Source: an uncultured bacterium (GTDB taxonomy: Bacteria; SAR324; NAC60-12). Taken from it: DNA of 37,329 bases. This document shows, in pieces, positions 1-37,329 of the stretch (within the stretch, counting starts at the first letter, position 1; the number at the start of each line of letters is the position of its first letter). Location of the stretch: assembly GCA_964010765.1 (NCBI GenBank), contig CAXGMD010000028.1, positions 1 through 37,329 on the forward strand, written 5' to 3'. The notes beneath the pieces are model-generated. The model had not been told where the DNA came from, made no database searches, and saw only the letters and a list, made by a program, of their open reading frames with translations. The translations under genes were made by a program, and so were the position numbers.

Positions 1-1
1 G

Positions 2-979
2 AGGAATCATCTGATTTTGATTGCTTTCTTACCGGTGATCATTTTCAGTTGGGGTAGTTATGAATTACACCGAAGTAAAAACGTACCCTTCCAAGAATTA
101 CAAATTGGCTGGGTTCAACCTAATTTCACCTCGATTCCAAATGAGGAAAATCCTGTTTCAAAAAATCAGCTGCTAAGTCTTTTGAAACAAAGCACTGAAT
201 TGATTCAGACTGACCCAAACATTGAAGCAGTTTTCTGGCCCGAGGTCCCATTTCCACTATCTTGGGTGGATCAGGTGGAGCAAAGGCAACAGATCAGACA
301 AGCTGTGGTAAAGTGGCAGCGTCCTCTTTTCATGGTTTCCAGCACCGTTGATGATCCCAAAGTGATCCGGGGGGAGCAATTCGCTTATTACAATGTCGCC
401 CAAATGATTGGCTCAACCGGCATTGTGCGAGCCTCACAAACCAAGCAAAAGTTGGTACCTTTCGGTGAATATCTACCTGGGGAAGAGAGTTTCCCGTTCC
501 TGAGAGATTGGCTTCCAAATGCCCGTCGTTACCTGCCTGGTAGTGAACTCAACTTGCTGCCCTTGTCGGAAGGCAGTTCCATCTTGGCAGCCATCTGTTA
601 TGAGATTGGATTTGAATCAATACTCAAGCAAGCCCTAGAATCTAGGGTTCGTATTGTATGGAACCCCGTCAATGATGGCTGGTTTCCGTCCTCGATGGCG
701 GCTTGGCACCGAGCACTTGCTCAATTCAGCAGTGTAGAAATCGGGTTGCCACTAATTCGGGTTAGTAACTCTGGCTACACTGTAATCAGTGATGCCAGGG
801 GAGTTGTTCTGCAGACCGGAGAATGGGACCAATCAATTGCCAAAACAGTAAAAATTCCAGTCCCTGAGCAAGCCGGACCCTGGCTACACATTGCTGAAAT
901 TGCCCACTGGGTTTTGCTTGGTTGGATACTGCTTGACGTTGGACTAGGATTACTCCTGAGACGCAGTCAAGAAGATTGA
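2..979 (+). CDS. lnt: apolipoprotein N-acyltransferase, 5'-truncated by the window edge
   Basis: Frame is open from nt 2. Nitrilase-fold triad motifs FWPE, KQKLVPFGEYLP and ICYEIGF are present, plus VQPN, NDGWF and RVSNSGYT, and a C-terminal TM helix. Confidence 0.9.
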   Translation, partial: RNHLILIAFLPVIIFSWGSYELHRSKNVPFQELQIGWVQPNFTSIPNEENPVSKNQLLSLLKQSTELIQTDPNIEAVFWPEVPFPLSWVDQVEQRQQIRQAVVKWQRPLFMVSSTVDDPKVIRGEQFAYYNVAQMIGSTGIVRASQTKQKLVPFGEYLPGEESFPFLRDWLPNARRYLPGSELNLLPLSEGSSILAAICYEIGFESILKQALESRVRIVWNPVNDGWFPSSMAAWHRALAQFSSVEIGLPLIRVSNSGYTVISDARGVVLQTGEWDQSIAKTVKIPVPEQAGPWLHIAEIAHWVLLGWILLDVGLGLLLRRSQED

Positions 980-1156
980 CCCAATTCAGCTTCCTTGATT
1001 CATTTCTTGAAGAATCTCAGTATTTTTGTAGATTTTCAAAGTCATCTTTCTTCATTACTTTGAGTTTTGTTCGGGTTTCATTGACCTTCAGAGATTAAGT
1101 ACCAAAACCCAAATTGATTCATCATCATCACGATCCTCCTACATACTGAGGTAGCC

Positions 1157-2431
1157 TTGAATTGGAAGAATAACCCTGTAGAGAAAATAAAAGACTGGGA
1201 GTCAGAATTAGCTGATAACCATCAAAATTTCATCAAAGCCGGCCTGAAATTGGATCTAACTCGTGGGAAACCTGCGATTGAGCAGCTTGCTCTTACAGAT
1301 GGACTTGATGGAATCTTGCAGGGTAACTACTTGGCGTCTGATGGGACCGACACCCGCAATTATGGAGGGCTAACCGGCTTGCCTGAAGCACGAAATTTGG
1401 GAGCAGAATGGCTTGGGTTACCCCAAGAAGAAGTCATCGTGAGTGGTAATAGTTCACTTTCTTTGATGTACCAAGTGCTGCATGTTGGGGCTCATTATGG
1501 TTTTGGGGCCTCCCCTTGGCTACAGCAATCCACTCCCCCAGAATTCTTGGCGATCGTTCCGGGGTACGATCGACATTTTGCGATCTGCGAGAAGTTGGGA
1601 ATCAAAATGGTGAACATCCCGATGAAAGCGGATGGACCCGACATGGAGATGGTTGAAACCCAGGTGAGGCGTCCTCAAGTCAAAGGGCTTTGGTGCGTTC
1701 CAAAATATTCGAATCCAACCGGAAATATCTACAGCGCCGAAGTTGTAGACCGAATCGCACGCTTAGGGAATCAGGCAGCGTCAGATTTTCGGATAATGTG
1801 GGACAATGCGTACGCCGTACACGATCATCATGAAGACGCCCCCGAGCTAACAAACCTGATGGAGCTTTGTCGACTTCATGGCACACAGGACAGCGTCTTT
1901 CTAATCGGTTCTACTTCAAAAGTCACTTTGGCTGGGGCAGGGATTTCGTTTCTTGGTGGATCAAAAGCTAATATCGCACATTTCCTCGAGCAGATGGCCT
2001 ACTGGACAATCGGACCAGACAAAGTGAATCAATTGCGTCATGCTCGGTTGTTACCTGACCTGGCTGCAACCAAGAAACACATGCAGAAGCACGCCGAAAT
2101 TACACGACCGAAGTTTGAATTGGTCCTAAAAAAACTAGAAGAATCTTTTAGAGATCGGGAGATGGGTAGCTGGATTAGCCCAGAAGGGGGCTATTTTGTT
2201 TCCTTTGACTCGCTCCCAGGCCACGCAAAGGAAATTGTCAGACTTGCAGGGGAAGCTGGGGTAAAAATGACCCCAGCCGGCTCGACTTTTCCGTATGGGA
2301 TCGATCCTGAAGATAAAAACATCCGACTTTCACCGACCTTCCCGCCAATTGAGGATCTATCGAAGGCGATGGATATCTTTGTTAACTGTGTTCAGTTGGC
2401 GACTATTAGAAGGCACCTTGGAGAGCAGTAA
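1157..2431 (+). CDS. PLP-dependent class I/II aminotransferase, aspartate aminotransferase subgroup of the Corynebacterium/Mycobacterium Rv3722c type
   Basis: Motifs LDLTRGKP, VPGYDRHF, PKYSNPTG, WDNAY, STSKVT (PLP lysine) and IRLSPTFP. TTG start with GAGG upstream. Confidence 0.85.
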   Translation: MNWKNNPVEKIKDWESELADNHQNFIKAGLKLDLTRGKPAIEQLALTDGLDGILQGNYLASDGTDTRNYGGLTGLPEARNLGAEWLGLPQEEVIVSGNSSLSLMYQVLHVGAHYGFGASPWLQQSTPPEFLAIVPGYDRHFAICEKLGIKMVNIPMKADGPDMEMVETQVRRPQVKGLWCVPKYSNPTGNIYSAEVVDRIARLGNQAASDFRIMWDNAYAVHDHHEDAPELTNLMELCRLHGTQDSVFLIGSTSKVTLAGAGISFLGGSKANIAHFLEQMAYWTIGPDKVNQLRHARLLPDLAATKKHMQKHAEITRPKFELVLKKLEESFRDREMGSWISPEGGYFVSFDSLPGHAKEIVRLAGEAGVKMTPAGSTFPYGIDPEDKNIRLSPTFPPIEDLSKAMDIFVNCVQLATIRRHLGEQ

Positions 2432-2508
2432 TTTTGGAATCCTCATCAACTCCCTGAACGAGAGCTACGAAAGAAAGGCTTTTTGAGATGGATTGGCCAA
2501 GCTGATCG

Positions 2509-3486
2509 TCAACCTGGCTTATATTCTCGATTGGCCTCTGGATCTTCCATTGAGAAATTTAGATTCTCTATCTCTGTCCAAAGACTATCTGGTAACTCAA
2601 CATTCGCCCAATCAATTGTCTGCTGAACTCTGGATGGCTTGGTTACACCAGCAACCGTTGAGGTTATTCGGGGATCTCTCGTCGAAAATTGTAAAGCAAG
2701 TGCACCTGGTGGAACTTGGTATTTTGTGCAGATCGCCTCAATGGCCTTAACCGGTTCTAAAGACTCTGCTGTAGCATCTTGATAGGCAATTCTCGGCATT
2801 ACAGAACTACCTTTAGCCAGAACTCCTGAAGCGTATGGCGCTGCATTTAGAATAGCAATGCCTCGTTCATGAGCTTTTGTGAATACCCTGTCTGCTGATT
2901 TATTAATTACATTCCATCGGTTGTGATTCATCAGCGCATCGAAAGGCCAATCCCACAGAAAGGATTCCATCACATCTAGTCTCCCCATCGCCAATCCGAC
3001 GGCCTCAGCCAACCCCTCTTCCTTGATTTTGAACAACTCATCGAGCGCACCACCCTGACAAGTTATTTCCTTCAAGTCGCGTGCGTGCTCAGGATCATGA
3101 AGGTGAAGAATTTGAACTTTTTCTAATCCAAGTCTAGTTAGACTTTCTTCCAAAGATCGCCTGGTACGACTGGCGTCAAAAGTACCACTTTCCATATCAC
3201 GATCTACTTTTGTCGATATTACGAATCCATCTGGCAAACCACCTCTCTCCCTCAAAGCATCACCAATTCTTGCTTCAGAGCGCCCAAATCCATAGTTGTT
3301 GGAAGTATCGAGGAAATTTATTGGACCATCAAAAATAGCATTGAGGGTTTCTCGTGCTCGTTTTTCATCCACCTCATAGCCATAGGTATCCGGCATATTC
3401 CCCAATCCGGAAGTTCCAAAACACAAAGGGGATACCATCAGATCAGTTTTTCCGATTCTTTTCTTTTCTAGGATTTGCTCTGTCAA
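2509..3486 (-). CDS. aldo/keto reductase, D-threo-aldose 1-dehydrogenase-like subfamily
   Basis: AKR motifs GTSGLGN, DTSNNYG (Asp/Tyr), STKV (Lys) and LHLHDPE (His). TTG start with AAGGG upstream. Confidence 0.8.
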   Translation of the reverse strand: MTEQILEKKRIGKTDLMVSPLCFGTSGLGNMPDTYGYEVDEKRARETLNAIFDGPINFLDTSNNYGFGRSEARIGDALRERGGLPDGFVISTKVDRDMESGTFDASRTRRSLEESLTRLGLEKVQILHLHDPEHARDLKEITCQGGALDELFKIKEEGLAEAVGLAMGRLDVMESFLWDWPFDALMNHNRWNVINKSADRVFTKAHERGIAILNAAPYASGVLAKGSSVMPRIAYQDATAESLEPVKAIEAICTKYQVPPGALALQFSTRDPRITSTVAGVTKPSRVQQTIDWANVELPDSLWTEIENLNFSMEDPEANREYKPG

Positions 3487-3865
3487 AATAGTCCCTTATC
3501 AAAATATTTTTAGTGACAGGAACTAGGTCCTTGTTTTGGCAAGTGAGGAACGCTTATTTGCAAGCGTTGATCAGTTAGCAGAGAGTCTTGTGAGAGCTCA
3601 TATCTGCTTAAAGATTGATCACCAGGTAAGTACCTTTGGTTCTTTCTTCCATCATCGAAATCAAAGGTACCGGAGACACTTAACATTATTATGTAATCTT
3701 CTGCCTATTTTATTTTACGTTTGATCGTGTTTCAGTTTCACTAAGAGATTAAGAAGATTTCGGATAGAACTCTCAAAGAAACTAGACCAGAGGAAGTAAT
3801 TGGATTAATCACTTGGCATTTAAAACTGCATAAATTTTCTTCAATTATCTATTGAATTCAAATAA

Positions 3866-4669
3866 CTACGCTGGATGAGGAGGACTGTCATAGCAACCCA
3901 AAACAGACTGATCGAAATCTACAACAGATCCAGTCATCATTCCTGAATCGGTGGAAGCCAAGAAGAGTACTGCACGTGCTACCTCATCCGTTTTGAGCAA
4001 CCGCCCAAAGGGTTGATCTACTTCTGCCTTAGCCAACCAATCTGCCTCAGCAAGATGATATTCTTTTTGGATTCTATCTTCTCCAGGAGTATCCATCCAA
4101 CCAATATTCAGTGCGTTTACTCGAATCTTATTTTTCATCAGGCTAAATGCAGAGTTTTTGGTGACGATGGAAAGCGCGCCTTTTGCAGCGCAATAAGCTG
4201 CGATAAAGGGTTGGCCTCCATGTGCTGACATACTCTGTATATTGACAATTGCTCCCTCAATCTTTTCACGGATCATGATCTTGGCAGCTTCTTGAATTAG
4301 AAAGAAGGGAGCCCTCGTGTTGATTGCAAACATGCGATCAAATAGCTCTTCGGAGGTATCTAGAATGGTTCCCCGATCTGTGATTGCCGCACTATTCACC
4401 AGAATATCAACTTTGCCAAAAGCTTGATCTGCTTTTCGAATCACTTTTCTACAATCTTCCACGCTTGATAAATCTGCCTGCACGAATTCTGTTGGCGTTC
4501 CCTGTCCTTTCAAAATTTCAGCGGACTTCTCACCATTTTGTGCATTCCTTCCACAAATCACCAAACCAGCGGCGTTTTGCTCGGCAAAGAGTTGGGCTAT
4601 TGCTAATCCAAGACCTTGAGTGGAACCAGTAACAACAGCGACTTTTCCATTTAGACTTTGTGAGGCCAT
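3866..4669 (-). CDS. classical short-chain dehydrogenase/reductase (resembles PRK06198 family)
   Basis: Motifs [21 protein letters not shown] and YCAAK. Start moved to ATG 4669 ([10 protein letters not shown]), where the SDR fold begins. Confidence 0.85.
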
Positions 4670-4758
4670 TTTGAATTTCGGGCTGGAGGGAAGACTGCAC
4701 AGGATCAGGGATCCCATGCAGCAAAGGAAAGGGAAAATTAATGACTAAAAACTAGCCA

Positions 4759-5763
4759 TCAACCCCCACCGGAGAGACAGCTCCAAGCAGCCTCAAATGG
4801 GCAAACATCAAGACCTGTGTAGATAGGATCCTCAACAGCTTTGCCGTCAGCTAGGTCCTTGAGAACGTACATAGCTCTGTATCCCATCATGTAAGGCTGT
4901 TGCCCGACCAGACCATGCGTAAGACCATCCTTCAAGATTTCCATCTGCATTGGTAAAGTATCGGCAACAACTACAGCTGTTTGCTTAGTGCGTATTCTCT
5001 CCTGATTTTCTCCTGCCACTCGTCTGAATGCCTTAGGTACAAAGTGAGGGAAGCCACCGGTTGGCACGTAAGCAGTTAGGTCTGGATACTTAATGAAAAT
5101 ATCCGCCATTTGCTGCACTGAAAGTGGGAAATCGTCATTTGTGTAAAGTGGACAACCATCTGGTTCAGTCCAGCCATTTTGACCTGTTAATCGATTGCCA
5201 GGAGGTGTTGTTCCAGACGTACCTGCTAGTGTATCACGGATACCCTGCATACGCTCGTTGTGGTTAGCAGCTGATGCTCCACCAGATTGAATACAAATTG
5301 ATCCACCTTGTGGCTTCAAATTACGTGTCAGCCTTGCCAAGTTGACTCCGATATCATAATTGTTGGTACCAACATAAGCAGTTCGCAACTCCTTATCTTT
5401 GGCCAACAAATCAGAGTCCCAAGTGATCACGTTGATTCCCGCTTCTTTCGCTCGCTTGAGAGCCTTCCCCATTGCTGGTGCATTAGAAGGTGCTACAGCA
5501 ATTCCATCTACCTTCCGCGAAATCAAGTCTTGTACAATTTGGATCTGCTCTTGTTCAGTGTGCTCGCCAGGGCCAATGTACAGACATTCAATACCTTCGA
5601 TTTCACCCTCAGCTTTTTTGCAGCCATCTCGGGCCAGATCAAAAAAGGGATTATTCATCGCCTTAGGTACAAGAGCAAAAGTCAGTTTTGCATGTCCACC
5701 AGCGAAAGCCATCGTGGTTAAGCTGAACGGTAGCAACAAAGCTCCGAGTAAAAACTTTTTCAT
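4759..5763 (-). CDS. sugar/cyclitol ABC transporter periplasmic binding protein (RbsB-like)
   Basis: Signal peptide MKKFLLGALLLPF...AFA; motifs VPKAMNNPFF, TWDSD, YVGTNNY and VGQQPYMMG. AGGAG RBS before ATG 5763. Confidence 0.88.
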   Translation of the reverse strand: MKKFLLGALLLPFSLTTMAFAGGHAKLTFALVPKAMNNPFFDLARDGCKKAEGEIEGIECLYIGPGEHTEQEQIQIVQDLISRKVDGIAVAPSNAPAMGKALKRAKEAGINVITWDSDLLAKDKELRTAYVGTNNYDIGVNLARLTRNLKPQGGSICIQSGGASAANHNERMQGIRDTLAGTSGTTPPGNRLTGQNGWTEPDGCPLYTNDDFPLSVQQMADIFIKYPDLTAYVPTGGFPHFVPKAFRRVAGENQERIRTKQTAVVVADTLPMQMEILKDGLTHGLVGQQPYMMGYRAMYVLKDLADGKAVEDPIYTGLDVCPFEAAWSCLSGGG

Positions 5764-5850
5764 ATAAATTCTCCTGTTATGAAAAAAACTAACCGTCAGT
5801 AAATAATCGCGCACTCTGTTGTGTTCAATAGGCAGACTCCTTAAATTTGG

Positions 5851-6864
5851 TTAACTGGATTGGTGGCTTCGGATTCTTTCCAATGCTACCGCGAAGATGA
5901 TGAACAGGCCAACAAAAGTCCCCTGCCAATAGGGATCCACCCCTGCCATCAACAAACCGTTTCTAATAAGTTCTACTAAAAAAGAACCAATCAATGCCCC
6001 ATAAGCAGAGCCAACTCCTCCCATCAAATCAGCACCTCCAATAACCGCAGAAGCAATAACTCTCAGCTCATAAATCATTCCTAGAGCGTTGGTAACAGAG
6101 CCCATCCAGCCAACAATCATTATAGCTGACATTCCTGCTGTCAGACTGCAGAAAAGATATGCAGACATTTTCACAGCTTTCACAGGAACTCCTGTCATAG
6201 TTGCTGCATTCTCGTTACTACCTATAGCATATAAATGTCGGCCCCAGGCGGTATAATTGAGCATGAATCCTAAAAATATTGTTAAAATCAACATTAAGAC
6301 TAATGAATTAGCAATACCAAAGTAGCTCCCTCCACCAATACTTACAAATAAGTCTTCATCAGGCCCAAACTCATAAAACATTTTATTATTGGAAACTACT
6401 AAAGCCAAACTTCGACAAATACTTAGCATTCCAAGAGTTACAACAAAGGGAGACAAACCGACATAACTAATAAGAAACCCATTAACAAGTCCACAAGCTA
6501 AAGCAGTTAATAATCCGGCTGCAATTCCGGCTTCGACTCCATAGCCACTAGATAAAGTTAGTCCGGTAGCGATCCCTGATAAACCCATAACTGAACCCAC
6601 AGAAAGATCAATACCAGCAGTAATAATTACAGCTGTCATACCAATAGCAATAATACCGATAAATGAAAAATTTAGAGCAACATTATTAAAGTTTTGAGCG
6701 GTAAAAAAAACTTGTTCTCCACGTGAATCTGTCCCAGCCCAAGATAGCACCACACACAGACCAATTGCAGCAATAGTTACCCAAAATGGCTGTGAGCGAT
6801 AGAGCTGTTGCCAAACTGAATGTGTTTGAGAATCAATAGCTTTTGTAAGGCTTGAGTCGGTCAT
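5851..6864 (-). CDS. sugar ABC transporter permease (RbsC/BPD_transp_2)
   Basis: Multiple TM helices; motifs GIDLSVGS, PFVVTLG, GRHLYAIGSNENAA and VIASAVIGG. Confidence 0.9.
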   Translation of the reverse strand: MTDSSLTKAIDSQTHSVWQQLYRSQPFWVTIAAIGLCVVLSWAGTDSRGEQVFFTAQNFNNVALNFSFIGIIAIGMTAVIITAGIDLSVGSVMGLSGIATGLTLSSGYGVEAGIAAGLLTALACGLVNGFLISYVGLSPFVVTLGMLSICRSLALVVSNNKMFYEFGPDEDLFVSIGGGSYFGIANSLVLMLILTIFLGFMLNYTAWGRHLYAIGSNENAATMTGVPVKAVKMSAYLFCSLTAGMSAIMIVGWMGSVTNALGMIYELRVIASAVIGGADLMGGVGSAYGALIGSFLVELIRNGLLMAGVDPYWQGTFVGLFIIFAVALERIRSHQSS

Positions 6865-6880
6865 TAAATTACCTTTTCTG

Positions 6881-7654
6881 TTAAGCGCTTTCTAGGGCAC
6901 CAGTAATTAATCCTGTAACTTCATCCTGAGAGGTTTCTGATATATGCTTATCAGCAACCTTCTCTCCTCTTCGTAACACAACTACCCGATCACAGACCGT
7001 AAATATGTCTGGCATCCTATGACTAATTAGGAGAACCCCAACACCTTGTGACTGAAGACGCTTGATCAATCCTAAGACTTCACTGACCTGGCGGACCGAA
7101 ATTGCAGCTGTGGGTTCATCCATCAATACAAGTTCTGGCGAAGATAGTTGAGTGCGTGCGATCGCAACCGCTTGTCTTTGACCACCAGACATTTGCTTCA
7201 CTAAGTCGCGTGGGCGTGTCTCAGATTTCAGCATTGCGAAAATTTCGCCTGCCTTGGAAAGCATAAACTTGTTGTCTAAAATTCTTAATGGCCCCAACCA
7301 TTTTTTCTTTTCTCTTCCCAAAAAAACATTGTGGGCAGCGGTGAGGTGATCACACAACGCTAAATCCTGATAAACAACCTCAATTCCATGTGTTCTGGCA
7401 TCGACTGGCCGATTGAACTGTTGAGGGTGCCCTTCTAAGTACATCTCACCGCTGGTAGGTTGATAGTTACCGGACAAAATCTTGATCAATGTAGATTTAC
7501 CAGCACCGTTATCTCCCATCAGCCCGACCACCTCACCTGCAAACAGTTGCATGTTAATCCCCTTGAGAGCTTCAATGGCCCCGAAGGATTTGCTGATATT
7601 TCGCAGGTCTAAAAAAACTGACTTTGATTGGTTCTCCTGCGAGCAACTATTCAT
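6881..7654 (-). CDS. sugar ABC transporter ATP-binding protein (single NBD)
   Basis: Walker A GDNGAGKST, signature MSGGQRQ, Walker B VLMDEP and H-loop ISH. ATGA overlap with the iolG stop codon. Confidence 0.92.
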   Translation of the reverse strand: MNSCSQENQSKSVFLDLRNISKSFGAIEALKGINMQLFAGEVVGLMGDNGAGKSTLIKILSGNYQPTSGEMYLEGHPQQFNRPVDARTHGIEVVYQDLALCDHLTAAHNVFLGREKKKWLGPLRILDNKFMLSKAGEIFAMLKSETRPRDLVKQMSGGQRQAVAIARTQLSSPELVLMDEPTAAISVRQVSEVLGLIKRLQSQGVGVLLISHRMPDIFTVCDRVVVLRRGEKVADKHISETSQDEVTGLITGALESA

Positions 7655-8673
7655 GATGCCCTCTCCAGAGGATTTTCATAATTCACTGTAACTACATTTC
7701 CAGTTTCCACGGAGCGGTAAGCTGCATTCGCCAGAATCAACGCACGGCGACCATCCTCAAAAGAAACTTTGGATTCTGAGCCTGCTTCCAGAGTATCCAT
7801 AAAGCTCTCTAGCTGTTTCAGGTAGGCCTGTCGATAACGCTCAATGAAGAAGAATTCGCAAGCGTCTCGCCAATGAGACCCCTTAGCATTGAAACGCTCA
7901 ACGCTTGTAGGTTGCCGGTTTTCAGAGCGTAGCATTCCTTGGCTACCATGTGCTTCCAGGCGTTGGTCATATCCATAGGTTGCATGGCGAGAATTGTTGA
8001 TATGACAGAGCTTTCCGGAGGCAGTTTTCATTAGGATCATCGCGGAATCAATCTCACCAATTTCTTTGGCAACTGTATCGAAGAGATTACTGGTAAATGC
8101 AGTAACCTGCGTGACCTCTTCACCCAAGGCGAAGCGTGCCAGGTCAAAATCATGGATTGTCATGTCTCTCAGCATTCCACCCGCAGCCAGGTAGTAGGCT
8201 TTAGGCGGAGGTTCTGGATCTCGACTGCTAATGATCACTTGCTCTAAGTCTCCAATCTCCCCGTTTCGAACTGCACTGACCAACTGCCCATGTCCGGGGT
8301 CAAATCTGCGATTAAAGCCAATCTGAATCAGACTCTTTGCACTACTGATTTGCTTGCTGCACTCTTCGACCTTGGCAATATCCAAATCGATGGGTTTCTC
8401 GCACAGCACCGCTTTGCCAGACTGAACTGAACGGACGATAAAGTCTGCATGTGTGGGTGTTGATGAGGCCACAAACACGGCGTCCACGTCTGCATCATTA
8501 AAAATTTCATCTAGATCTCGAGCGACCTTGGCACCGGTTTTCGCCCCCACAGCTTCACTGGATGGAGCATGAACATCATAGATCCAATTCAAGCTGCACC
8601 TATCATGAGCTACGATGTTGGCAGCGTGCATTTGGCCAATACGACCAGCGCCAATCAGAGCAAAGCGAATCAT
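7651..8673 (-). CDS. iolG: myo-inositol 2-dehydrogenase
   Basis: Motifs GAGRIG, CEKP, GFNRRFDP, SRDP, DMTIHDFD and YGYDQRLE; lies in the iol cluster; AGGAG RBS. Confidence 0.9.
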   Translation of the reverse strand: MIRFALIGAGRIGQMHAANIVAHDRCSLNWIYDVHAPSSEAVGAKTGAKVARDLDEIFNDADVDAVFVASSTPTHADFIVRSVQSGKAVLCEKPIDLDIAKVEECSKQISSAKSLIQIGFNRRFDPGHGQLVSAVRNGEIGDLEQVIISSRDPEPPPKAYYLAAGGMLRDMTIHDFDLARFALGEEVTQVTAFTSNLFDTVAKEIGEIDSAMILMKTASGKLCHINNSRHATYGYDQRLEAHGSQGMLRSENRQPTSVERFNAKGSHWRDACEFFFIERYRQAYLKQLESFMDTLEAGSESKVSFEDGRRALILANAAYRSVETGNVVTVNYENPLERAS

Positions 8674-8732
8674 TTTTCTCCTACTTCCACGAGTTGATTA
8701 AACCCCCTTTTCAGGGATGAGATAGCAAAGAA

Positions 8733-9839
8733 TTATTGTATTTCTTCAATCAGTACCCGGCGGCCTTCCTGATGACTCAACAATGCTGCATCGAGGATAC
8801 GCTGCACATCGGTCCCCACAGCAAAATCAGGACGGACTGCTTGCCCTGTACGAACTCCCTCGATGAAGTCACCGATCATATGTCCATCCTGCCGAAAAAC
8901 ATCTCGATAGGTATTGTGGACGGTATCCCTGCGGGCCTTGCCCCAAATATCATCCGGAATTGGAAGCTCGTGGGGTAATCCCTCACCAACCTGTGCCCCA
9001 TGAACCCGCTGGATCTTATCCCAATCTGTGACCGAGTAAAGGGTTCCCTCTGAACCATGAAACTCCATGTGGTGGGTTTGACCAAATGGGGAATCTTCAT
9101 AGCAGATCGTCGTCGCATGAATCATCCCTTGAGCGCCATTGGCAAACTCAAGCATGACCATTGCGGTGTCATCGGTATGAGTGAATGGTTTCCCATCTGG
9201 GGTTGTGTCGGGTCGATCAATTGGTGAACCTAGACGACAACTCAATGCACTGACAGAACCCATCATCCATTGAGCTAGGTAGATGAAATGAGAGCCAATG
9301 TCTCCCAAAGCGCCTGATCCCGCCTCTGCAGCGTTTAGACGCCAAGTATACTCTGTTTTTCTGCGGTAGCCTGTGTAGTAGCGAAGATTGCAGTGATAGG
9401 GTTTACCGATATACCCTTGATCAATCAACCGCTTAAGATAGCGAGCCGTCGGCATGAACGAATAAGTGAAAGGTACGAGATTGACTAGCTTGGTTTTCTG
9501 CGCAAGTTTGGTCATCTCAAGCGCTTCCGCATAGTTGAGACCCAGTGGTTTTTCACAAAGAACAGGGATCCCTCTTTCCAATGCAGCTACCGTGAAGGGA
9601 GCATGAGTGTCGTTACCTGTCGAAACGATCAAAGCGTCCAACTCGGCCTGATCCAGCATTTTTTTGAAGTCGACAAAGTGCTGGGAAATTTTCCATTTTT
9701 GCGCAAAAGCCTCAGCCCGCTGAGGATTCCGTCCGCAAGCTGCGACAACTTCTACATGAGGATTTCCCCCCAAAGCAGGCAAGTACATTGCGTCTGCCCA
9801 CCAACTTGTTCCTGCAATTCCGACTCTGATCTTACTCAT
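8733..9839 (-). CDS. Gfo/Idh/MocA family oxidoreductase, substrate unknown
   Basis: Motifs CEKPLG and GSGALGDIGSH (D-x3-H); atypical dinucleotide-binding loop GIAGTSWWA. Confidence 0.82.
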   Translation of the reverse strand: MSKIRVGIAGTSWWADAMYLPALGGNPHVEVVAACGRNPQRAEAFAQKWKISQHFVDFKKMLDQAELDALIVSTGNDTHAPFTVAALERGIPVLCEKPLGLNYAEALEMTKLAQKTKLVNLVPFTYSFMPTARYLKRLIDQGYIGKPYHCNLRYYTGYRRKTEYTWRLNAAEAGSGALGDIGSHFIYLAQWMMGSVSALSCRLGSPIDRPDTTPDGKPFTHTDDTAMVMLEFANGAQGMIHATTICYEDSPFGQTHHMEFHGSEGTLYSVTDWDKIQRVHGAQVGEGLPHELPIPDDIWGKARRDTVHNTYRDVFRQDGHMIGDFIEGVRTGQAVRPDFAVGTDVQRILDAALLSHQEGRRVLIEEIQ

Positions 9840-9900
9840 CTCTCTTAGTCATCAATGTTGTAAATGGATTATTTAAGAGGCCTTACTCCACCGACTAAAT

Positions 9901-11637
9901 TCAAAAAATATCCGGTTCGGCTGTCTCGCCAGGGGCTCCCTGAAGAAATCTGAAATCACAGCCTTCATCTGCCTGAGTAACCTGCTCCACGTACAGCGCT
10001 GCATAACCTCTGCGATGTTTCAAAGCCGGAGCCTGCCATTCCTGTCGACGTCTATCTAGCTCTTCATGTTCCACCAGTAAGTCAAGGCGTCTCTCGAACA
10101 CATCCAGCTCAATTAAATCACCGTCACGCACTAAGCCGAGTGGTCCACCCAGCGCTGCTTCCGGAGCTACATGTAAAACGCAGGCACCATAGCTGGTTCC
10201 ACTCATTCGTGCATCTGAAATTCTCAAAATATCTCTGATTCCTTGTTGCAATAATTTTTTGGGTACTGGGAGCTGCCCCCACTCTGGCATCCCTGGAGCA
10301 CCTACTGGTCCAGCATTTTGAAGAACAAGTACAGAATCAGCAGTCACTGACAAATCATCACGGTCCACCCGAGCCTTCAGATCTCTGATGTCTTTGAAAA
10401 CGATGGCTGGCCCACGATGCTTCAGTAGTCTATCTTCAGCAGCTGAAGGCTTGATGACCGCTCCCTTTGGAGCAAGGGAACCACGCAGAACAGCTGTGCC
10501 GCCAGCAGGCTTTACTGGATTCTCTAGAGGACGAATGACATCATCATGATAAATTTCCGCGCCTTTTAGATTTTCTCCGAGGGTTCGGCCATTGATTGTC
10601 TTCGCGTTCAACTTCAGTCTATCTTTCAATTGCTGCATCAACGCCCGCAGGCCCCCTGCAAAATAGAAATCTTCCATCACGTATTGGCCTGATGGTTTCA
10701 CATTGGCAAGCAACGGAATTCCCTGAGAAATCTTATCAAAACGCTCAAGATCAAGAGTTATTCCGGCTCTGCGAGCCATTGCCAAAAGATGGATGATTCC
10801 ATTAGTGGAGCCTCCGATTGCCATCTGAACCATTATCGCATTGGCAAAGGAATCATCACTTATGATATCTGTTGGTTTGAGATCCTCCCAAACCATGTCT
10901 ACCGCACGACGCCCACTCCAAGAGGCCATGCGATTGTGATTCGAATCAACCGCAGGAATTGAAGACGCTCCTGGCATACTCAATCCGAGCGCTTCTGCCA
11001 ATGACATCATCGTGGCAGCTGTCCCCATGGTCATGCAGGTTCCTGGTGAGCGGGCTATACCATCTTCAATTTCTTCCCAACTCTCAGAATCTAATTCCCC
11101 TGCGCGACGCTGATCCCAATACTTCCAAACATCAGTCCCGCTACCTAGTGTCTCTCCTCGCCAATTTCCACGAAGCATGGCCCCTCCAGGGACATACACA
11201 AATGGCAAATTCATACTGAGAGCACCCATCAGCACACCAGGAGTGGTTTTGTCACACCCACCCAACAACACGGCTCCATCGACTGGATAGCCTCGTAAAA
11301 CTTCTTCCACTTCCATCGCAAGCAGATTTCGATACATCATCGCAGTTGGTTTGAGCAATTGCTCACCCAATGAGAGCACTGGCAGTTCAACTGCAAAGCC
11401 GCCTGCCTGGTAAATTCCTCTTTTGATGTCTTGAACCCGCTGCGGGAAGTGAGTGTGGCAGGTGTTCATCTCATTCCAGGGATTGATGATCGCAATCACT
11501 GGTTTGCCAAGAAACTCGTCTCGGTGGAATCCCATCTGCTTTGTACGTGAACGATGTCCGAAGCTTCGGAGATCATCGGGTGCATACCAACGTGCACTTC
11601 TCAATTCATCTGGGTTTCGTCGAGAGGAAGTTGTCAT
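9901..11637 (-). CDS. IlvD/Edd-family [2Fe-2S] sugar-acid dehydratase (L-arabinonate dehydratase-like)
   Basis: Cys ligands in NTCH, GGCDKT and GTCMTMGT; motifs GGSTN, PGMPE and SDARMSGT; N-terminal LRSARWY typical of sugar-acid members. Confidence 0.9.
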   Translation of the reverse strand: MTTSSRRNPDELRSARWYAPDDLRSFGHRSRTKQMGFHRDEFLGKPVIAIINPWNEMNTCHTHFPQRVQDIKRGIYQAGGFAVELPVLSLGEQLLKPTAMMYRNLLAMEVEEVLRGYPVDGAVLLGGCDKTTPGVLMGALSMNLPFVYVPGGAMLRGNWRGETLGSGTDVWKYWDQRRAGELDSESWEEIEDGIARSPGTCMTMGTAATMMSLAEALGLSMPGASSIPAVDSNHNRMASWSGRRAVDMVWEDLKPTDIISDDSFANAIMVQMAIGGSTNGIIHLLAMARRAGITLDLERFDKISQGIPLLANVKPSGQYVMEDFYFAGGLRALMQQLKDRLKLNAKTINGRTLGENLKGAEIYHDDVIRPLENPVKPAGGTAVLRGSLAPKGAVIKPSAAEDRLLKHRGPAIVFKDIRDLKARVDRDDLSVTADSVLVLQNAGPVGAPGMPEWGQLPVPKKLLQQGIRDILRISDARMSGTSYGACVLHVAPEAALGGPLGLVRDGDLIELDVFERRLDLLVEHEELDRRRQEWQAPALKHRRGYAALYVEQVTQADEGCDFRFLQGAPGETAEPDIF

Positions 11638-11705
11638 CAAAAAAAACCAATTAGGGGGTTTTGCAAAAATATTTGATTTGAATCTTATGTGAATTTAGTT
11701 CGCCA

Positions 11706-11734
11706 AATATATTTGACTTGTTCTCCAATGGCAA
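11706..11734 (-). promoter_or_regulatory. putative sigma70 promoter of the leftward dehydratase-iolG-ABC operon
   Basis: Minus strand reads TTGCCA (11734-11729), 17-nt spacer, TATATT (11711-11706). Confidence 0.5.
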
Positions 11735-11741
11735 ATAAATT
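11713..11741 (+). promoter_or_regulatory. putative sigma70 promoter of iolC-iolB-iolA
   Basis: TTGACT (11713-11718), 17-nt spacer, TAAATT (11736-11741). An alternative is TTGAGA-N18-TATCCT with extended TG at 11755-11784. Confidence 0.45.
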
Positions 11742-11751
11742 CAAAAAAATA

Positions 11752-11776
11752 ATTTTGAGAAAAAATTTTCCAAAAT
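11752..11776. promoter_or_regulatory. putative IolR (RpiR-family) operator
   Basis: Near-palindrome ATTTTGAGAAAAAATTTTCCAAAAT. Core AGAA-N6-TTCC (11758-11771) is one mismatch from the alphaproteobacterial IolR box GGAA-N6-TTCC. Confidence 0.6.
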
Positions 11777-11889
11777 GTTATCCTCAATGGGTTCAAGGTA
11801 GCTAGTCACACGCTTTCTTTTCCTCCCGGAAAGTTGCGTTGCTGGTCTACCTTGAGCTCCGCTCTTCCTCCGAAAAGAACCTCGAGAAG

Positions 11890-13818
11890 ATGTCCAATTT
11901 GAATCGACCAATGGATGCCAATCGTCCCTTTGATCTTGTTTGCATGGGGCGTGTGGCCGTTGACCTCTATGCTGAACAAATTCATAGCCCTCTCGAAAAT
12001 GCGCAGAGCTTCCGTAAGTACCTAGGTGGTTGTGCGGGCAACATTGCTGTGGGCACCTCGCGTCTGGGATTAAAATCCGCGATGTTTTCCTGTACTGGCA
12101 CGGACGCGATGGGGGAATTTCTGCGCCAGCAACTTCACCACGAAGGCGTAGACACTACCCTATTGCGTGACACATCTCAGCATCTGACAGCTCTCGTTCT
12201 GTTGGGAGTCAGCCCACCAGATCGCTTCCCGCTCATCTTCTACAGAGAAAACTGCGCAGACATGCAGATCCGACCTGAAGATGCTGATCCTGCCTTCCTG
12301 AAAAAATGCAAGGCACTACTATTCACAGGCACTGGGCTTTCCAGTCCGTCCATGAAAGAAGCAACTCTAGCTGCCATCAAGACTGCTAAGGAGCAAGGCT
12401 GTGCTGTTGTTCTCGACATCGACTATCGACCTGTTCTATGGGGATTGACAGCAGCTGGTGACGGCGAATCACGTTTTGTTGCATCAGAAGCTGTCACGAG
12501 AGAATTGCAGCCGTTGATTAAGGACTTAGATCTGATCATCGGGACTGAAGAAGAAGTAATGATCGCTGGCGGCTCTGAGACCCTGGAAGAAGCCCTTCAA
12601 GTAATCCGTGAATCTTCACGGGCTACCGTAGTGCTGAAGCGAGGAGAAAAGGGCTGTGAAGTCTTTGAACCTGGTAGTCAGCAAAGTCGAACAGCCAGAC
12701 CATTTCCCATCAAGGTGCTGAATGTTCTGGGAGCAGGAGATGCCTTTGCCTCTGGATTTTTACGCGGATGGTTACGAGGAGAATCCTTGGAAACCTGCGC
12801 ACTTTGGGGCAACGCCAACGGGGCACTGACTGTCACCCGCCATGGTTGTGCTCCTTCGATGGCTTCTTTTGAAGAACTACAGTACTTGATAGAAAATTTT
12901 GATGCAGATCCAAATATTCTAACCAACCCACACCTGTTACGTCTTCATCAGCGAACAATCCTCGGAAAACCGAGAAATTTTCCATTACAAGTGCTGGCTT
13001 TTGATCATCGCACCCAATTTGAAGAATCCTGTAAACAGCACAATCAGCCAATCAGCAAAATTGCTGAATTCAAAAGATTGGTGTTCGAGGGATTCAAAAA
13101 AGTGGCTGCGGAGAAAACATCACTACCTCTCGCGCTGCTGGTTGATCCACAATATGGAGCAGATATTTTACAGGATTCAGCCTACGCGTCGTATGCAGTC
13201 GGAGCTCCAATTGAGCAAGCAGGCTCTTTTCCCGTAGAGTGGCTATGTGGGGAAGAACTGCACGAGCACCTGCTTGGGCGCCCATCTGAATGGTTCGTCA
13301 AGGTCCTTTGGCACTTCCATCCTGCTCTTGATGCCAATGAAAAACAGCGACAACTCATCCAATTGAAAAGACTGGAAACGATCTGTCAATTGCTGGATCG
13401 ACGCCTGATGCTAGAGCTGATACTTCCTACAAATCTCTCCCAGGATGGAGCAGCGCTCGCAGCCGCGGTTGAAGAGGTTTATGAAGCTCAGATCACACCT
13501 TTTTGGTGGAAGGTGATGGCCCTTGATGATGAATCAGAGTGGCAGAAAGTCACGAATGCCCTTGATCGGCATGACACCGAGGCTGGCGTGATTGTTCTTG
13601 GGAAAAACGCTCCGCTGGAAACTTTCCCAAGCTGGTTCAAGACCTTGCGATCCACTCCCCACACCTGTGGATTTGCCATAGGGCGTTCCATCTTCTGGGG
13701 ACCTTGGGAAAGCTACATCAATGGCTCCTTGACCTCTGAGGAGATCCCTTCCATTATCGAAAAGAATTACAAAACTGTTCTCAGGATGTGGGAAGAAGCT
13801 GCGCCTGCGTCATTATGA
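11890..13818 (+). CDS. iolC: 5-dehydro-2-deoxygluconokinase fused to C-terminal DUF2090 (aldolase-like) domain
   Basis: PfkB domain motifs GRVAVDLY, FYRENCAD, LDIDYRP and VLNVLGAGDAF; DUF2090 motifs LAFDHR, WWKV and GFAIGRSIF. Start set at ATG 11890. Confidence 0.92.
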   Translation: MSNLNRPMDANRPFDLVCMGRVAVDLYAEQIHSPLENAQSFRKYLGGCAGNIAVGTSRLGLKSAMFSCTGTDAMGEFLRQQLHHEGVDTTLLRDTSQHLTALVLLGVSPPDRFPLIFYRENCADMQIRPEDADPAFLKKCKALLFTGTGLSSPSMKEATLAAIKTAKEQGCAVVLDIDYRPVLWGLTAAGDGESRFVASEAVTRELQPLIKDLDLIIGTEEEVMIAGGSETLEEALQVIRESSRATVVLKRGEKGCEVFEPGSQQSRTARPFPIKVLNVLGAGDAFASGFLRGWLRGESLETCALWGNANGALTVTRHGCAPSMASFEELQYLIENFDADPNILTNPHLLRLHQRTILGKPRNFPLQVLAFDHRTQFEESCKQHNQPISKIAEFKRLVFEGFKKVAAEKTSLPLALLVDPQYGADILQDSAYASYAVGAPIEQAGSFPVEWLCGEELHEHLLGRPSEWFVKVLWHFHPALDANEKQRQLIQLKRLETICQLLDRRLMLELILPTNLSQDGAALAAAVEEVYEAQITPFWWKVMALDDESEWQKVTNALDRHDTEAGVIVLGKNAPLETFPSWFKTLRSTPHTCGFAIGRSIFWGPWESYINGSLTSEEIPSIIEKNYKTVLRMWEEAAPASL

Positions 13819-13872
13819 GAATTTAAGTAAATGAATTGGTACACCCAAACCACCGCAATGCATTAGAGGAAT

Positions 13873-14676
13873 ATGTCAACTCTACTCAGTCGCCATCAGG
13901 AACCTGATAACACCGGACTAGTTCAAAGCATCACGCCAGAACGTGCCCAATGGAAACACGTTGGCTTTGATGTCTATCATCTGCAAACCGGCCAATCATT
14001 AAAGCAAGACACAGGAAACCAGGAGGTCTGCTTGGTACTTGTTACAGGACGGGCTGATATCAAAACTAAACAGGAAGCTTGGAAAGACCTAGGAGACAGG
14101 ATGAGTGTTTTTGAGGACAAGGCCCCTCACGCTGTCTATGTACCTCACTCCGATACTTTCAAAGTAAAGGCAACCACAAATCTAGAACTCGCAGTGTGTC
14201 GTGCTCCAGGATTTGGTGACCATGCAGCACGCTTGATTCCCCCAGAATCCATGGGCCGTGAGACACGTGGACAAGGCACTAACACAAGGCACGTCTGCAA
14301 CATCCTACCTCAGACGGAACCTGCGGATAGCCTCTTGGTTGTTGAAGTGATAACCCCCAACGGCTCCTGGTCAAGCTACCCGCCACACAAACATGACACT
14401 GATAACATGCCCAGTGAATCTCAACTGGAAGAAATCTACTACCATCGACTACAACCATCTCAGGGCTTCGCCTTCCAGAGAGTCTACACAGATGATCGAT
14501 CATTGGATGAAACAATGGTCGTTCATGATGGAGATGTCGTGATGGTGCCTCGTGGCTATCACCCAGCCGGAGCACCACACGGTTACGACCTTTATTACCT
14601 GAACGTGATGGCTGGCCCAAGCCGTGTCTGGAAATTTAAAAATGATCCTGCTCACGAATGGATTGTTCAACAATGA
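13873..14676 (+). CDS. iolB: 5-deoxy-glucuronate isomerase
   Basis: Motifs WSSYPPHKHD, LEEIYYHR, VPRGYHP and YYLNVMAGP; GAGGA RBS. Confidence 0.95.
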   Translation: MSTLLSRHQEPDNTGLVQSITPERAQWKHVGFDVYHLQTGQSLKQDTGNQEVCLVLVTGRADIKTKQEAWKDLGDRMSVFEDKAPHAVYVPHSDTFKVKATTNLELAVCRAPGFGDHAARLIPPESMGRETRGQGTNTRHVCNILPQTEPADSLLVVEVITPNGSWSSYPPHKHDTDNMPSESQLEEIYYHRLQPSQGFAFQRVYTDDRSLDETMVVHDGDVVMVPRGYHPAGAPHGYDLYYLNVMAGPSRVWKFKNDPAHEWIVQQ

Positions 14677-14712
14677 GTATCCTTCGCCAATTGAATTGAG
14701 AGAAGAAAGAAA

Positions 14713-16212
14713 ATGTCTGCAACACTGATCCAAAACTTCATCGCTGGAAAACTTAGTCATCCAGCAAACGCTGCCAGACTTTCTGTGACCAATCCTGCTA
14801 CGGGAGAAGTTACAGGAGAAGTTGCACTCTCCAGTGCTGCTGAAGTTGACCAGGCCGTCCAAGCTGCGAAAACAGCTGCGGTTAAATGGGGGACGACTCC
14901 TCCTCTGAGACGCGCCCGATTGATGTTCCGCTTTTTGGAACTGCTCCAGCAAAATCATGACAAGCTGGCTGAAGCGATCACGAAAGAACATGGGAAAACC
15001 TTCGAAGATGCAAAAGGGGAAGTTCAGAGGGGAATTGAGGTAGTTGAATTCGCCTGTGGTATTCCACATCTACTGAAGGGCTCATTCAGTGAACAGGTCG
15101 CCAATGCGGTCGATGCATACTCTTTTCGACAACCACTTGGAGTTGTTGCCGGTATTACCCCCTTCAACTTTCCGGTCATGGTGCCGATGTGGATGTATCC
15201 GATGGCAATTGCCTGCGGGAATTCCTTCGTTTTGAAACCATCGGAGAAAGATCCAAGTGCTTCCTTGTTGATGGCCGAATTACTTCAGCAAGCAGGCTTG
15301 CCTGATGGTGTCTTCAATGTAGTGCAGGGTAGCCGTGAAGCAGTAGAAGCCTTGTTGGATCATCCAGATATCGCTGCGATCAGCTTTGTCGGTTCAACCC
15401 CAATTGCTCGGGCAATTTATCAGCGCGGAACAGCTCACGACAAAAGAGTCCAGGCTCTTGGGGGTGCCAAGAATCATATGATCATCATGCCGGATGCAGA
15501 TCTGGATCAGGCGGCCAGTGCTCTAATGGGAGCCGGTTATGGAAGTGCGGGTGAGCGCTGCATGGCGATCTCTGTTGCCGTACCCGTTGGGGAAGAAACA
15601 GCGAACGCTTTGATGGAGCGATTGATTCCCCAAGTCAAGGCTCTCAAAATTGGCAACGGCATGGAACCAGGCCAGGATATGGGCCCTCTGGTTACCCGTG
15701 AGCATCGTGATAAGGTTTCAGCCTACGTGGATAGTGGTGTGGAGCAGGGAGCAAAACTGCTAGTGGACGGTCGCGGCTACAAGGTGGCAGGCCATGAAAA
15801 TGGATTTTTCATCGGAGGTTGCCTGTTTGATCAAGTCACCCCCGAGATGGAGATTTACAAGAACGAGATCTTCGGTCCTGTTCTCTCAACGGTACGTGTC
15901 CCAACTTACGAAGCTGCAGTAAAGTTGGTTCACAACAATCCCTATGGAAATGGAATCGCAATCTTCACACGCGATGGTGATACAGCACGCGATTTTGTCA
16001 GCAAGATCGAGGTCGGTATGGTGGGTGTGAACGTCCCAATTCCGGTACCAGTTGCATTCCACAGCTTCGGTGGATGGAAACAATCCTTGTTCGGTGATCA
16101 CGATATTTATGGACCAGAATCGATCAATTTCTACACCCGCCTCAAAGCTGTCACTTCTCGATGGCCAACAGGAATCAAGGAAGGTGCGAAATTCAACTTT
16201 CCTACGCTCTGA
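14713..16212 (+). CDS. iolA: CoA-acylating (methyl)malonate-semialdehyde dehydrogenase
   Basis: Motifs ITPFNFP, LKPSEKDP, LGGAKNH, GSAGERCMA and VGVNVPIPVP (MmsA/IolA signature). Confidence 0.93.
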   Translation: MSATLIQNFIAGKLSHPANAARLSVTNPATGEVTGEVALSSAAEVDQAVQAAKTAAVKWGTTPPLRRARLMFRFLELLQQNHDKLAEAITKEHGKTFEDAKGEVQRGIEVVEFACGIPHLLKGSFSEQVANAVDAYSFRQPLGVVAGITPFNFPVMVPMWMYPMAIACGNSFVLKPSEKDPSASLLMAELLQQAGLPDGVFNVVQGSREAVEALLDHPDIAAISFVGSTPIARAIYQRGTAHDKRVQALGGAKNHMIIMPDADLDQAASALMGAGYGSAGERCMAISVAVPVGEETANALMERLIPQVKALKIGNGMEPGQDMGPLVTREHRDKVSAYVDSGVEQGAKLLVDGRGYKVAGHENGFFIGGCLFDQVTPEMEIYKNEIFGPVLSTVRVPTYEAAVKLVHNNPYGNGIAIFTRDGDTARDFVSKIEVGMVGVNVPIPVPVAFHSFGGWKQSLFGDHDIYGPESINFYTRLKAVTSRWPTGIKEGAKFNFPTL

Positions 16213-16296
16213 ATTGAAAACTGGTTGAGTCAAGAAGTTTCCTAGAAAAGAATCTTGGCTCAGAGAAACTAAAAATTAATTCTCTAATTTGAAAAA

Positions 16297-16312
16297 TAGA
16301 AATTAATTTCTA
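16297..16312. promoter_or_regulatory. putative IolR operator upstream of the aldolase/2-hydroxyacid dehydrogenase pair
   Basis: Perfect 16-bp palindrome TAGAAATTAATTTCTA (core AGAA-N6-TTCT), next to a candidate TTGCTC-N17-TATTTT promoter (16319-16347). Confidence 0.55.
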
Positions 16313-16413
16313 AAAATCTTGCTCTCTATCAATTCAGATAATATTTTAGTGTCGAACATGCTTCATTTATGTTCGGCCCAGTCTAACTTTCATCAACTAA
16401 ACATTGAGGCCCA

Positions 16414-17205
16414 ATGCGTCCAAATCCACTAATGAAAATGCTCAAGGAAGACCGAGCTATCGTGAATGGGTGGCTAGCGATTCCAAATTCTTTCTCTACA
16501 GAGGTGATGGCGCACCAAGGATGGGATTCACTGACAGTCGATATGCAACATGGTGTCTCCGACTATCAGAATGCAGTAACGATGTTCCAGGCGATCTGCA
16601 CGACGAGCACAGCGCCATTGACCAGGGTCCCTTGGTTGGAAGAGGGGATCATCATGCGCATGTTAGATGCGGGAGCCTACGGAGTGATTTGTCCAATGAT
16701 CAACAAGGCGTCTGATGCAGAACGCTTTGCGCAGGCCTGTTACTATCCACCCCTTGGACAACGCAGCTTTGGGCCCATCAGGGCTCTCTTCAGTTTGGGA
16801 GCAGACTACCCGTCTCACGCCAATGATGAGATTCTTCCGATCGCTATGATTGAAACCAAGGAAGCACTGGATAACCTTGATGATATCCTCAAGGTAGAAG
16901 GGATTCGCATGGTCTACATTGGTCCCTCAGATCTTGGAAACTCCCTTGGAAGAGTCCCAACTTTTGACCAGGAAGATCCGGTCGTTGTAGAAGCGATTGA
17001 TATGATTCTTCGAAAAGCCACCGAGCATGGCGTAGCAGCCGGTATTCACAACGGAACACCGGAGTATGCTCTACGAATGATTGAAAAGGGGTTCCGCTTC
17101 GTGACGATTGGTTCTGATTCAAGGCTCATGGCTCTAGCTGCTAAGGGGGTTCTCACAAAGATGCGAGAGGATATGCCAAAAGCTCCTAGCTCTAGTTCTT
17201 ACTGA
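16414..17205 (+). CDS. HpcH/HpaI-family metal-dependent (class II) pyruvate aldolase
   Basis: Motifs DMQHG, TRVP (Arg), LDAGAYGVICPM, YPPLGQRS, MIET (Glu) and GPSDL (Asp). Confidence 0.88.
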   Translation: MRPNPLMKMLKEDRAIVNGWLAIPNSFSTEVMAHQGWDSLTVDMQHGVSDYQNAVTMFQAICTTSTAPLTRVPWLEEGIIMRMLDAGAYGVICPMINKASDAERFAQACYYPPLGQRSFGPIRALFSLGADYPSHANDEILPIAMIETKEALDNLDDILKVEGIRMVYIGPSDLGNSLGRVPTFDQEDPVVVEAIDMILRKATEHGVAAGIHNGTPEYALRMIEKGFRFVTIGSDSRLMALAAKGVLTKMREDMPKAPSSSSY

Positions 17206-17207
17206 TT

Positions 17208-18188
17208 ATGACGACCCCCCGTGGACACGTACTGCTGCTTGGTAAAATTCATGAAGACGCAATGCAGTTACTGCGATCCCATCACGAGTTAACCCACGAG
17301 GTCTTGGAGAAACCTGCTGAGGATGAAATCTTCAGCAGGTTAGCACAAGCGGATGCCTTGATCGTACGGACCGCTCAGTTGTCTGCAGAATTAATGGATA
17401 ACGCGCATCAACTGAAAATTGTGGCCCGTCATGGAGTGGGATATGACAATGTGCCTGTTGAGGTGCTTTCCAGAAAGAAAATCCCATTGGCAACCACTGG
17501 AAATGCAAATGCCATTACGGTTGCCGAACATGCGCTGTACTTGATACTCACTCTGGCAAAACGTGGGAGTGCCTTCGATCGGGCAATGAGAGAAGGTGAT
17601 TGGGAATCGCGTAATCGCCTTCAGGGCTCAGAGATATCTGGAAAGAATCTCTTGCTTGTGGGCTTTGGTCGGATCGGCAGAGAAGTGGCCAAACGTGCCT
17701 TAGCATTCGGAATGCGAGTTCACGTTTTTGATCCGTATGTGAATTCAGAGCAAGTTAGCGAGTCAGGAGCAACCCCGATCAGCAATCTTGAGGATTTTCT
17801 ACCTGATACAGATTTCCTAAGCCTTCATCTCCCATTCACTGCCCAAAATCGACATATTATCGGAGCGGCTGAGATCAAGGCTCTTCCAACTACAGCTTAC
17901 GTTATCAATACTGCACGTGGTGGGTTAATTGATGAAGAAGAACTTCTCAAAGCTCTCGACGCTGGAGAATTAGCTGGGGCAGGATTAGATTGCTTTGAGC
18001 AAGAACCTCCCCCACGTAACATGGAGTTATTTAGTTCTGACAAGGTCGTATTTAGTCCCCACAACGCCAGCTTAACAGCAGAATGTACCCGTCGGCTTGG
18101 ATTGGTCTGTGTTGAAAATGTGGTAGATGGCCTGACAGGGCGATTGCAGAGGGATCGTGTGGTTAATTGGGAGGCAGTTTACTCTTGA
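17208..18188 (+). CDS. D-isomer-specific 2-hydroxyacid dehydrogenase (SerA-like, no ACT domain)
   Basis: Motifs RHGVGYDNV, VAEHA, GFGRIG...VFDP (NAD-type), NTARG, FEQEP and SPHNA (Arg/Glu/His triad). Starts 2 nt after the aldolase stop. Confidence 0.88.
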   Translation: MTTPRGHVLLLGKIHEDAMQLLRSHHELTHEVLEKPAEDEIFSRLAQADALIVRTAQLSAELMDNAHQLKIVARHGVGYDNVPVEVLSRKKIPLATTGNANAITVAEHALYLILTLAKRGSAFDRAMREGDWESRNRLQGSEISGKNLLLVGFGRIGREVAKRALAFGMRVHVFDPYVNSEQVSESGATPISNLEDFLPDTDFLSLHLPFTAQNRHIIGAAEIKALPTTAYVINTARGGLIDEEELLKALDAGELAGAGLDCFEQEPPPRNMELFSSDKVVFSPHNASLTAECTRRLGLVCVENVVDGLTGRLQRDRVVNWEAVYS

Positions 18189-18203
18189 GATACCTGAAGG
18201 GGC

Positions 18204-19139
18204 TCAATTCTGCTCAAAATGATATGGCTTCGAGGGGGAGATTCTTTGCAAAACCTTGGGATCATTTGATCCCAGAAGGTCCTGTGGATTGAGTTCCTCC
18301 TGCGAACCTTCAATCTGGAATCGGCTGGCCATGCTGATAATGAGGCTTTGTGCGAGGCACATCGTAGCAGCTAATGAGTAACTGAATTTGTGGCCTGCAC
18401 CCGGTACGACAAGCGAGCAAGTAGCGTGTTTATGCAGCGGGCTCAGTTGACTATCCGTAAAAGCTAGAATGGGGATTTTCTTGCGGGCTGTTCCTTCCAC
18501 GATGTCTACAACTTCCCGCGCGTAGTAGCGGAAGGAAACTGCAACTAGCAGGGATTTCTCATTCATCAACTCTGCTTCCTCTGTGGCTAGTCCGCCAGAA
18601 CTATCGAGGAGCCGAACATTTTGTCGGAGATACAGTAACAAGTAACGAATGTAGTAGGCTACGGAGAGCGAACGCAATTGCCCCAAAACATAGATTGTGT
18701 CTGCTTCCTCTAATAACGAAACAGCCTTTTCCAGTACTTCAGGAGATATACTGTGCTTGAGGTCATTCAGAGCTGCAATGTCATTACTTACTAAGGATTG
18801 CAAGAATGAGGCGGTCGAATTGCTCGACTCCGCTGAGACCTCGTTACTGAATGATTCCAGGCGTTCTTTTGAACTGGCTGTGGAAATCAGGTGAGATTGA
18901 AAAACACGCTTCATTTCGCTGAAGCCATTGTAGCCCATGTGCTTTGCGAAACGTACCAAGGAGGAAGGTTGAACCCCAGCCTGGTCTGCAATCACTTTGA
19001 CGGATTCAACAGCCATCGCATTTGGGTTCTGAACCATAAAACGTGTAATACGCTGAAAACTTTTCTTCATCTTCGGAAACTGCTCGGTCACCTGCGTGAT
19101 CAACCGTTCATAGGTATCAGGTAGCGGGAGGTTCGTCAT
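18204..19139 (-). CDS. iolR: MurR/RpiR-family transcriptional regulator, probable inositol repressor
   Basis: N-terminal HTH (GVQPSSLVRFAKHMGYNGFSEM) and SIS domain (SFRYYARE, TDSQLSPL); divergent from iolD; AAGGA before ATG 19139. Confidence 0.82.
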   Translation of the reverse strand: MTNLPLPDTYERLITQVTEQFPKMKKSFQRITRFMVQNPNAMAVESVKVIADQAGVQPSSLVRFAKHMGYNGFSEMKRVFQSHLISTASSKERLESFSNEVSAESSNSTASFLQSLVSNDIAALNDLKHSISPEVLEKAVSLLEEADTIYVLGQLRSLSVAYYIRYLLLYLRQNVRLLDSSGGLATEEAELMNEKSLLVAVSFRYYAREVVDIVEGTARKKIPILAFTDSQLSPLHKHATCSLVVPGAGHKFSYSLAATMCLAQSLIISMASRFQIEGSQEELNPQDLLGSNDPKVLQRISPSKPYHFEQN

Positions 19140-19209
19140 CAGCATCCTTTGAAGATTGTTTTCATGTTGCTTTCAAATTTCTAAGCGAAGCAAATGAAAT
19201 TGAAGAAAA

Positions 19210-19225
19210 TTGAATTTTTGTTCAA
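19210..19225. promoter_or_regulatory. putative IolR operator between iolR and iolD
   Basis: TTGAATTTTTGTTCAA (core TGAA-N6-TTCA) overlaps the -35 of a candidate TTGAAT-N18-TAAAAT promoter (19210-19239). Confidence 0.5.
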
Positions 19226-19273
19226 CAATTTATTAAAATAGACTTTTTGAGTCAATTAGCAAGAGGAGTCCTA

Positions 19274-21118
19274 ATGAAAACGATTCGACTAACGATGGCC
19301 CAAGCACTGGTCCGCTATCTTGTCAACCAGCACACCATGATTGATGGCAAGAAGGAGCCCTTGTTTCCAGGGGTTTTTGCAATTTTTGGCCATGGCAATG
19401 TTACCTGTCTGGGTGAGGCTCTGGAATCAGTTCGTGATGTCATGCCCACGTGGCGGGGTCAGAATGAACAATCAATGGGTTTGGCTGCGGTTGCGTTTGC
19501 CAAGGCAAGCCGCCGACGTCAGATCATGGTTGCAACCTCATCAATTGGCCCTGGCTGTACAAATTTTCTGACAGCTGCCGGTACGGCCCACTCGAATCGG
19601 TTACCTGTTCTGTTCCTCTCCGGAGATACCTTCTCTAATCGGCTACCTGATCCAGTCTTGCAGCAAGTTGAACATTTCCAAGATCCAACATTGACTGTCG
19701 CGGATGCCTTCAAGTCTTGTACAAGATTCTGGGATCGAATTACTCATCCAGCACAGTTGATGGTCTCCCTCCCACAAGCAGTGGCGACAATGATGGATCC
19801 GGCTACTTCTGGCCCAGCCTTCATTGCCCTACCCCAGGATATCCAAGCAGTTGCTTACGATTATCCCGAGGTGTTCTTTGAGGAGAAGATTCACCGAAGC
19901 CCACGACCTCGGCCCGATCAGGATAGCATTGCGGAGGCAGCAGCAATTTTGAAGTCAGCCCAAAAACCGATGATTGTTGCTGGCGGAGGGGTATTTTACT
20001 CAGGTGCAGTCGCTACTCTGACCAGTTTTGCAGAAAAACACGGTATCCCAGTGACAGAGACAATCGCTGGTCGATCACAGATGCTGCATGACCATAAACT
20101 GAATGCTGGACCACTCGGTGTGATCGGTTCAAGCTCTGCAAATGCACTTGCTGCAGAGGCCGATGTCGTTCTTGCTGTGGGAACCCGTCTGCAAGATTTC
20201 ACAACGGGTTCCTGGTCTGTCTTTGGTAATGAGTCAATGCAGTTGATTGCGATCAACGCAGCCAGCTTCGACGCTCACAAGCACCGGGCGCTCTCCGTAG
20301 TTGGCGATGCCAAGGTTGGCTTGGAAGATCTAAGCAGTGCGCTGGGTAATTGGGCAGGCAGTCCAGCTTGGATCGAAACGGCACAGGGGCATTATGCAGA
20401 GTGGAACCGGACAGTAGATCAGCATTCTGGACCATCAGATGCTGTTCCTCCAAGCTACGGGCAAGTCGTTGGTGCCATCAACAGAAGCTGTGATAGCACT
20501 GACTTGGCACTGACTGCTGCAGGTGGATTACCAGGCGAGCTTTGCAAAAACTGGAAGACACGCTCAATTGGTACTTTTGACTGTGAGTTTGGCTTTTCTT
20601 GTATGGGATATGAAATCGCAGGTGGTTGGGGGGCCAAAATGGCAGACCCATCCCGAGACGTCATCGTCTTCGTTGGCGATGGATCTTACTTGATGTTGAA
20701 CAGTGACATTTACAGCACTGTGCTGACAGGACACAAGATGATCGTCATCGTCTGTGACAACGGGGGCTTCTCTGTGATCAATCGCTTACAAAATTTCAAG
20801 GGAAGCGCTTCTTTCAACAATCTCTTAAAGGACTGTAAAGTAGAGAACCTTCAAGGGGTTGATTTCGTACAGCACGCCACCAGCATGGGAGCCCTTGGTG
20901 AGCAAGTGGAAAGCATTGCAGAGCTAGAGGCTGCATTTAAACGTGCGAAAGCAGCGGATCGCACTTATGTCATCTGCATCAAAACCCAGCCATCACAATG
21001 GACGCCAGGAGATGCTTGGTGGGATGTCGGAGTCCCAGAAGTGAGTGATCGTGAAGAGGTTCGTCAAGCAAGGTCAGACCATTCCGAGGGCCAGAAACGT
21101 CAACGCTTGGGCGTGTAA
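19274..21118 (+). CDS. iolD: 3D-(3,5/4)-trihydroxycyclohexane-1,2-dione acylhydrolase (ThDP-dependent)
   Basis: Motifs MKTIRLTMAQALV, IFGHGNV, NEQSM, PDPVLQQ, EFGFSCMGYE, GDGSYLM and WWDVGVPEVS; GAGGAG RBS. Confidence 0.95.
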   Translation: MKTIRLTMAQALVRYLVNQHTMIDGKKEPLFPGVFAIFGHGNVTCLGEALESVRDVMPTWRGQNEQSMGLAAVAFAKASRRRQIMVATSSIGPGCTNFLTAAGTAHSNRLPVLFLSGDTFSNRLPDPVLQQVEHFQDPTLTVADAFKSCTRFWDRITHPAQLMVSLPQAVATMMDPATSGPAFIALPQDIQAVAYDYPEVFFEEKIHRSPRPRPDQDSIAEAAAILKSAQKPMIVAGGGVFYSGAVATLTSFAEKHGIPVTETIAGRSQMLHDHKLNAGPLGVIGSSSANALAAEADVVLAVGTRLQDFTTGSWSVFGNESMQLIAINAASFDAHKHRALSVVGDAKVGLEDLSSALGNWAGSPAWIETAQGHYAEWNRTVDQHSGPSDAVPPSYGQVVGAINRSCDSTDLALTAAGGLPGELCKNWKTRSIGTFDCEFGFSCMGYEIAGGWGAKMADPSRDVIVFVGDGSYLMLNSDIYSTVLTGHKMIVIVCDNGGFSVINRLQNFKGSASFNNLLKDCKVENLQGVDFVQHATSMGALGEQVESIAELEAAFKRAKAADRTYVICIKTQPSQWTPGDAWWDVGVPEVSDREEVRQARSDHSEGQKRQRLGV

Positions 21119-21138
21119 AATAGAAAGGAAGAATTTTA

Positions 21139-22266
21139 ATGAAGACACTAGGAATCGGACTGATCGGTTCCGGATTTATGGGGCGTTGCCATGTCAACGC
21201 CTACAATTCGATAGCCAGCATCTTTAAAGTCTCTCAAAAACCAGTCCTGAAGATGCTCGCTGATGCGTCCCCTGAACTAGCCAGTCAACAAGCAAAGGCT
21301 CTACAATTTGAACAGAGCACTGCCGATTGGCAGGAGTTGGTGCAACATCCTGAAGTTGATGTCGTTGATATCACGGCTCCAAACCATTTGCACCATCCAA
21401 TTGCAATCGCTGCGATGAACTTGGGTAAGTCCGTTTACTGTGAGAAGCCACTGGCTTGCACACTTGCTGAAGCCCAAGAGATGGCTAATTTGGCCAGGTC
21501 AAAGCAGATCCCGACACTTGTCGGGTATAACTATCTGCAGAACCCTCTCATGAGAACCGCCCGAGAGATTGTTCAGAGTGGCGAAATCGGGGAACCGATT
21601 GCTTTCAGAGGTGTACATGCAGAAGACTACATGGCTAATCCCCTATCACCATACACCACTCGACTGGATGCTTCTCAGGGAGGAGGGGTACTGTATGACT
21701 TGGGAAGTCATATCATCTCCCTAGCTCGCTACGTTGCAGGACCAATTCAAGAAGTTTTGGGGAATCTGACGACTGTCGTTCCCGAAAGACCTAGTGGAGA
21801 TACGACCCGCCTGGTTCATGTTGATGACCAAACCCACTGCCTGGTGAGATTTGAGAACGGCTGTGTTGGTACACTAGAGGCTAGTTGGATGGCCTGGGGG
21901 CGGAAGATGCACCTTGCTTTTGAGCTGACTTGTACGAAAGGGACGCTTGTCTTCAATCAGGAACAGTTCAATGAGTTGAGACTGTATGATGCCAACCAGA
22001 AAGCGGGTCGGGATGGTTTTAAAACATTACTTTCCGGACCAGACCACCCTCACTATAGTGCTTTCTGCCCTGCACCTGGGCATCAACTTGGCTTCAATGA
22101 ACTCAAGGTGATTGAGCTGCTACAACTGCTACGAGCACTGGAAGGTGGGGATGCCTGCTGGCCTGATTTCACCGAAGCTTTTGAAATTCAAAAAGTGTTG
22201 GAAGCGGTCAAGCTTTCATCAGAAGAGGCAAGGTGGTGTTCCCCACAGTCAATGATTACAAATTGA
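21139..22266 (+). CDS. Gfo/Idh/MocA dehydrogenase resembling scyllo-inositol 2-dehydrogenase / L-glucose dehydrogenase (LgdA type)
   Basis: Motifs GSGFMGRCH, CEKP, GYNY, EDYMA, DLGSH, AFCPAPGHQLGFNELK and WPDF; lies between iolD and iolE. Confidence 0.78.
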   Translation: MKTLGIGLIGSGFMGRCHVNAYNSIASIFKVSQKPVLKMLADASPELASQQAKALQFEQSTADWQELVQHPEVDVVDITAPNHLHHPIAIAAMNLGKSVYCEKPLACTLAEAQEMANLARSKQIPTLVGYNYLQNPLMRTAREIVQSGEIGEPIAFRGVHAEDYMANPLSPYTTRLDASQGGGVLYDLGSHIISLARYVAGPIQEVLGNLTTVVPERPSGDTTRLVHVDDQTHCLVRFENGCVGTLEASWMAWGRKMHLAFELTCTKGTLVFNQEQFNELRLYDANQKAGRDGFKTLLSGPDHPHYSAFCPAPGHQLGFNELKVIELLQLLRALEGGDACWPDFTEAFEIQKVLEAVKLSSEEARWCSPQSMITN

Positions 22267-22305
22267 TTGTCTGATTTCAGAAAACATTCAACTTCAGGAA
22301 AACAT

Positions 22306-23205
22306 ATGAGCGTTCAACTGGCTGTCGCCCCAATTGCTTGGTCCAACAGTGATCTGCCCCAATTAGGGGGAGACACTCCATTGGAAACATGTTTGCGGGA
22401 GAGTCGTGAGGCAGGGTTTACCGGAACAGAAAGTGGCGCTAAGTATCCGATGGATCCTGAAAAACTTGGACCACTGCTCAAACAATTCGATCTCAAGCTT
22501 GCGTCGGGTTGGTTCTCTGGAACCCTACGCGAGTGCAGTGTGGATGAAGAATGGGAAAATCTTCAGGAAATGCTCTACACCTTCAAATCCTTGCAAGCTC
22601 CTGTTTTGGTTTATGCAGAAACCAGTGGCAGTGTTCAAACAAAGCAGCAAATTCCAGTCTCCCAACGTCCTGTCATGCCTGACGAAGAATACCCAGAATA
22701 TGGGCGAAAATTGACAGAAATCGCCGATCGTATGGCAGCGTATGGAGTGCCAATGGTCTATCACCATCACATGGGGACAGTTATTGAGACAGAGCGAGAA
22801 GTCGACCTTTTGATGGCCAACACGGGGCCCAATGTGAATTTATTGATAGACACAGGACACCTTACTTTCGCAGGTGGCAATGTGGAGGCAACCACTCGTC
22901 GTCATGGACATCGGGTGAAACATGTGCACTGCAAAGACATCCGGGCAGATGTCTACAAAAGAGTTCAGGCCGAGGACATGAGCTTCCTAGACGCCGTGCT
23001 GGAGGGAGTCTTCACCGTCCCAGGAGATGGCTCGATAGACTTTCACAACTTTGCGAAGGTACTTTCCGACATCAACTACAGTGGTTGGATCGTAGTCGAA
23101 GCAGAGCAAGATCCAGAAAAAGCCAATCCCCTGATTTACTCAAGGATGGGTCATCAGCACTTGACCGATGCACTTCAAAAAGCAGCCATCGAAATTCAGG
23201 CCTGA
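22306..23205 (+). CDS. iolE: myo-inosose-2 (2-keto-myo-inositol) dehydratase
   Basis: Motifs APIAWSNSDLPQLGG, SGWFSG, YHHHMGT, DTGH, HVHCKD, FTVPGDG and VEAEQDP; AGGA before ATG 22306. Confidence 0.93.
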   Translation: MSVQLAVAPIAWSNSDLPQLGGDTPLETCLRESREAGFTGTESGAKYPMDPEKLGPLLKQFDLKLASGWFSGTLRECSVDEEWENLQEMLYTFKSLQAPVLVYAETSGSVQTKQQIPVSQRPVMPDEEYPEYGRKLTEIADRMAAYGVPMVYHHHMGTVIETEREVDLLMANTGPNVNLLIDTGHLTFAGGNVEATTRRHGHRVKHVHCKDIRADVYKRVQAEDMSFLDAVLEGVFTVPGDGSIDFHNFAKVLSDINYSGWIVVEAEQDPEKANPLIYSRMGHQHLTDALQKAAIEIQA

Positions 23206-23269
23206 GTTAGCATATTTTCTGACAGCCCTGCACTATAGGGTCTTTTCATCATTTTATCCTCACCACCGT

Positions 23270-23315
23270 CTCCCAAGAGCCTGACATTTTGCTGGGCTGT
23301 TGGGGGTTCTTTTTT
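23270..23315 (+). terminator. probable intrinsic terminator after iolE
   Basis: Imperfect GC-rich hairpin CTCCCAAGAGCCTG...TGGGCTGTTGGGGG followed by TTCTTTTTT. Confidence 0.6.
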
Positions 23316-23367
23316 CAAGAATTCCATACATTCTTCCTAGGGTGTTTCCTCACTAAAAGGAGTACTT

Positions 23368-24789
23368 ATGCGCAAAATGTTCATAAATGGAGCTTGGTCT
23401 GAGTCTCCTAAAAGCTCACCCGTGATTCGCTCTTTCAATGGAGAAACAGTGGATCACATTCCAGATGCCACAGATGAGCAAGTAGAACAGACCCTCGAAG
23501 CAGCCCACAAGGCGTCAAAAATATTGGCAAAAATACCAGCCCATGAACGAGCCAGAATCCTTAACAAGGCTGCGGCCTTGATTGATGAGCATGTGGATGA
23601 GTTGGCCAACTTGGTCTCGCTTGAAGTTGGGAAGCCCATCTCAGAAGCCCGAGGTGAAGCAGGACGTGTGGGTGAATTGTTGAGACTCTCTGTGTTTGAA
23701 GGCACTCAAGTGCGTGGGGAGAGTCTTCCTCTAGATGCTCAAGTCGGTGCTGGCAAAGACAAATTGGGTTTCACTATGAGAGTACCCTGTGGAGTCGTGT
23801 TGGCCATCACCCCCTTCAATTACCCATTACTCCTCGTAATGCACAAAATCGGACCTGCCCTAAGTGCAGGTAATGCCGTGATCTTAAAACCAGCTAAGCA
23901 GACCTCACTCTCAGCTTTACGGATGACCGAACTCTTGTACGAAGCAGGCCTTCCAGAAAATGCTTTGCAAACCATCACGGGTTCTGGTTCACGATTGGGA
24001 AAGTTGCTCTGTGCTGACAAGCGAGTGCGTAAAATCAGCTTCACAGGAAGTACTGATGTTGGGGAGCAGATTACCCAAATTGCAGGGGTCAAGAAGCTTT
24101 CCCTAGAGCTTGGTTCAAGCTGTCCCATGATAGTGATGCCTGACGCTGACCTAGACCAAGTAGCGGCTGCGACAGCAACAGGAGGCTTTGTCAATGCTGG
24201 ACAGGTTTGTATTTCACTTCAGAGAGTCGTTGTCCATCAGAAGGTTTATGCTGATTATTTAGACGCAGTCAAAAGTGCAGTGGAGGGAATTTCTGTAGGT
24301 GACCCGATGGAAGAATCTACAAAGCTCAGTGCGATGATCAACGAAGCAGAAGCAGCACGTGTGTCCGATTGGCTCCAGGAAGCAGTTCAAAGTGGAGCTC
24401 GGCTAATTACAGGGGGCGATCGTGAAAAAGCCATTGTTCAACCGACTGTCATTGCTGATGTCAAACCCTGCATGAGACTCGCCACACAAGAACTGTTTGG
24501 CCCCGCAATTGGTGTTGCACCTGTGGAGAGCTTCGACGAGGCAATGGAAATTGCCAATGGTGTGAATTATGGACTTGGAGCCAGTATTTTCACAAAAGAT
24601 GTCAACACCGCCTTACGCTTCGCTCAGCAGATTGAGAGTGGGAATGCCATGATTAACTGGTCCCCACTTTGGAGAGCTGATCTGATGCCCTACGGAGGCT
24701 TCAAGGGTAGCGGCATTGGCAAAGAAGGTCCCCGCTACGCCGTAGAAGAGATGACTGAGTTGAAGACTGTGGCGTTCCACGGCTTGTGA
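23368..24789 (+). CDS. NAD(P)-dependent aldehyde dehydrogenase (lactaldehyde/y4uC/sulfolactaldehyde dehydrogenase-like subfamily)
   Basis: Motifs ITPFNYPLLLVMHK, FTGS, LELGSS (Glu), NAGQVCIS (Cys), ELFGP and MPYGGFKGSGIGKEG; AAGGAG RBS. Confidence 0.9.
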   Translation: MRKMFINGAWSESPKSSPVIRSFNGETVDHIPDATDEQVEQTLEAAHKASKILAKIPAHERARILNKAAALIDEHVDELANLVSLEVGKPISEARGEAGRVGELLRLSVFEGTQVRGESLPLDAQVGAGKDKLGFTMRVPCGVVLAITPFNYPLLLVMHKIGPALSAGNAVILKPAKQTSLSALRMTELLYEAGLPENALQTITGSGSRLGKLLCADKRVRKISFTGSTDVGEQITQIAGVKKLSLELGSSCPMIVMPDADLDQVAAATATGGFVNAGQVCISLQRVVVHQKVYADYLDAVKSAVEGISVGDPMEESTKLSAMINEAEAARVSDWLQEAVQSGARLITGGDREKAIVQPTVIADVKPCMRLATQELFGPAIGVAPVESFDEAMEIANGVNYGLGASIFTKDVNTALRFAQQIESGNAMINWSPLWRADLMPYGGFKGSGIGKEGPRYAVEEMTELKTVAFHGL

Positions 24790-24796
24790 TCCATCC

Positions 24797-24823
24797 AGCA
24801 GGCTCGCAGGAGCCTGCTTTATT
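24797..24823 (+). terminator. intrinsic terminator closing the inositol island
   Basis: Perfect 9-bp stem AGCAGGCTC-GCAG-GAGCCTGCT followed by TTATT, starting 7 nt after the ALDH stop. Confidence 0.7.
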
Positions 24824-25037
24824 CCTGCCTCAAGAATCCTCACCAAACTTGATCGAGAAAAAACTTACATCCCTCATTAATTGGTTTTTGACAAATAAGC
24901 ATTGAATATAAATCAAAGATATTCATGCTCTATTGATAAGTATTCCAGTCTGGGTCGATCTCCCATCAGTATTCATTCACTCCAAATTTCCAAAGCTATT
25001 CTTGAATCTTACAAAATTTAGAGAGAATCCAAACCAC

Positions 25038-25904
25038 ATGGGGATTCTCTTCATGGTGTTGGCAATGGCAGGCTTTGCTGTTGAGGACCTGGTGATCAAA
25101 TTAGTTTCTGTCCGTTTACCGGTCAGCCAGATTCTGATCATGCTTGGATTGTTGAGCTTGATTTGGTTTGTGATGATCGCCAAGTGGAAGAAAATCCCTC
25201 TGCTGACTAGGGAAATGTTGAATAAGCCTTTTATCATTAGAACTCTGGCAGACCTGTTTGCAGCACTCTTTTATGTAATTGCTGTCGTCAATTCACCCCT
25301 CAGTTCAGCCTCGGCAATACTCCAGTTTTCTCCATTACTCGTGACCTTGGGGGCAGCTCTTTTTCTGCGTGAGAGAGTCAGCCTTGGCAGCTGGATCGCA
25401 ATTGGCTTCGGCTTTGCGGGAATGATGCTGATCATCCGTCCTGGTACTGAAAGCTTCACCCCTACATCAATTTTCGCGGTTTTGTCGGTTGTCATGCTGG
25501 CTTTGCGAGAAATCACAACGCGCGTAATGTCAGTTTCTGTGCCCTCCCTAGCCGTCTCGAGTTGGGCTTTTGCTGCTTGTGCGCTGATCGGCTTCCTCAC
25601 CATCCCTTTCTTCCCAGATCCAGTTATACCGACAAGTGAAGACCTATTGCTGATGCTCGCCTCCAGCGTGGTCAGTTGCATTGCCTATTACGCTTTGGTC
25701 CAGGCAACCCGAGATGGTGAAGTCTCCGTGATTGCTCCATTTCGCTATACTCGACTACTCTTTGCATTGATTCTCTCCTCTTGGGTTCTTGGAGAGCAAC
25801 CCGATACGATCATGTATATTGGTTCAGTCTTGGTTGTTTTTTCAGGGCTCTATAACCTTGGTTTTGGGCGCATATTTTATGCTGCCCAGTCTGCATCTTC
25901 ATAA
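25038..25904 (+). CDS. DMT/EamA family transporter
   Basis: About 10 TM helices; motifs AMAGFAVED, LFLRERV, LIIRPG, APFRYTRL and LGEQPD. Start uncertain (25002-25038). Confidence 0.85.
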   Translation: MGILFMVLAMAGFAVEDLVIKLVSVRLPVSQILIMLGLLSLIWFVMIAKWKKIPLLTREMLNKPFIIRTLADLFAALFYVIAVVNSPLSSASAILQFSPLLVTLGAALFLRERVSLGSWIAIGFGFAGMMLIIRPGTESFTPTSIFAVLSVVMLALREITTRVMSVSVPSLAVSSWAFAACALIGFLTIPFFPDPVIPTSEDLLLMLASSVVSCIAYYALVQATRDGEVSVIAPFRYTRLLFALILSSWVLGEQPDTIMYIGSVLVVFSGLYNLGFGRIFYAAQSASS

Positions 25905-25911
25905 CCTCCTA

Positions 25912-26751
25912 TCACGCCTTTCGAGCAAGAGCAATCCAGCCTCCAAAAATTATGAAACAAGCTCCAAGCGCCGTTGTCCATGCTGGAATTTCCTCAAACA
26001 ACAACCAACCAGCGACCGCTGAAGCAGGGATCTGGATGTAGATCCAAGGAGCGATTCTCGAAGACTCCATTCTTCTGAAAGCAAAGAAAACTGTGGTCAT
26101 TGCCAGAAGATCAATTCCCACCATTAAGCCCATCCACATAAAGTGTTGATAGTCTGGTAGTTCCCCTCCAGTAGCCCACAACAAAATCCCCGCAACGGTT
26201 GAACCCGATAACTCCTGATAAAACACCCAGCGTCCCTCCGGTTCTTCGGGATATCGACGAATCCAGGCGTTACCCACAGCATGACTCATTGCCGCCAGCA
26301 AGGGTGCTAACAAATACCAACTGAAGTTCTCCCAGCCTGGCTTCAGACAAATCATCACTCCCACAAAGCCCAAAGTAATGGCCAACCAGATTCTCGGTGT
26401 TACTGGCTCTCGCAGCCAGAAAACTGCTAAAATCACCAAGAAAAAAGGACTGGTGTTCAACAAAGTGCTGTAGAGAGACAGCGACACAAAATGAAGTGCA
26501 TACACACCGCCTAGAAAGGGCAAACACATGATCACTCCCCTGATCAAGTGGATGCTGATGATCTTGGTTTTAAAACCACTCCACCCGCTGCGCCAGTAGA
26601 TCCAAGTCCCCATTGCCAAGGTGTTCATTGCTAACCATGGAGCGATGAGACTAAATGGCTCCAAATCCAATCGCAGCAATTTGATCAAAGCGCCCAGTAT
26701 CGCAAAGCAGATGAATCCACTGAGCCCAACCCAAAGAGGTGGAATTGTCAT
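25912..26751 (-). CDS. DMT/EamA family transporter
   Basis: About 10 TM helices; motifs HLIRG, TSPFF, WLREPV, LKPG, IAPWIYIQIP and LFEEIP; convergent with the previous DMT. Start could be 26778. Confidence 0.82.
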   Translation of the reverse strand: MTIPPLWVGLSGFICFAILGALIKLLRLDLEPFSLIAPWLAMNTLAMGTWIYWRSGWSGFKTKIISIHLIRGVIMCLPFLGGVYALHFVSLSLYSTLLNTSPFFLVILAVFWLREPVTPRIWLAITLGFVGVMICLKPGWENFSWYLLAPLLAAMSHAVGNAWIRRYPEEPEGRWVFYQELSGSTVAGILLWATGGELPDYQHFMWMGLMVGIDLLAMTTVFFAFRRMESSRIAPWIYIQIPASAVAGWLLFEEIPAWTTALGACFIIFGGWIALARKA

Positions 26752-27027
26752 TGCCCGAAAGGGGATTGAAGAGATCACAAGTTCCTGTGGATCAAAGCTG
26801 AGATGTCAGCTTTTGGGGAAAATGGAGACTGATCATTTCTAAAAATGAAGGATTTGGCAAAAAATTATTGATCTAACGCAGAATAGTGACAAAATCGATA
26901 CACAATGCAATCTATTGATTAGAATTTATGATAAAATATCAATAGTTTATATTCTTAGAAAATTTACTTAGTCATCACGACTCCTTCGATCAAAAACTTT
27001 GAGTGAAGGGATCCAGTAGTAACCAAC

Positions 27028-29235
27028 ATGGATCAAGCAACAGTGTCCTCCCCTGATCAAGCTTCAGCGTCCAAAGAAACTCTGCAAGAGTTGATGGAGA
27101 AGGAAGCCAAGACCGAGCGCCAGCTGGCACGCCCGTGGCGTTGGCTCAGCGCCGGGCTCGGGGCAGTGATGGTGATTATCTATTTCTACGGTGCAGGCTA
27201 TCAGGCTTTGGGGACTCAATATCACTTAGGAGTTTACGTCCTAATTACCTGTGTCTTGGTGTTTCTGCTCTACCCTGCCGGTGGCCGCTTTGCCCACGTG
27301 AGTATGTCCATTGGTGCCTCTCTGCTCCTCGCTATCCTCGCTTCTGGCCTGCTGATCTTTCCTGACTTTACAGCACTCTATCAGCAGTGGGGCTATTTCC
27401 TTGAGTCATGGGGCTATGATGGCGTTTTCTTTGCGCTGGAAAACGATCTTGGGGATCTTTGGTACACAGGATTGCTGACCGTTGTTTTTGCCGTTCCACT
27501 GATCTGGATTGATCAAATCCTGCTCCGTTATCGCGAACAATTGCCCAGTCTGAGTGATCATATTCTAGGAGGTGGAATCGCTGTGACGGTTCTTTACTGG
27601 ATCAGTCAGTTTGAGGCTTTGAACTACCGAGCAGGTGCAGAAAACGAAATTGACATGTTGACGAGTATCATTGGGCTGATGATCACTCTGGAAATTTGTC
27701 GAAGAGTTCTTGGCTGGTCGATCACCTTAATTGGGATCGCCATGATCTGCTTTGGCCTGTTTGGCCCCTACCTCCCTGATCTTCTGGCCCATCGTGGATT
27801 TCGCTTCGAGCGCTTAGCAACTTCCCTCTTTCTGACAACAAACGGTGTTTTTGGGGTAATGGCCAGTGTCTTGGCTACCTATGTGATTCTATTTATTTTT
27901 TTTGGTGCTTTCCTACAGAAATCAGGAGCTGGGCGTTTTTTCATAGATCTACCCTTGTCAATCGCAGGTCATAGCCCAGGTGGACCCGCCAAAGTAGCTG
28001 TCATCTCCTCCGCTTTATTTGGTTCTGTCTCAGGTTCTGCGATAGCCAACACTGTTTCAACAGGATCATTCACGATTCCTCTGATGAAACGCGTTGGGTT
28101 CAAACCTCATGTCGCTGGTGCAATCGAGCCTGCAGCGTCAATTGGTGGGATGTTTCTACCTCCAATCATGGGTGCGGGTGGTTTCTTGATGTCAGAACTG
28201 ACTGGGATTCCTTACGCCAAGATCATGCTGCTATCCGTCGGACCGGCCTTACTCTACTTCCTCTCCGTCTTGGTGATGGTCCATTTTGAAGCCAAACGCC
28301 TCGGTCTGGGCGGTCTGGATCGAAGCGAAGAGATTCCTTCATGGCAACAAGTCTTGCGGGACGGCTGGTATTTCTCTTTGCCACTGGTCGTTATCACGGT
28401 ACTGATGCTCTTTGGCCGATCACCCGGGAATGCTGCCTTTTGGGCCACCTTAACCTGCATTGTGATTAGTTGGTTCAAGCCAGAAACTAAGATGGGACCA
28501 AAAGAAATCTGGGAAGCCATCCAGACGGGAGCCCGCAATACCCTGGTGATTGGAGCGACCATTGGTGTGATCGGTGTGATTGTCGGTACGATTTCCTTGA
28601 CAGGCATGGGGTTGAAATTTTCCGACCTGGTCATCTCCACGGCAGGTGACAGTCTGCTGATGGCTGTGATTCTGATTGCGCTCGCATCTTTGGTTTTGGG
28701 AATGGGGGTACCCGTCACCGCAGCCTACTTGATTGTCGCTGTCCTCGCTGTACCTGCACTAGGTGAGTATGGGGTATCCATCATTGCAGCACACATGATT
28801 GTCTATTGGCTCTCTCAGGATTCGAACATCACTCCCCCGGTCTGTGTAGCCGCTTATGCTGGGGCTGCTATTGCTGGAGCTGATCCCTGGAAAACTGGTT
28901 GGACATCATTCAAGTTTGCCAAATTACTCTATGTAATGCCCCTAATGTTTGCTTATGTCCCTGGAATCCTGCTGGAAGGCTCTGGCCTCGAAATCTTTAC
29001 CGCCTTCCTCTCAGCATTATTGGGAACCCTGCTCTTTGGTGCTTTTGCAATGGGCTACTTCCGCCGAGGTACTCTAATCTACGAATGGATCTTACTCGGC
29101 ATCGGAACAATCCTGCTCTACTGGCCAACTTTTGAAACTGACTTGGCCGGGCTAGTCGTCGCAGTTTTTGTGTGGTGGCTGCAACAAGATGTAAATACTT
29201 CATCGAGGACTCCATCCACAGATCGTTTAGCGTAA
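27028..29235 (+). CDS. TAXI-type TRAP transporter fused permease (4TM/12TM)
   Basis: Motifs GPAKVAVISSALFGSVSGSAIANT, LPPIMGAGGF, LGMGVPVTAAY and SQDSNITPPVC. Confidence 0.92.
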   Translation: MDQATVSSPDQASASKETLQELMEKEAKTERQLARPWRWLSAGLGAVMVIIYFYGAGYQALGTQYHLGVYVLITCVLVFLLYPAGGRFAHVSMSIGASLLLAILASGLLIFPDFTALYQQWGYFLESWGYDGVFFALENDLGDLWYTGLLTVVFAVPLIWIDQILLRYREQLPSLSDHILGGGIAVTVLYWISQFEALNYRAGAENEIDMLTSIIGLMITLEICRRVLGWSITLIGIAMICFGLFGPYLPDLLAHRGFRFERLATSLFLTTNGVFGVMASVLATYVILFIFFGAFLQKSGAGRFFIDLPLSIAGHSPGGPAKVAVISSALFGSVSGSAIANTVSTGSFTIPLMKRVGFKPHVAGAIEPAASIGGMFLPPIMGAGGFLMSELTGIPYAKIMLLSVGPALLYFLSVLVMVHFEAKRLGLGGLDRSEEIPSWQQVLRDGWYFSLPLVVITVLMLFGRSPGNAAFWATLTCIVISWFKPETKMGPKEIWEAIQTGARNTLVIGATIGVIGVIVGTISLTGMGLKFSDLVISTAGDSLLMAVILIALASLVLGMGVPVTAAYLIVAVLAVPALGEYGVSIIAAHMIVYWLSQDSNITPPVCVAAYAGAAIAGADPWKTGWTSFKFAKLLYVMPLMFAYVPGILLEGSGLEIFTAFLSALLGTLLFGAFAMGYFRRGTLIYEWILLGIGTILLYWPTFETDLAGLVVAVFVWWLQQDVNTSSRTPSTDRLA

Positions 29236-29345
29236 TTTTCAGCGAGGACTTAGGAAGTAACCTCGCTCTATGATGGTTTGTCTTGGCAAACCAGAGGCGC
29301 ACTTCGTCAGTGCCCAACCCATCAACATCCCTCAAAGGAGGAACC

Positions 29346-30347
29346 ATGTTCGTTTCCCGAACAAAACGAAGGCTGATGACCCTGCTGTCGGTAACACTGG
29401 GTTTCATGCTGTTGATTACAACCCCTGCGATCGCTCAAAAAAAGTTTCTAGCCTTTTCCGGTGGACCGGACGGTGGAACTTTTCAGTATTTTTCAAATGG
29501 GATCTCTGTCTATCTTTCCAAAGGAATGGATGGCTACGATGTCTCCAATATGGCCTCTGCGGGTTCGGTAGAGAACCTTCGCCGCTTGAACAGCCGAGAT
29601 GCTGACTTTGGCATCACCTACTCAGGTGATTTGTACCTGGGACGTAATGGTCGTTTGACCAATGACACTAGGCAGTATCGCAATGTGCATGTTGTCTCCT
29701 ATCTCTACGGAGCACCTGCGCACTTGATCGTATTGGATGGATCTGGGATCAACAGTGTTGCCGATTTAGTGGGAAAGAAAGTAGCTGTTGGAGCTGCTGG
29801 TTCTGGGGCAGCTGCTTCTGCGCAGCGTTACTTTGAAAGCATGGAGGTCTGGGATAAATTCGAGCCACAATATATCGGCTATACTCAAGGAGCTTCCGCA
29901 TTGGGTGACCGTCAAATTGATGCCCTATGGGTTTTTGCAGGATACCCCAACGCTTCTGTAATTCAGGCGGCCTCAGCCAACAAGATCAATTTGTTGCAAG
30001 TCTACGCAGAGGCGGAGAAGACAGGGAAGCTTTTCAAAGATTATCCTTTCTATTCAAAGGTGGTGATCCCAGCTGGAACTTACCAAGGAGTGGATTACGA
30101 TGTTGTGTCGATTCAAGACTCAGCCTTATGGACAGCCGGACGCCATGTTCCAGAAGAGATCGTCCAGAAAGCCGCGGAGATGATTTACGACCCCAACGGG
30201 CTCAAATACCTCGTCAGCGTGAAATCCACAGCAAAAGCTATGAGCATTGACTCTGGCCTGACTGGAATTGTGACTCCTGTCCATCAGGGTGCTCAAAAAT
30301 TCTGGACAGCCAAAGGCAAGACTCTGTCAGCTGAGCAAAGTAGATAG
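29346..30347 (+). CDS. TAXI family TRAP solute-binding protein
   Basis: Signal peptide ending PAIA; motifs GGPDGGTF, SAGSVENL, GAAGSG and IPAGTYQG; GGAGGA RBS before ATG 29346. Confidence 0.9.
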   Translation: MFVSRTKRRLMTLLSVTLGFMLLITTPAIAQKKFLAFSGGPDGGTFQYFSNGISVYLSKGMDGYDVSNMASAGSVENLRRLNSRDADFGITYSGDLYLGRNGRLTNDTRQYRNVHVVSYLYGAPAHLIVLDGSGINSVADLVGKKVAVGAAGSGAAASAQRYFESMEVWDKFEPQYIGYTQGASALGDRQIDALWVFAGYPNASVIQAASANKINLLQVYAEAEKTGKLFKDYPFYSKVVIPAGTYQGVDYDVVSIQDSALWTAGRHVPEEIVQKAAEMIYDPNGLKYLVSVKSTAKAMSIDSGLTGIVTPVHQGAQKFWTAKGKTLSAEQSR

Positions 30348-30349
30348 AA

Positions 30350-30415
30350 CGCCTTAAGATCTTTTAGGGTGGATCAACAGGGTGAGCAATCTCCTATGAA
30401 TGCATCGCCCTATTA
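30350..30415 (+). terminator. tandem hairpins after TAXI gene (terminator or mRNA stabiliser)
   Basis: Hairpins CGCCTTAAG...TTTAGGGTG (30350-30371) and AGGGTGAGCA...TGCATCGCCCT (30379-30411); U-tract is weak. Confidence 0.4.
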
Positions 30416-30518
30416 CTAATTTCCAATGAACGAATCGGACTCTTCACAAAACGAGGGTGGACAAAAAGAAAAATTTAACGAAAATAATTGTGTGTTTTGA
30501 AAAAATTAGAAAATCCCT

Positions 30519-30544
30519 GATTGAGTTTGTCAGATAACTCAATC
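30519..30544. promoter_or_regulatory. putative operator upstream of the TAXI-TRAP-csiD unit
   Basis: Perfect 9-bp inverted repeat GATTGAGTT-N8-AACTCAATC enclosing TTGTCAGATAA. Confidence 0.4.
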
Positions 30545-30747
30545 TAGAATTTTCTTAAATTCCCTAGGCCTATATATCTCAGGTTTCAATTATCGAAATG
30601 ATCCTGAAAGTTGTTGTGCCTCGATTCTTTTACAAGCTGATGGTCTGCTTGTGCAAAAGACTTCTTCCTCCCTCTCAAACTTTGAGATTGTCATCTGCTT
30701 TAAAGAAGTAGAATGATCTGAGTGTTTAACTTATTCCAAAGGGTCCC

Positions 30748-31764
30748 ATGAAAATGAGTAAACTCATATGTCAAGCATTGCCACTATTCGCCACAATTCT
30801 TTTACTGTCGCTACCTCACCAAGCTTGGGCAGATAACAAAGATTACATTCTGAACACAGCTTCAACAGGGGGGACTTATCACCCTGTAGGGACAGCGATC
30901 GCCACACTGTCTAAGGTAAAGTTGCTCCCCAAAGAAAAATTTAGTCTAACTGCAGTCAACTCTGCTGGTTCTGGTGCAAACGTTCAGGCCATGGGAGCTG
31001 GGACTGCAGACTTTGCAATTCTGCAAGGCCTTTTTGGATCATATGCAGCCACAGGCACAGGACCAATTTCCGCGCCACAGAAAAACCTTCGCTCCGTCAC
31101 AATGCTCTGGCAAAACGTTGAGCAGTTTGTTGTTGCAAACTCTGCTGTCAAATCAGGCACTGTCTCCGACTTAATGGCTTTGAAAGGTTCAAAAGCAGGA
31201 ATGGGAGCAAAGAACTCAGGAACATTAGGTTCCAACAAAGTGCTTCTATCGGGGATGGGTATTGACATCGAAAAGGACTTTTCTCTGATGTACGGTGGCT
31301 ATGGTCCAACAGCAGATGCACTAGCAAACGGTCAAGTTGTGACAGCGGGTATACCGTCAGGCCCTCCAACAGGAGCAATCACAAAATTGATGGCTGGAAA
31401 CAGTGGAAAGTTTACAATTCTGGATGTGACCGCAGAAGAGGCCAAAAAGATGGACGGTGGTCGACTATTGTGGACACCCTACACTATCAAAGCAGGAACC
31501 TATCCAGGCCAAAACAAGGATATCAGCACGATTGCTCAACCAAATTTCTTAGCAGTTAATGAGAATGTTGATGAGAACCATGTTTATCTGTTGACGAAGA
31601 CTATGTTTGCAAACCTGCCATTTTTACAGGCTATTCACCCAGCGACTAAGGCAATGGCGATTGAAAAAGCAATGGCTGGATTACCTGTGCCGCTGCACCC
31701 TGGAGCTGCCAAGTACTATAAAGAGATTGGCATGACCATTCCCTCCCACCTAGTCACCAAATAA
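30748..31764 (+). CDS. TAXI family TRAP solute-binding protein
   Basis: Signal peptide ending QAWA; motifs TASTGGTYHPVG, SAGSGAN, GAKNSGT, IKAGTYPG and PLHPGAAKYY. Confidence 0.92.
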   Translation: MKMSKLICQALPLFATILLLSLPHQAWADNKDYILNTASTGGTYHPVGTAIATLSKVKLLPKEKFSLTAVNSAGSGANVQAMGAGTADFAILQGLFGSYAATGTGPISAPQKNLRSVTMLWQNVEQFVVANSAVKSGTVSDLMALKGSKAGMGAKNSGTLGSNKVLLSGMGIDIEKDFSLMYGGYGPTADALANGQVVTAGIPSGPPTGAITKLMAGNSGKFTILDVTAEEAKKMDGGRLLWTPYTIKAGTYPGQNKDISTIAQPNFLAVNENVDENHVYLLTKTMFANLPFLQAIHPATKAMAIEKAMAGLPVPLHPGAAKYYKEIGMTIPSHLVTK

Positions 31765-31771
31765 TTCCGCT

Positions 31772-31796
31772 GTGAGGCCAGTATCACTGGCCTCAT
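31772..31796 (+). other. intercistronic stem-loop between binding protein and permease (likely mRNA stabiliser or partial terminator)
   Basis: TGAGGCCAGT-ATC-ACTGGCCTCA forms a perfect 10-bp stem with no U-tract. Confidence 0.6.
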
Positions 31797-31812
31797 CCAT
31801 CCTAGGCTTCAC

Positions 31813-33987
31813 ATGGTCTCCTCATCAAATAGTGATGTTGCAGGCAACGAACACCGTGATGAGTGGTTAACTCTCGACTCTGTCAACAAGACACTGACTC
31901 AGTGGCTGCTGATTATTGGAGCCGTTGGGTTCGCTATTTGGCACGTAGCTACAAATCTGCTGATCAACGAATCGGTACTCTGGCAAAACGCAATTCACTT
32001 CGCTGGCTTCGCCATTCTTGCCTCTGTAATCTATCCAGCACGTCTTTTTGGTCGGAAAAGTATCCTTTTTGACCTTGTCTATGGGCTTGTTGCTGCCTGG
32101 GCAGCTTGTTGGGTTATCGCCTCAGAATCCAGAATCTATGAGGATACTCTGGCAATCACAGGTCAAGCTTGGCAATTCAACATTATTGATTGGTTTGCTG
32201 GGTTTGTGTTGGTTGTAGCAGCTATTGATTTTTCAAGAAGAGTATCTGGTTGGGTGATTCCCGTACTCATAATCCTAGCGCTTTCCTACATCCTGATTTT
32301 GGGTGAATACTTACCAGGGGTGTTCCGAGCAGCCAGTCTCCCACTTGATGACGTGTTGTTCCGCACAGTTTATAATGATGAAGGCCTTTTCGGAATCCTC
32401 GCCAACATTTCTTCTTCTAACATAACTTTGTTCATGATCTTCGGCGGCTTTCTGGTGATTTCTGGGGCCAGCGATTTCGTGATTGAAGTATCAAAAGTGG
32501 TGGCGGGTAGGATCCGAGGTGGATCTGCTTTTGTAGCAGTTTTATCTTCAGCTTTGACTGGAACCATCAGCGGATCTGCTGTGGCCAATACAGCTTCTAC
32601 TGGAGTAATCACTATTCCACTCATGAAATCCAGTGGTTTTCGGGGACGCTTCGCTGGAGGAGTTGAAGCAGCAGCATCCACTGGAGGGCAGCTGATGCCC
32701 CCAATCATGGGTGCTGGAGCCTTTGTCATGGCGAGCTACACAGCAATTCCATATTCGACAATTGTTTCTGTATCCATTGTCCCAGCTGTTATCTACTTTC
32801 TGTCAGTCGCCTCTGCCGTTCGTATTGAAGCAGTGAAATACCGCGTGGGAGAGGGGATAGATATGAGTGTCAGCCGAGCCAAAATCTTGGCAGGAGCACT
32901 CACGTTTATTATTCCATTGACCGTGATGATTTATTTTCTCATGGCAGGTGTAACTCCAAGCTTCGCAGCATCTGCTTCCATTGCGGTCTTAATCGGAGTG
33001 TCCTGGGTAGCTTGGCTGATTGGGAGATTGATGGGAATCGAGGAACTGCAAGCCAATGTCATGAATCTCAAACGGATCGTTGAAGCTTGTTTGGCTGGCA
33101 TGCGTGGGGGTATTTTGACCGCCATTTTGTTGGTGGCGATTGGAGTGATCAACAATGCGATTGTCACAAGTGGTATTGGCAATGGATTTTCATTGATGAT
33201 CGCTCAGTGGTCCCAAGGCTCCATCGTTTTAGCGATAGTCTTAATTGGATTGGCATCTCTGGTTTTAGGAATGGGCCTACCAGTAACCGCCTCGTATATC
33301 ATTCTTGCGATTCTGTGTGCACCTGCCTTAGCAGGAATTTTGGCAGATACCATTATTACTGAAAAGTTGGTTAATGGCCTTGCTGATCCGATGCAGGCCG
33401 CACTTTTTATGCTCGTTGAGAGTCCTCATGTTGCGAAAGTGGCAACGGGAATGACAATGGAGGAGGCTTCCAGTTTGATGTCAGCTGTCCCTTTTGAAGT
33501 GGCCATGACAATGCGCCCGATGCTGGTGGACGCTGAGGTACTGACAGGCTTTTTGCTCGTAGCACACCTAATCATTTTCTGGTTGAGCCAAGACAGTAAC
33601 GTGACTCCACCAGTTTGTCTGGCCGCCTTTACTGCAGCTGGAATTGCAAAGTCCCCACCCATGGCAACAGGGTTCCAGGCTTGGAAAGCTGCCAAGGGGT
33701 TGTATGTCGTTCCCTTACTTTTCGCCTACACACCTCTCGTTAACGGTACTGCCTTAGAAATTTGCCAGATTGGTTTTTTTGCTTTGTTCGGGATCTATGC
33801 TACAAATGCAATGATTGCACGGTACGCGGAAGGACCGATGGCAATTTGGTATTGGCCCGTCTTAATCATTGGTGCTGGGCTATCGTTCTGGCCTCTCAAT
33901 TTACTATTTAATATTTTAGGGGCGATTGCCGTGCTGGCTATTATTTTCCATAGCAACCGATGCAATAAGGTTCACTCTCAGCACTGA
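31813..33987 (+). CDS. TAXI-type TRAP transporter fused permease (4TM/12TM)
   Basis: Motifs GTISGSAVANT, GGQLMPPIMGAGAF, LGMGLPVTASY and SQDSNVTPPVC. Confidence 0.92.
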   Translation: MVSSSNSDVAGNEHRDEWLTLDSVNKTLTQWLLIIGAVGFAIWHVATNLLINESVLWQNAIHFAGFAILASVIYPARLFGRKSILFDLVYGLVAAWAACWVIASESRIYEDTLAITGQAWQFNIIDWFAGFVLVVAAIDFSRRVSGWVIPVLIILALSYILILGEYLPGVFRAASLPLDDVLFRTVYNDEGLFGILANISSSNITLFMIFGGFLVISGASDFVIEVSKVVAGRIRGGSAFVAVLSSALTGTISGSAVANTASTGVITIPLMKSSGFRGRFAGGVEAAASTGGQLMPPIMGAGAFVMASYTAIPYSTIVSVSIVPAVIYFLSVASAVRIEAVKYRVGEGIDMSVSRAKILAGALTFIIPLTVMIYFLMAGVTPSFAASASIAVLIGVSWVAWLIGRLMGIEELQANVMNLKRIVEACLAGMRGGILTAILLVAIGVINNAIVTSGIGNGFSLMIAQWSQGSIVLAIVLIGLASLVLGMGLPVTASYIILAILCAPALAGILADTIITEKLVNGLADPMQAALFMLVESPHVAKVATGMTMEEASSLMSAVPFEVAMTMRPMLVDAEVLTGFLLVAHLIIFWLSQDSNVTPPVCLAAFTAAGIAKSPPMATGFQAWKAAKGLYVVPLLFAYTPLVNGTALEICQIGFFALFGIYATNAMIARYAEGPMAIWYWPVLIIGAGLSFWPLNLLFNILGAIAVLAIIFHSNRCNKVHSQH

Positions 33988-34019
33988 TCAAAAAAGTGTA
34001 CTCAATCTTCTATCCCAAT

Positions 34020-34937
34020 ATGCACAGCTTTTCCAGTTACCCAAAAGTAGAATTAAAACCACGTTCCCACTCACTCAATCCGAGATTACAGGAACTACAT
34101 CTACCAATGGTTGCTCTTGAAAACTTTCTAGCATCTACCAAGGAAATCAGTGTTCAAGAGCTAGAATACGTTCCATATCAACGGCTTGTTCTGGCCCATC
34201 TTTTAGATGAAGAATGCGGTGGCTCACTCAAAAAAATCCTCGTGGAAACGTTACATGACCGAGCAACCGGAGCTTTGGAAATCAGTACTCCTCCCGACCT
34301 TAACAAAGACGATTTGATCAAAATTTCCACGGCAGTCAGTCACTTGGTTGGCTTACCAAATTTCGACTCCATGAGTGGAAAGTACTATGCCTGCTTTGAT
34401 GTAAAGGACACCGACAACAGTGACTCTTACCTAAGGCAAGCCTATCGTCTTTTTACCCTGCACACGGATGGGACTTACGTGGACGAAACAACCGACTGGG
34501 TCTTGCTGCTTAAGCTCAAAGAAGAAAATGCGGTGGGAGGCGAAAGCAGACTGTTACACCTGGACGATTGGGAAGAAATGGAGATCTTTGCGGAGCATCC
34601 TTTGGGACACACTCCCATGGAATATAAATCTCCACCAAGCAAAAATGTTTCAGTCTCTGTAAAGCGTCAGACATTTTATCAGCGCAATGGTCGGCCCTGT
34701 CTCTGTTTCATCGACCAGTTCGCGTATCCACATACCATCGAGCAAGCCCTTTTTCTGAGGGACATGTCTCATTCAATGGAAAAATCTCCAAAAACACTCT
34801 CCATCCCATTGCCCACCGGACACATCCTATTGATCAACAATCACTTTTGGGCACATGGCAGAGAGCCCTTCAAAAAACATCCTAAACTGTATCGGGAATT
34901 GTTGCGCCAGCGCGGTGCTTTCAACGAACAGGTTTAA
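34020..34937 (+). CDS. csiD: glutarate 2-hydroxylase (Fe(II)/2-oxoglutarate dioxygenase, CsiD/GlaH)
   Basis: Motifs NFDSMSGKYYA, DNSDSYLRQ, LHTDGTYV (HxD), LLHLDDW, PPSKNV, FIDQF, NNHFWAHGR (distal His) and RELLRQRG. Confidence 0.88.
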   Translation: MHSFSSYPKVELKPRSHSLNPRLQELHLPMVALENFLASTKEISVQELEYVPYQRLVLAHLLDEECGGSLKKILVETLHDRATGALEISTPPDLNKDDLIKISTAVSHLVGLPNFDSMSGKYYACFDVKDTDNSDSYLRQAYRLFTLHTDGTYVDETTDWVLLLKLKEENAVGGESRLLHLDDWEEMEIFAEHPLGHTPMEYKSPPSKNVSVSVKRQTFYQRNGRPCLCFIDQFAYPHTIEQALFLRDMSHSMEKSPKTLSIPLPTGHILLINNHFWAHGREPFKKHPKLYRELLRQRGAFNEQV

Positions 34938-35262
34938 AAAAATTAAACAAAATTTGATTCAGGAAAAGATCATCTTCACAACACACCGAAGTACTCTGAC
35001 TCTCCTACAAGCTTTCCCGATTCCTATTCCACCTGACTCCCACCAAGCATAGTTCACTTAGCAAAGCCATGGGTAAAAGAAGTCCGAATTATTAAAATTT
35101 AAAATATTAATTTTCTTATTGAAATTTTGTATTTAACCAAAATTTCGTAGTGTCAGTTGACTCTCTCCGCTTTACTAGGTAGAAGTTCTTTCGAATCATC
35201 AACTGAAAAGAATTAGAATTTTTTCTTTAACAAAAAGACCAAGGTTGCAAGGGAGATTTCTG

Positions 35263-35706
35263 ATGATCAAGCCAACCCATATTAAAAAAAGTATTTTGCT
35301 CTTCATTCTTTCTACTCTTGCAACGATTCCTGAGATTTACGCAGGAGACACTCCCTCAGTTAAAGGAACAAAGATTTATTTTGTTAATATTCAAGATGGT
35401 GATGTCCTCAAAAGTCCATTCATTGTCAGATTTGGTCTGAGTTCTCAGATGGGCATTGCTCCAGCCCTTGTAGATTGGCCTGACACAGGACATCATCACC
35501 TAATAATAAATTCTCCAACTCCTGATCCAAACAAAGCAATTCCTAGTAAAAGCGAGAATCATATCCACCTGAGCGGTGGTCAAACAGAATGGGAGGTTGA
35601 TCTACCATCAGGCCAGCACACGTTGCAACTGATCTTGGGAGATTATTCACACATCCCTCACGACCCTCCTGTAATTTCGGAAGTCATCACCATCACTGTG
35701 GAGTAA
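35263..35706 (+). CDS. exported DUF4399-like protein
   Basis: Signal peptide ending IYA; motifs [26 protein letters not shown] and [22 protein letters not shown]. Confidence 0.8.
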
Positions 35707-35710
35707 AGAG

Positions 35711-37315
35711 ATGAGACTCTCTGTTGGCAGTAAATTGCTCCTACTCATTACGATTGGGGGAGGATTGGCTCTTACACTGATGGCGGTTGTTCTGATCGGA
35801 ATGGAACTAAACAGGGCAGACCAACGTTTTGTTGAGCGTTATCAAGGCCTTTCAGATTTGATGTCCACTGAACTAGCTCCAGCGCTGCACCTGTCTGATG
35901 AGAGAATCATTGGGAAACGCATCCAAGCCTTTTTGAGTGTCGCAAAGAATGATCTTGTGTTACTGCGAGCCTATGATCTCGAGGGAACTCAAATTTATGA
36001 ATATGGAAAAGCAGACTTTGAAACCCAACTCAACCAACTGATCCTGAATCGATTGCCAACTCTCCAGACAGGGCAAATTGTGATTGAGCAGAATGAGGAA
36101 AATCTGGTCCTGCTTCAACCAGCTCGGCTCGCCAGCGATGAAATGGCCGGCTATGTGGGATTGATTTGGAGCCGTCTGGAGCTACAAAATCAACGTGAGG
36201 AATTAATAATTACCTCAGCATGGTTGATTCTTGCCATGCTCCTGGGAACTAGTTTGAGCTTACTAGGGGCGGTGTACCTCTTTATTACCAGACCAGTTGG
36301 ACAAATGCTTCTTTCACTTGATACAAGTTCGCGAGAAATTGCCGATTCAAATATAGAACTTTCAGAACGGACTCTGAGGCAAAGCTCTTCACTCGAAGAA
36401 ACCGCAGCTTCGATGGAACAGATGTCGAGCATCATGGAAAATAATGCTGAAGAATCCAAGAAAGCTGCTCAGTTGATGCGCGGAACTCGTCAAACTGCAG
36501 ATCAAGTTCGTGACAACCTTTTAGCTGCGGTCACCCAAGCGATCTCTTCAAACGAAAAAACCCTGACACAGTTGCAAGGAACCAACGAACGTGTCGTTGG
36601 AGCAATGTCAGCAATATCAAGCAACTCTCAAAAAATTGAAGGTATTATCAGCTTGATAAACGAGATTTCTTTCCAGACTAACCTTCTAGCCCTGAATGCG
36701 TCTGTGGAAGCTGCTCGTGCTGGGGAACATGGAAAGGGATTTGCCGTAGTTGCCACGGAGGTACGCAAACTAGCGCATCGCTCTGCAAGGGCTGCTGCTG
36801 AAATTGGGAATCTGATTGAAACCAGCAAGCAAAGTATTCAGCAAGGGAGAGAGTTTGTTAAAGATAGTGACGAATCCCTTAGTGAAATGCGAACTGAATC
36901 CCAAGCAACTCTTGAAGGCCTCCACCAACAAAGTAGTGAGAATCTGGAAGCAATTCTTCGAGCGGTCATTGAGTTCTCCGAAGTGATGGAGAGCATAGAG
37001 GTCGCCTCCGCAGAGCACGCCAATGGGATCAACCAGGTCAACAAAGCTATTATGGACATGGACCAACTGACTCAAGAGAATGCAACAATGGTCGAGCAGA
37101 GTGCTGCAGCTAGCGAACAAATGGCTTCGCAGGCAGAGCGTTTACGTCAACTCTTTGTCCCAGGACAACGTCGCAACTACCAGAAAAAGGCCACCACCAA
37201 AAAAAGAATTGAGGGCGACCACAATCTAAAAGATTCCAAATCACTCCCTGAGCCCAACTACAAAAAATCACGCTTTACAAATCAATCAAACACTGAAGAA
37301 GATTTTTTTGAGTAG
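35711..37315 (+). CDS. methyl-accepting chemotaxis protein with periplasmic sensor domain
   Basis: Two TM helices around a ~130-aa periplasmic domain; motifs [44 protein letters not shown] and [15 protein letters not shown]. Confidence 0.95.
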
Positions 37316-37329
37316 TCCATAATCGTTCC

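Follow-up and report, generated by a model that had tools for sequence, protein, structure and literature searches.

The window (the whole 37,329-nucleotide stretch of SAR324 DNA analysed here) carries a full inositol (iol) route, comprising IolG, IolE, IolD, IolB, IolC-DUF2090 and IolA, with eight further enzymes interleaved with it or flanking it. All genes named in a preliminary description of this DNA were recovered at the same positions using the open reading frame list, Pfam and NCBIfam, and each member of the canonical set exceeds its NCBIfam curated cutoff. The inositol 2-dehydrogenase IolG lies on the minus strand (7651–8673; TIGR04380, score 396 against a cutoff of 355, written 396>355 from here on). 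The canonical lower route forms a plus-strand block (11839–16212) of an IolC N-domain fused to DUF2090 (11839–13818; 376>300 and 211>27, respectively), IolB (13873–14676; 377>205) and IolA/MMSDH (14713–16212; 720>448.5). DUF2090 has been proposed as an IolJ-type aldolase (PMC9007349). Another plus-strand block (19247–23205) holds IolD (19247–21118; 852>715), the Gfo/Idh/MocA dehydrogenase Gfo3 (21139–22266) and IolE (22267–23205; 390>290). The preliminary description had left two additional Gfo/Idh/MocA dehydrogenases unexplained; one of these, Gfo3, is, judging by its structural matches (313 bits), a homologue of LgdA-type scyllo-inositol dehydrogenases, a known accessory.

The minus-strand genes run in the order DHT-Gfo2-IolG-ATPase-permease-binding protein-SDR, and this run is headed, as had been described, by the dehydratase, which is divergent from iolC. 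DHT (9901–11640, minus strand) is an IlvD/Edd sugar-acid dehydratase that exceeds the NCBIfam curated cutoff for L-arabinonate dehydratase (NF009559, 958.9>882). Its structural matches include PDB 8ej0 (627 bits) and a Rhizobium L-arabinonate dehydratase (605 bits). Among characterised enzymes, it is closest to aldonate dehydratases. Gfo2 (8733–9839, minus strand; Pfam), a Gfo/Idh/MocA dehydrogenase, is only remotely related to solved structures (4h3v, 111 bits). The ABC importer (4759–7654, minus strand; Pfam) consists of a binding protein (4759–5814), a permease (5851–6864) and a single-domain ATPase (6881–7654). Solved structures match the binding protein only weakly (5hqj, 95 bits), and an inositol-binding protein is named in the title of none of the 23 PDB entries that it hits. 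Importer orthologues (binding protein 64%, ATPase 65% identity) adjoin IolE-SDR-IolG in another genome (G158, locus L189), and we infer that the substrate is one or more inositols. The SDR (3866–4717, minus strand) belongs to the PRK06198 subfamily (NF004847, 427>240); its best solved relative, 4nim (382 bits), is uncharacterised, and its next-best named families are aldose 1-dehydrogenases.

Three of the other extra enzymes lie on the plus strand. HpcH (16414–17205; PF03328, 105.9 bits) is a class II aldolase of the HpcH/HpaI family and of a GarL-like subfamily. It scores under every NCBIfam equivalog cutoff and matches structures of the PDB 6r62 ‘hydroxyketoacid aldolase’ type (176 bits) and GarL (127 bits). 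Like the iol genes, it is single-copy in the genome. It is followed by a D-2-hydroxyacid dehydrogenase (HADH; 17208–18188, plus strand; Pfam) that resembles PGDH and glyoxylate reductases at scores under their cutoffs. An ALDH of the lactaldehyde-dehydrogenase or ALDH21-like kind, according to Pfam, NCBIfam and structure matches, stands after IolE (23368–24789, plus strand). A hairpin (24797–24818) lies directly 3' of its stop codon, in a terminator scan that was overall at chance level.

Between HADH and IolD lies an RpiR-family regulator (18204–19145, minus strand; HTH_6 and SIS domains in Pfam), which is putatively IolR-type. A motif scan of the window's 2878 nt of intergenic DNA found only three sites of the form GAA-N6-TTC: at 11759 in the divergent DHT/iolC promoter region (11641–11838), at 16299 in the spacer upstream of HpcH (16213–16413), where the site is the perfect palindrome TAGAAATTAATTTCTA, and at 19212 in the divergent RpiR/iolD promoter region (19146–19246). 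None of 5000 shuffles gave a site in all three regions. A site of this form also precedes HpcH, by no more than about 150 nt, in all six other genus loci examined (L109–L114). It was not found upstream of the window ALDH, nor in the corresponding parts of L157, L158, L124, L013 and the low-GC loci. A promoter-like match (16289–16317) overlaps the palindrome at 16299, in a promoter scan that was overall at chance level. In RNA libraries from salt marsh, contigs span iolA and HpcH in four of four runs, and join IolE to ALDH in three of four. One of the contigs crosses the convergent HADH/RpiR junction, and DNA carry-over into the libraries is possible.

The extra enzymes are genuine, and unrelated lineages also carry several of them next to iol genes. 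Linkage to iol genes had been suggested as a check for the dehydratase, the aldolase and the SDR, and all three are found beside iol genes elsewhere. DHT orthologues at 75–98% identity adjoin iolC in 5/5 loci of the same genus and stand beside iol genes in the three loci with enough context (G001, G019 and G024). Gfo2 adjoins DHT in the same five genus loci and also in G001 (68%), G024 (48%) and G021 (53%); the DHT-Gfo2 pair recurs beside iol genes in relatives of the window's family. HpcH was not found in G001 (94% complete) or G024 (87% complete), despite their iol-linked DHT. More distant DHT homologues, at 50–60% identity, had iol genes in none of 11 loci, and iol linkage is absent for 76 of 80 DHT-homologue loci. 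The iol-linked DHTs fall into two clades of a 90-row tree: clade A, with six rows of which five are iol-linked, and clade B, with four rows. The clade B order is SGL lactonase-Gfo-HpcH (56–63%)-DHT-IolG', a set that stands directly after IolA in L079, and HpcH-DHT-IolG' with a lactonase occurs in Acidocella and Plasticicumulans. The best solved relative of the clade B Gfo is PmdC (129 bits). Lactonases of the SGL type are present in L079, L081 and L094, and an MBL-fold hydrolase adjoins DHT in L074 and L208. The window itself has no match to lactonase families among the 29 open reading frames scanned with Pfam, as had been noted, and SGL-type lactonases are encoded elsewhere in the same genome (contigs C32, C84, C175 and C247).

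SDR, HpcH and HADH are linked to iol genes in a different kind of cluster, here called type X. In L156, L157 and L158, SDR (62–64%)-IolE-IolD (61–63%)-RpiR stands beside (ALDH)-HpcH (46–50%)-HADH (45–46%)-IolG-Gfo3, and IolB, IolC and IolA are absent from these clusters. Their RpiR orthologues (44–45%) hold the same divergent position as in the window. Type X occurs in Acidocella, and a similar form is found in a low-GC metagenome lineage, where the order IolD, ALDH-HpcH-HADH, IolE is seen in 14 or more of 80 metagenome loci; one of these low-GC loci (L273) additionally holds IolG and an ABC importer. HADH is always paired with HpcH in type-X clusters, and the pair recurs in L156–L158 (45–46%) and in the low-GC lineage (35–38%). 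Three further loci resemble G021 in reading IolG-HpcH-IolD-Gfo3-IolE, with SDR (69%) following in L228. SDR orthologues at 62–69% adjoin IolE in L156–L158, L188, L189 and L228, and homologues at 47–50% adjoin IolG/IolD in 6 of 12 loci of one sample. The window's IolD is 61–63% identical to type-X IolD, against 44–52% to that of canonical clusters. The island looks as if two recurrent cluster types had merged in it: a type-X iol cluster (SDR, ABC importer, IolG, HpcH-HADH, RpiR, IolD-Gfo3-IolE, ALDH) and a canonical iolC-iolB-iolA cluster with DHT-Gfo2. The eight extra enzymes had been described as a second set. Most of them do recur with iol genes; as a single set they do not hold together, given the accessory Gfo3 and an aldo/keto reductase (AKR) that is iol-linked in this genus only.

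In some genomes, only the upper route seems to be present. Among five genomes tested, IolB and DUF2090 were found in three; neither was found in G045 (Acidocella aminolytica, type X) or G042. IolC was above its cutoff of 300 in one of the five (G041) and just below in G043 and G044 (293–294), with best scores of 92 and 111 in G042 and G045. DUF2090 was found in none of five further IolB-lacking genomes, two of them with contigs of 5.5 and 3.7 Mb. In one sample of 121 genomes, IolB is missing from 17 of the 44 that are IolD-positive. HpcH is present in 17/17 IolB-lacking and 0/27 IolB-bearing genomes, a split that is confounded by kinship and a count that takes in HpcH homologues outside the iol clade.

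The module also occurs away from inositol genes. HpcH relatives were located in 80 metagenome loci, of which 53 show no iol core gene, at least nine of these being at least 13 kb long, and in G013 and G022 HpcH (66–68%) stands in a non-iol context. The closest non-iol relatives hold the GarL position of glucarate/galactarate operons, as in GudD (857>828.7)-HpcH-GarR (473>451)-GarD (902>731) in L238 and GudD-HpcH in L229 (63–65% identity to the window). The aldolase is thus of the GarL (aldarate) kind, contrary to the Entner-Doudoroff/Dahms architecture first assigned to it. HpcH-DHT pairs occur in four IolD-negative genomes of the 121-genome sample, three of which have DHT-HpcH-MMSDH operons. 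The MMSDH of these operons is 59–61% identical to the window's IolA (TIGR01722, 710>448.5), and a tree places their aldolases as the sister group of the HpcHs of type-X iol clusters (support 100/100). MMSDH was found in all of five genomes tested for it.

The data show which families the enzymes belong to, how their genes are ordered and where they recur, and that some genomes give no IolB, IolC or DUF2090 hits. We predict from this, at about even chances, that DHT, HpcH and at least one of ALDH, SDR and Gfo2 form an oxidative, kinase-free branch from 5-deoxy-D-glucuronate to pyruvate and malonate semialdehyde. IolG/Gfo3, IolE and IolD would yield 5-deoxy-glucuronate, a uronic acid, whose aldehyde would be oxidised to 5-deoxy-glucarate. 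One way would be direct oxidation by an ALDH, which would be the SSADH-like enzyme in relatives and an ALDH of another kind in the window. The other would lead via a lactone, formed by an SDR or a Gfo-type dehydrogenase and opened by a lactonase; an SGL or MBL-fold enzyme could do this in relatives, but no lactonase was found in the window. DHT, with 5-deoxy-glucarate as its predicted substrate, would remove water from C2-C3 to give 4-hydroxy-2-oxoadipate, which the GarL-like HpcH is predicted to split into pyruvate and malonate semialdehyde; IolA would convert the latter to acetyl-CoA. 5-Deoxy-D-glucarate has the C2/C3 configuration of D-gluconate, which is accepted by sugar-acid dehydratases of the DHT family. 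HADH may oxidise the 2-hydroxyl in place of dehydration, giving hydroxypyruvate and malonate semialdehyde, or may reduce a product.

Such a branch would parallel oxidative uronate/aldarate pathways and would cost no ATP, because IolB and IolC-DUF2090 are bypassed; it would be redundant in the window, where the canonical route is complete. Since malonate semialdehyde, the predicted aldehyde product of HpcH, would be consumed by IolA, an ALDH is more likely to act at the entry, on the uronate aldehyde, than at the exit. The iol-cluster ALDHs of three lineages (G001/G024, type X and low-GC) are SSADH-like (460–485 bits), and those of G001/G024 and type X share 45–50% identity with each other. The window ALDH is only 29–33% identical to these recurrent enzymes, which have no orthologue in the window's genome, and it is a weak candidate for oxidising the 5-deoxy-glucuronate aldehyde; the SDR is a candidate for oxidising the hemiacetal. 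The literature searched held no description of the branch, and its intermediates are hypothetical, since 5-deoxyglucarate, 4-hydroxy-2-oxohexanedioate and 2-deoxyglucarate are all absent among the literature matches listed. The preliminary reading is partly supported: of the four substrates it offered, a ring-opened inositol acid fits best, and for these particular enzymes a rare L-sugar or a methylated inositol is unsupported by the present findings.

The extras might instead form a non-phosphorylative aldose/aldonate route of the Dahms or De Ley-Doudoroff type that merely shares locus and regulator with iol. A Gfo, the AKR or the SDR would first act as dehydrogenase on L-arabinose, D-galactose/D-fucose, D-glucose or D-xylose, DHT would then carry out the dehydration, and HpcH would release pyruvate and glycolaldehyde or glyceraldehyde, the aldehyde then being oxidised by ALDH. 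The L-arabinonate dehydratase score and nearest characterised structure of DHT fit this, as do the aldose 1-dehydrogenase affinities of the SDR, the AKR's nearest solved relatives, the dehydrogenase, lactonase, dehydratase and aldolase set of clade B, and the frequency of DHT and HpcH relatives without iol genes. However, the DHT-HpcH-MMSDH operons indicate malonate semialdehyde rather than glycolaldehyde or glyceraldehyde, the aldolase's nearest context relatives sit in aldarate, not aldonate, operons, and the clade B Gfo matched PmdC best and no L-arabinose/galactose 1-dehydrogenase structure. This route would also not explain why the genes turn up again and again inside iol clusters, in at least five lineages, or why a genome without detected IolB, IolC or DUF2090 has type X, and we regard it as unlikely.

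An aldarate/uronate route co-located with iol, fed by D-glucarate, by galactarate or by a uronate that is first oxidised to one of these, is quite improbable. DHT would be an aldarate dehydratase, HpcH a GarL releasing pyruvate and tartronate semialdehyde, and HADH a reductase of hydroxypyruvate or tartronate semialdehyde, in keeping with its glyoxylate/hydroxypyruvate-reductase kind. HpcH relatives at 60–65% do occur in GudD-HpcH-GarR-GarD operons, and also have as neighbours a TRAP binding protein and a dehydrogenase of the NAD epimerase family, taken as Udh-like; the HpcH of G158 adjoins a GarD-type dehydratase, and the window encodes two TAXI-TRAP systems further downstream. Yet GudD, GarD, GarR and Udh are all absent among the 29 window open reading frames scanned, the recurrent partner is MMSDH/IolA rather than GarR, and linkage to IolD/IolE in genomes lacking IolB and IolC is left unexplained. 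No IlvD/Edd enzyme is known to be an aldarate dehydratase.

It is similarly doubtful that the branch serves only another cyclitol, such as an inositol isomer other than myo or an inositol methylated on O or C, whose ring-opened product would differ from 5-deoxy-D-glucuronate and be beyond the reach of IolB/IolC. Three Gfo/Idh/MocA dehydrogenases, one of them the LgdA-type homologue, the distinctness of type-X IolD/IolE from those of canonical clusters (44–52% against 61–63%), and possible demethylating oxygenases in related iol clusters (PhyH-type in G019 and G024, FA-desaturase-type in G021) point that way, and HpcH-family aldolases are often loose on C4 stereochemistry. Against this, the window has one IolD and one IolE, both scoring as bona fide equivalogs, and no oxygenase among the open reading frames scanned.

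That the extras are unrelated genes gathered in a carbohydrate island and acting on separate substrates is very improbable: AKR and the window ALDH lack comparative support and the scans for promoters and terminators did no better than chance, but the HpcH-HADH, SDR-IolE, DHT-Gfo2 and HpcH-DHT adjacencies recur across lineages and one palindrome form is shared upstream of three units. Least credible is an L-glucose/L-gluconate-type route as in Paracoccus 43P, with Gfo3 acting on an L-hexose, SDR and AKR epimerising the aldonate via a 5-keto acid, DHT as D-idonate dehydratase and a non-phosphorylative aldolase last; Gfo3 does match LgdA structures (313 bits), and 43P has lgdA within its inositol gene cluster and the D-idonate dehydratase LgnE in its route (PMC12632266; PMC5969746), but its lgn genes form a separate operon (PMC5969746), KDGal kinase and KDPGal aldolase are absent among the window open reading frames scanned, the MMSDH linkage is left unexplained, and L-glucose is presumably absent from nature, according to literature on this route.

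The AKR (2509–3486, minus strand; PF00248, 144.6 bits) is probably unrelated to the oxidative branch. A 379-nt spacer with no GAA-N6-TTC site separates it from SDR, the iol loci inspected in other lineages show no orthologue of it, and its synteny is limited to the window's genus. Its best solved relatives are L-galactose dehydrogenases (113 bits), with IolS at 70 bits.

As a carbon source and as an osmolyte, inositol is widespread, and how bacteria degrade it is regarded as settled apart from Thermotoga, which reportedly follows a variant route. The accessory genes of the inositol (iol) island point to a further branch, which would be oxidative, uronate-type and kinase-free. A ring-opened inositol product would be converted to pyruvate and malonate semialdehyde by the IlvD/Edd dehydratase (DHT), the GarL-like aldolase HpcH and at least one dehydrogenase. 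Judging from the genes and their neighbourhoods, we put the chances of this branch at about even. If it exists, two intermediates would be new, as would the specificities of an IlvD/Edd dehydratase and a GarL-like aldolase. The automatic labels 'L-arabinonate dehydratase' and '4-hydroxy-2-oxoheptanedioate aldolase' would be corrected, and the prediction of inositol use from genomes and metagenomes would change.

The source genome comprises 3.86 Mb in 266 contigs (92% complete), of which the window is one entire contig (C28), and has one copy each of the iol genes and HpcH. Every gene named in the preliminary description was found at the island by ORF listing and Pfam/NCBIfam scans. On the minus strand lie an aldo-keto reductase (AKR, 2509-3486), a short-chain dehydrogenase (SDR, 3866-4717) separated from it by a 379-nt spacer, an ABC importer (single-domain ATPase, permease and binding protein, 4759-7654), IolG (7651-8673), a Gfo/Idh/MocA protein (Gfo2, 8733-9839) and DHT (9901-11640). 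The plus strand carries iolC-DUF2090, iolB and iolA (11839-16212) and, after a 201-nt spacer, HpcH and a D-2-hydroxyacid dehydrogenase (HADH; together 16414-18188). An RpiR regulator (18204-19145, minus strand) is convergent to HpcH-HADH. It is followed on the plus strand by iolD, a further Gfo/Idh/MocA gene (Gfo3) and iolE (19247-23205) and, 162 nt beyond iolE, an aldehyde dehydrogenase (ALDH, 23368-24789). The ATPase (6881-7654) is one 257-aa nucleotide-binding domain that matches just the first half of the ~500-aa RbsA/AraG-type sugar-importer models, and the 3' end of its gene overlaps the IolG start by 4 bases. Among solved structures, the binding protein has weak relatives only, and no matching entry is titled an inositol binder.

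By family assignment, all canonical myo-inositol steps are present in the window, from IolG to IolA. Curated NCBIfam cutoffs are exceeded (bit score > cutoff) by IolG (TIGR04380-type equivalog, 396>355), IolE (390>290), IolD (852>715), IolB (377>205) and IolA (TIGR01722, 720>448.5). The IolC N-domain (376>300) and DUF2090 (211>27) form one 659-aa frame, which scores 570 against the fusion model NF047869, slightly below the cutoff of 600. No lactonase family was found among the 29 window ORFs scanned, as the preliminary description had stated, and SGL lactonases are present in the same genome on other contigs. One of these, the second, adjoins an IlvD/Edd paralogue (C84:10381-13267; 45% identical to DHT over 320 residues and cut at the contig end), a pair that suggests a separate oxidative sugar route in this genome.

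DHT exceeds the cutoff of the L-arabinonate dehydratase equivalog NF009559 (958.9>882, residues 6-578 of 579), and its closest solved relatives are PDB 8ej0 (627 bits) and a Rhizobium L-arabinonate dehydratase (605 bits). Orthologues of at least 74% identity (identities are to the window's orthologue unless stated) occur in 12 of 41 related genomes, a count that includes the window's own genome and two partial matches. The order Gfo2-DHT | iolC is kept in 5/5 loci of the same genus. In three related genomes (G001, G019 and G024), a DHT orthologue (78-82%) lies among iolC, iolB, iolD and iolE, while in another (G021) DHT-Gfo2 is present on a contig from which iol genes are absent. In the related genomes, none of the 11 loci with DHT homologues at 50-60% identity contains iol genes.

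A wider scan, limited to a single genome for each species, found DHT homologues of 50-73% identity at 80 loci. An HpcH homologue lies near the DHT homologue in 25 of these, mostly at 27-35% identity and often with HADH or TRAP genes. Just four of the 80 loci are iol-linked, namely L074, L079 (Acidocella aquatica), L081 and L094 (Plasticicumulans lactativorans). In a 90-row DHT tree, the iol-linked sequences form two starred clades. Clade A consists of the window's family and L074, and is iol-linked in five of six rows. Clade B comprises L094, L083, L079 and L081, with the gene order SGL lactonase - Gfo (OxRdtase_C type) - HpcH (56-63%) - DHT - IolG-like; in A. aquatica this set directly follows iolD-iolE-iolA. 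The lactonase that is absent from the window thus exists in relatives. The best solved relative of the clade-B Gfo is PmdC (129 bits), which presumably acts on an aldehyde-acid in its cyclic hemiacetal form and yields a lactone. PmdC is the CHMS dehydrogenase (PMC11489326).

A second kind of iol cluster is here called type X. A search of the genomes behind L074-L094 showed that A. aquatica, Acidocella aminolytica and the L081 metagenome-assembled genome (MAG) each have an additional IolD, with an additional HpcH about 3 kb away. The type-X loci (L156-L158) have the order [ABC] - SDR (62-64%) - IolE - IolD (61-63%) - RpiR | [ALDH] - HpcH (46-50%) - HADH (45-46%) - IolG - Gfo3. The ALDH, present in two of the three, is SSADH-like, and iolB, iolC and iolA are absent from all three. 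The window's IolD is 61-63% identical to type-X IolD versus 44-52% to the IolD of canonical clusters, and because of this pattern the window reads as a fusion of two cluster types. By gene content, one part reads as type X (SDR, ABC, IolG | HpcH-HADH | RpiR | IolD-Gfo3-IolE, ALDH) and the other as canonical iolC-iolB-iolA with DHT-Gfo2, as in G001. The recurrent linkage of dehydratase, aldolase and SDR to iol genes, for which the preliminary description had proposed a check, is thus seen in DHT clades A and B and, for HpcH and SDR, in type X.

Metagenomes extend this distribution. A scan with HpcH as query gave 80 loci, of which 27 carry an iol core gene. Eleven belong to the window's genus and have the same architecture as far as their contigs extend, and three G021-like loci have IolG-HpcH-IolD-Gfo3-IolE, followed in L228 by SDR (69%). 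In a low-GC lineage, at least 14 loci show the arrangement IolD | ALDH (SSADH-like, 485 bits) - HpcH - HADH | IolE. In one of them (L273), IolG, an ABC importer and a partial enolase-superfamily dehydratase lie alongside, with no iolB or iolC within 16 kb.

Some neighbours in related clusters have other affinities. The iol clusters of three related genera contain oxygenases without counterpart in the window: PhyH-type Fe/2-oxoglutarate dioxygenases of 386 aa (L014:4622-5782 in G019 and L015:3860-5020 in G024) and a fatty-acid-desaturase-type di-iron enzyme between HpcH and IolD (L124:2612-3577 in G021). These putative demethylases might act on O-methyl inositols. In G001, a relative from the same genus, an EamA transporter and a TauE/SafE-type exporter (L013:4139-5866) lie ~2-4 kb past the IolG end of the DHT-iol cluster, and in the window two EamA genes (24933-26778) directly follow ALDH.

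The aldolase provides the main clues to the chemistry. The window's HpcH falls under every NCBIfam equivalog cutoff, including, by a wide distance, the E. coli-based GarL equivalogs (TIGR03239, 138.5 vs 406.75; NF007849, 145.1 vs 393). Its solved relatives are a 'hydroxyketoacid aldolase' entry (176 bits), HpaI (138 bits) and GarL (127 bits). Orthologues (93-96%) occupy the equivalent position in six genomes of the window's genus, and in G021 HpcH (73%) lies between IolG and IolD. In G001 and G024 (94% and 87% complete, respectively), no HpcH was found, and the neighbour of DHT is instead an SSADH-like ALDH; in two other genomes (G013 and G022), HpcH (66-68%) occurs in a non-iol context. A 44-row tree places all iol-linked HpcHs, together with these two non-iol ones, in one 17-row group (support 88/90), apart from 21 HpcHs found with non-iol DHTs in Burkholderiales and elsewhere. 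The 15 iol-associated rows were counted from the loci; the tree's ±8 kb labels are limited by the shortness of most loci.

The first clue concerns the product. In four IolD-negative genomes, HpcH (46-47%) directly adjoins DHT (58-60%), and in three of them the two form an operon with a methylmalonate-semialdehyde-type dehydrogenase (MMSDH) that is 59-61% identical to the window's IolA (TIGR01722, 710>448.5). The HpcHs of these operons and the type-X iol HpcHs are sister groups (support 100/100). The operons are flanked by an OprB porin, an MFS carrier and a three-subunit membrane dehydrogenase. In L210 (G116), L212 (G054) and L213 (G099), the order is OprB <- MMSDH <- HpcH <- DHT | LysR -> MFS -> 399-aa protein -> three-subunit membrane flavoprotein/cytochrome c dehydrogenase; the full layout rests on annotation of L210 and L212, in which the 399-aa protein has no family match. 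This arrangement suggests periplasmic oxidation of a sugar or polyol, with the acid fed to the dehydratase-aldolase-MMSDH trio. With MMSDH, a CoA-acylating malonate-semialdehyde dehydrogenase, as operon partner, HpcH should release malonate semialdehyde. The HpcH substrate would then be 4-hydroxy-2-oxoadipate and that of the dehydratase 2,3,4-trihydroxyadipate, a 5-deoxy-hexarate.

The second clue concerns the class of substrate. The closest non-iol relatives of HpcH (60-65%) hold the GarL position in their loci, a feature of these relatives and not of the window's own locus. L238 has GudD (857>828.7) - HpcH (65%) - GarR (473>451) - GarD (902>731), and L229 has GudD (846>828.7) - HpcH (63%). 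In L257 and L276, a TRAP binding protein, an NAD epimerase-family dehydrogenase (taken as Udh-like) and GntR | HpcH are found. The position of these relatives suggests that the HpcH subfamily cleaves 2-keto-3-deoxy-aldarates. The product clue and the substrate-class clue are independent, and they agree.

Taken together, these clues allow the oxidative branch to be written out, and we infer each of its chemical steps. It would start from 5-deoxy-D-glucuronate, the uronic acid formed by IolD, which would be oxidised to 5-deoxy-glucarate. Candidates for this oxidation in the window are SDR, Gfo2 or ALDH. Elsewhere, they are the SSADH-like ALDH (G001 and G024, type X and the low-GC lineage) or the PmdC-like Gfo with SGL lactonase (clade B). 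DHT would then dehydrate 5-deoxy-glucarate to 4-hydroxy-2-oxoadipate, a step that would fall to an enolase-type enzyme in the low-GC lineage. GarL-like HpcH would cleave this product to pyruvate and malonate semialdehyde, and IolA would convert the latter to acetyl-CoA. Because two cluster types are fused in the window, the branch would be carried there beside the canonical route. The partner of HpcH varies, being DHT in clade B and the MMSDH operons and HADH in type X. This switch would fit two routes to the 2-keto acid, by dehydration or by oxidation of the 2-hydroxyl, the latter giving hydroxypyruvate in place of pyruvate.

Gfo2 has distant solved relatives only (111 bits). SDR is a PRK06198-subfamily member (427>240), and its one structural match, 4nim (382 bits), is uncharacterised. 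The nearest relatives of AKR are L-galactose dehydrogenases (113 bits) and IolS (70 bits), while those of ALDH are ALDH21 and an archaeal lactaldehyde dehydrogenase (~320 bits). HADH groups with PGDH and glyoxylate reductases. For Gfo3 the match is 5ya8, a scyllo-inositol dehydrogenase of the LgdA type (313 bits, residues 2-362 of 375), which makes it a known kind of iol accessory. The extra catabolic route that the preliminary description had read into the island is retained in part, with AKR and HADH unexplained and Gfo3 assigned to this known kind.

Several observations weigh against the oxidative branch. A complete canonical route is already present in the window, DHT carries the curated L-arabinonate dehydratase assignment, and relatives of both DHT and HpcH often occur away from iol genes. 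HpcH was not detected in G001 and G024 despite their iol-linked DHT, the window's ALDH is not of the recurrent SSADH-like type, and the model leaves HADH and AKR unexplained. In a literature search, the proposed intermediates appeared in no paper found. Searches on 5-deoxy-glucuronate, on non-phosphorylative inositol use and on inositol with glucarate and malonate semialdehyde returned no description of such a branch in the main texts covered, which included few subscription journals. HpcH is unnamed among the best-matching iolD/iolE papers listed.

The canonical iol route and the proposed branch have in common the first three steps and the last one, by IolA. They would differ in between, where IolB, IolC and IolJ/DUF2090 perform isomerisation, phosphorylation and cleavage to DHAP, as against oxidation, dehydration and cleavage to pyruvate. 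DUF2090 has been proposed as the aldolase of the inositol route, according to a section of PMC9007349. A survey of iol clusters demanded three of the four genes iolB/C/D/E, and by this rule, as given in the accessible portion of the survey, clusters without IolB and IolC would be invisible to it (PMC9430895).

Among known systems, the non-phosphorylative pentose and hexose routes (Dahms, Weimberg and De Ley-Doudoroff) use the same dehydratase family in the same order of dehydrogenase, (lactonase), dehydratase and aldolase. The window has candidate dehydrogenases and the dehydratase, lacks a lactonase, and has an aldolase whose relatives lie in aldarate operons. This aldolase subfamily and its MMSDH partner point to a dicarboxylic substrate, and the module is embedded in iol clusters. 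The E. coli-type D-glucarate/galactarate route, in which GarL cleaves the keto-deoxy-aldarate, is close in logic to the oxidative branch: an aldarate is converted to a 2-keto-3-deoxy-aldarate and then to pyruvate and a C3 semialdehyde, and the aldolases that hold the GarL position share 63-65% identity with the window's HpcH. However, its dehydratase is of the enolase or GarD type rather than IlvD/Edd, and GarR takes the semialdehyde in place of IolA/MMSDH. The predicted branch substrate lacks the 5-hydroxyl, and would therefore give malonate semialdehyde, not tartronate semialdehyde.

Oxidative uronate degradation has only its logic in common with the branch. As set out in the part of PMC6353982 available, a uronate is oxidised at C1 via the lactone, and dehydration of the resulting aldarate follows. 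Clade-B clusters likewise carry a dehydrogenase and an SGL lactonase. The uronate route ends in a decarboxylating dehydration, whereas the branch would end in aldol cleavage, and its substrate, 5-deoxy-glucuronate, would be an intracellular product of inositol. Among the 29 window ORFs scanned, no Udh, Gci, lactonase, KdgD or KGSA dehydrogenase was found. In the L-glucose route of Paracoccus 43P, an iol-cluster scyllo-inositol dehydrogenase (LgdA), of which Gfo3 is a homologue, feeds a sugar-acid route with an L-gluconate dehydrogenase/reductase and a D-idonate dehydratase; according to the available parts of both sources, KDGal is phosphorylated there and the aldolase acts on KDPGal, with the lgn genes (LgnH/I/E/F/G) in a separate operon (PMC12632266, PMC5969746). 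A Pfam scan of the window found no PfkB kinase besides IolC and no KDPG/KHG-type aldolase, and the window does not belong to this route. A sulfoquinovose Entner-Doudoroff route, suggested by the combination of SDR, IlvD/Edd, HpcH and ALDH, is dismissed, as neither glycosidase nor lactonase was found among the window ORFs scanned.

Some genomes appear to have the upper route alone. IolB and DUF2090 were found in three of five genomes (G041, G043 and G044), but not in G042 or in G045 (A. aminolytica, an isolate of ~4.0 Mb that has type X). IolC is over its cutoff in G041, slightly under in G043 and G044, and reaches just 92 bits in G042 and 111 in G045. In a sample of 121 genomes from the order of A. 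aminolytica, IolD occurs in 44 and IolB in 28, 27 of these with IolD. A sizeable fraction of IolD-positive genomes (17 of 44) is thus without IolB, and the accessory genes of the island are the best candidates to fill this gap. DUF2090 was found in none of five further IolB-lacking genomes, two of them with contigs of 5.5 and 3.7 Mb, so that it is absent in 7/7 IolB-lacking genomes examined; IolC was not found in 2/2.

A compact IolE-IolD | IolG-SDR (47-50%) cluster occurs in six of 12 loci, 11 of which are from IolB-lacking genomes. These are L198-L202 and L206 (in G051, G090, G110, G131, G149 and G079); IolB was not found in any of the six genomes, nor DUF2090 in G051, G090 and G131. In L200, the one compact locus annotated, an inositol monophosphatase and an SBP_bac_1-type ABC importer follow the cluster. 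In G042 and G158, a clade-A-like DHT (73-74%) is divergent to IolD, with an MBL-fold hydrolase downstream, and SDR (65-69%)-IolE-IolG lies elsewhere in the genome, in G158 beside orthologues of the window's ABC importer.

Cross-tabulation by hand, which was not used as a statistical test, found window-type HpcH (E<=1e-60) in 17/17 genomes with IolD and without IolB, in 0/27 with both and in 27/77 without IolD. The corresponding figures for close DHT (E<=1e-200) are 11/17, 0/27 and 24/77. Because the genomes are kin and some of their HpcHs fall outside the iol clade, these splits serve as a lead only; the HpcH of G158, for instance, lies outside the clade and adjoins a GarD-type dehydratase. 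HpcH and DHT as a universal replacement for IolC/IolJ were rejected, since A. aquatica, the L081 MAG and Plasticicumulans have IolB and IolC-DUF2090. A wider role for the branch is possible, though we lean against it. The branch would then form a fully non-phosphorylative inositol pathway, acting as sole lower route in many bacteria that have IolG, IolE and IolD without IolB, IolC and IolJ. Where both routes occur together, as in the window, its benefit would be a broader diet that includes inositol stereoisomers with ring-opened products not accepted by IolB and IolC.

Putative regulatory sites connect parts of the island. The spacers of the window (2878 nt) contain just three GAA-N6-TTC sites, in the DHT/iolC region, upstream of HpcH and in the RpiR/iolD region, and no such site precedes ALDH or AKR. 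The site upstream of HpcH is a perfect palindrome, TAGAAATTAATTTCTA. A site in each of the three regions was obtained in 0/5000 shuffles of those regions. The form, with varying sequence, is kept upstream of HpcH in six other loci of the genus (L109-L114). Outside the genus, it occurs in L156, L228 and L079, and not in L157, L158, L124, L013, L270 or L273; conservation was counted as support within the genus only. The strict motif GGAA-N6-TTCC, which we take to be the Sinorhizobium IolR site, was discarded, having one window match, inside a coding region, which is the chance level. Promoter and terminator scans of the window gave counts equal to those of shuffles.

Environmental RNA includes close relatives of the island. 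In seventeen salt-marsh RNA libraries, 67-69% of sampled words of 14800-24790 were present. RNA contigs 95-99% alike to the window bridge iolA to HpcH in 4/4 runs, reach HADH in two of the four and join IolE to ALDH in 3/4. Their depth varies more than 30-fold along the window in two libraries (X1 and X16), unlike plain DNA carry-over. The contigs are without strand or single-transcript information, and one crosses the convergent junction, so they lend weak support to expression and none to induction. Cover is missing at 6402-7068 and 7736-8402 in X1 and at 30687-31708 in X2, and such holes prove nothing.

Downstream of the island (27028-34937) lie two TAXI-type TRAP systems, each with a fused DctQM-like membrane protein and an NMT1_3 binding protein, and a CsiD-family dioxygenase. 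The highest RNA-contig depth of the window (76-90, in X1 and X16), a poor measure in itself, falls over the first TRAP binding-protein gene (29665-30175). Within the island, at 4649-4736, contigs of three of four runs (X1, X2 and X16) skip 86 bases over the SDR start and the spacer between SDR and the binding protein, and the related population probably has a different or shorter spacer there.

Follow-up and report, generated by a model that had tools for sequence, protein, structure and literature searches.

The window, i.e., the whole 37,329-nucleotide stretch of DNA that was analyzed, contains an inositol (iol) gene cluster, whose units were assigned by profile matches as follows.

3866..11640, minus strand: IlvD/Edd-type dehydratase, Gfo/Idh/MocA oxidoreductase, iolG, sugar ABC transporter (ATPase, permease, and binding protein), and SDR (NF009559, TIGR04380, and ABC and SDR models)
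11891..16212, plus strand: iolC-DUF2090 (a kinase/aldolase fusion), iolB, and iolA (NF047869 at 569.8 bits, TIGR04382, TIGR04378, and TIGR01722)
16414..17205, plus strand: HpcH/HpaI class II aldolase (PF03328)
17208..18188, plus strand: D-isomer-specific 2-hydroxyacid dehydrogenase (PF02826 and PF00389)
18204..19139, minus strand: IolR, an RpiR-family regulator (PF01418 HTH_6 and PF01380 SIS)
19275..23205, plus strand: iolD, Gfo/Idh/MocA oxidoreductase, and iolE (TIGR04377 at 851.6 bits and TIGR04379 at 390 bits)

The regulator gene is divergent from iolD-Gfo-iolE, with iolC-iolB-iolA and iolG no more than 8 kb away, all above their NCBIfam cut-offs, and the synteny of the cluster with its embedded regulator gene was retained in six genus genomes. 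The starts of iolC (ATG 11891) and iolD (ATG 19275, with GAGGAG upstream) were kept across the genus in alignments. The dehydratase-to-SDR operon is transcribed away from the gap it shares with iolC (gap 1).

Pfam and NCBIfam profiles bore out the identities that an earlier note had given to the product of 18204-19139 and to the aldolase/dehydrogenase pair. IolR matched HTH_6 over residues 16-81 (4.8e-12) and SIS over residues 145-270 (4e-14); its closest solved chains are the RpiR-family 3sho and 4ivn, and its NCBIfam matches were to RpiR/MurR/HexR models only, all below cut-off. Its start, ATG 19139 (alternative, 19145), is shared with genus locus L032 and yields 311 amino acids, as in the nearest database proteins. 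A profile search of the other 28 ORFs scanned in the window recognized no regulator family.

PF03328 (2.4e-30) aligned residues 20-239 of the aldolase with model positions 5-218 of 221, and the closest solved chains, 7o5i and 6r62 ("HpcH/HpaI aldolase | hydroxyketoacid aldolase"), matched residues 10-250 with an E value of 7e-51; the 6r62 enzyme presumably uses hydroxypyruvate as its nucleophile. The PF03328 fold family is common to the window aldolase, HpaI, GarL, and the 6r62/7o5i enzyme. The named equivalogs (HpaI, GarL, and rhamnonate) were rejected, at 168.8 against a cut-off of 368.8 bits for HpaI, 138.5 against 406.75 for GarL, and 145.1 against 393 and 128.7 against 441 for the remaining models; because every equivalog score is below its cut-off, the aldolase falls outside every named specificity group. 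Assignment of the dehydrogenase as a PGDH or glyoxylate reductase was likewise rejected, the NCBIfam models scoring below cut-off. The dehydrogenase begins 2 bp past the aldolase stop, and the pair, together with the regulator gene, sits between the iolC-DUF2090, iolB, and iolA unit and the iolD, Gfo/Idh/MocA, and iolE unit.

Each gap separating the iol transcription units contains a dyad with the core GAA-N6-TTC, which is thus present in all three main gaps; two further candidates have a spacer of 5 rather than 6. No strand applies to any of the five.

11757..11772: site 1, GAGAAAAAATTTTCCA, in the divergent gap between the dehydratase-Gfo-iolG-ABC-SDR operon (minus strand) and iolC-iolB-iolA (plus strand)
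16297..16312: site 2, perfect palindrome TAGAAATTAATTTCTA, in the iolA-aldolase gap (gap 2)
19210..19225: site 3, TTGAATTTTTGTTCAA, in the divergent iolR-iolD gap (gap 3)
11691..11701: possible auxiliary dyad GAATTTAGTTC, spacer 5, at the start implied by the minus-strand pair 11734..11706 (low confidence)
16354..16364: possible auxiliary dyad GAACATGCTTC, spacer 5, after a conserved GTCGAACA block (low confidence)

The earlier note had read AGAAAAAATTTTCC at 11758-11771, AGAAATTAATTTCT at 16298-16311 (within the 16-bp perfect palindrome), and TGAATTTTTGTTCA at 19211-19224, each at or beside a candidate -35 element. All three strings were found exactly there, and sigma-70-like hexamer pairs (TTGAGA 11755, TTGAAA 16289, and TTGAAT 19210) adjoin or contain them. 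Site 1 overlaps the -35-like TTGAGA and lies ~10-24 bp downstream of where the predicted promoter TTGACT 11713/TAAATT 11741 would start transcription; site 3 overlaps both the -35 TTGAAT of a plus-strand promoter-like pair and the start region expected from the minus-strand pair 19255..19227. The outer bases are A/T (AGAA..TTCC, AGAA..TTCT, and TGAA..TTCA), and a literal GGAA...TTCC occurs in none of the three sites. The GTCGAACA block and the dyad GAACATGCTTC come just past the -10-like TAATAT/TATTTT. No dyad was present in the 162-bp gap preceding the aldehyde dehydrogenase at 23368.

Taken by itself, this genome provides weak evidence for the dyads. The window holds 14 copies of the bare core where 16.9 +/- 4.3 would be expected, and a count of 14 was reached in 78 of 100 shuffles. 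With 5000 dinucleotide shuffles of each gap (25-36% G+C), the per-gap dyad frequencies were 0.21, 0.18, and 0.10, giving a joint chance of ~0.004, a value that holds for a pre-specified pattern, here fixed beforehand by the literature GGAA-N6-TTCC (PMC2597717); the intergenic rate of the genome (221 GAA-N6-TTC in 429 kb) gave a joint P of 6e-4. An open search of 4160 dyad types did not find the three-gap coincidence significant after Bonferroni correction, and ATTT-N4-AAAT ranked higher. A matrix derived from the closest relatives' sites alone placed the window sites 280th, 639th, and 2026th of 430,611 intergenic positions, and a flank-and-spacer matrix placed them 37th, 46th, and 87th of 237 GAA-N6-TTC sites (Mann-Whitney P 0.057). 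Beyond the GAA/TTC core, nothing distinguishes the three window sites. Since there is no enrichment in the window and the open search fails correction, the earlier caveat that AT-rich spacers allow chance matches is justified for this genome alone.

All of this would suit an account in which the dyads are chance features of AT-rich promoter DNA, the promoters themselves are what is conserved, and IolR binds another sequence or site 3 only; we consider it unlikely. One observation against it already lies in this genome: the site 2 arms, as TAGAA-N6-TTCTA, have only two matches in ~430 kb of intergenic DNA (four in the whole 3.86-Mb genome), and the closest relatives have matching arms at their aldolase-gap sites.

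In genus alignments, 41 of the 48 columns within the sites show no variation versus 261 of 438 in the remaining gap columns (one-sided Fisher P 2e-4, where columns and strains are non-independent). At site 1, GAAAAAATTTTC is invariant in all six distinct genus sequences, as are 14 of 16 columns; 12 of 16 columns are invariant at site 2 (nine distinct sequences) and 15 of 16 at site 3 (11 distinct sequences, including L032, in which site 3 is intact although the upstream neighboring gap has otherwise diverged). Site 2 has drifted in three of its nine distinct variants to TGGAAATTAATTTTCA, a GAA-N7-TTC sequence that can otherwise be read as GGAA-N6-TTTC with one mismatch; the genus variants TGGAAATTAATTTTCA and GAGAATTAATTTTCCA come near GGAA-N6-TTCC. 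The auxiliary dyad at 11691..11701 is invariant at 11 of 11 columns, within a long invariant promoter block, whereas that at 16354..16364 is invariant at 7 of 11 and becomes GAA-N6-TTC in three genus variants.

This conservation is inseparable from constraint on a promoter or UP element. If chance produced the dyads, the conserved parts would be the -35 hexamers TTGAAT and TTGAGA together with an A/T-rich UP-like element preceding the aldolase -35. The invariant block of gap 1 (~70 bp) spans overlapping divergent promoter-like pairs, and site 2 lies ~40-57 bp upstream of where the conserved CTTG...TATTTT would place the start, at the usual position of an UP element. In gap 3, however, the -35/-10 spacer varies while the dyad arm inside it stays fixed.

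The weightier argument comes from relatives of the regulator. Overall, IolR homologues among the matches listed are 34-57% identical to the window protein; the nearest outside the genus are 45-57% identical, and the named ones among those listed are mostly alphaproteobacterial. The Caulobacter and Sinorhizobium IolR proteins were absent from the best 80 of 561 relatives. The segment GVQPSSLVRFA of the window IolR is identical in L059, L061, L062, L146, and L147. In the 30 non-genus loci with Gln59 (HTH segment VQPSSLVRF), the 15.8 kb of non-coding DNA contains 39 copies of GAA-N6-TTC, spread over 21 of the 30 loci, against 4.5 +/- 2.2 (maximum, 13) in 200 shuffles, while CAA-N6-TTG is at background (4 versus 2.6). 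Because the relatives' genomes are 56-71% G+C, a composition effect is impossible for their core, and its recurrence beside homologous regulators speaks against chance.

The His59 branch of the same family carries GVHPSSLVRF or GIHASSFVRF where the window IolR has GVQPSSLVRF, and its sites are GCAA-N6-TTGC, the second base of the half-site being C rather than the G of the window. CAA-N6-TTG was observed 161 times in its 116 loci versus 30 +/- 5.6 in shuffles. The branch shares the 4-N6-4 architecture, the neighborhood (iolD, iolE, SDR, aldolase, and dehydrogenase), and the divergent-gap position. Only the xGAA palindrome was found in 15 Gln59 loci and only GCAA in 1, versus 11 and 60 His59 loci, respectively (Fisher P 4e-9, the loci being related). 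Residue 59 alone does not set specificity, because the His59 subgroup VHPSTLVRFAN (L186, L190, L194, and L197) has TGGAA..TTCCA sites. Some GC-rich loci have, next to iolC, iolB, or iolG, AT-rich spacers resembling those of sites 1 and 3 (ATGAATTTTTGTTCCA and TTGAAAAATTTTTCAA in L184, and TAGAAAATTTGTTCTA in L190); ATGAATTTTTGTTCCA, upstream of the regulator gene, is near-identical to site 3.

Membership of the aldolase unit in the IolR regulon, as the earlier note proposed, is also supported by these relatives. Of 147 non-genus loci with an IolR homologue, 31 have the aldolase and dehydrogenase genes side by side in the same orientation, and wherever the aldolase operon is divergent from the regulator gene (22 of 22 loci), a [G/C]AA-N6-TT[G/C] dyad is in the shared gap. 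The six closest of these 22 gaps have TAGAA(C/T)....(A/G)TTCxx, a TAGAA-N6-TTCTA-like form that site 2 shares; the site 2 arms equal those of the closest relatives' aldolase/iolR gaps, e.g., TAGAATGAACATTCTA in L061. Sites 1 and 2 have an A directly following GAA, a position occupied by C or T in the closest relatives.

Genuine IolR operators could still coexist with transcription of the pair by read-through from iolA, the pair then lacking a promoter and site 2 being auxiliary (e.g., tetramer looping or a roadblock) rather than a promoter operator. There is no convincing terminator after iolA (the fold z of 16200-16300 is -1.09, with no terminator-like site called), and RNA-library contigs span the gap in two of four runs (X1 15208-17699 and X4 15232-17236), although such contigs are no proof of a single transcript and the libraries may contain DNA. 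The gap 2 hexamers are weak (9/12 for the called pair and 3/6 for the conserved TTGCTC), and RpiR regulators are described as tetramers in the available text of PMC11014249. Nevertheless, the 201-bp gap keeps a CTTG...-10-like pair, with a perfect TATAAT in three genus variants, and relatives have a separate operator-bearing gap at the head of the aldolase operon. We judge read-through improbable, and the regulon membership of the pair stands under it too.

It is highly improbable that the dyads are bound not by IolR but by a regulator encoded elsewhere, e.g., a global catabolite regulator. The genome does hold about 237 intergenic GAA-N6-TTC sites, and several closer matches to the relatives' consensus are on other contigs (e.g., GAGAACATGTGTTCCA at C49:11405), but the dyad type co-varies with residue 59 of the neighboring regulator, genome G000 has a single match to IolR, and the window has no second regulator gene. 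Assignment to IolR is favored because its gene is the sole regulator gene of the window and one dyad lies in each of three promoter gaps.

Only when relatives and within-genus conservation are added does the dyad pattern become convincing, on comparative grounds. We then regard the three dyads as probable IolR operators and the aldolase/2-hydroxyacid-dehydrogenase pair as a probable IolR target. Binding by IolR, repression rather than activation, and the transcription starts are what we infer. An IolR dimer or tetramer would put one helix-turn-helix on each half-site and, without an inositol-derived effector, would block four or five promoters. At site 3, it would cover the -35 element of iolD-Gfo-iolE and, for the divergent iolR gene, the start region; we therefore propose autoregulation. 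Site 1 would act at the iolC-iolB-iolA promoter or immediately downstream of it, within the gap that this unit shares with the dehydratase-iolG-transporter operon. Site 2 would lie directly upstream of, or inside, the promoter of the aldolase/dehydrogenase pair, and from that position we propose that the pair is induced together with the canonical iol genes. If true, site 2 extends the cluster's own repressor control to an unusual aldolase and dehydrogenase pair. The effector may be 2-deoxy-5-keto-gluconate-6-phosphate, solely by analogy with Sinorhizobium meliloti (PMC8877191).

Several characterized systems bear comparison. The S. meliloti IolR reportedly recognizes the motif GGAA-N6-TTCC. 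As given in the available text of PMC8877191 (citing Kohler et al. 2011), it is autoregulated and released by 2-deoxy-5-keto-D-gluconate-6-phosphate; the window encodes the kinase (the iolC fusion) needed for making that effector. The Pseudomonas regulators RccR and HexR, in the text of PMC11014249 available, likewise combine HTH and SIS domains; they are tetrameric, recognize pseudo-palindromes, and have a phospho-sugar acid as effector, but their half-sites (TGTAGT/ACTACA) and spacers differ from those of the window sites. Because RccR accepts two spacer lengths (PMC11014249), the N5 and N7 variants may be less damning here, provided that this behavior carries over to IolR.

A further parallel is Caulobacter crescentus IolR (CC1297), also an RpiR-family regulator beside iol genes. 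The earlier premise that alphaproteobacterial RpiR-type IolR recognizes GGAA-N6-TTCC-like sites is in print: the available text of Boutte et al. (2008, PMC2597717) places GGAA-N6-TTCC in front of the iol genes of Caulobacter and four further alphaproteobacteria and describes derepression upon deletion of IolR as well as upon mutation of motif 1, genetics that point to a repressor. In both Caulobacter (PMC2597717) and the window, the promoter regions of iolC, the dehydrogenase, and the transporter contain a 4-N6-4 palindrome whose core is GAA/TTC. The part available of that account makes no mention of an HpcH aldolase/2-hydroxyacid dehydrogenase pair, which the window regulon would include. The Caulobacter system is of Alphaproteobacteria, whereas the genus relatives of the host, an organism represented solely by metagenome assemblies, are filed as "MAG: Deltaproteobacteria bacterium"; unlike GGAA-N6-TTCC, the window sites have outer A or T and spacers of almost pure A/T. 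The window system, with its predicted binding sites, is probably an AT-rich variant of the known GGAA-N6-TTCC system.

The window encodes a complete myo-inositol catabolic cluster, as judged by profile matches of its ORFs, on a contig that is one of 266 in a 3.86-Mb assembly.

Genes of the inositol cluster, from left to right
Down to 3866, minus: sugar ABC transporter and SDR genes, in an operon that reads away from 11640
Upstream in this operon, minus: iolG (TIGR04380, 396 bits)
Between iolG and the dehydratase gene, minus: Gfo/Idh/MocA oxidoreductase (model match)
9901-11640, minus: IlvD/Edd-type dehydratase (best model 'L-arabinonate dehydratase')
Likeliest start ATG 11891, plus: iolC kinase fused to a DUF2090 aldolase-like domain
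Ending at 16212, plus: iolB and iolA
16414-17205, plus: HpcH/HpaI aldolase, after a 201-bp gap from iolA
17208-18188, plus: D-2-hydroxyacid dehydrogenase
18204-19139 (19145 by longest ORF), minus: RpiR-family regulator with HTH_6 and SIS domains, convergent with the aldolase pair
From ATG 19275, divergent from the regulator gene: iolD, a second Gfo/Idh/MocA gene and iolE
23368-24789: aldehyde dehydrogenase, after a 162-bp gap from iolE

The predicted regulator, called IolR here, has the RpiR domain architecture and lies amid the iol genes; a domain scan of the remaining window ORFs found no other regulator families. The longest-ORF starts at 11839, 19145 and 19247 are probably wrong, and conserved ATGs with ribosome-binding sites are present at 11891 (iolC fusion), 19139 (iolR, 311 aa) and 19275 (iolD). 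A 264-aa database protein (P0005), named 'portal protein, partial' at its source, shares 92% identity with IolR across the N-terminal two thirds of the latter but looks chimeric or mis-assembled, combining PF01418 with PF07230. Unconnected with the operators, 27028-34937 encodes, twice in succession, a long DctM-type membrane protein paired with an NMT1_3 binding protein (the membrane proteins have 735 and 724 aa), and then a CsiD-like dioxygenase.

An earlier note had placed xGAA-N6-TTCx dyads, as IolR operators, within site 1 (11757-11772, in the gap before iolC; gap 1), site 2 (16297-16312, between iolA and the aldolase gene; gap 2) and site 3 (19210-19225, between iolR and iolD; gap 3). 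All three strings were found there by direct sequence check, and the whole 16 bp of site 2 is indeed a perfect palindrome. The dyads had also been described as lying at or beside candidate -35 elements, and each of them overlaps a sigma-70-like hexamer pair or lies right against one (TTGAGA-18-TATCCT from 11755, TTGAAA-17-AAAAAT from 16289 and TTGAAT-18-TAAAAT from 19210); a further, minus-strand pair at 19255..19227 would put the iolR transcription start inside site 3; these assignments are tentative because the consensus scan yielded no more promoter-like sites than shuffles did (10 vs 8.5).

The caution that AT-rich spacers allow chance matches was correct, as the excess over chance in this genome is only marginal. 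Enrichment over the window background is absent (14 GAA-N6-TTC matches against 16.9 +/- 4.3 expected), and intergenic DNA of the host genome holds 224, or 0.52 per kb (430 kb under a crude ORF mask, 41% G+C). At least one dyad arose in 0.21, 0.18 and 0.10 of 5000 dinucleotide-preserving shuffles per gap (the gaps are 25-36% G+C), a joint chance of ~0.004. An open search over every 3- and 4-base arm with spacers of 0-12 (4160 dyad types) ranked GAA-N6-TTC second (P 6e-4) among dyads found in all three gaps, after ATTT-N4-AAAT (3.7e-5); neither stays significant after Bonferroni correction for the 4160 types. In gaps 1 and 2, what matches ATTT-N4-AAAT is the right flank of site 1 and of site 2, respectively (ATTTTCCAAAAT and ATTTCTAAAAAT), and those sites therefore have more than the core in common. 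The host genome by itself is suggestive, with meaning only through a pattern pre-specified in the literature.

A further GAA-N6-TTC match, GAATCATTTTTC at 8667-8678, covers both the start codon of iolG and its ribosome-binding site, varies in two of five genus sequences and was treated as coincidental. Matrices built from the closest relatives' 9 or 14 sites and applied to all intergenic DNA of the host were dominated by GC-rich spacers and were not useful; they ranked the window sites 280, 639 and 2026, or 272, 322 and 7455, of 430,611 positions. A matrix of flanks and spacers, derived from 78 distinct sites outside the genus, was likewise set aside, the non-core information being weak (ranks 37, 46 and 87 of 237, P 0.057). 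The relatives' weight matrices did not raise the window sites above the genome's many other GAA-N6-TTC matches. IolR may have one further target beyond the window, on a 2.8-kb contig of the host assembly (C213), where CAGAACAAAGGTTCGA at 2598-2613 precedes a Gfo/Idh/MocA oxidoreductase ORF (1418-2569, minus) by 29 bp.

Within the genus, the comparison covered six genomes with a common gene order, plus variants from metagenome contigs. The site 1 core GAAAAAATTTTC is invariant in all six distinct sequences, and 15 of the 16 columns of site 3 are invariant among 11 distinct sequences, including that of L032, a locus in which the sequence upstream of site 3 is unalignable. Site 2 retains its centre GAAATTAATTT while its outer bases drift (TAGAAATTAATTTCTA, TGGAAATTAATTTCTA, TGGAAATTAATTTTCA and, in L032, GAGAATTAATTTTCCA); downstream of it, CTTG...TAATAT/TATTTT is conserved, with TATAAT in three genus variants. 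Overall, 41/48 site columns are invariant compared with 261/438 in the rest of the gaps (Fisher P 2e-4), which is supportive but not decisive because the strains are closely related and promoters overlap the sites. Two further half-matched GAA...TTC dyads, with a 5-bp spacer, occur at 11691-11701 (gap 1) and 16354-16364 (gap 2), positions at the starts implied for the gap-1 minus-strand promoter and for the aldolase promoter; they have the pattern GAA-N5/6-GTTC(G/A)(C/A)CA in common with site 3, and the gap-2 copy has N6 in three genus variants.

It is the relatives of the regulator that decide, so far as comparison of sequences can, whether the window dyads are probable IolR operators. In the host's family, high-identity copies turned up in the genus alone, other family matches being 33-38% identical; the nearest non-genus proteins among the matches listed are 45-57% identical, and the named ones are mostly from Alphaproteobacteria. 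We compared 147 non-genus homologue loci (76 genome and 71 metagenome), annotated with the window's proteins and with ORFs masked, and the count of perfect 4-N6-4 palindromes splits clearly by identity class. The 44-48% class (65 loci) has 74 non-coding copies of GCAA-N6-TTGC (1.34 per kb) as against 27 coding ones (0.06 per kb), and the 49-57% class (14 loci) has five non-coding and no coding copies of AGAA-N6-TTCT. Composition cannot account for the dyads because the closest-class loci have 56-71% G+C.

The split follows the residue aligned with Gln59, which lies in the helix-turn-helix segment of the window protein; L059, L061, L062, L146 and L147 all have its GVQPSSLVRFA unchanged. Where the residue is Gln (30 loci), the 15.8 kb of non-coding DNA contains 39 GAA-N6-TTC matches, spread over 21 of the 30 loci, against 4.5 +/- 2.2 in shuffles, and CAA-N6-TTG is at background (4 vs 2.6). 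Where it is His (116 loci), CAA-N6-TTG occurs 161 times (30 +/- 5.6 in shuffles) and GAA-N6-TTC 50 times (26.6 +/- 5.8); P values from such counts are overstated, as the loci are phylogenetically related. The exception is a His59 subgroup with VHPSTLVRFAN, which adjoins TGGAA-N6-TTCCA sites. In the His59 branch, 42-48% identical to IolR, it is GCAA-N6-TTGC and not xGAA-N6-TTCx that flanks the regulator gene (L065, L068, L080, L114, L116, L120, L128, L131 and others). This GAA-to-CAA half-site switch, which tracks the sequence of the helix-turn-helix, offers a modest natural example of regulator-operator co-evolution.

The dyads of the closest class, in the gap upstream of the regulator gene, are TAGAATGGTTGTTCTG (L059), TAGAACGCATATTCTG (L062), TAGAATGAACATTCTA (L061), TAGAACGTATATTCCG (L147), TAGAACGCGTGTTCTC (L146), TAGAACGGATGTTCTG (L145), TAGAACAAACGTTCGT (L148) and TAGAATGCCTATTCCG (L064); their arms are TAGAA/TTCTA, as in site 2 of the window. 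The base next to GAA is A in sites 1 and 2 versus C or T in the closest relatives. In iolG-iolD gaps, relatives carry xGAAC/T-N4-GTTGC, such as CGGAACATTTGTTGCA (L060 and L063), similar to TTGAATTTTTGTTCAA, the sequence of site 3 before iolD. Distant homologues beside iolC, iolB or iolG have A/T-spacer dyads nearly identical to sites 1 and 3: ATGAATTTTTGTTCCA and TTGAAAAATTTTTCAA (L184) and TAGAAAATTTGTTCTA (L190).

The earlier note had linked the aldolase pair with cyclitol metabolism and placed it in the IolR regulon, and evidence independent of the window supports both as predictions. Of the 147 non-genus loci, 31 have the aldolase and dehydrogenase genes side by side on one strand, and in 23 the aldolase gene occurs together with iolD or iolE. 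Wherever an aldolase-containing operon is divergent from the regulator gene, the common gap holds a family-type dyad (22/22 loci), with TAGAA arms in the six closest and GCAA in the other sixteen. This count replaces an earlier one of dyads directly upstream of aldolase genes (18/34 loci), discarded because many of those 'gaps' were unaligned 3' ends of a preceding aldehyde dehydrogenase gene with a recurrent coding sequence, CCGAAGGGxGCTTCGG. In the host genus, the pair has moved relative to the relatives and is convergent with the regulator gene. Its own 201-bp gap does contain the most symmetric site of the cluster, as had been claimed; site 2 is one of two intergenic TAGAA-N6-TTCTA matches genome-wide.

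Read-through from iolA would be an alternative to a separate aldolase promoter. A fold of 16200-16300 was no better than shuffles (z = -1.09), and no terminator-like site was called there. About half of sampled words were present in 17 salt-marsh metatranscriptome runs, and contigs of four runs cover all 30 bins at 95-99% identity; those of two of the four bridge the iolA-aldolase gap. This proves little, and the contigs give no conclusion on promoters, because starts, strand and level are invisible in them and DNA carry-over is possible. One RNA-library contig (run X3) matches the window from 16342 onward, after 175 unrelated letters, which suggests a strain with the aldolase upstream region replaced exactly at the -10-like element.

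Elsewhere in the host's family, the arrangement varies. A locus from another genus (L009, genome G021; positions 55, 224 and 1361) has an aldolase gene (73% identical product) directly after iolG (60%); a different palindrome, CTGAAA-N5/6-TTTCAG, precedes both, and AAGAATACCATTTCTT lies ~60 bp before iolG. The aldolase gene would be co-regulated with iolG there too, possibly by another factor. In genus g11, aldolases 54-55% identical are encoded together with another RpiR gene in one operon (L012 and L014) or divergently from a sugar-binding-protein gene (L015), in the latter case across a gap with TGGAAAATTAATTTTCAT, much like site 2 as it reads in L032.

The aldolase is a PF03328 family member whose closest solved chains are 7o5i/6r62, and it scores below every equivalog cut-off. 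We consider it possible, though rather unlikely, that inositol catabolism has an undescribed lower branch, non-phosphorylative in kind and formed by the aldolase and the 2-hydroxyacid dehydrogenase under predicted IolR control, the chemistry being our inference. Some such branch is favoured by the recurrent adjacency of the two genes (31 loci), by the company of iolD or iolE (23 loci) and by the dyad before every divergent aldolase operon (22/22). The IolD product 5-deoxy-glucuronate would be oxidised to 5-deoxy-glucarate, which the dehydrogenase or a dehydratase would convert to a 2-keto acid; the aldolase would split this into malonate semialdehyde and hydroxypyruvate or pyruvate, bypassing IolB, IolC and IolJ. 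The partner of the pair is an aldehyde dehydrogenase in most relatives and an IlvD-type dehydratase in the window and once more in L146 (52% regulator identity), where an operon running away from the regulator gene holds the genes of all three enzymes (dehydratase<-dehydrogenase<-aldolase). That dehydratase is homologous to the product of 9901-11640, and the arrangement hints that the window dehydratase works with the aldolase. In two of five pair-carrying genomes checked (G061 and G064, which may be incomplete), iolB was not found and all iolC matches were below the cut-off of 300 bits (best, 128 and 164). Their loci (L079 and L112, respectively) have iolD with or without iolE, and the aldolase gene adjoins the regulator gene, as does the dehydrogenase gene in L112. 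The pair recurs beside iolD, iolE and the regulator gene in many Proteobacteria, some apparently without iolB and iolC, and is therefore a candidate, open to experiment, for another way of ending the pathway. A limited search found no literature link between HpcH aldolases and iol genes or inositol.

Taken together, the dyads are probably IolR operators and the aldolase pair an IolR target. IolR would be a repressor, by analogy with Caulobacter, where deletion of the RpiR-type IolR derepresses idhA, iolC and the transporter, and mutation of the palindrome derepresses iolC (PMC2597717). Site 3 would serve both divergent promoters, for autoregulation and iolD-iolE control; site 1 would control iolC-iolB-iolA and perhaps also the divergent dehydratase-iolG-transporter operon, and site 2 the aldolase pair. 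RpiR regulators form tetramers, and two spacer lengths are tolerated by one such regulator (PMC11014249); paired operators and looping via the N5 dyads are therefore possible, but this is speculation. In Sinorhizobium meliloti, 2-deoxy-5-keto-gluconate-6-phosphate relieves IolR binding (as quoted in PMC8877191).

What results is a sound regulon prediction, together with a pointer to an uncharacterised branch of the pathway and a half-site switch found in nature. If the sites prove real, IolR governs inositol catabolism outside Alphaproteobacteria as well, in an uncultured lineage recorded as Deltaproteobacteria, where the operator has drifted to near-pure A/T with its GAA/TTC core kept, and there is regulatory evidence, independent of gene order, that the aldolase/dehydrogenase pair belongs to cyclitol metabolism. 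The premise that RpiR-type IolR recognises GGAA-N6-TTCC-like sites in alphaproteobacteria is in print (PMC2597717), and the window would represent the same system in a new lineage, differing in its A/T-rich degenerate half-sites and enlarged regulon.

Follow-up and report, generated by a model that had tools for sequence, protein, structure and literature searches.

Symmetric 22-residue, hendecad-like extensions in both arms of the signalling hairpin of a SAR324 chemoreceptor

The receptor gene and its domain layout

The window, that is, the whole stretch of DNA analysed (37,329 nucleotides, from a marine SAR324 bacterium), bears on its forward strand a gene for a methyl-accepting chemotaxis protein (MCP), preceded by a gene for a secreted DUF4399 protein, which ends 4 nt 5′ of the receptor start. 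The genes and the main parts of the receptor are as follows.

35245-35706, + strand: gene for a secreted DUF4399 protein, upstream of the receptor (Pfam DUF4399, 102.2 bits)
35711-37315, + strand: methyl-accepting chemotaxis protein, 534 aa (P0001; open reading frame, Pfam MCPsignal)
35735-35803, + strand: putative TM1, about aa 9-31 (hydrophobic stretch in the translation, within a modelled helix 5-60)
35804-36205, + strand: periplasmic sensor domain, about aa 32-165, predicted alpha/beta PAS/Cache-like fold (AF2 secondary structure, Foldseek)
36206-36286, + strand: TM2, about aa 166-192, leading directly into the N arm (one modelled helix 156-336)
36287-36724, + strand: N arm of the signalling hairpin, aa 193-338 (HMMER against Tsr, AF2 helices)
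36395-36400, + strand: methylation-site consensus E229/E230 of the N arm, corresponding to Tsr E303/E304 (consensus scan, alignment)
36719-36739, + strand: hairpin tip, aa 337-343, with the tip glutamate E339 (alignment, invariant columns)
36728-37165, + strand: C arm of the hairpin, aa 340-485 (HMMER against Tsr, AF2 helices)
37094-37099, + strand: methylation-site consensus E462/Q463 of the C arm, corresponding to Tsr E492/E493 (consensus scan)
37166-37312, + strand: C-terminal tail, aa 486-534, predicted to be disordered (pLDDT < 50 for 486-534)

The MCPsignal family (Pfam PF00015) matched residues 290-454 with 143.7 bits at a cut-off of 34.6. The Pfam scan matched no HAMP domain in the receptor and no family at E ≤ 0.1 in the sensor domain (aa 32-165), the modelled fold of which was matched by Foldseek to the sensor domains of WalK and CitA. 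Between the end of TM2 and the tip lie 146 residues, compared with 177 in Tsr. The methylation-site motif used for the scan is [ASTG][ASTG]xx[EQ][EQ]xx[ASTG][ASTG]; its strict form was matched at two putative sites in the receptor (E229/E230, E462/Q463) and four times in Tsr. In 59 family members, valine replaces the glutamate of the N motif. As part of an explanation which as a whole we consider rather probable, the product would be a transmembrane chemoreceptor that has a PAS/Cache-like sensor but no HAMP, the methylation consensus at two places, and a kinase-control tip of the Tsr type.

The AF2 model (monomeric, pTM 0.34, computed from an alignment of 36 rows) predicts unbroken helices 156-336 and 338-482; its pLDDT, averaged by block, is about 82-89 in both of the segments that Tsr lacks. 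The alignment of 36 sequences shows no variation in the tip columns, and the antiparallel two-helix hairpin with a conserved tip and equal arm offsets, by which an MCP hairpin is recognised, was found in the receptor. As to the upstream gene, the complex predictions for the DUF4399 protein and the periplasmic sensor domain scored 0.00 and 0.01, the mark being 0.32, which counts neither towards nor against an interaction; the gene also directly precedes the receptor in all four more distant orthologous loci (L085-L088).

An offset of 22 residues in each arm

We measured landmark distances against the product of the E. coli tsr gene (NC_000913). The motifs EETAASMEQ, QTN, EVR and QEN start at residues 229, 322, 350 and 455 of the receptor. 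From the methylation EE to the tip E there are 109 residues, compared with 87 in Tsr, and from the tip E to QxN there are 116, compared with 94, so that each arm exceeds that of Tsr by 22; the distances typical of the 36H class (87 and 94) are absent from the receptor, which stands at (+22,+22), as opposed to (0,0) for 107 representatives of the wider family. HMMER alignment with the Tsr chains in the PDB led to the same figure: in the N arm, query 205-393 matched Tsr 279-445 with gaps of 15 and 7 residues (22 in all), and in the C arm, query 393 corresponds to Tsr 445 and query 406 to Tsr 436, which again gives 22, the extra residues being any 22 within aa 384-415. A position-matrix scan agreed with both measures. 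The flanks align with Tsr without internal gaps, at an identity of 45% in the N block, 63% at the tip and 42% in the C block, and the extra residues are located at the glycine-hinge level of each arm.

A sequence-only reading had counted 22 additional residues per arm against E. coli Tsr and had named an alignment giving 21 or 14 as one result that would overturn the count; the motif counts reproduce, and the alignment gave 22. The places that it had proposed for the inserts (aa 266-287 and 390-411) fall inside the zones found here (267-291 and 384-415).

The offset is a property of the family. In 120 of the 121 close proteins, a spacing of 109 and/or 116 residues was found at every landmark that could be located, with one exception at 91/98, and 77 of the 78 distinct hairpins in the family alignment have no insertion or deletion relative to the target. 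The same spacing occurs in proteins from NCBI, JGI, ENA, Logan and Tara assemblies and in 20 of the 88 genomes of the SAR324 phylum. These results allow us to conclude that the offset of +22/+22 is real, and is due neither to chance nor to an artefact.

The origin of the extra residues by duplication, of which the earlier reading had seen traces, received little backing. The two AISSN motifs start at 277 and 301 and are weak evidence of duplication, because they lie 24 residues apart and not 22. SDESLSEM (386) and SSENLEAI (408) are indeed 22 residues apart and belong to an 11-residue series starting at 386, 397 and 408, so the spacing stands; what they share, however, is a periodic-motif resemblance and not a mark of duplication. 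At the DNA level, no tandem or direct repeats of note were found in the hairpin region.

The position-matrix landmarks were applied to a set of 152 proteins (150 cluster representatives, the target and P0099), 143 of which gave confident landmarks, the other nine being fragments or low-scoring. Among the 143, the offsets were (0,0) in 107, (+22,+22) in 16 and (+33,+33) in 10; single representatives showed (+4,+4), (+21,+21) and (+65,+65), and in seven the values were aberrant owing to duplicated domains. Counting full-length cluster members, the +4 variant is present in four and the +65 variant also in four. A paralogue in the same genome (contig C62) is +33/+33 by both landmarks and matrix scan; together with 10 further representatives, it has exactly one more 11-residue unit per arm than the +22 form. 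The +21/+21 receptor, P0260, with a 44H/40H-like tip and two clean 21-residue gaps relative to Tsr, differs by a multiple of seven and served as a control on the heptad lattice.

In a tree computed without the insert columns, a branch with an SH-aLRT of 93 separates 33 insert-bearing receptors from 108 ordinary 36H receptors. The target and P0099 (+4) are sister to each other (99), P0141 (+65) is nested among the +22 receptors (97), and P0255 (+22, very long branch) falls with the +33 class. The tree comes from a fast search and takes its root from one outgroup; the change in length may have been an insertion or a deletion. The receptor thus belongs to a clade, mainly from SAR324, in which the hairpin length has changed relative to 36H by the symmetric non-heptad steps +4, +22, +33 and +65. 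A scan of genome contigs returned 74 loci, 66 of them 36H (0,0), three near-identical orthologues of the target, one at (+14,+14), two at (−5,−14) with weak N landmarks and two incomplete, and no new +22 taxa were among them.

Core periodicity and the glycine-hinge level

The features that concern the extra segments are listed below.

36497-36616, + strand: N-arm zone of putative 11/3 hydrophobic periodicity, about aa 263-302 (sliding-window periods 3.65-3.68)
36509-36583, + strand: N-arm extra segment, aa 267-291, in which 22 of the 25 residues have no Tsr counterpart (HMMER gaps, landmark offset)
36551-36553 and 36584-36586, + strand: codons of N281 and N292, both within the N-arm 11/3 zone
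36641-36643 and 36806-36808, + strand: codons of G311 and G366, a glycine pair at −28/+27 from the tip
36866-36964, + strand: three consecutive 11-residue units of the C arm, aa 386-396, 397-407 and 408-418 (alignments, periodicity)

Hydrophobic periodicity was estimated by sliding-window Fourier analysis of the family hydrophobicity in 33-residue windows. Position-based weights were applied, but SAR324 orthologues still dominate the average of the +22 class. In the 36H relatives (106 sequences), every window further than 21 residues from the tip had a period of 3.41-3.57, with the exception of the C-arm window centred at +23 (3.62). In the +22 class (88 sequences), the periods rise to 3.65-3.68 at −75 to −63 and to 3.67-3.70 at +57 to +69, and in the +33 class (11 sequences) to 3.65-3.70 at −86 to −70 and 3.64-3.70 at +58 to +78, so that in both classes the 11/3-like zones lie at matching levels of the two arms. 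The methylation zones showed a power of 52 at 3.5 vs. 2.3 at 3.67. A core period near 3.67 was thus found over at least 11 residues in both arms, more weakly in the N arm, where one 41-residue window of the +22 class gave a power of 43.3 at 3.5 and 41.4 at 3.67, with the best period at 3.58.

The C arm reveals the same in its motifs. An 11-residue unit with hydrophobic positions 5 and 8 is present in one copy in 36H, three in +22 and four in +33; in the receptor, the core pairs of the three units are L390/M393, L401/L404 and L412/I415, and 22 of their 33 residues are extra relative to Tsr.

The hinge level is altered at the same place. The hinge glycines at −51, −50 and +48 are conserved in 97%, 85% and 99% of the 106 36H relatives, and at these three positions no glycine reaches 50% in the +22 or +33 classes. 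The earlier observation that the GG hinge is lost from the N arm therefore holds, and the hinge glycine of the C arm is gone too. Asparagines 11 residues apart are conserved in the N arm: in the +22 class (88 sequences) at −58 (N281, 95%) and −47 (N292, 100%), and in the +33 class at −69, −58 and −47 (91%, 91% and 82%). A glycine pair appears nearer the tip, at −28/+27 (G311/G366), in 98% and 94% of the +22 and 82% and 73% of the +33 sequences; in the 36H relatives, glycine at these positions is under the 30% listing threshold.

Taken together, the existence of +33 forms, the periodicity, the 11-residue units and the asparagine spacing support, at the level of sequence, the earlier suggestion that 22 = 2 × 11 points to a hendecad segment, a reading supported here through hydrophobic periodicity and motif spacing.

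Rival readings and the place of the clade among chemoreceptors

The known system closest to the receptor is that of Tsr and the 36H receptors (PDB 1QU7, 3ZX6, 8C5V), which are the sister group of the insert-bearing receptors on the single-outgroup tree. They have in common the tip (63% identity over 89 residues), the places of the methylation motifs and arms of equal length, 18 heptads per arm being the criterion of the 36H class. The receptor differs from Tsr by 22 additional residues per arm, a local periodicity close to 11/3, the lack of the hinge glycines (Tsr G340, G341, G439) and of HAMP, and a sensor of apparently PAS/Cache-like fold where Tsr has a four-helix bundle. A non-heptad break is also present in Tsr itself, for which a four-residue phase stutter between HAMP AS2 and the methylation helix MH1 has been described, which sets the packing phase of two bundle segments (PMC11571029). 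That stutter is confined to four residues where HAMP adjoins the methylation helix, and to one helix per subunit, whereas the non-heptad element of the clade comprises 22-33 residues in both arms, mid-hairpin. With hendecad (11/3) coiled coils the inserts share an 11-residue periodicity of the hydrophobic core, for which a near-straight or slightly right-handed bundle is expected (PMC8016460). In the literature searched, which does not include some 1.7 million PMC articles or most subscription papers, we found no description of non-heptad or hendecad inserts in MCP signalling hairpins.

A misalignment of repetitive coiled coil, or an assembly error adding residues, would be one source of an odd length, and coiled-coil arms can indeed slip by at least 7 in weak pairwise alignments; owing to such slippage, the HMMER spans against 2ch7 and 6s18 are mutually inconsistent. 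Against the ungapped flanks, the concordance of three independent measures and the recurrence of the spacing in five assembly sources and 20 of 88 SAR324 genomes, this explanation appears extremely improbable. A structural alternative has a better standing, although we still regard it as rather unlikely: each arm may have gained three ordinary heptads and one skip residue (22 = 21 + 1), so that the coil would stay canonical and left-handed with a local bulge or overwinding and no extended hendecad. In the N arm, a core spaced by seven (228...263, 270) indeed resumes at 278, 285, 292 and 299 after one 8-residue step from L270 to I278, and in the N-arm window of the +22 class the powers at 3.5 and 3.67 are nearly equal. 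Counting steps of three and four is of no help here, since it cannot tell two stutters from one skip when MCP cores use positions a, d and e. The skip, however, should be local, whereas in both arms periods of 3.65-3.70 persist while the window centre moves by about 12-16 residues; the C-arm positions demanded by a heptad (396/397, 407/408) are polar, whereas L390/M393, L401/L404 and L412/I415 repeat every 11; and each arm of the sister class is longer by exactly 11 residues, with its asparagines at −69, −58 and −47.

Less probable again, in our estimate, is that the receptor simply belongs to 42H, a minor class already catalogued, its odd residue being without functional meaning. The arms of 147 and 146 residues make 293 in total, or 41.9 heptad-equivalents (about 21 per arm), and by this length the receptor could be assigned to 42H. 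One +22 member comes from the Magnetococcales, an early-sequenced group that may have been represented in the data set of Alexander and Zhulin of 2007; in that work, the heptad classes, 42H included, were reportedly defined on symmetric multiples of seven. The offset, however, was 22 and never 21 in every measurement, that is, 22 per arm over 36H and one residue per arm over the +21/+21 receptor, and is thus not a multiple of seven; the +33, +4 and +65 relatives match no listed class length, and periodicity and residue conservation shift together with the insert. The question whether the receptor should be called 42H, a class that is listed by MiST 3 (PMC6943060), touches naming and novelty, not anatomy.

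The explanation that we favour, and hold to be somewhat more probable than all others combined, is a hendecad-lengthened hairpin in a non-heptad clade. Two additional hendecad units per arm would have been placed at the glycine-hinge level of an otherwise 36H-type hairpin, prolonging both helices with a core that repeats every 11/3 instead of 7/2 residues. With such a repeat, the four-helix bundle is expected to run locally almost straight through the insert, thereby taking up the one-residue shift in heptad phase (22 = 21 + 1); this supercoil geometry is deduced from the amino acid sequence. The hinge glycines would give way to a ladder of core asparagines in the N arm and to small polar residues in the C arm, with the new glycine pair nearer the tip, and the insert may take over from the glycine hinge as a flexible coupling element. 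The stalk would be about 3.3 nm longer than that of 36H (22 × 0.15 nm), and this length would roughly restore a Tsr-like membrane-to-tip distance in a receptor without HAMP. We also considered the insert as a general compensation for the missing HAMP and rejected this idea: it amounts to arithmetic for this subfamily, and it fails for the many other +22 members in which a HAMP domain is present.

The heptad length classes of chemoreceptors (PMC6943060, PMC9796306) are the working frame for receptor classification, pathway assignment and the prediction of array height. The frame assumes that the register of the four-helix bundle is kept only by symmetric multiples of seven. The length steps of the clade, 11, 18, 22 and 43 residues, are symmetric without being heptad, thus pointing to a second way of keeping register, a change of local periodicity, and suggesting that such steps may explain receptors left unassigned to a heptad class. 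The McpA-like receptors of gammaproteobacterial F7 clusters (PA0180, VCA1088), which PMC7184735 describes as unassignable to a heptad class and linked to clusters that use 36H receptors, offer a lead of this kind and nothing beyond it. No McpA-like second receptor was found in four 20-kb regions around Pseudomonadales 36H receptors, all receptors there being (0,0), and 121 sampled Pseudomonadales genomes gave 19 matches, 18 with 36H spacing and one partial.

More tentatively, the data can be joined into a wider picture, for which we would claim only a modest chance of being correct in all its parts. The clade would be an unrecognised receptor lineage whose length is built in 11-residue units, with a glycine-free, asparagine-cored, near-straight hendecad module as a flexible coupling, and the +22 and +33 forms of this genome would serve two paralogous pathways with a receiver-nucleotide cyclase output and not the flagellar motor; CheA/CheW sets lie on contigs C49 and C62. 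If this were true, the heptad-only rule for classification and pathway assignment would be incomplete. The clade also represents a natural experiment on how signals pass from the methylation bundle to the kinase-control tip, which here must cross a segment without hinge glycines and, on the hendecad reading, with a different core geometry.

At its C-terminus, the receptor ends with EEDFFE (37295-37312), in which F532 is invariant in 22 orthologues; this tail end may serve as a tether for adaptation enzymes.

Arm length of the signalling hairpin

The receptor is encoded by a single ORF of 534 aa, which fills 35711-37315 on the forward strand. MCPsignal was its sole Pfam match (143.7 bits; cut-off 34.6), and no HAMP domain was detected in the Pfam scan. 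The protein outside the hairpin comprises:

aa 9-31 and 166-192 (approximate), forward strand: hydrophobic stretches TM1 and TM2, read from the translation
~134 residues between both stretches, forward strand: a domain that is alpha/beta in the AlphaFold2 model
aa 486-534, forward strand: C-terminal tail, disordered in the model, with terminal EEDFFE

The sensor domain matched PAS/Cache-type sensor domains, e.g. those of WalK and CitA, in Foldseek. In the AlphaFold2 model one helix runs from residue 156 through TM2 to 336 and, after a turn, a second one covers 338-482, with a block-mean pLDDT of ~82-89 in both arms. The methylation-site consensus is present at E229/E230 and E462/Q463.

With E. 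coli tsr from NC_000913 as a reference, the methylation-site EE and the tip glutamate are 109 residues apart versus 87 in Tsr, and the tip and the QxN motif 116 versus 94. HMMER alignment to the PDB Tsr chains likewise gave 22 extra residues per arm. The results thus confirm the +22 spacing in both arms, just as the sequence-only reading had counted it by hand. In the N arm, the extra residues appeared as gaps of 15 and 7 in the HMMER alignment to Tsr, inside aa 267-291; in the C arm, ten Tsr residues (436-445) were matched twice, by aa 384-393 and aa 406-415. The 109 and/or 116 spacing was found in 120 of 121 close proteins (91/98 in the remaining one), and 77 of the 78 distinct hairpins in the family alignment showed no indel relative to the target. 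The AISSN pair, which the same reading took for a trace of duplication, does not fit, the copies being 24 residues apart, not 22. The other proposed trace, SDESLSEM and SSENLEAI, does have the 22-residue distance and falls within a series of 11-residue units, and no DNA-level repeat is left in the hairpin region.

Length forms among relatives

The genome of the target encodes six receptors, including one with Tsr spacing (contig C91) and one with 120/127, i.e., +33/+33 (contig C62). Position matrices for three ungapped blocks were used to scan 152 proteins: the 150 best 50%-cluster representatives, the target and a relative, P0099. Landmarks were confident in 143 of them, the other nine being fragments or low-scoring. 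The offsets (N arm, C arm) were (0,0) in 107 proteins, (+22,+22) in 16 and (+33,+33) in 10, with one protein each at (+4,+4), (+21,+21) and (+65,+65); the remaining 7 were aberrant owing to duplicated signalling domains. The (+21,+21) protein, whose tip is of the 44H/40H type, aligned to Tsr with two clean 21-residue gaps, so an ordinary longer receptor does come out on the heptad lattice with this method.

P0099, with 79% identity to the target when the inserts are disregarded, is devoid of 18 residues per arm (276-293 and about 377-394 in the target numbering) and is therefore +4/+4 relative to Tsr; 18 residues make five turns of undistorted helix. The +4 form has four full-length cluster members from several sources, and the +65 form also has four. 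Its representative, P0141, is of the +22 type with a further symmetric duplication of ~43 residues per arm, which repeats the entire hendecad-bearing module.

A tree was built by a quick search on 214 columns, with the inserts excluded and a single outgroup. A branch (SH-aLRT 93) set off the 33 insert-bearing receptors, and 108 of the 109 36H receptors lay on the other side (SH-aLRT 91). P0099 and the target were sisters (99), and the +65 form fell within the +22 group (97). One +22 sequence with a very long branch grouped with the +33 class. Rooted on that single outgroup, the tree favoured neither direction of change, from 36H to the longer forms or the reverse.

In 88 genomes of the SAR324 phylum, the table of 150 of the 415 matches held at least 26 near-full-length matches without a net indel (+22 class; at least 20 genomes) and at least 10 with a net +22 (+33 class; at least 10 genomes). 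Net differences of -2, -16 and -44, i.e., +21, +14 and 0 per arm, were also among the matches listed. Two others among them (G077:C180 and G079:C18) showed a net -37 versus the target, which would mean unequal arms (0 and +7 vs. 36H) provided that the alignments are end-to-end. Judging by source names, the +22 class is further represented in Magnetococcales and by a gammaproteobacterial MAG; +33 members come from SAR324 and "Deltaproteobacteria bacterium TL4". None of the insert-bearing forms was among the 19 matches in 121 sampled Pseudomonadales genomes.

Periodicity of the inserts and the hinge

We computed Fourier spectra of class-averaged hydrophobicity (position-based weights), numbering residues from the tip glutamate. 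In the methylation zones, the best period was 3.48-3.50 in all three classes, with the power at 3.5 far above that at 11/3 (e.g., 52 vs. 2.3). In 33-residue sliding windows, the 106 36H relatives kept to 3.41-3.57 wherever the window was more than 21 residues from the tip, except for the C-arm window at +23 (3.62). The +22 class switched to 3.65-3.68 at window centres -75 to -63 and to 3.67-3.70 at +57 to +69. In the +33 class the corresponding values were 3.65-3.70 (centres -86 to -70) and 3.64-3.70 (+58 to +78). The switch zones of the two arms lie at roughly equal heights in the hairpin. This local switch arises because 11-residue units recur in the class consensus sequences: the C-arm unit, with hydrophobic positions 5 and 8, has one copy in 36H, three in +22 and four in +33. 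The three copies of the target are:

aa 386-396, forward strand: core pair L390/M393
aa 397-407, forward strand: core pair L401/L404
aa 408-418, forward strand: core pair L412/I415

The intervening heptad positions 396/397 and 407/408 are polar. The N-arm unit of the +22 class bears a conserved asparagine (N281, 95%; N292, 100% of 88 sequences), and the +33 class has three, at -69, -58 and -47.

The N arm of the +22 class is a weak point: one 41-residue window fails to separate 3.5 from 3.67, and the core in that arm is also readable as heptads interrupted by a single 8-residue step (a skip), from L270 to I278. As a, d and e are all core positions in MCPs, step counting does not discriminate between two stutters and one skip. 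Taken together, the spectra and the recurring units support the hendecad reading of the inserts at the sequence level. The sequence-only reading had proposed hendecads for one receptor, and the results extend this to a clade whose members have several non-heptad lengths.

The 36H hinge glycines at -51, -50 and +48 (97%, 85% and 99%) have no counterpart in the +22 and +33 classes, in agreement with the absence of the N-arm GG hinge noticed before. Another pair, G311/G366 (36641-36643 and 36806-36808; -28/+27), is conserved in the insert classes only (98% and 94% in +22, 82% and 73% in +33; below the 30% listing threshold in 36H relatives), and it may represent a relocated hinge.

Tsr (36H), the nearest well-studied relative, shares the tip, methylation motifs and hairpin logic with the target but differs in arm length, hinge and local periodicity, and hence the target is not a 36H member. 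MiST lists a minor class 42H (PMC6943060), which the target resembles in length (~42 heptad-equivalents); the +22 family could correspond to that class. None of the listed class lengths is matched by the +33, +4 or +65 forms. A search of the chemoreceptor and methyl-accepting protein literature for hendecad or non-heptad elements returned nothing relevant; the only non-heptad chemoreceptor element that we found described is a 4-residue phase stutter at the HAMP junction (PMC11571029). F7-linked McpA-like receptors are reported as unassignable to a heptad class (PMC7184735).

Gene neighbourhood and proposed working

A gene for a secreted DUF4399 protein (35245-35706) lies directly upstream of the receptor gene, 4 nt apart, and the pair is kept in all four more distant orthologous loci, adjoined by a CheB gene in three of them and by a CheW gene as well in two. 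The DUF4399 protein has invariant His-rich motifs and is encoded directly upstream of the receptor in 5/5 loci (window plus four distant orthologues); it may act as a partner or co-sensor in the periplasm. In the target's genome, no che genes were found beside the pair. Elsewhere, the genes of the window are for inositol catabolism and transport: a myo-inositol catabolism-like set with an ABC sugar transporter at 8733-24786 (IolB/KduI, PfkB-DUF2090, a TPP enzyme, a xylose-isomerase-like protein, GFO/IDH/MocA oxidoreductases and aldehyde dehydrogenases), and two TAXI-type TRAP transporter pairs with a CsiD-like dioxygenase at 27028-34934. Two paralogous che clusters lie on other contigs of the genome:

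L083:1592-10546 (contig C62): STAS, receiver-nucleotide cyclase, CheA, CheW, MCP (+33), CheR, CheB
L084:95-5135 (contig C49): receiver-nucleotide cyclase, CheA, CheW, CheB

The CheW fragment beside the +22 receptor in relatives is 48-50% identical to the C49 CheW versus 38-40% to the C62 one, and the CheB there is equivocal between the two. The CheW identities weakly hint that the +22 receptor belongs to a C49-type pathway and that the +33 receptor acts in that of C62. Each cluster encodes a fusion of receiver and adenylate/guanylate cyclase domains, which suggests cyclic-nucleotide synthesis rather than flagellar control as the output of both.

We propose that the mode of action would be that of an ordinary chemoreceptor: a ligand would bind to the periplasmic PAS/Cache-like domain, the signal would pass from TM2 directly to the methylation helix, adaptation would occur at the consensus sites, and the tip would control CheA through CheW. 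Two extra hendecads per arm would lengthen the stalk by ~3.3 nm (22 x 0.15 nm). Since three full turns of 3.67 residues each take up 11 residues, the core would be continuous, without the one-residue phase error of a 22-residue heptad coil. A hendecad stretch is locally straight and un-supercoiled, and this would be the cost in the target. With polar core asparagines and no glycines, the stretch probably takes over the hinge's flexible coupling role. The target has 146 residues between the end of TM2 and the tip versus 177 in Tsr, where HAMP accounts for ~51, so that by arithmetic alone the tip of the HAMP-less target would lie at about Tsr depth; other +22 members do have a HAMP domain, and the arithmetic is inapplicable to them.

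The EEDFFE end (aa 529-534, window 37295-37312) is preceded by a ~45-residue disordered tail, and F532 is invariant in 22 orthologues. In the same genome, the C8 receptor ends with DDFSEF and the +33 receptor with LPDFE; all three could be variants of the C-terminal CheR/CheB tether motif.
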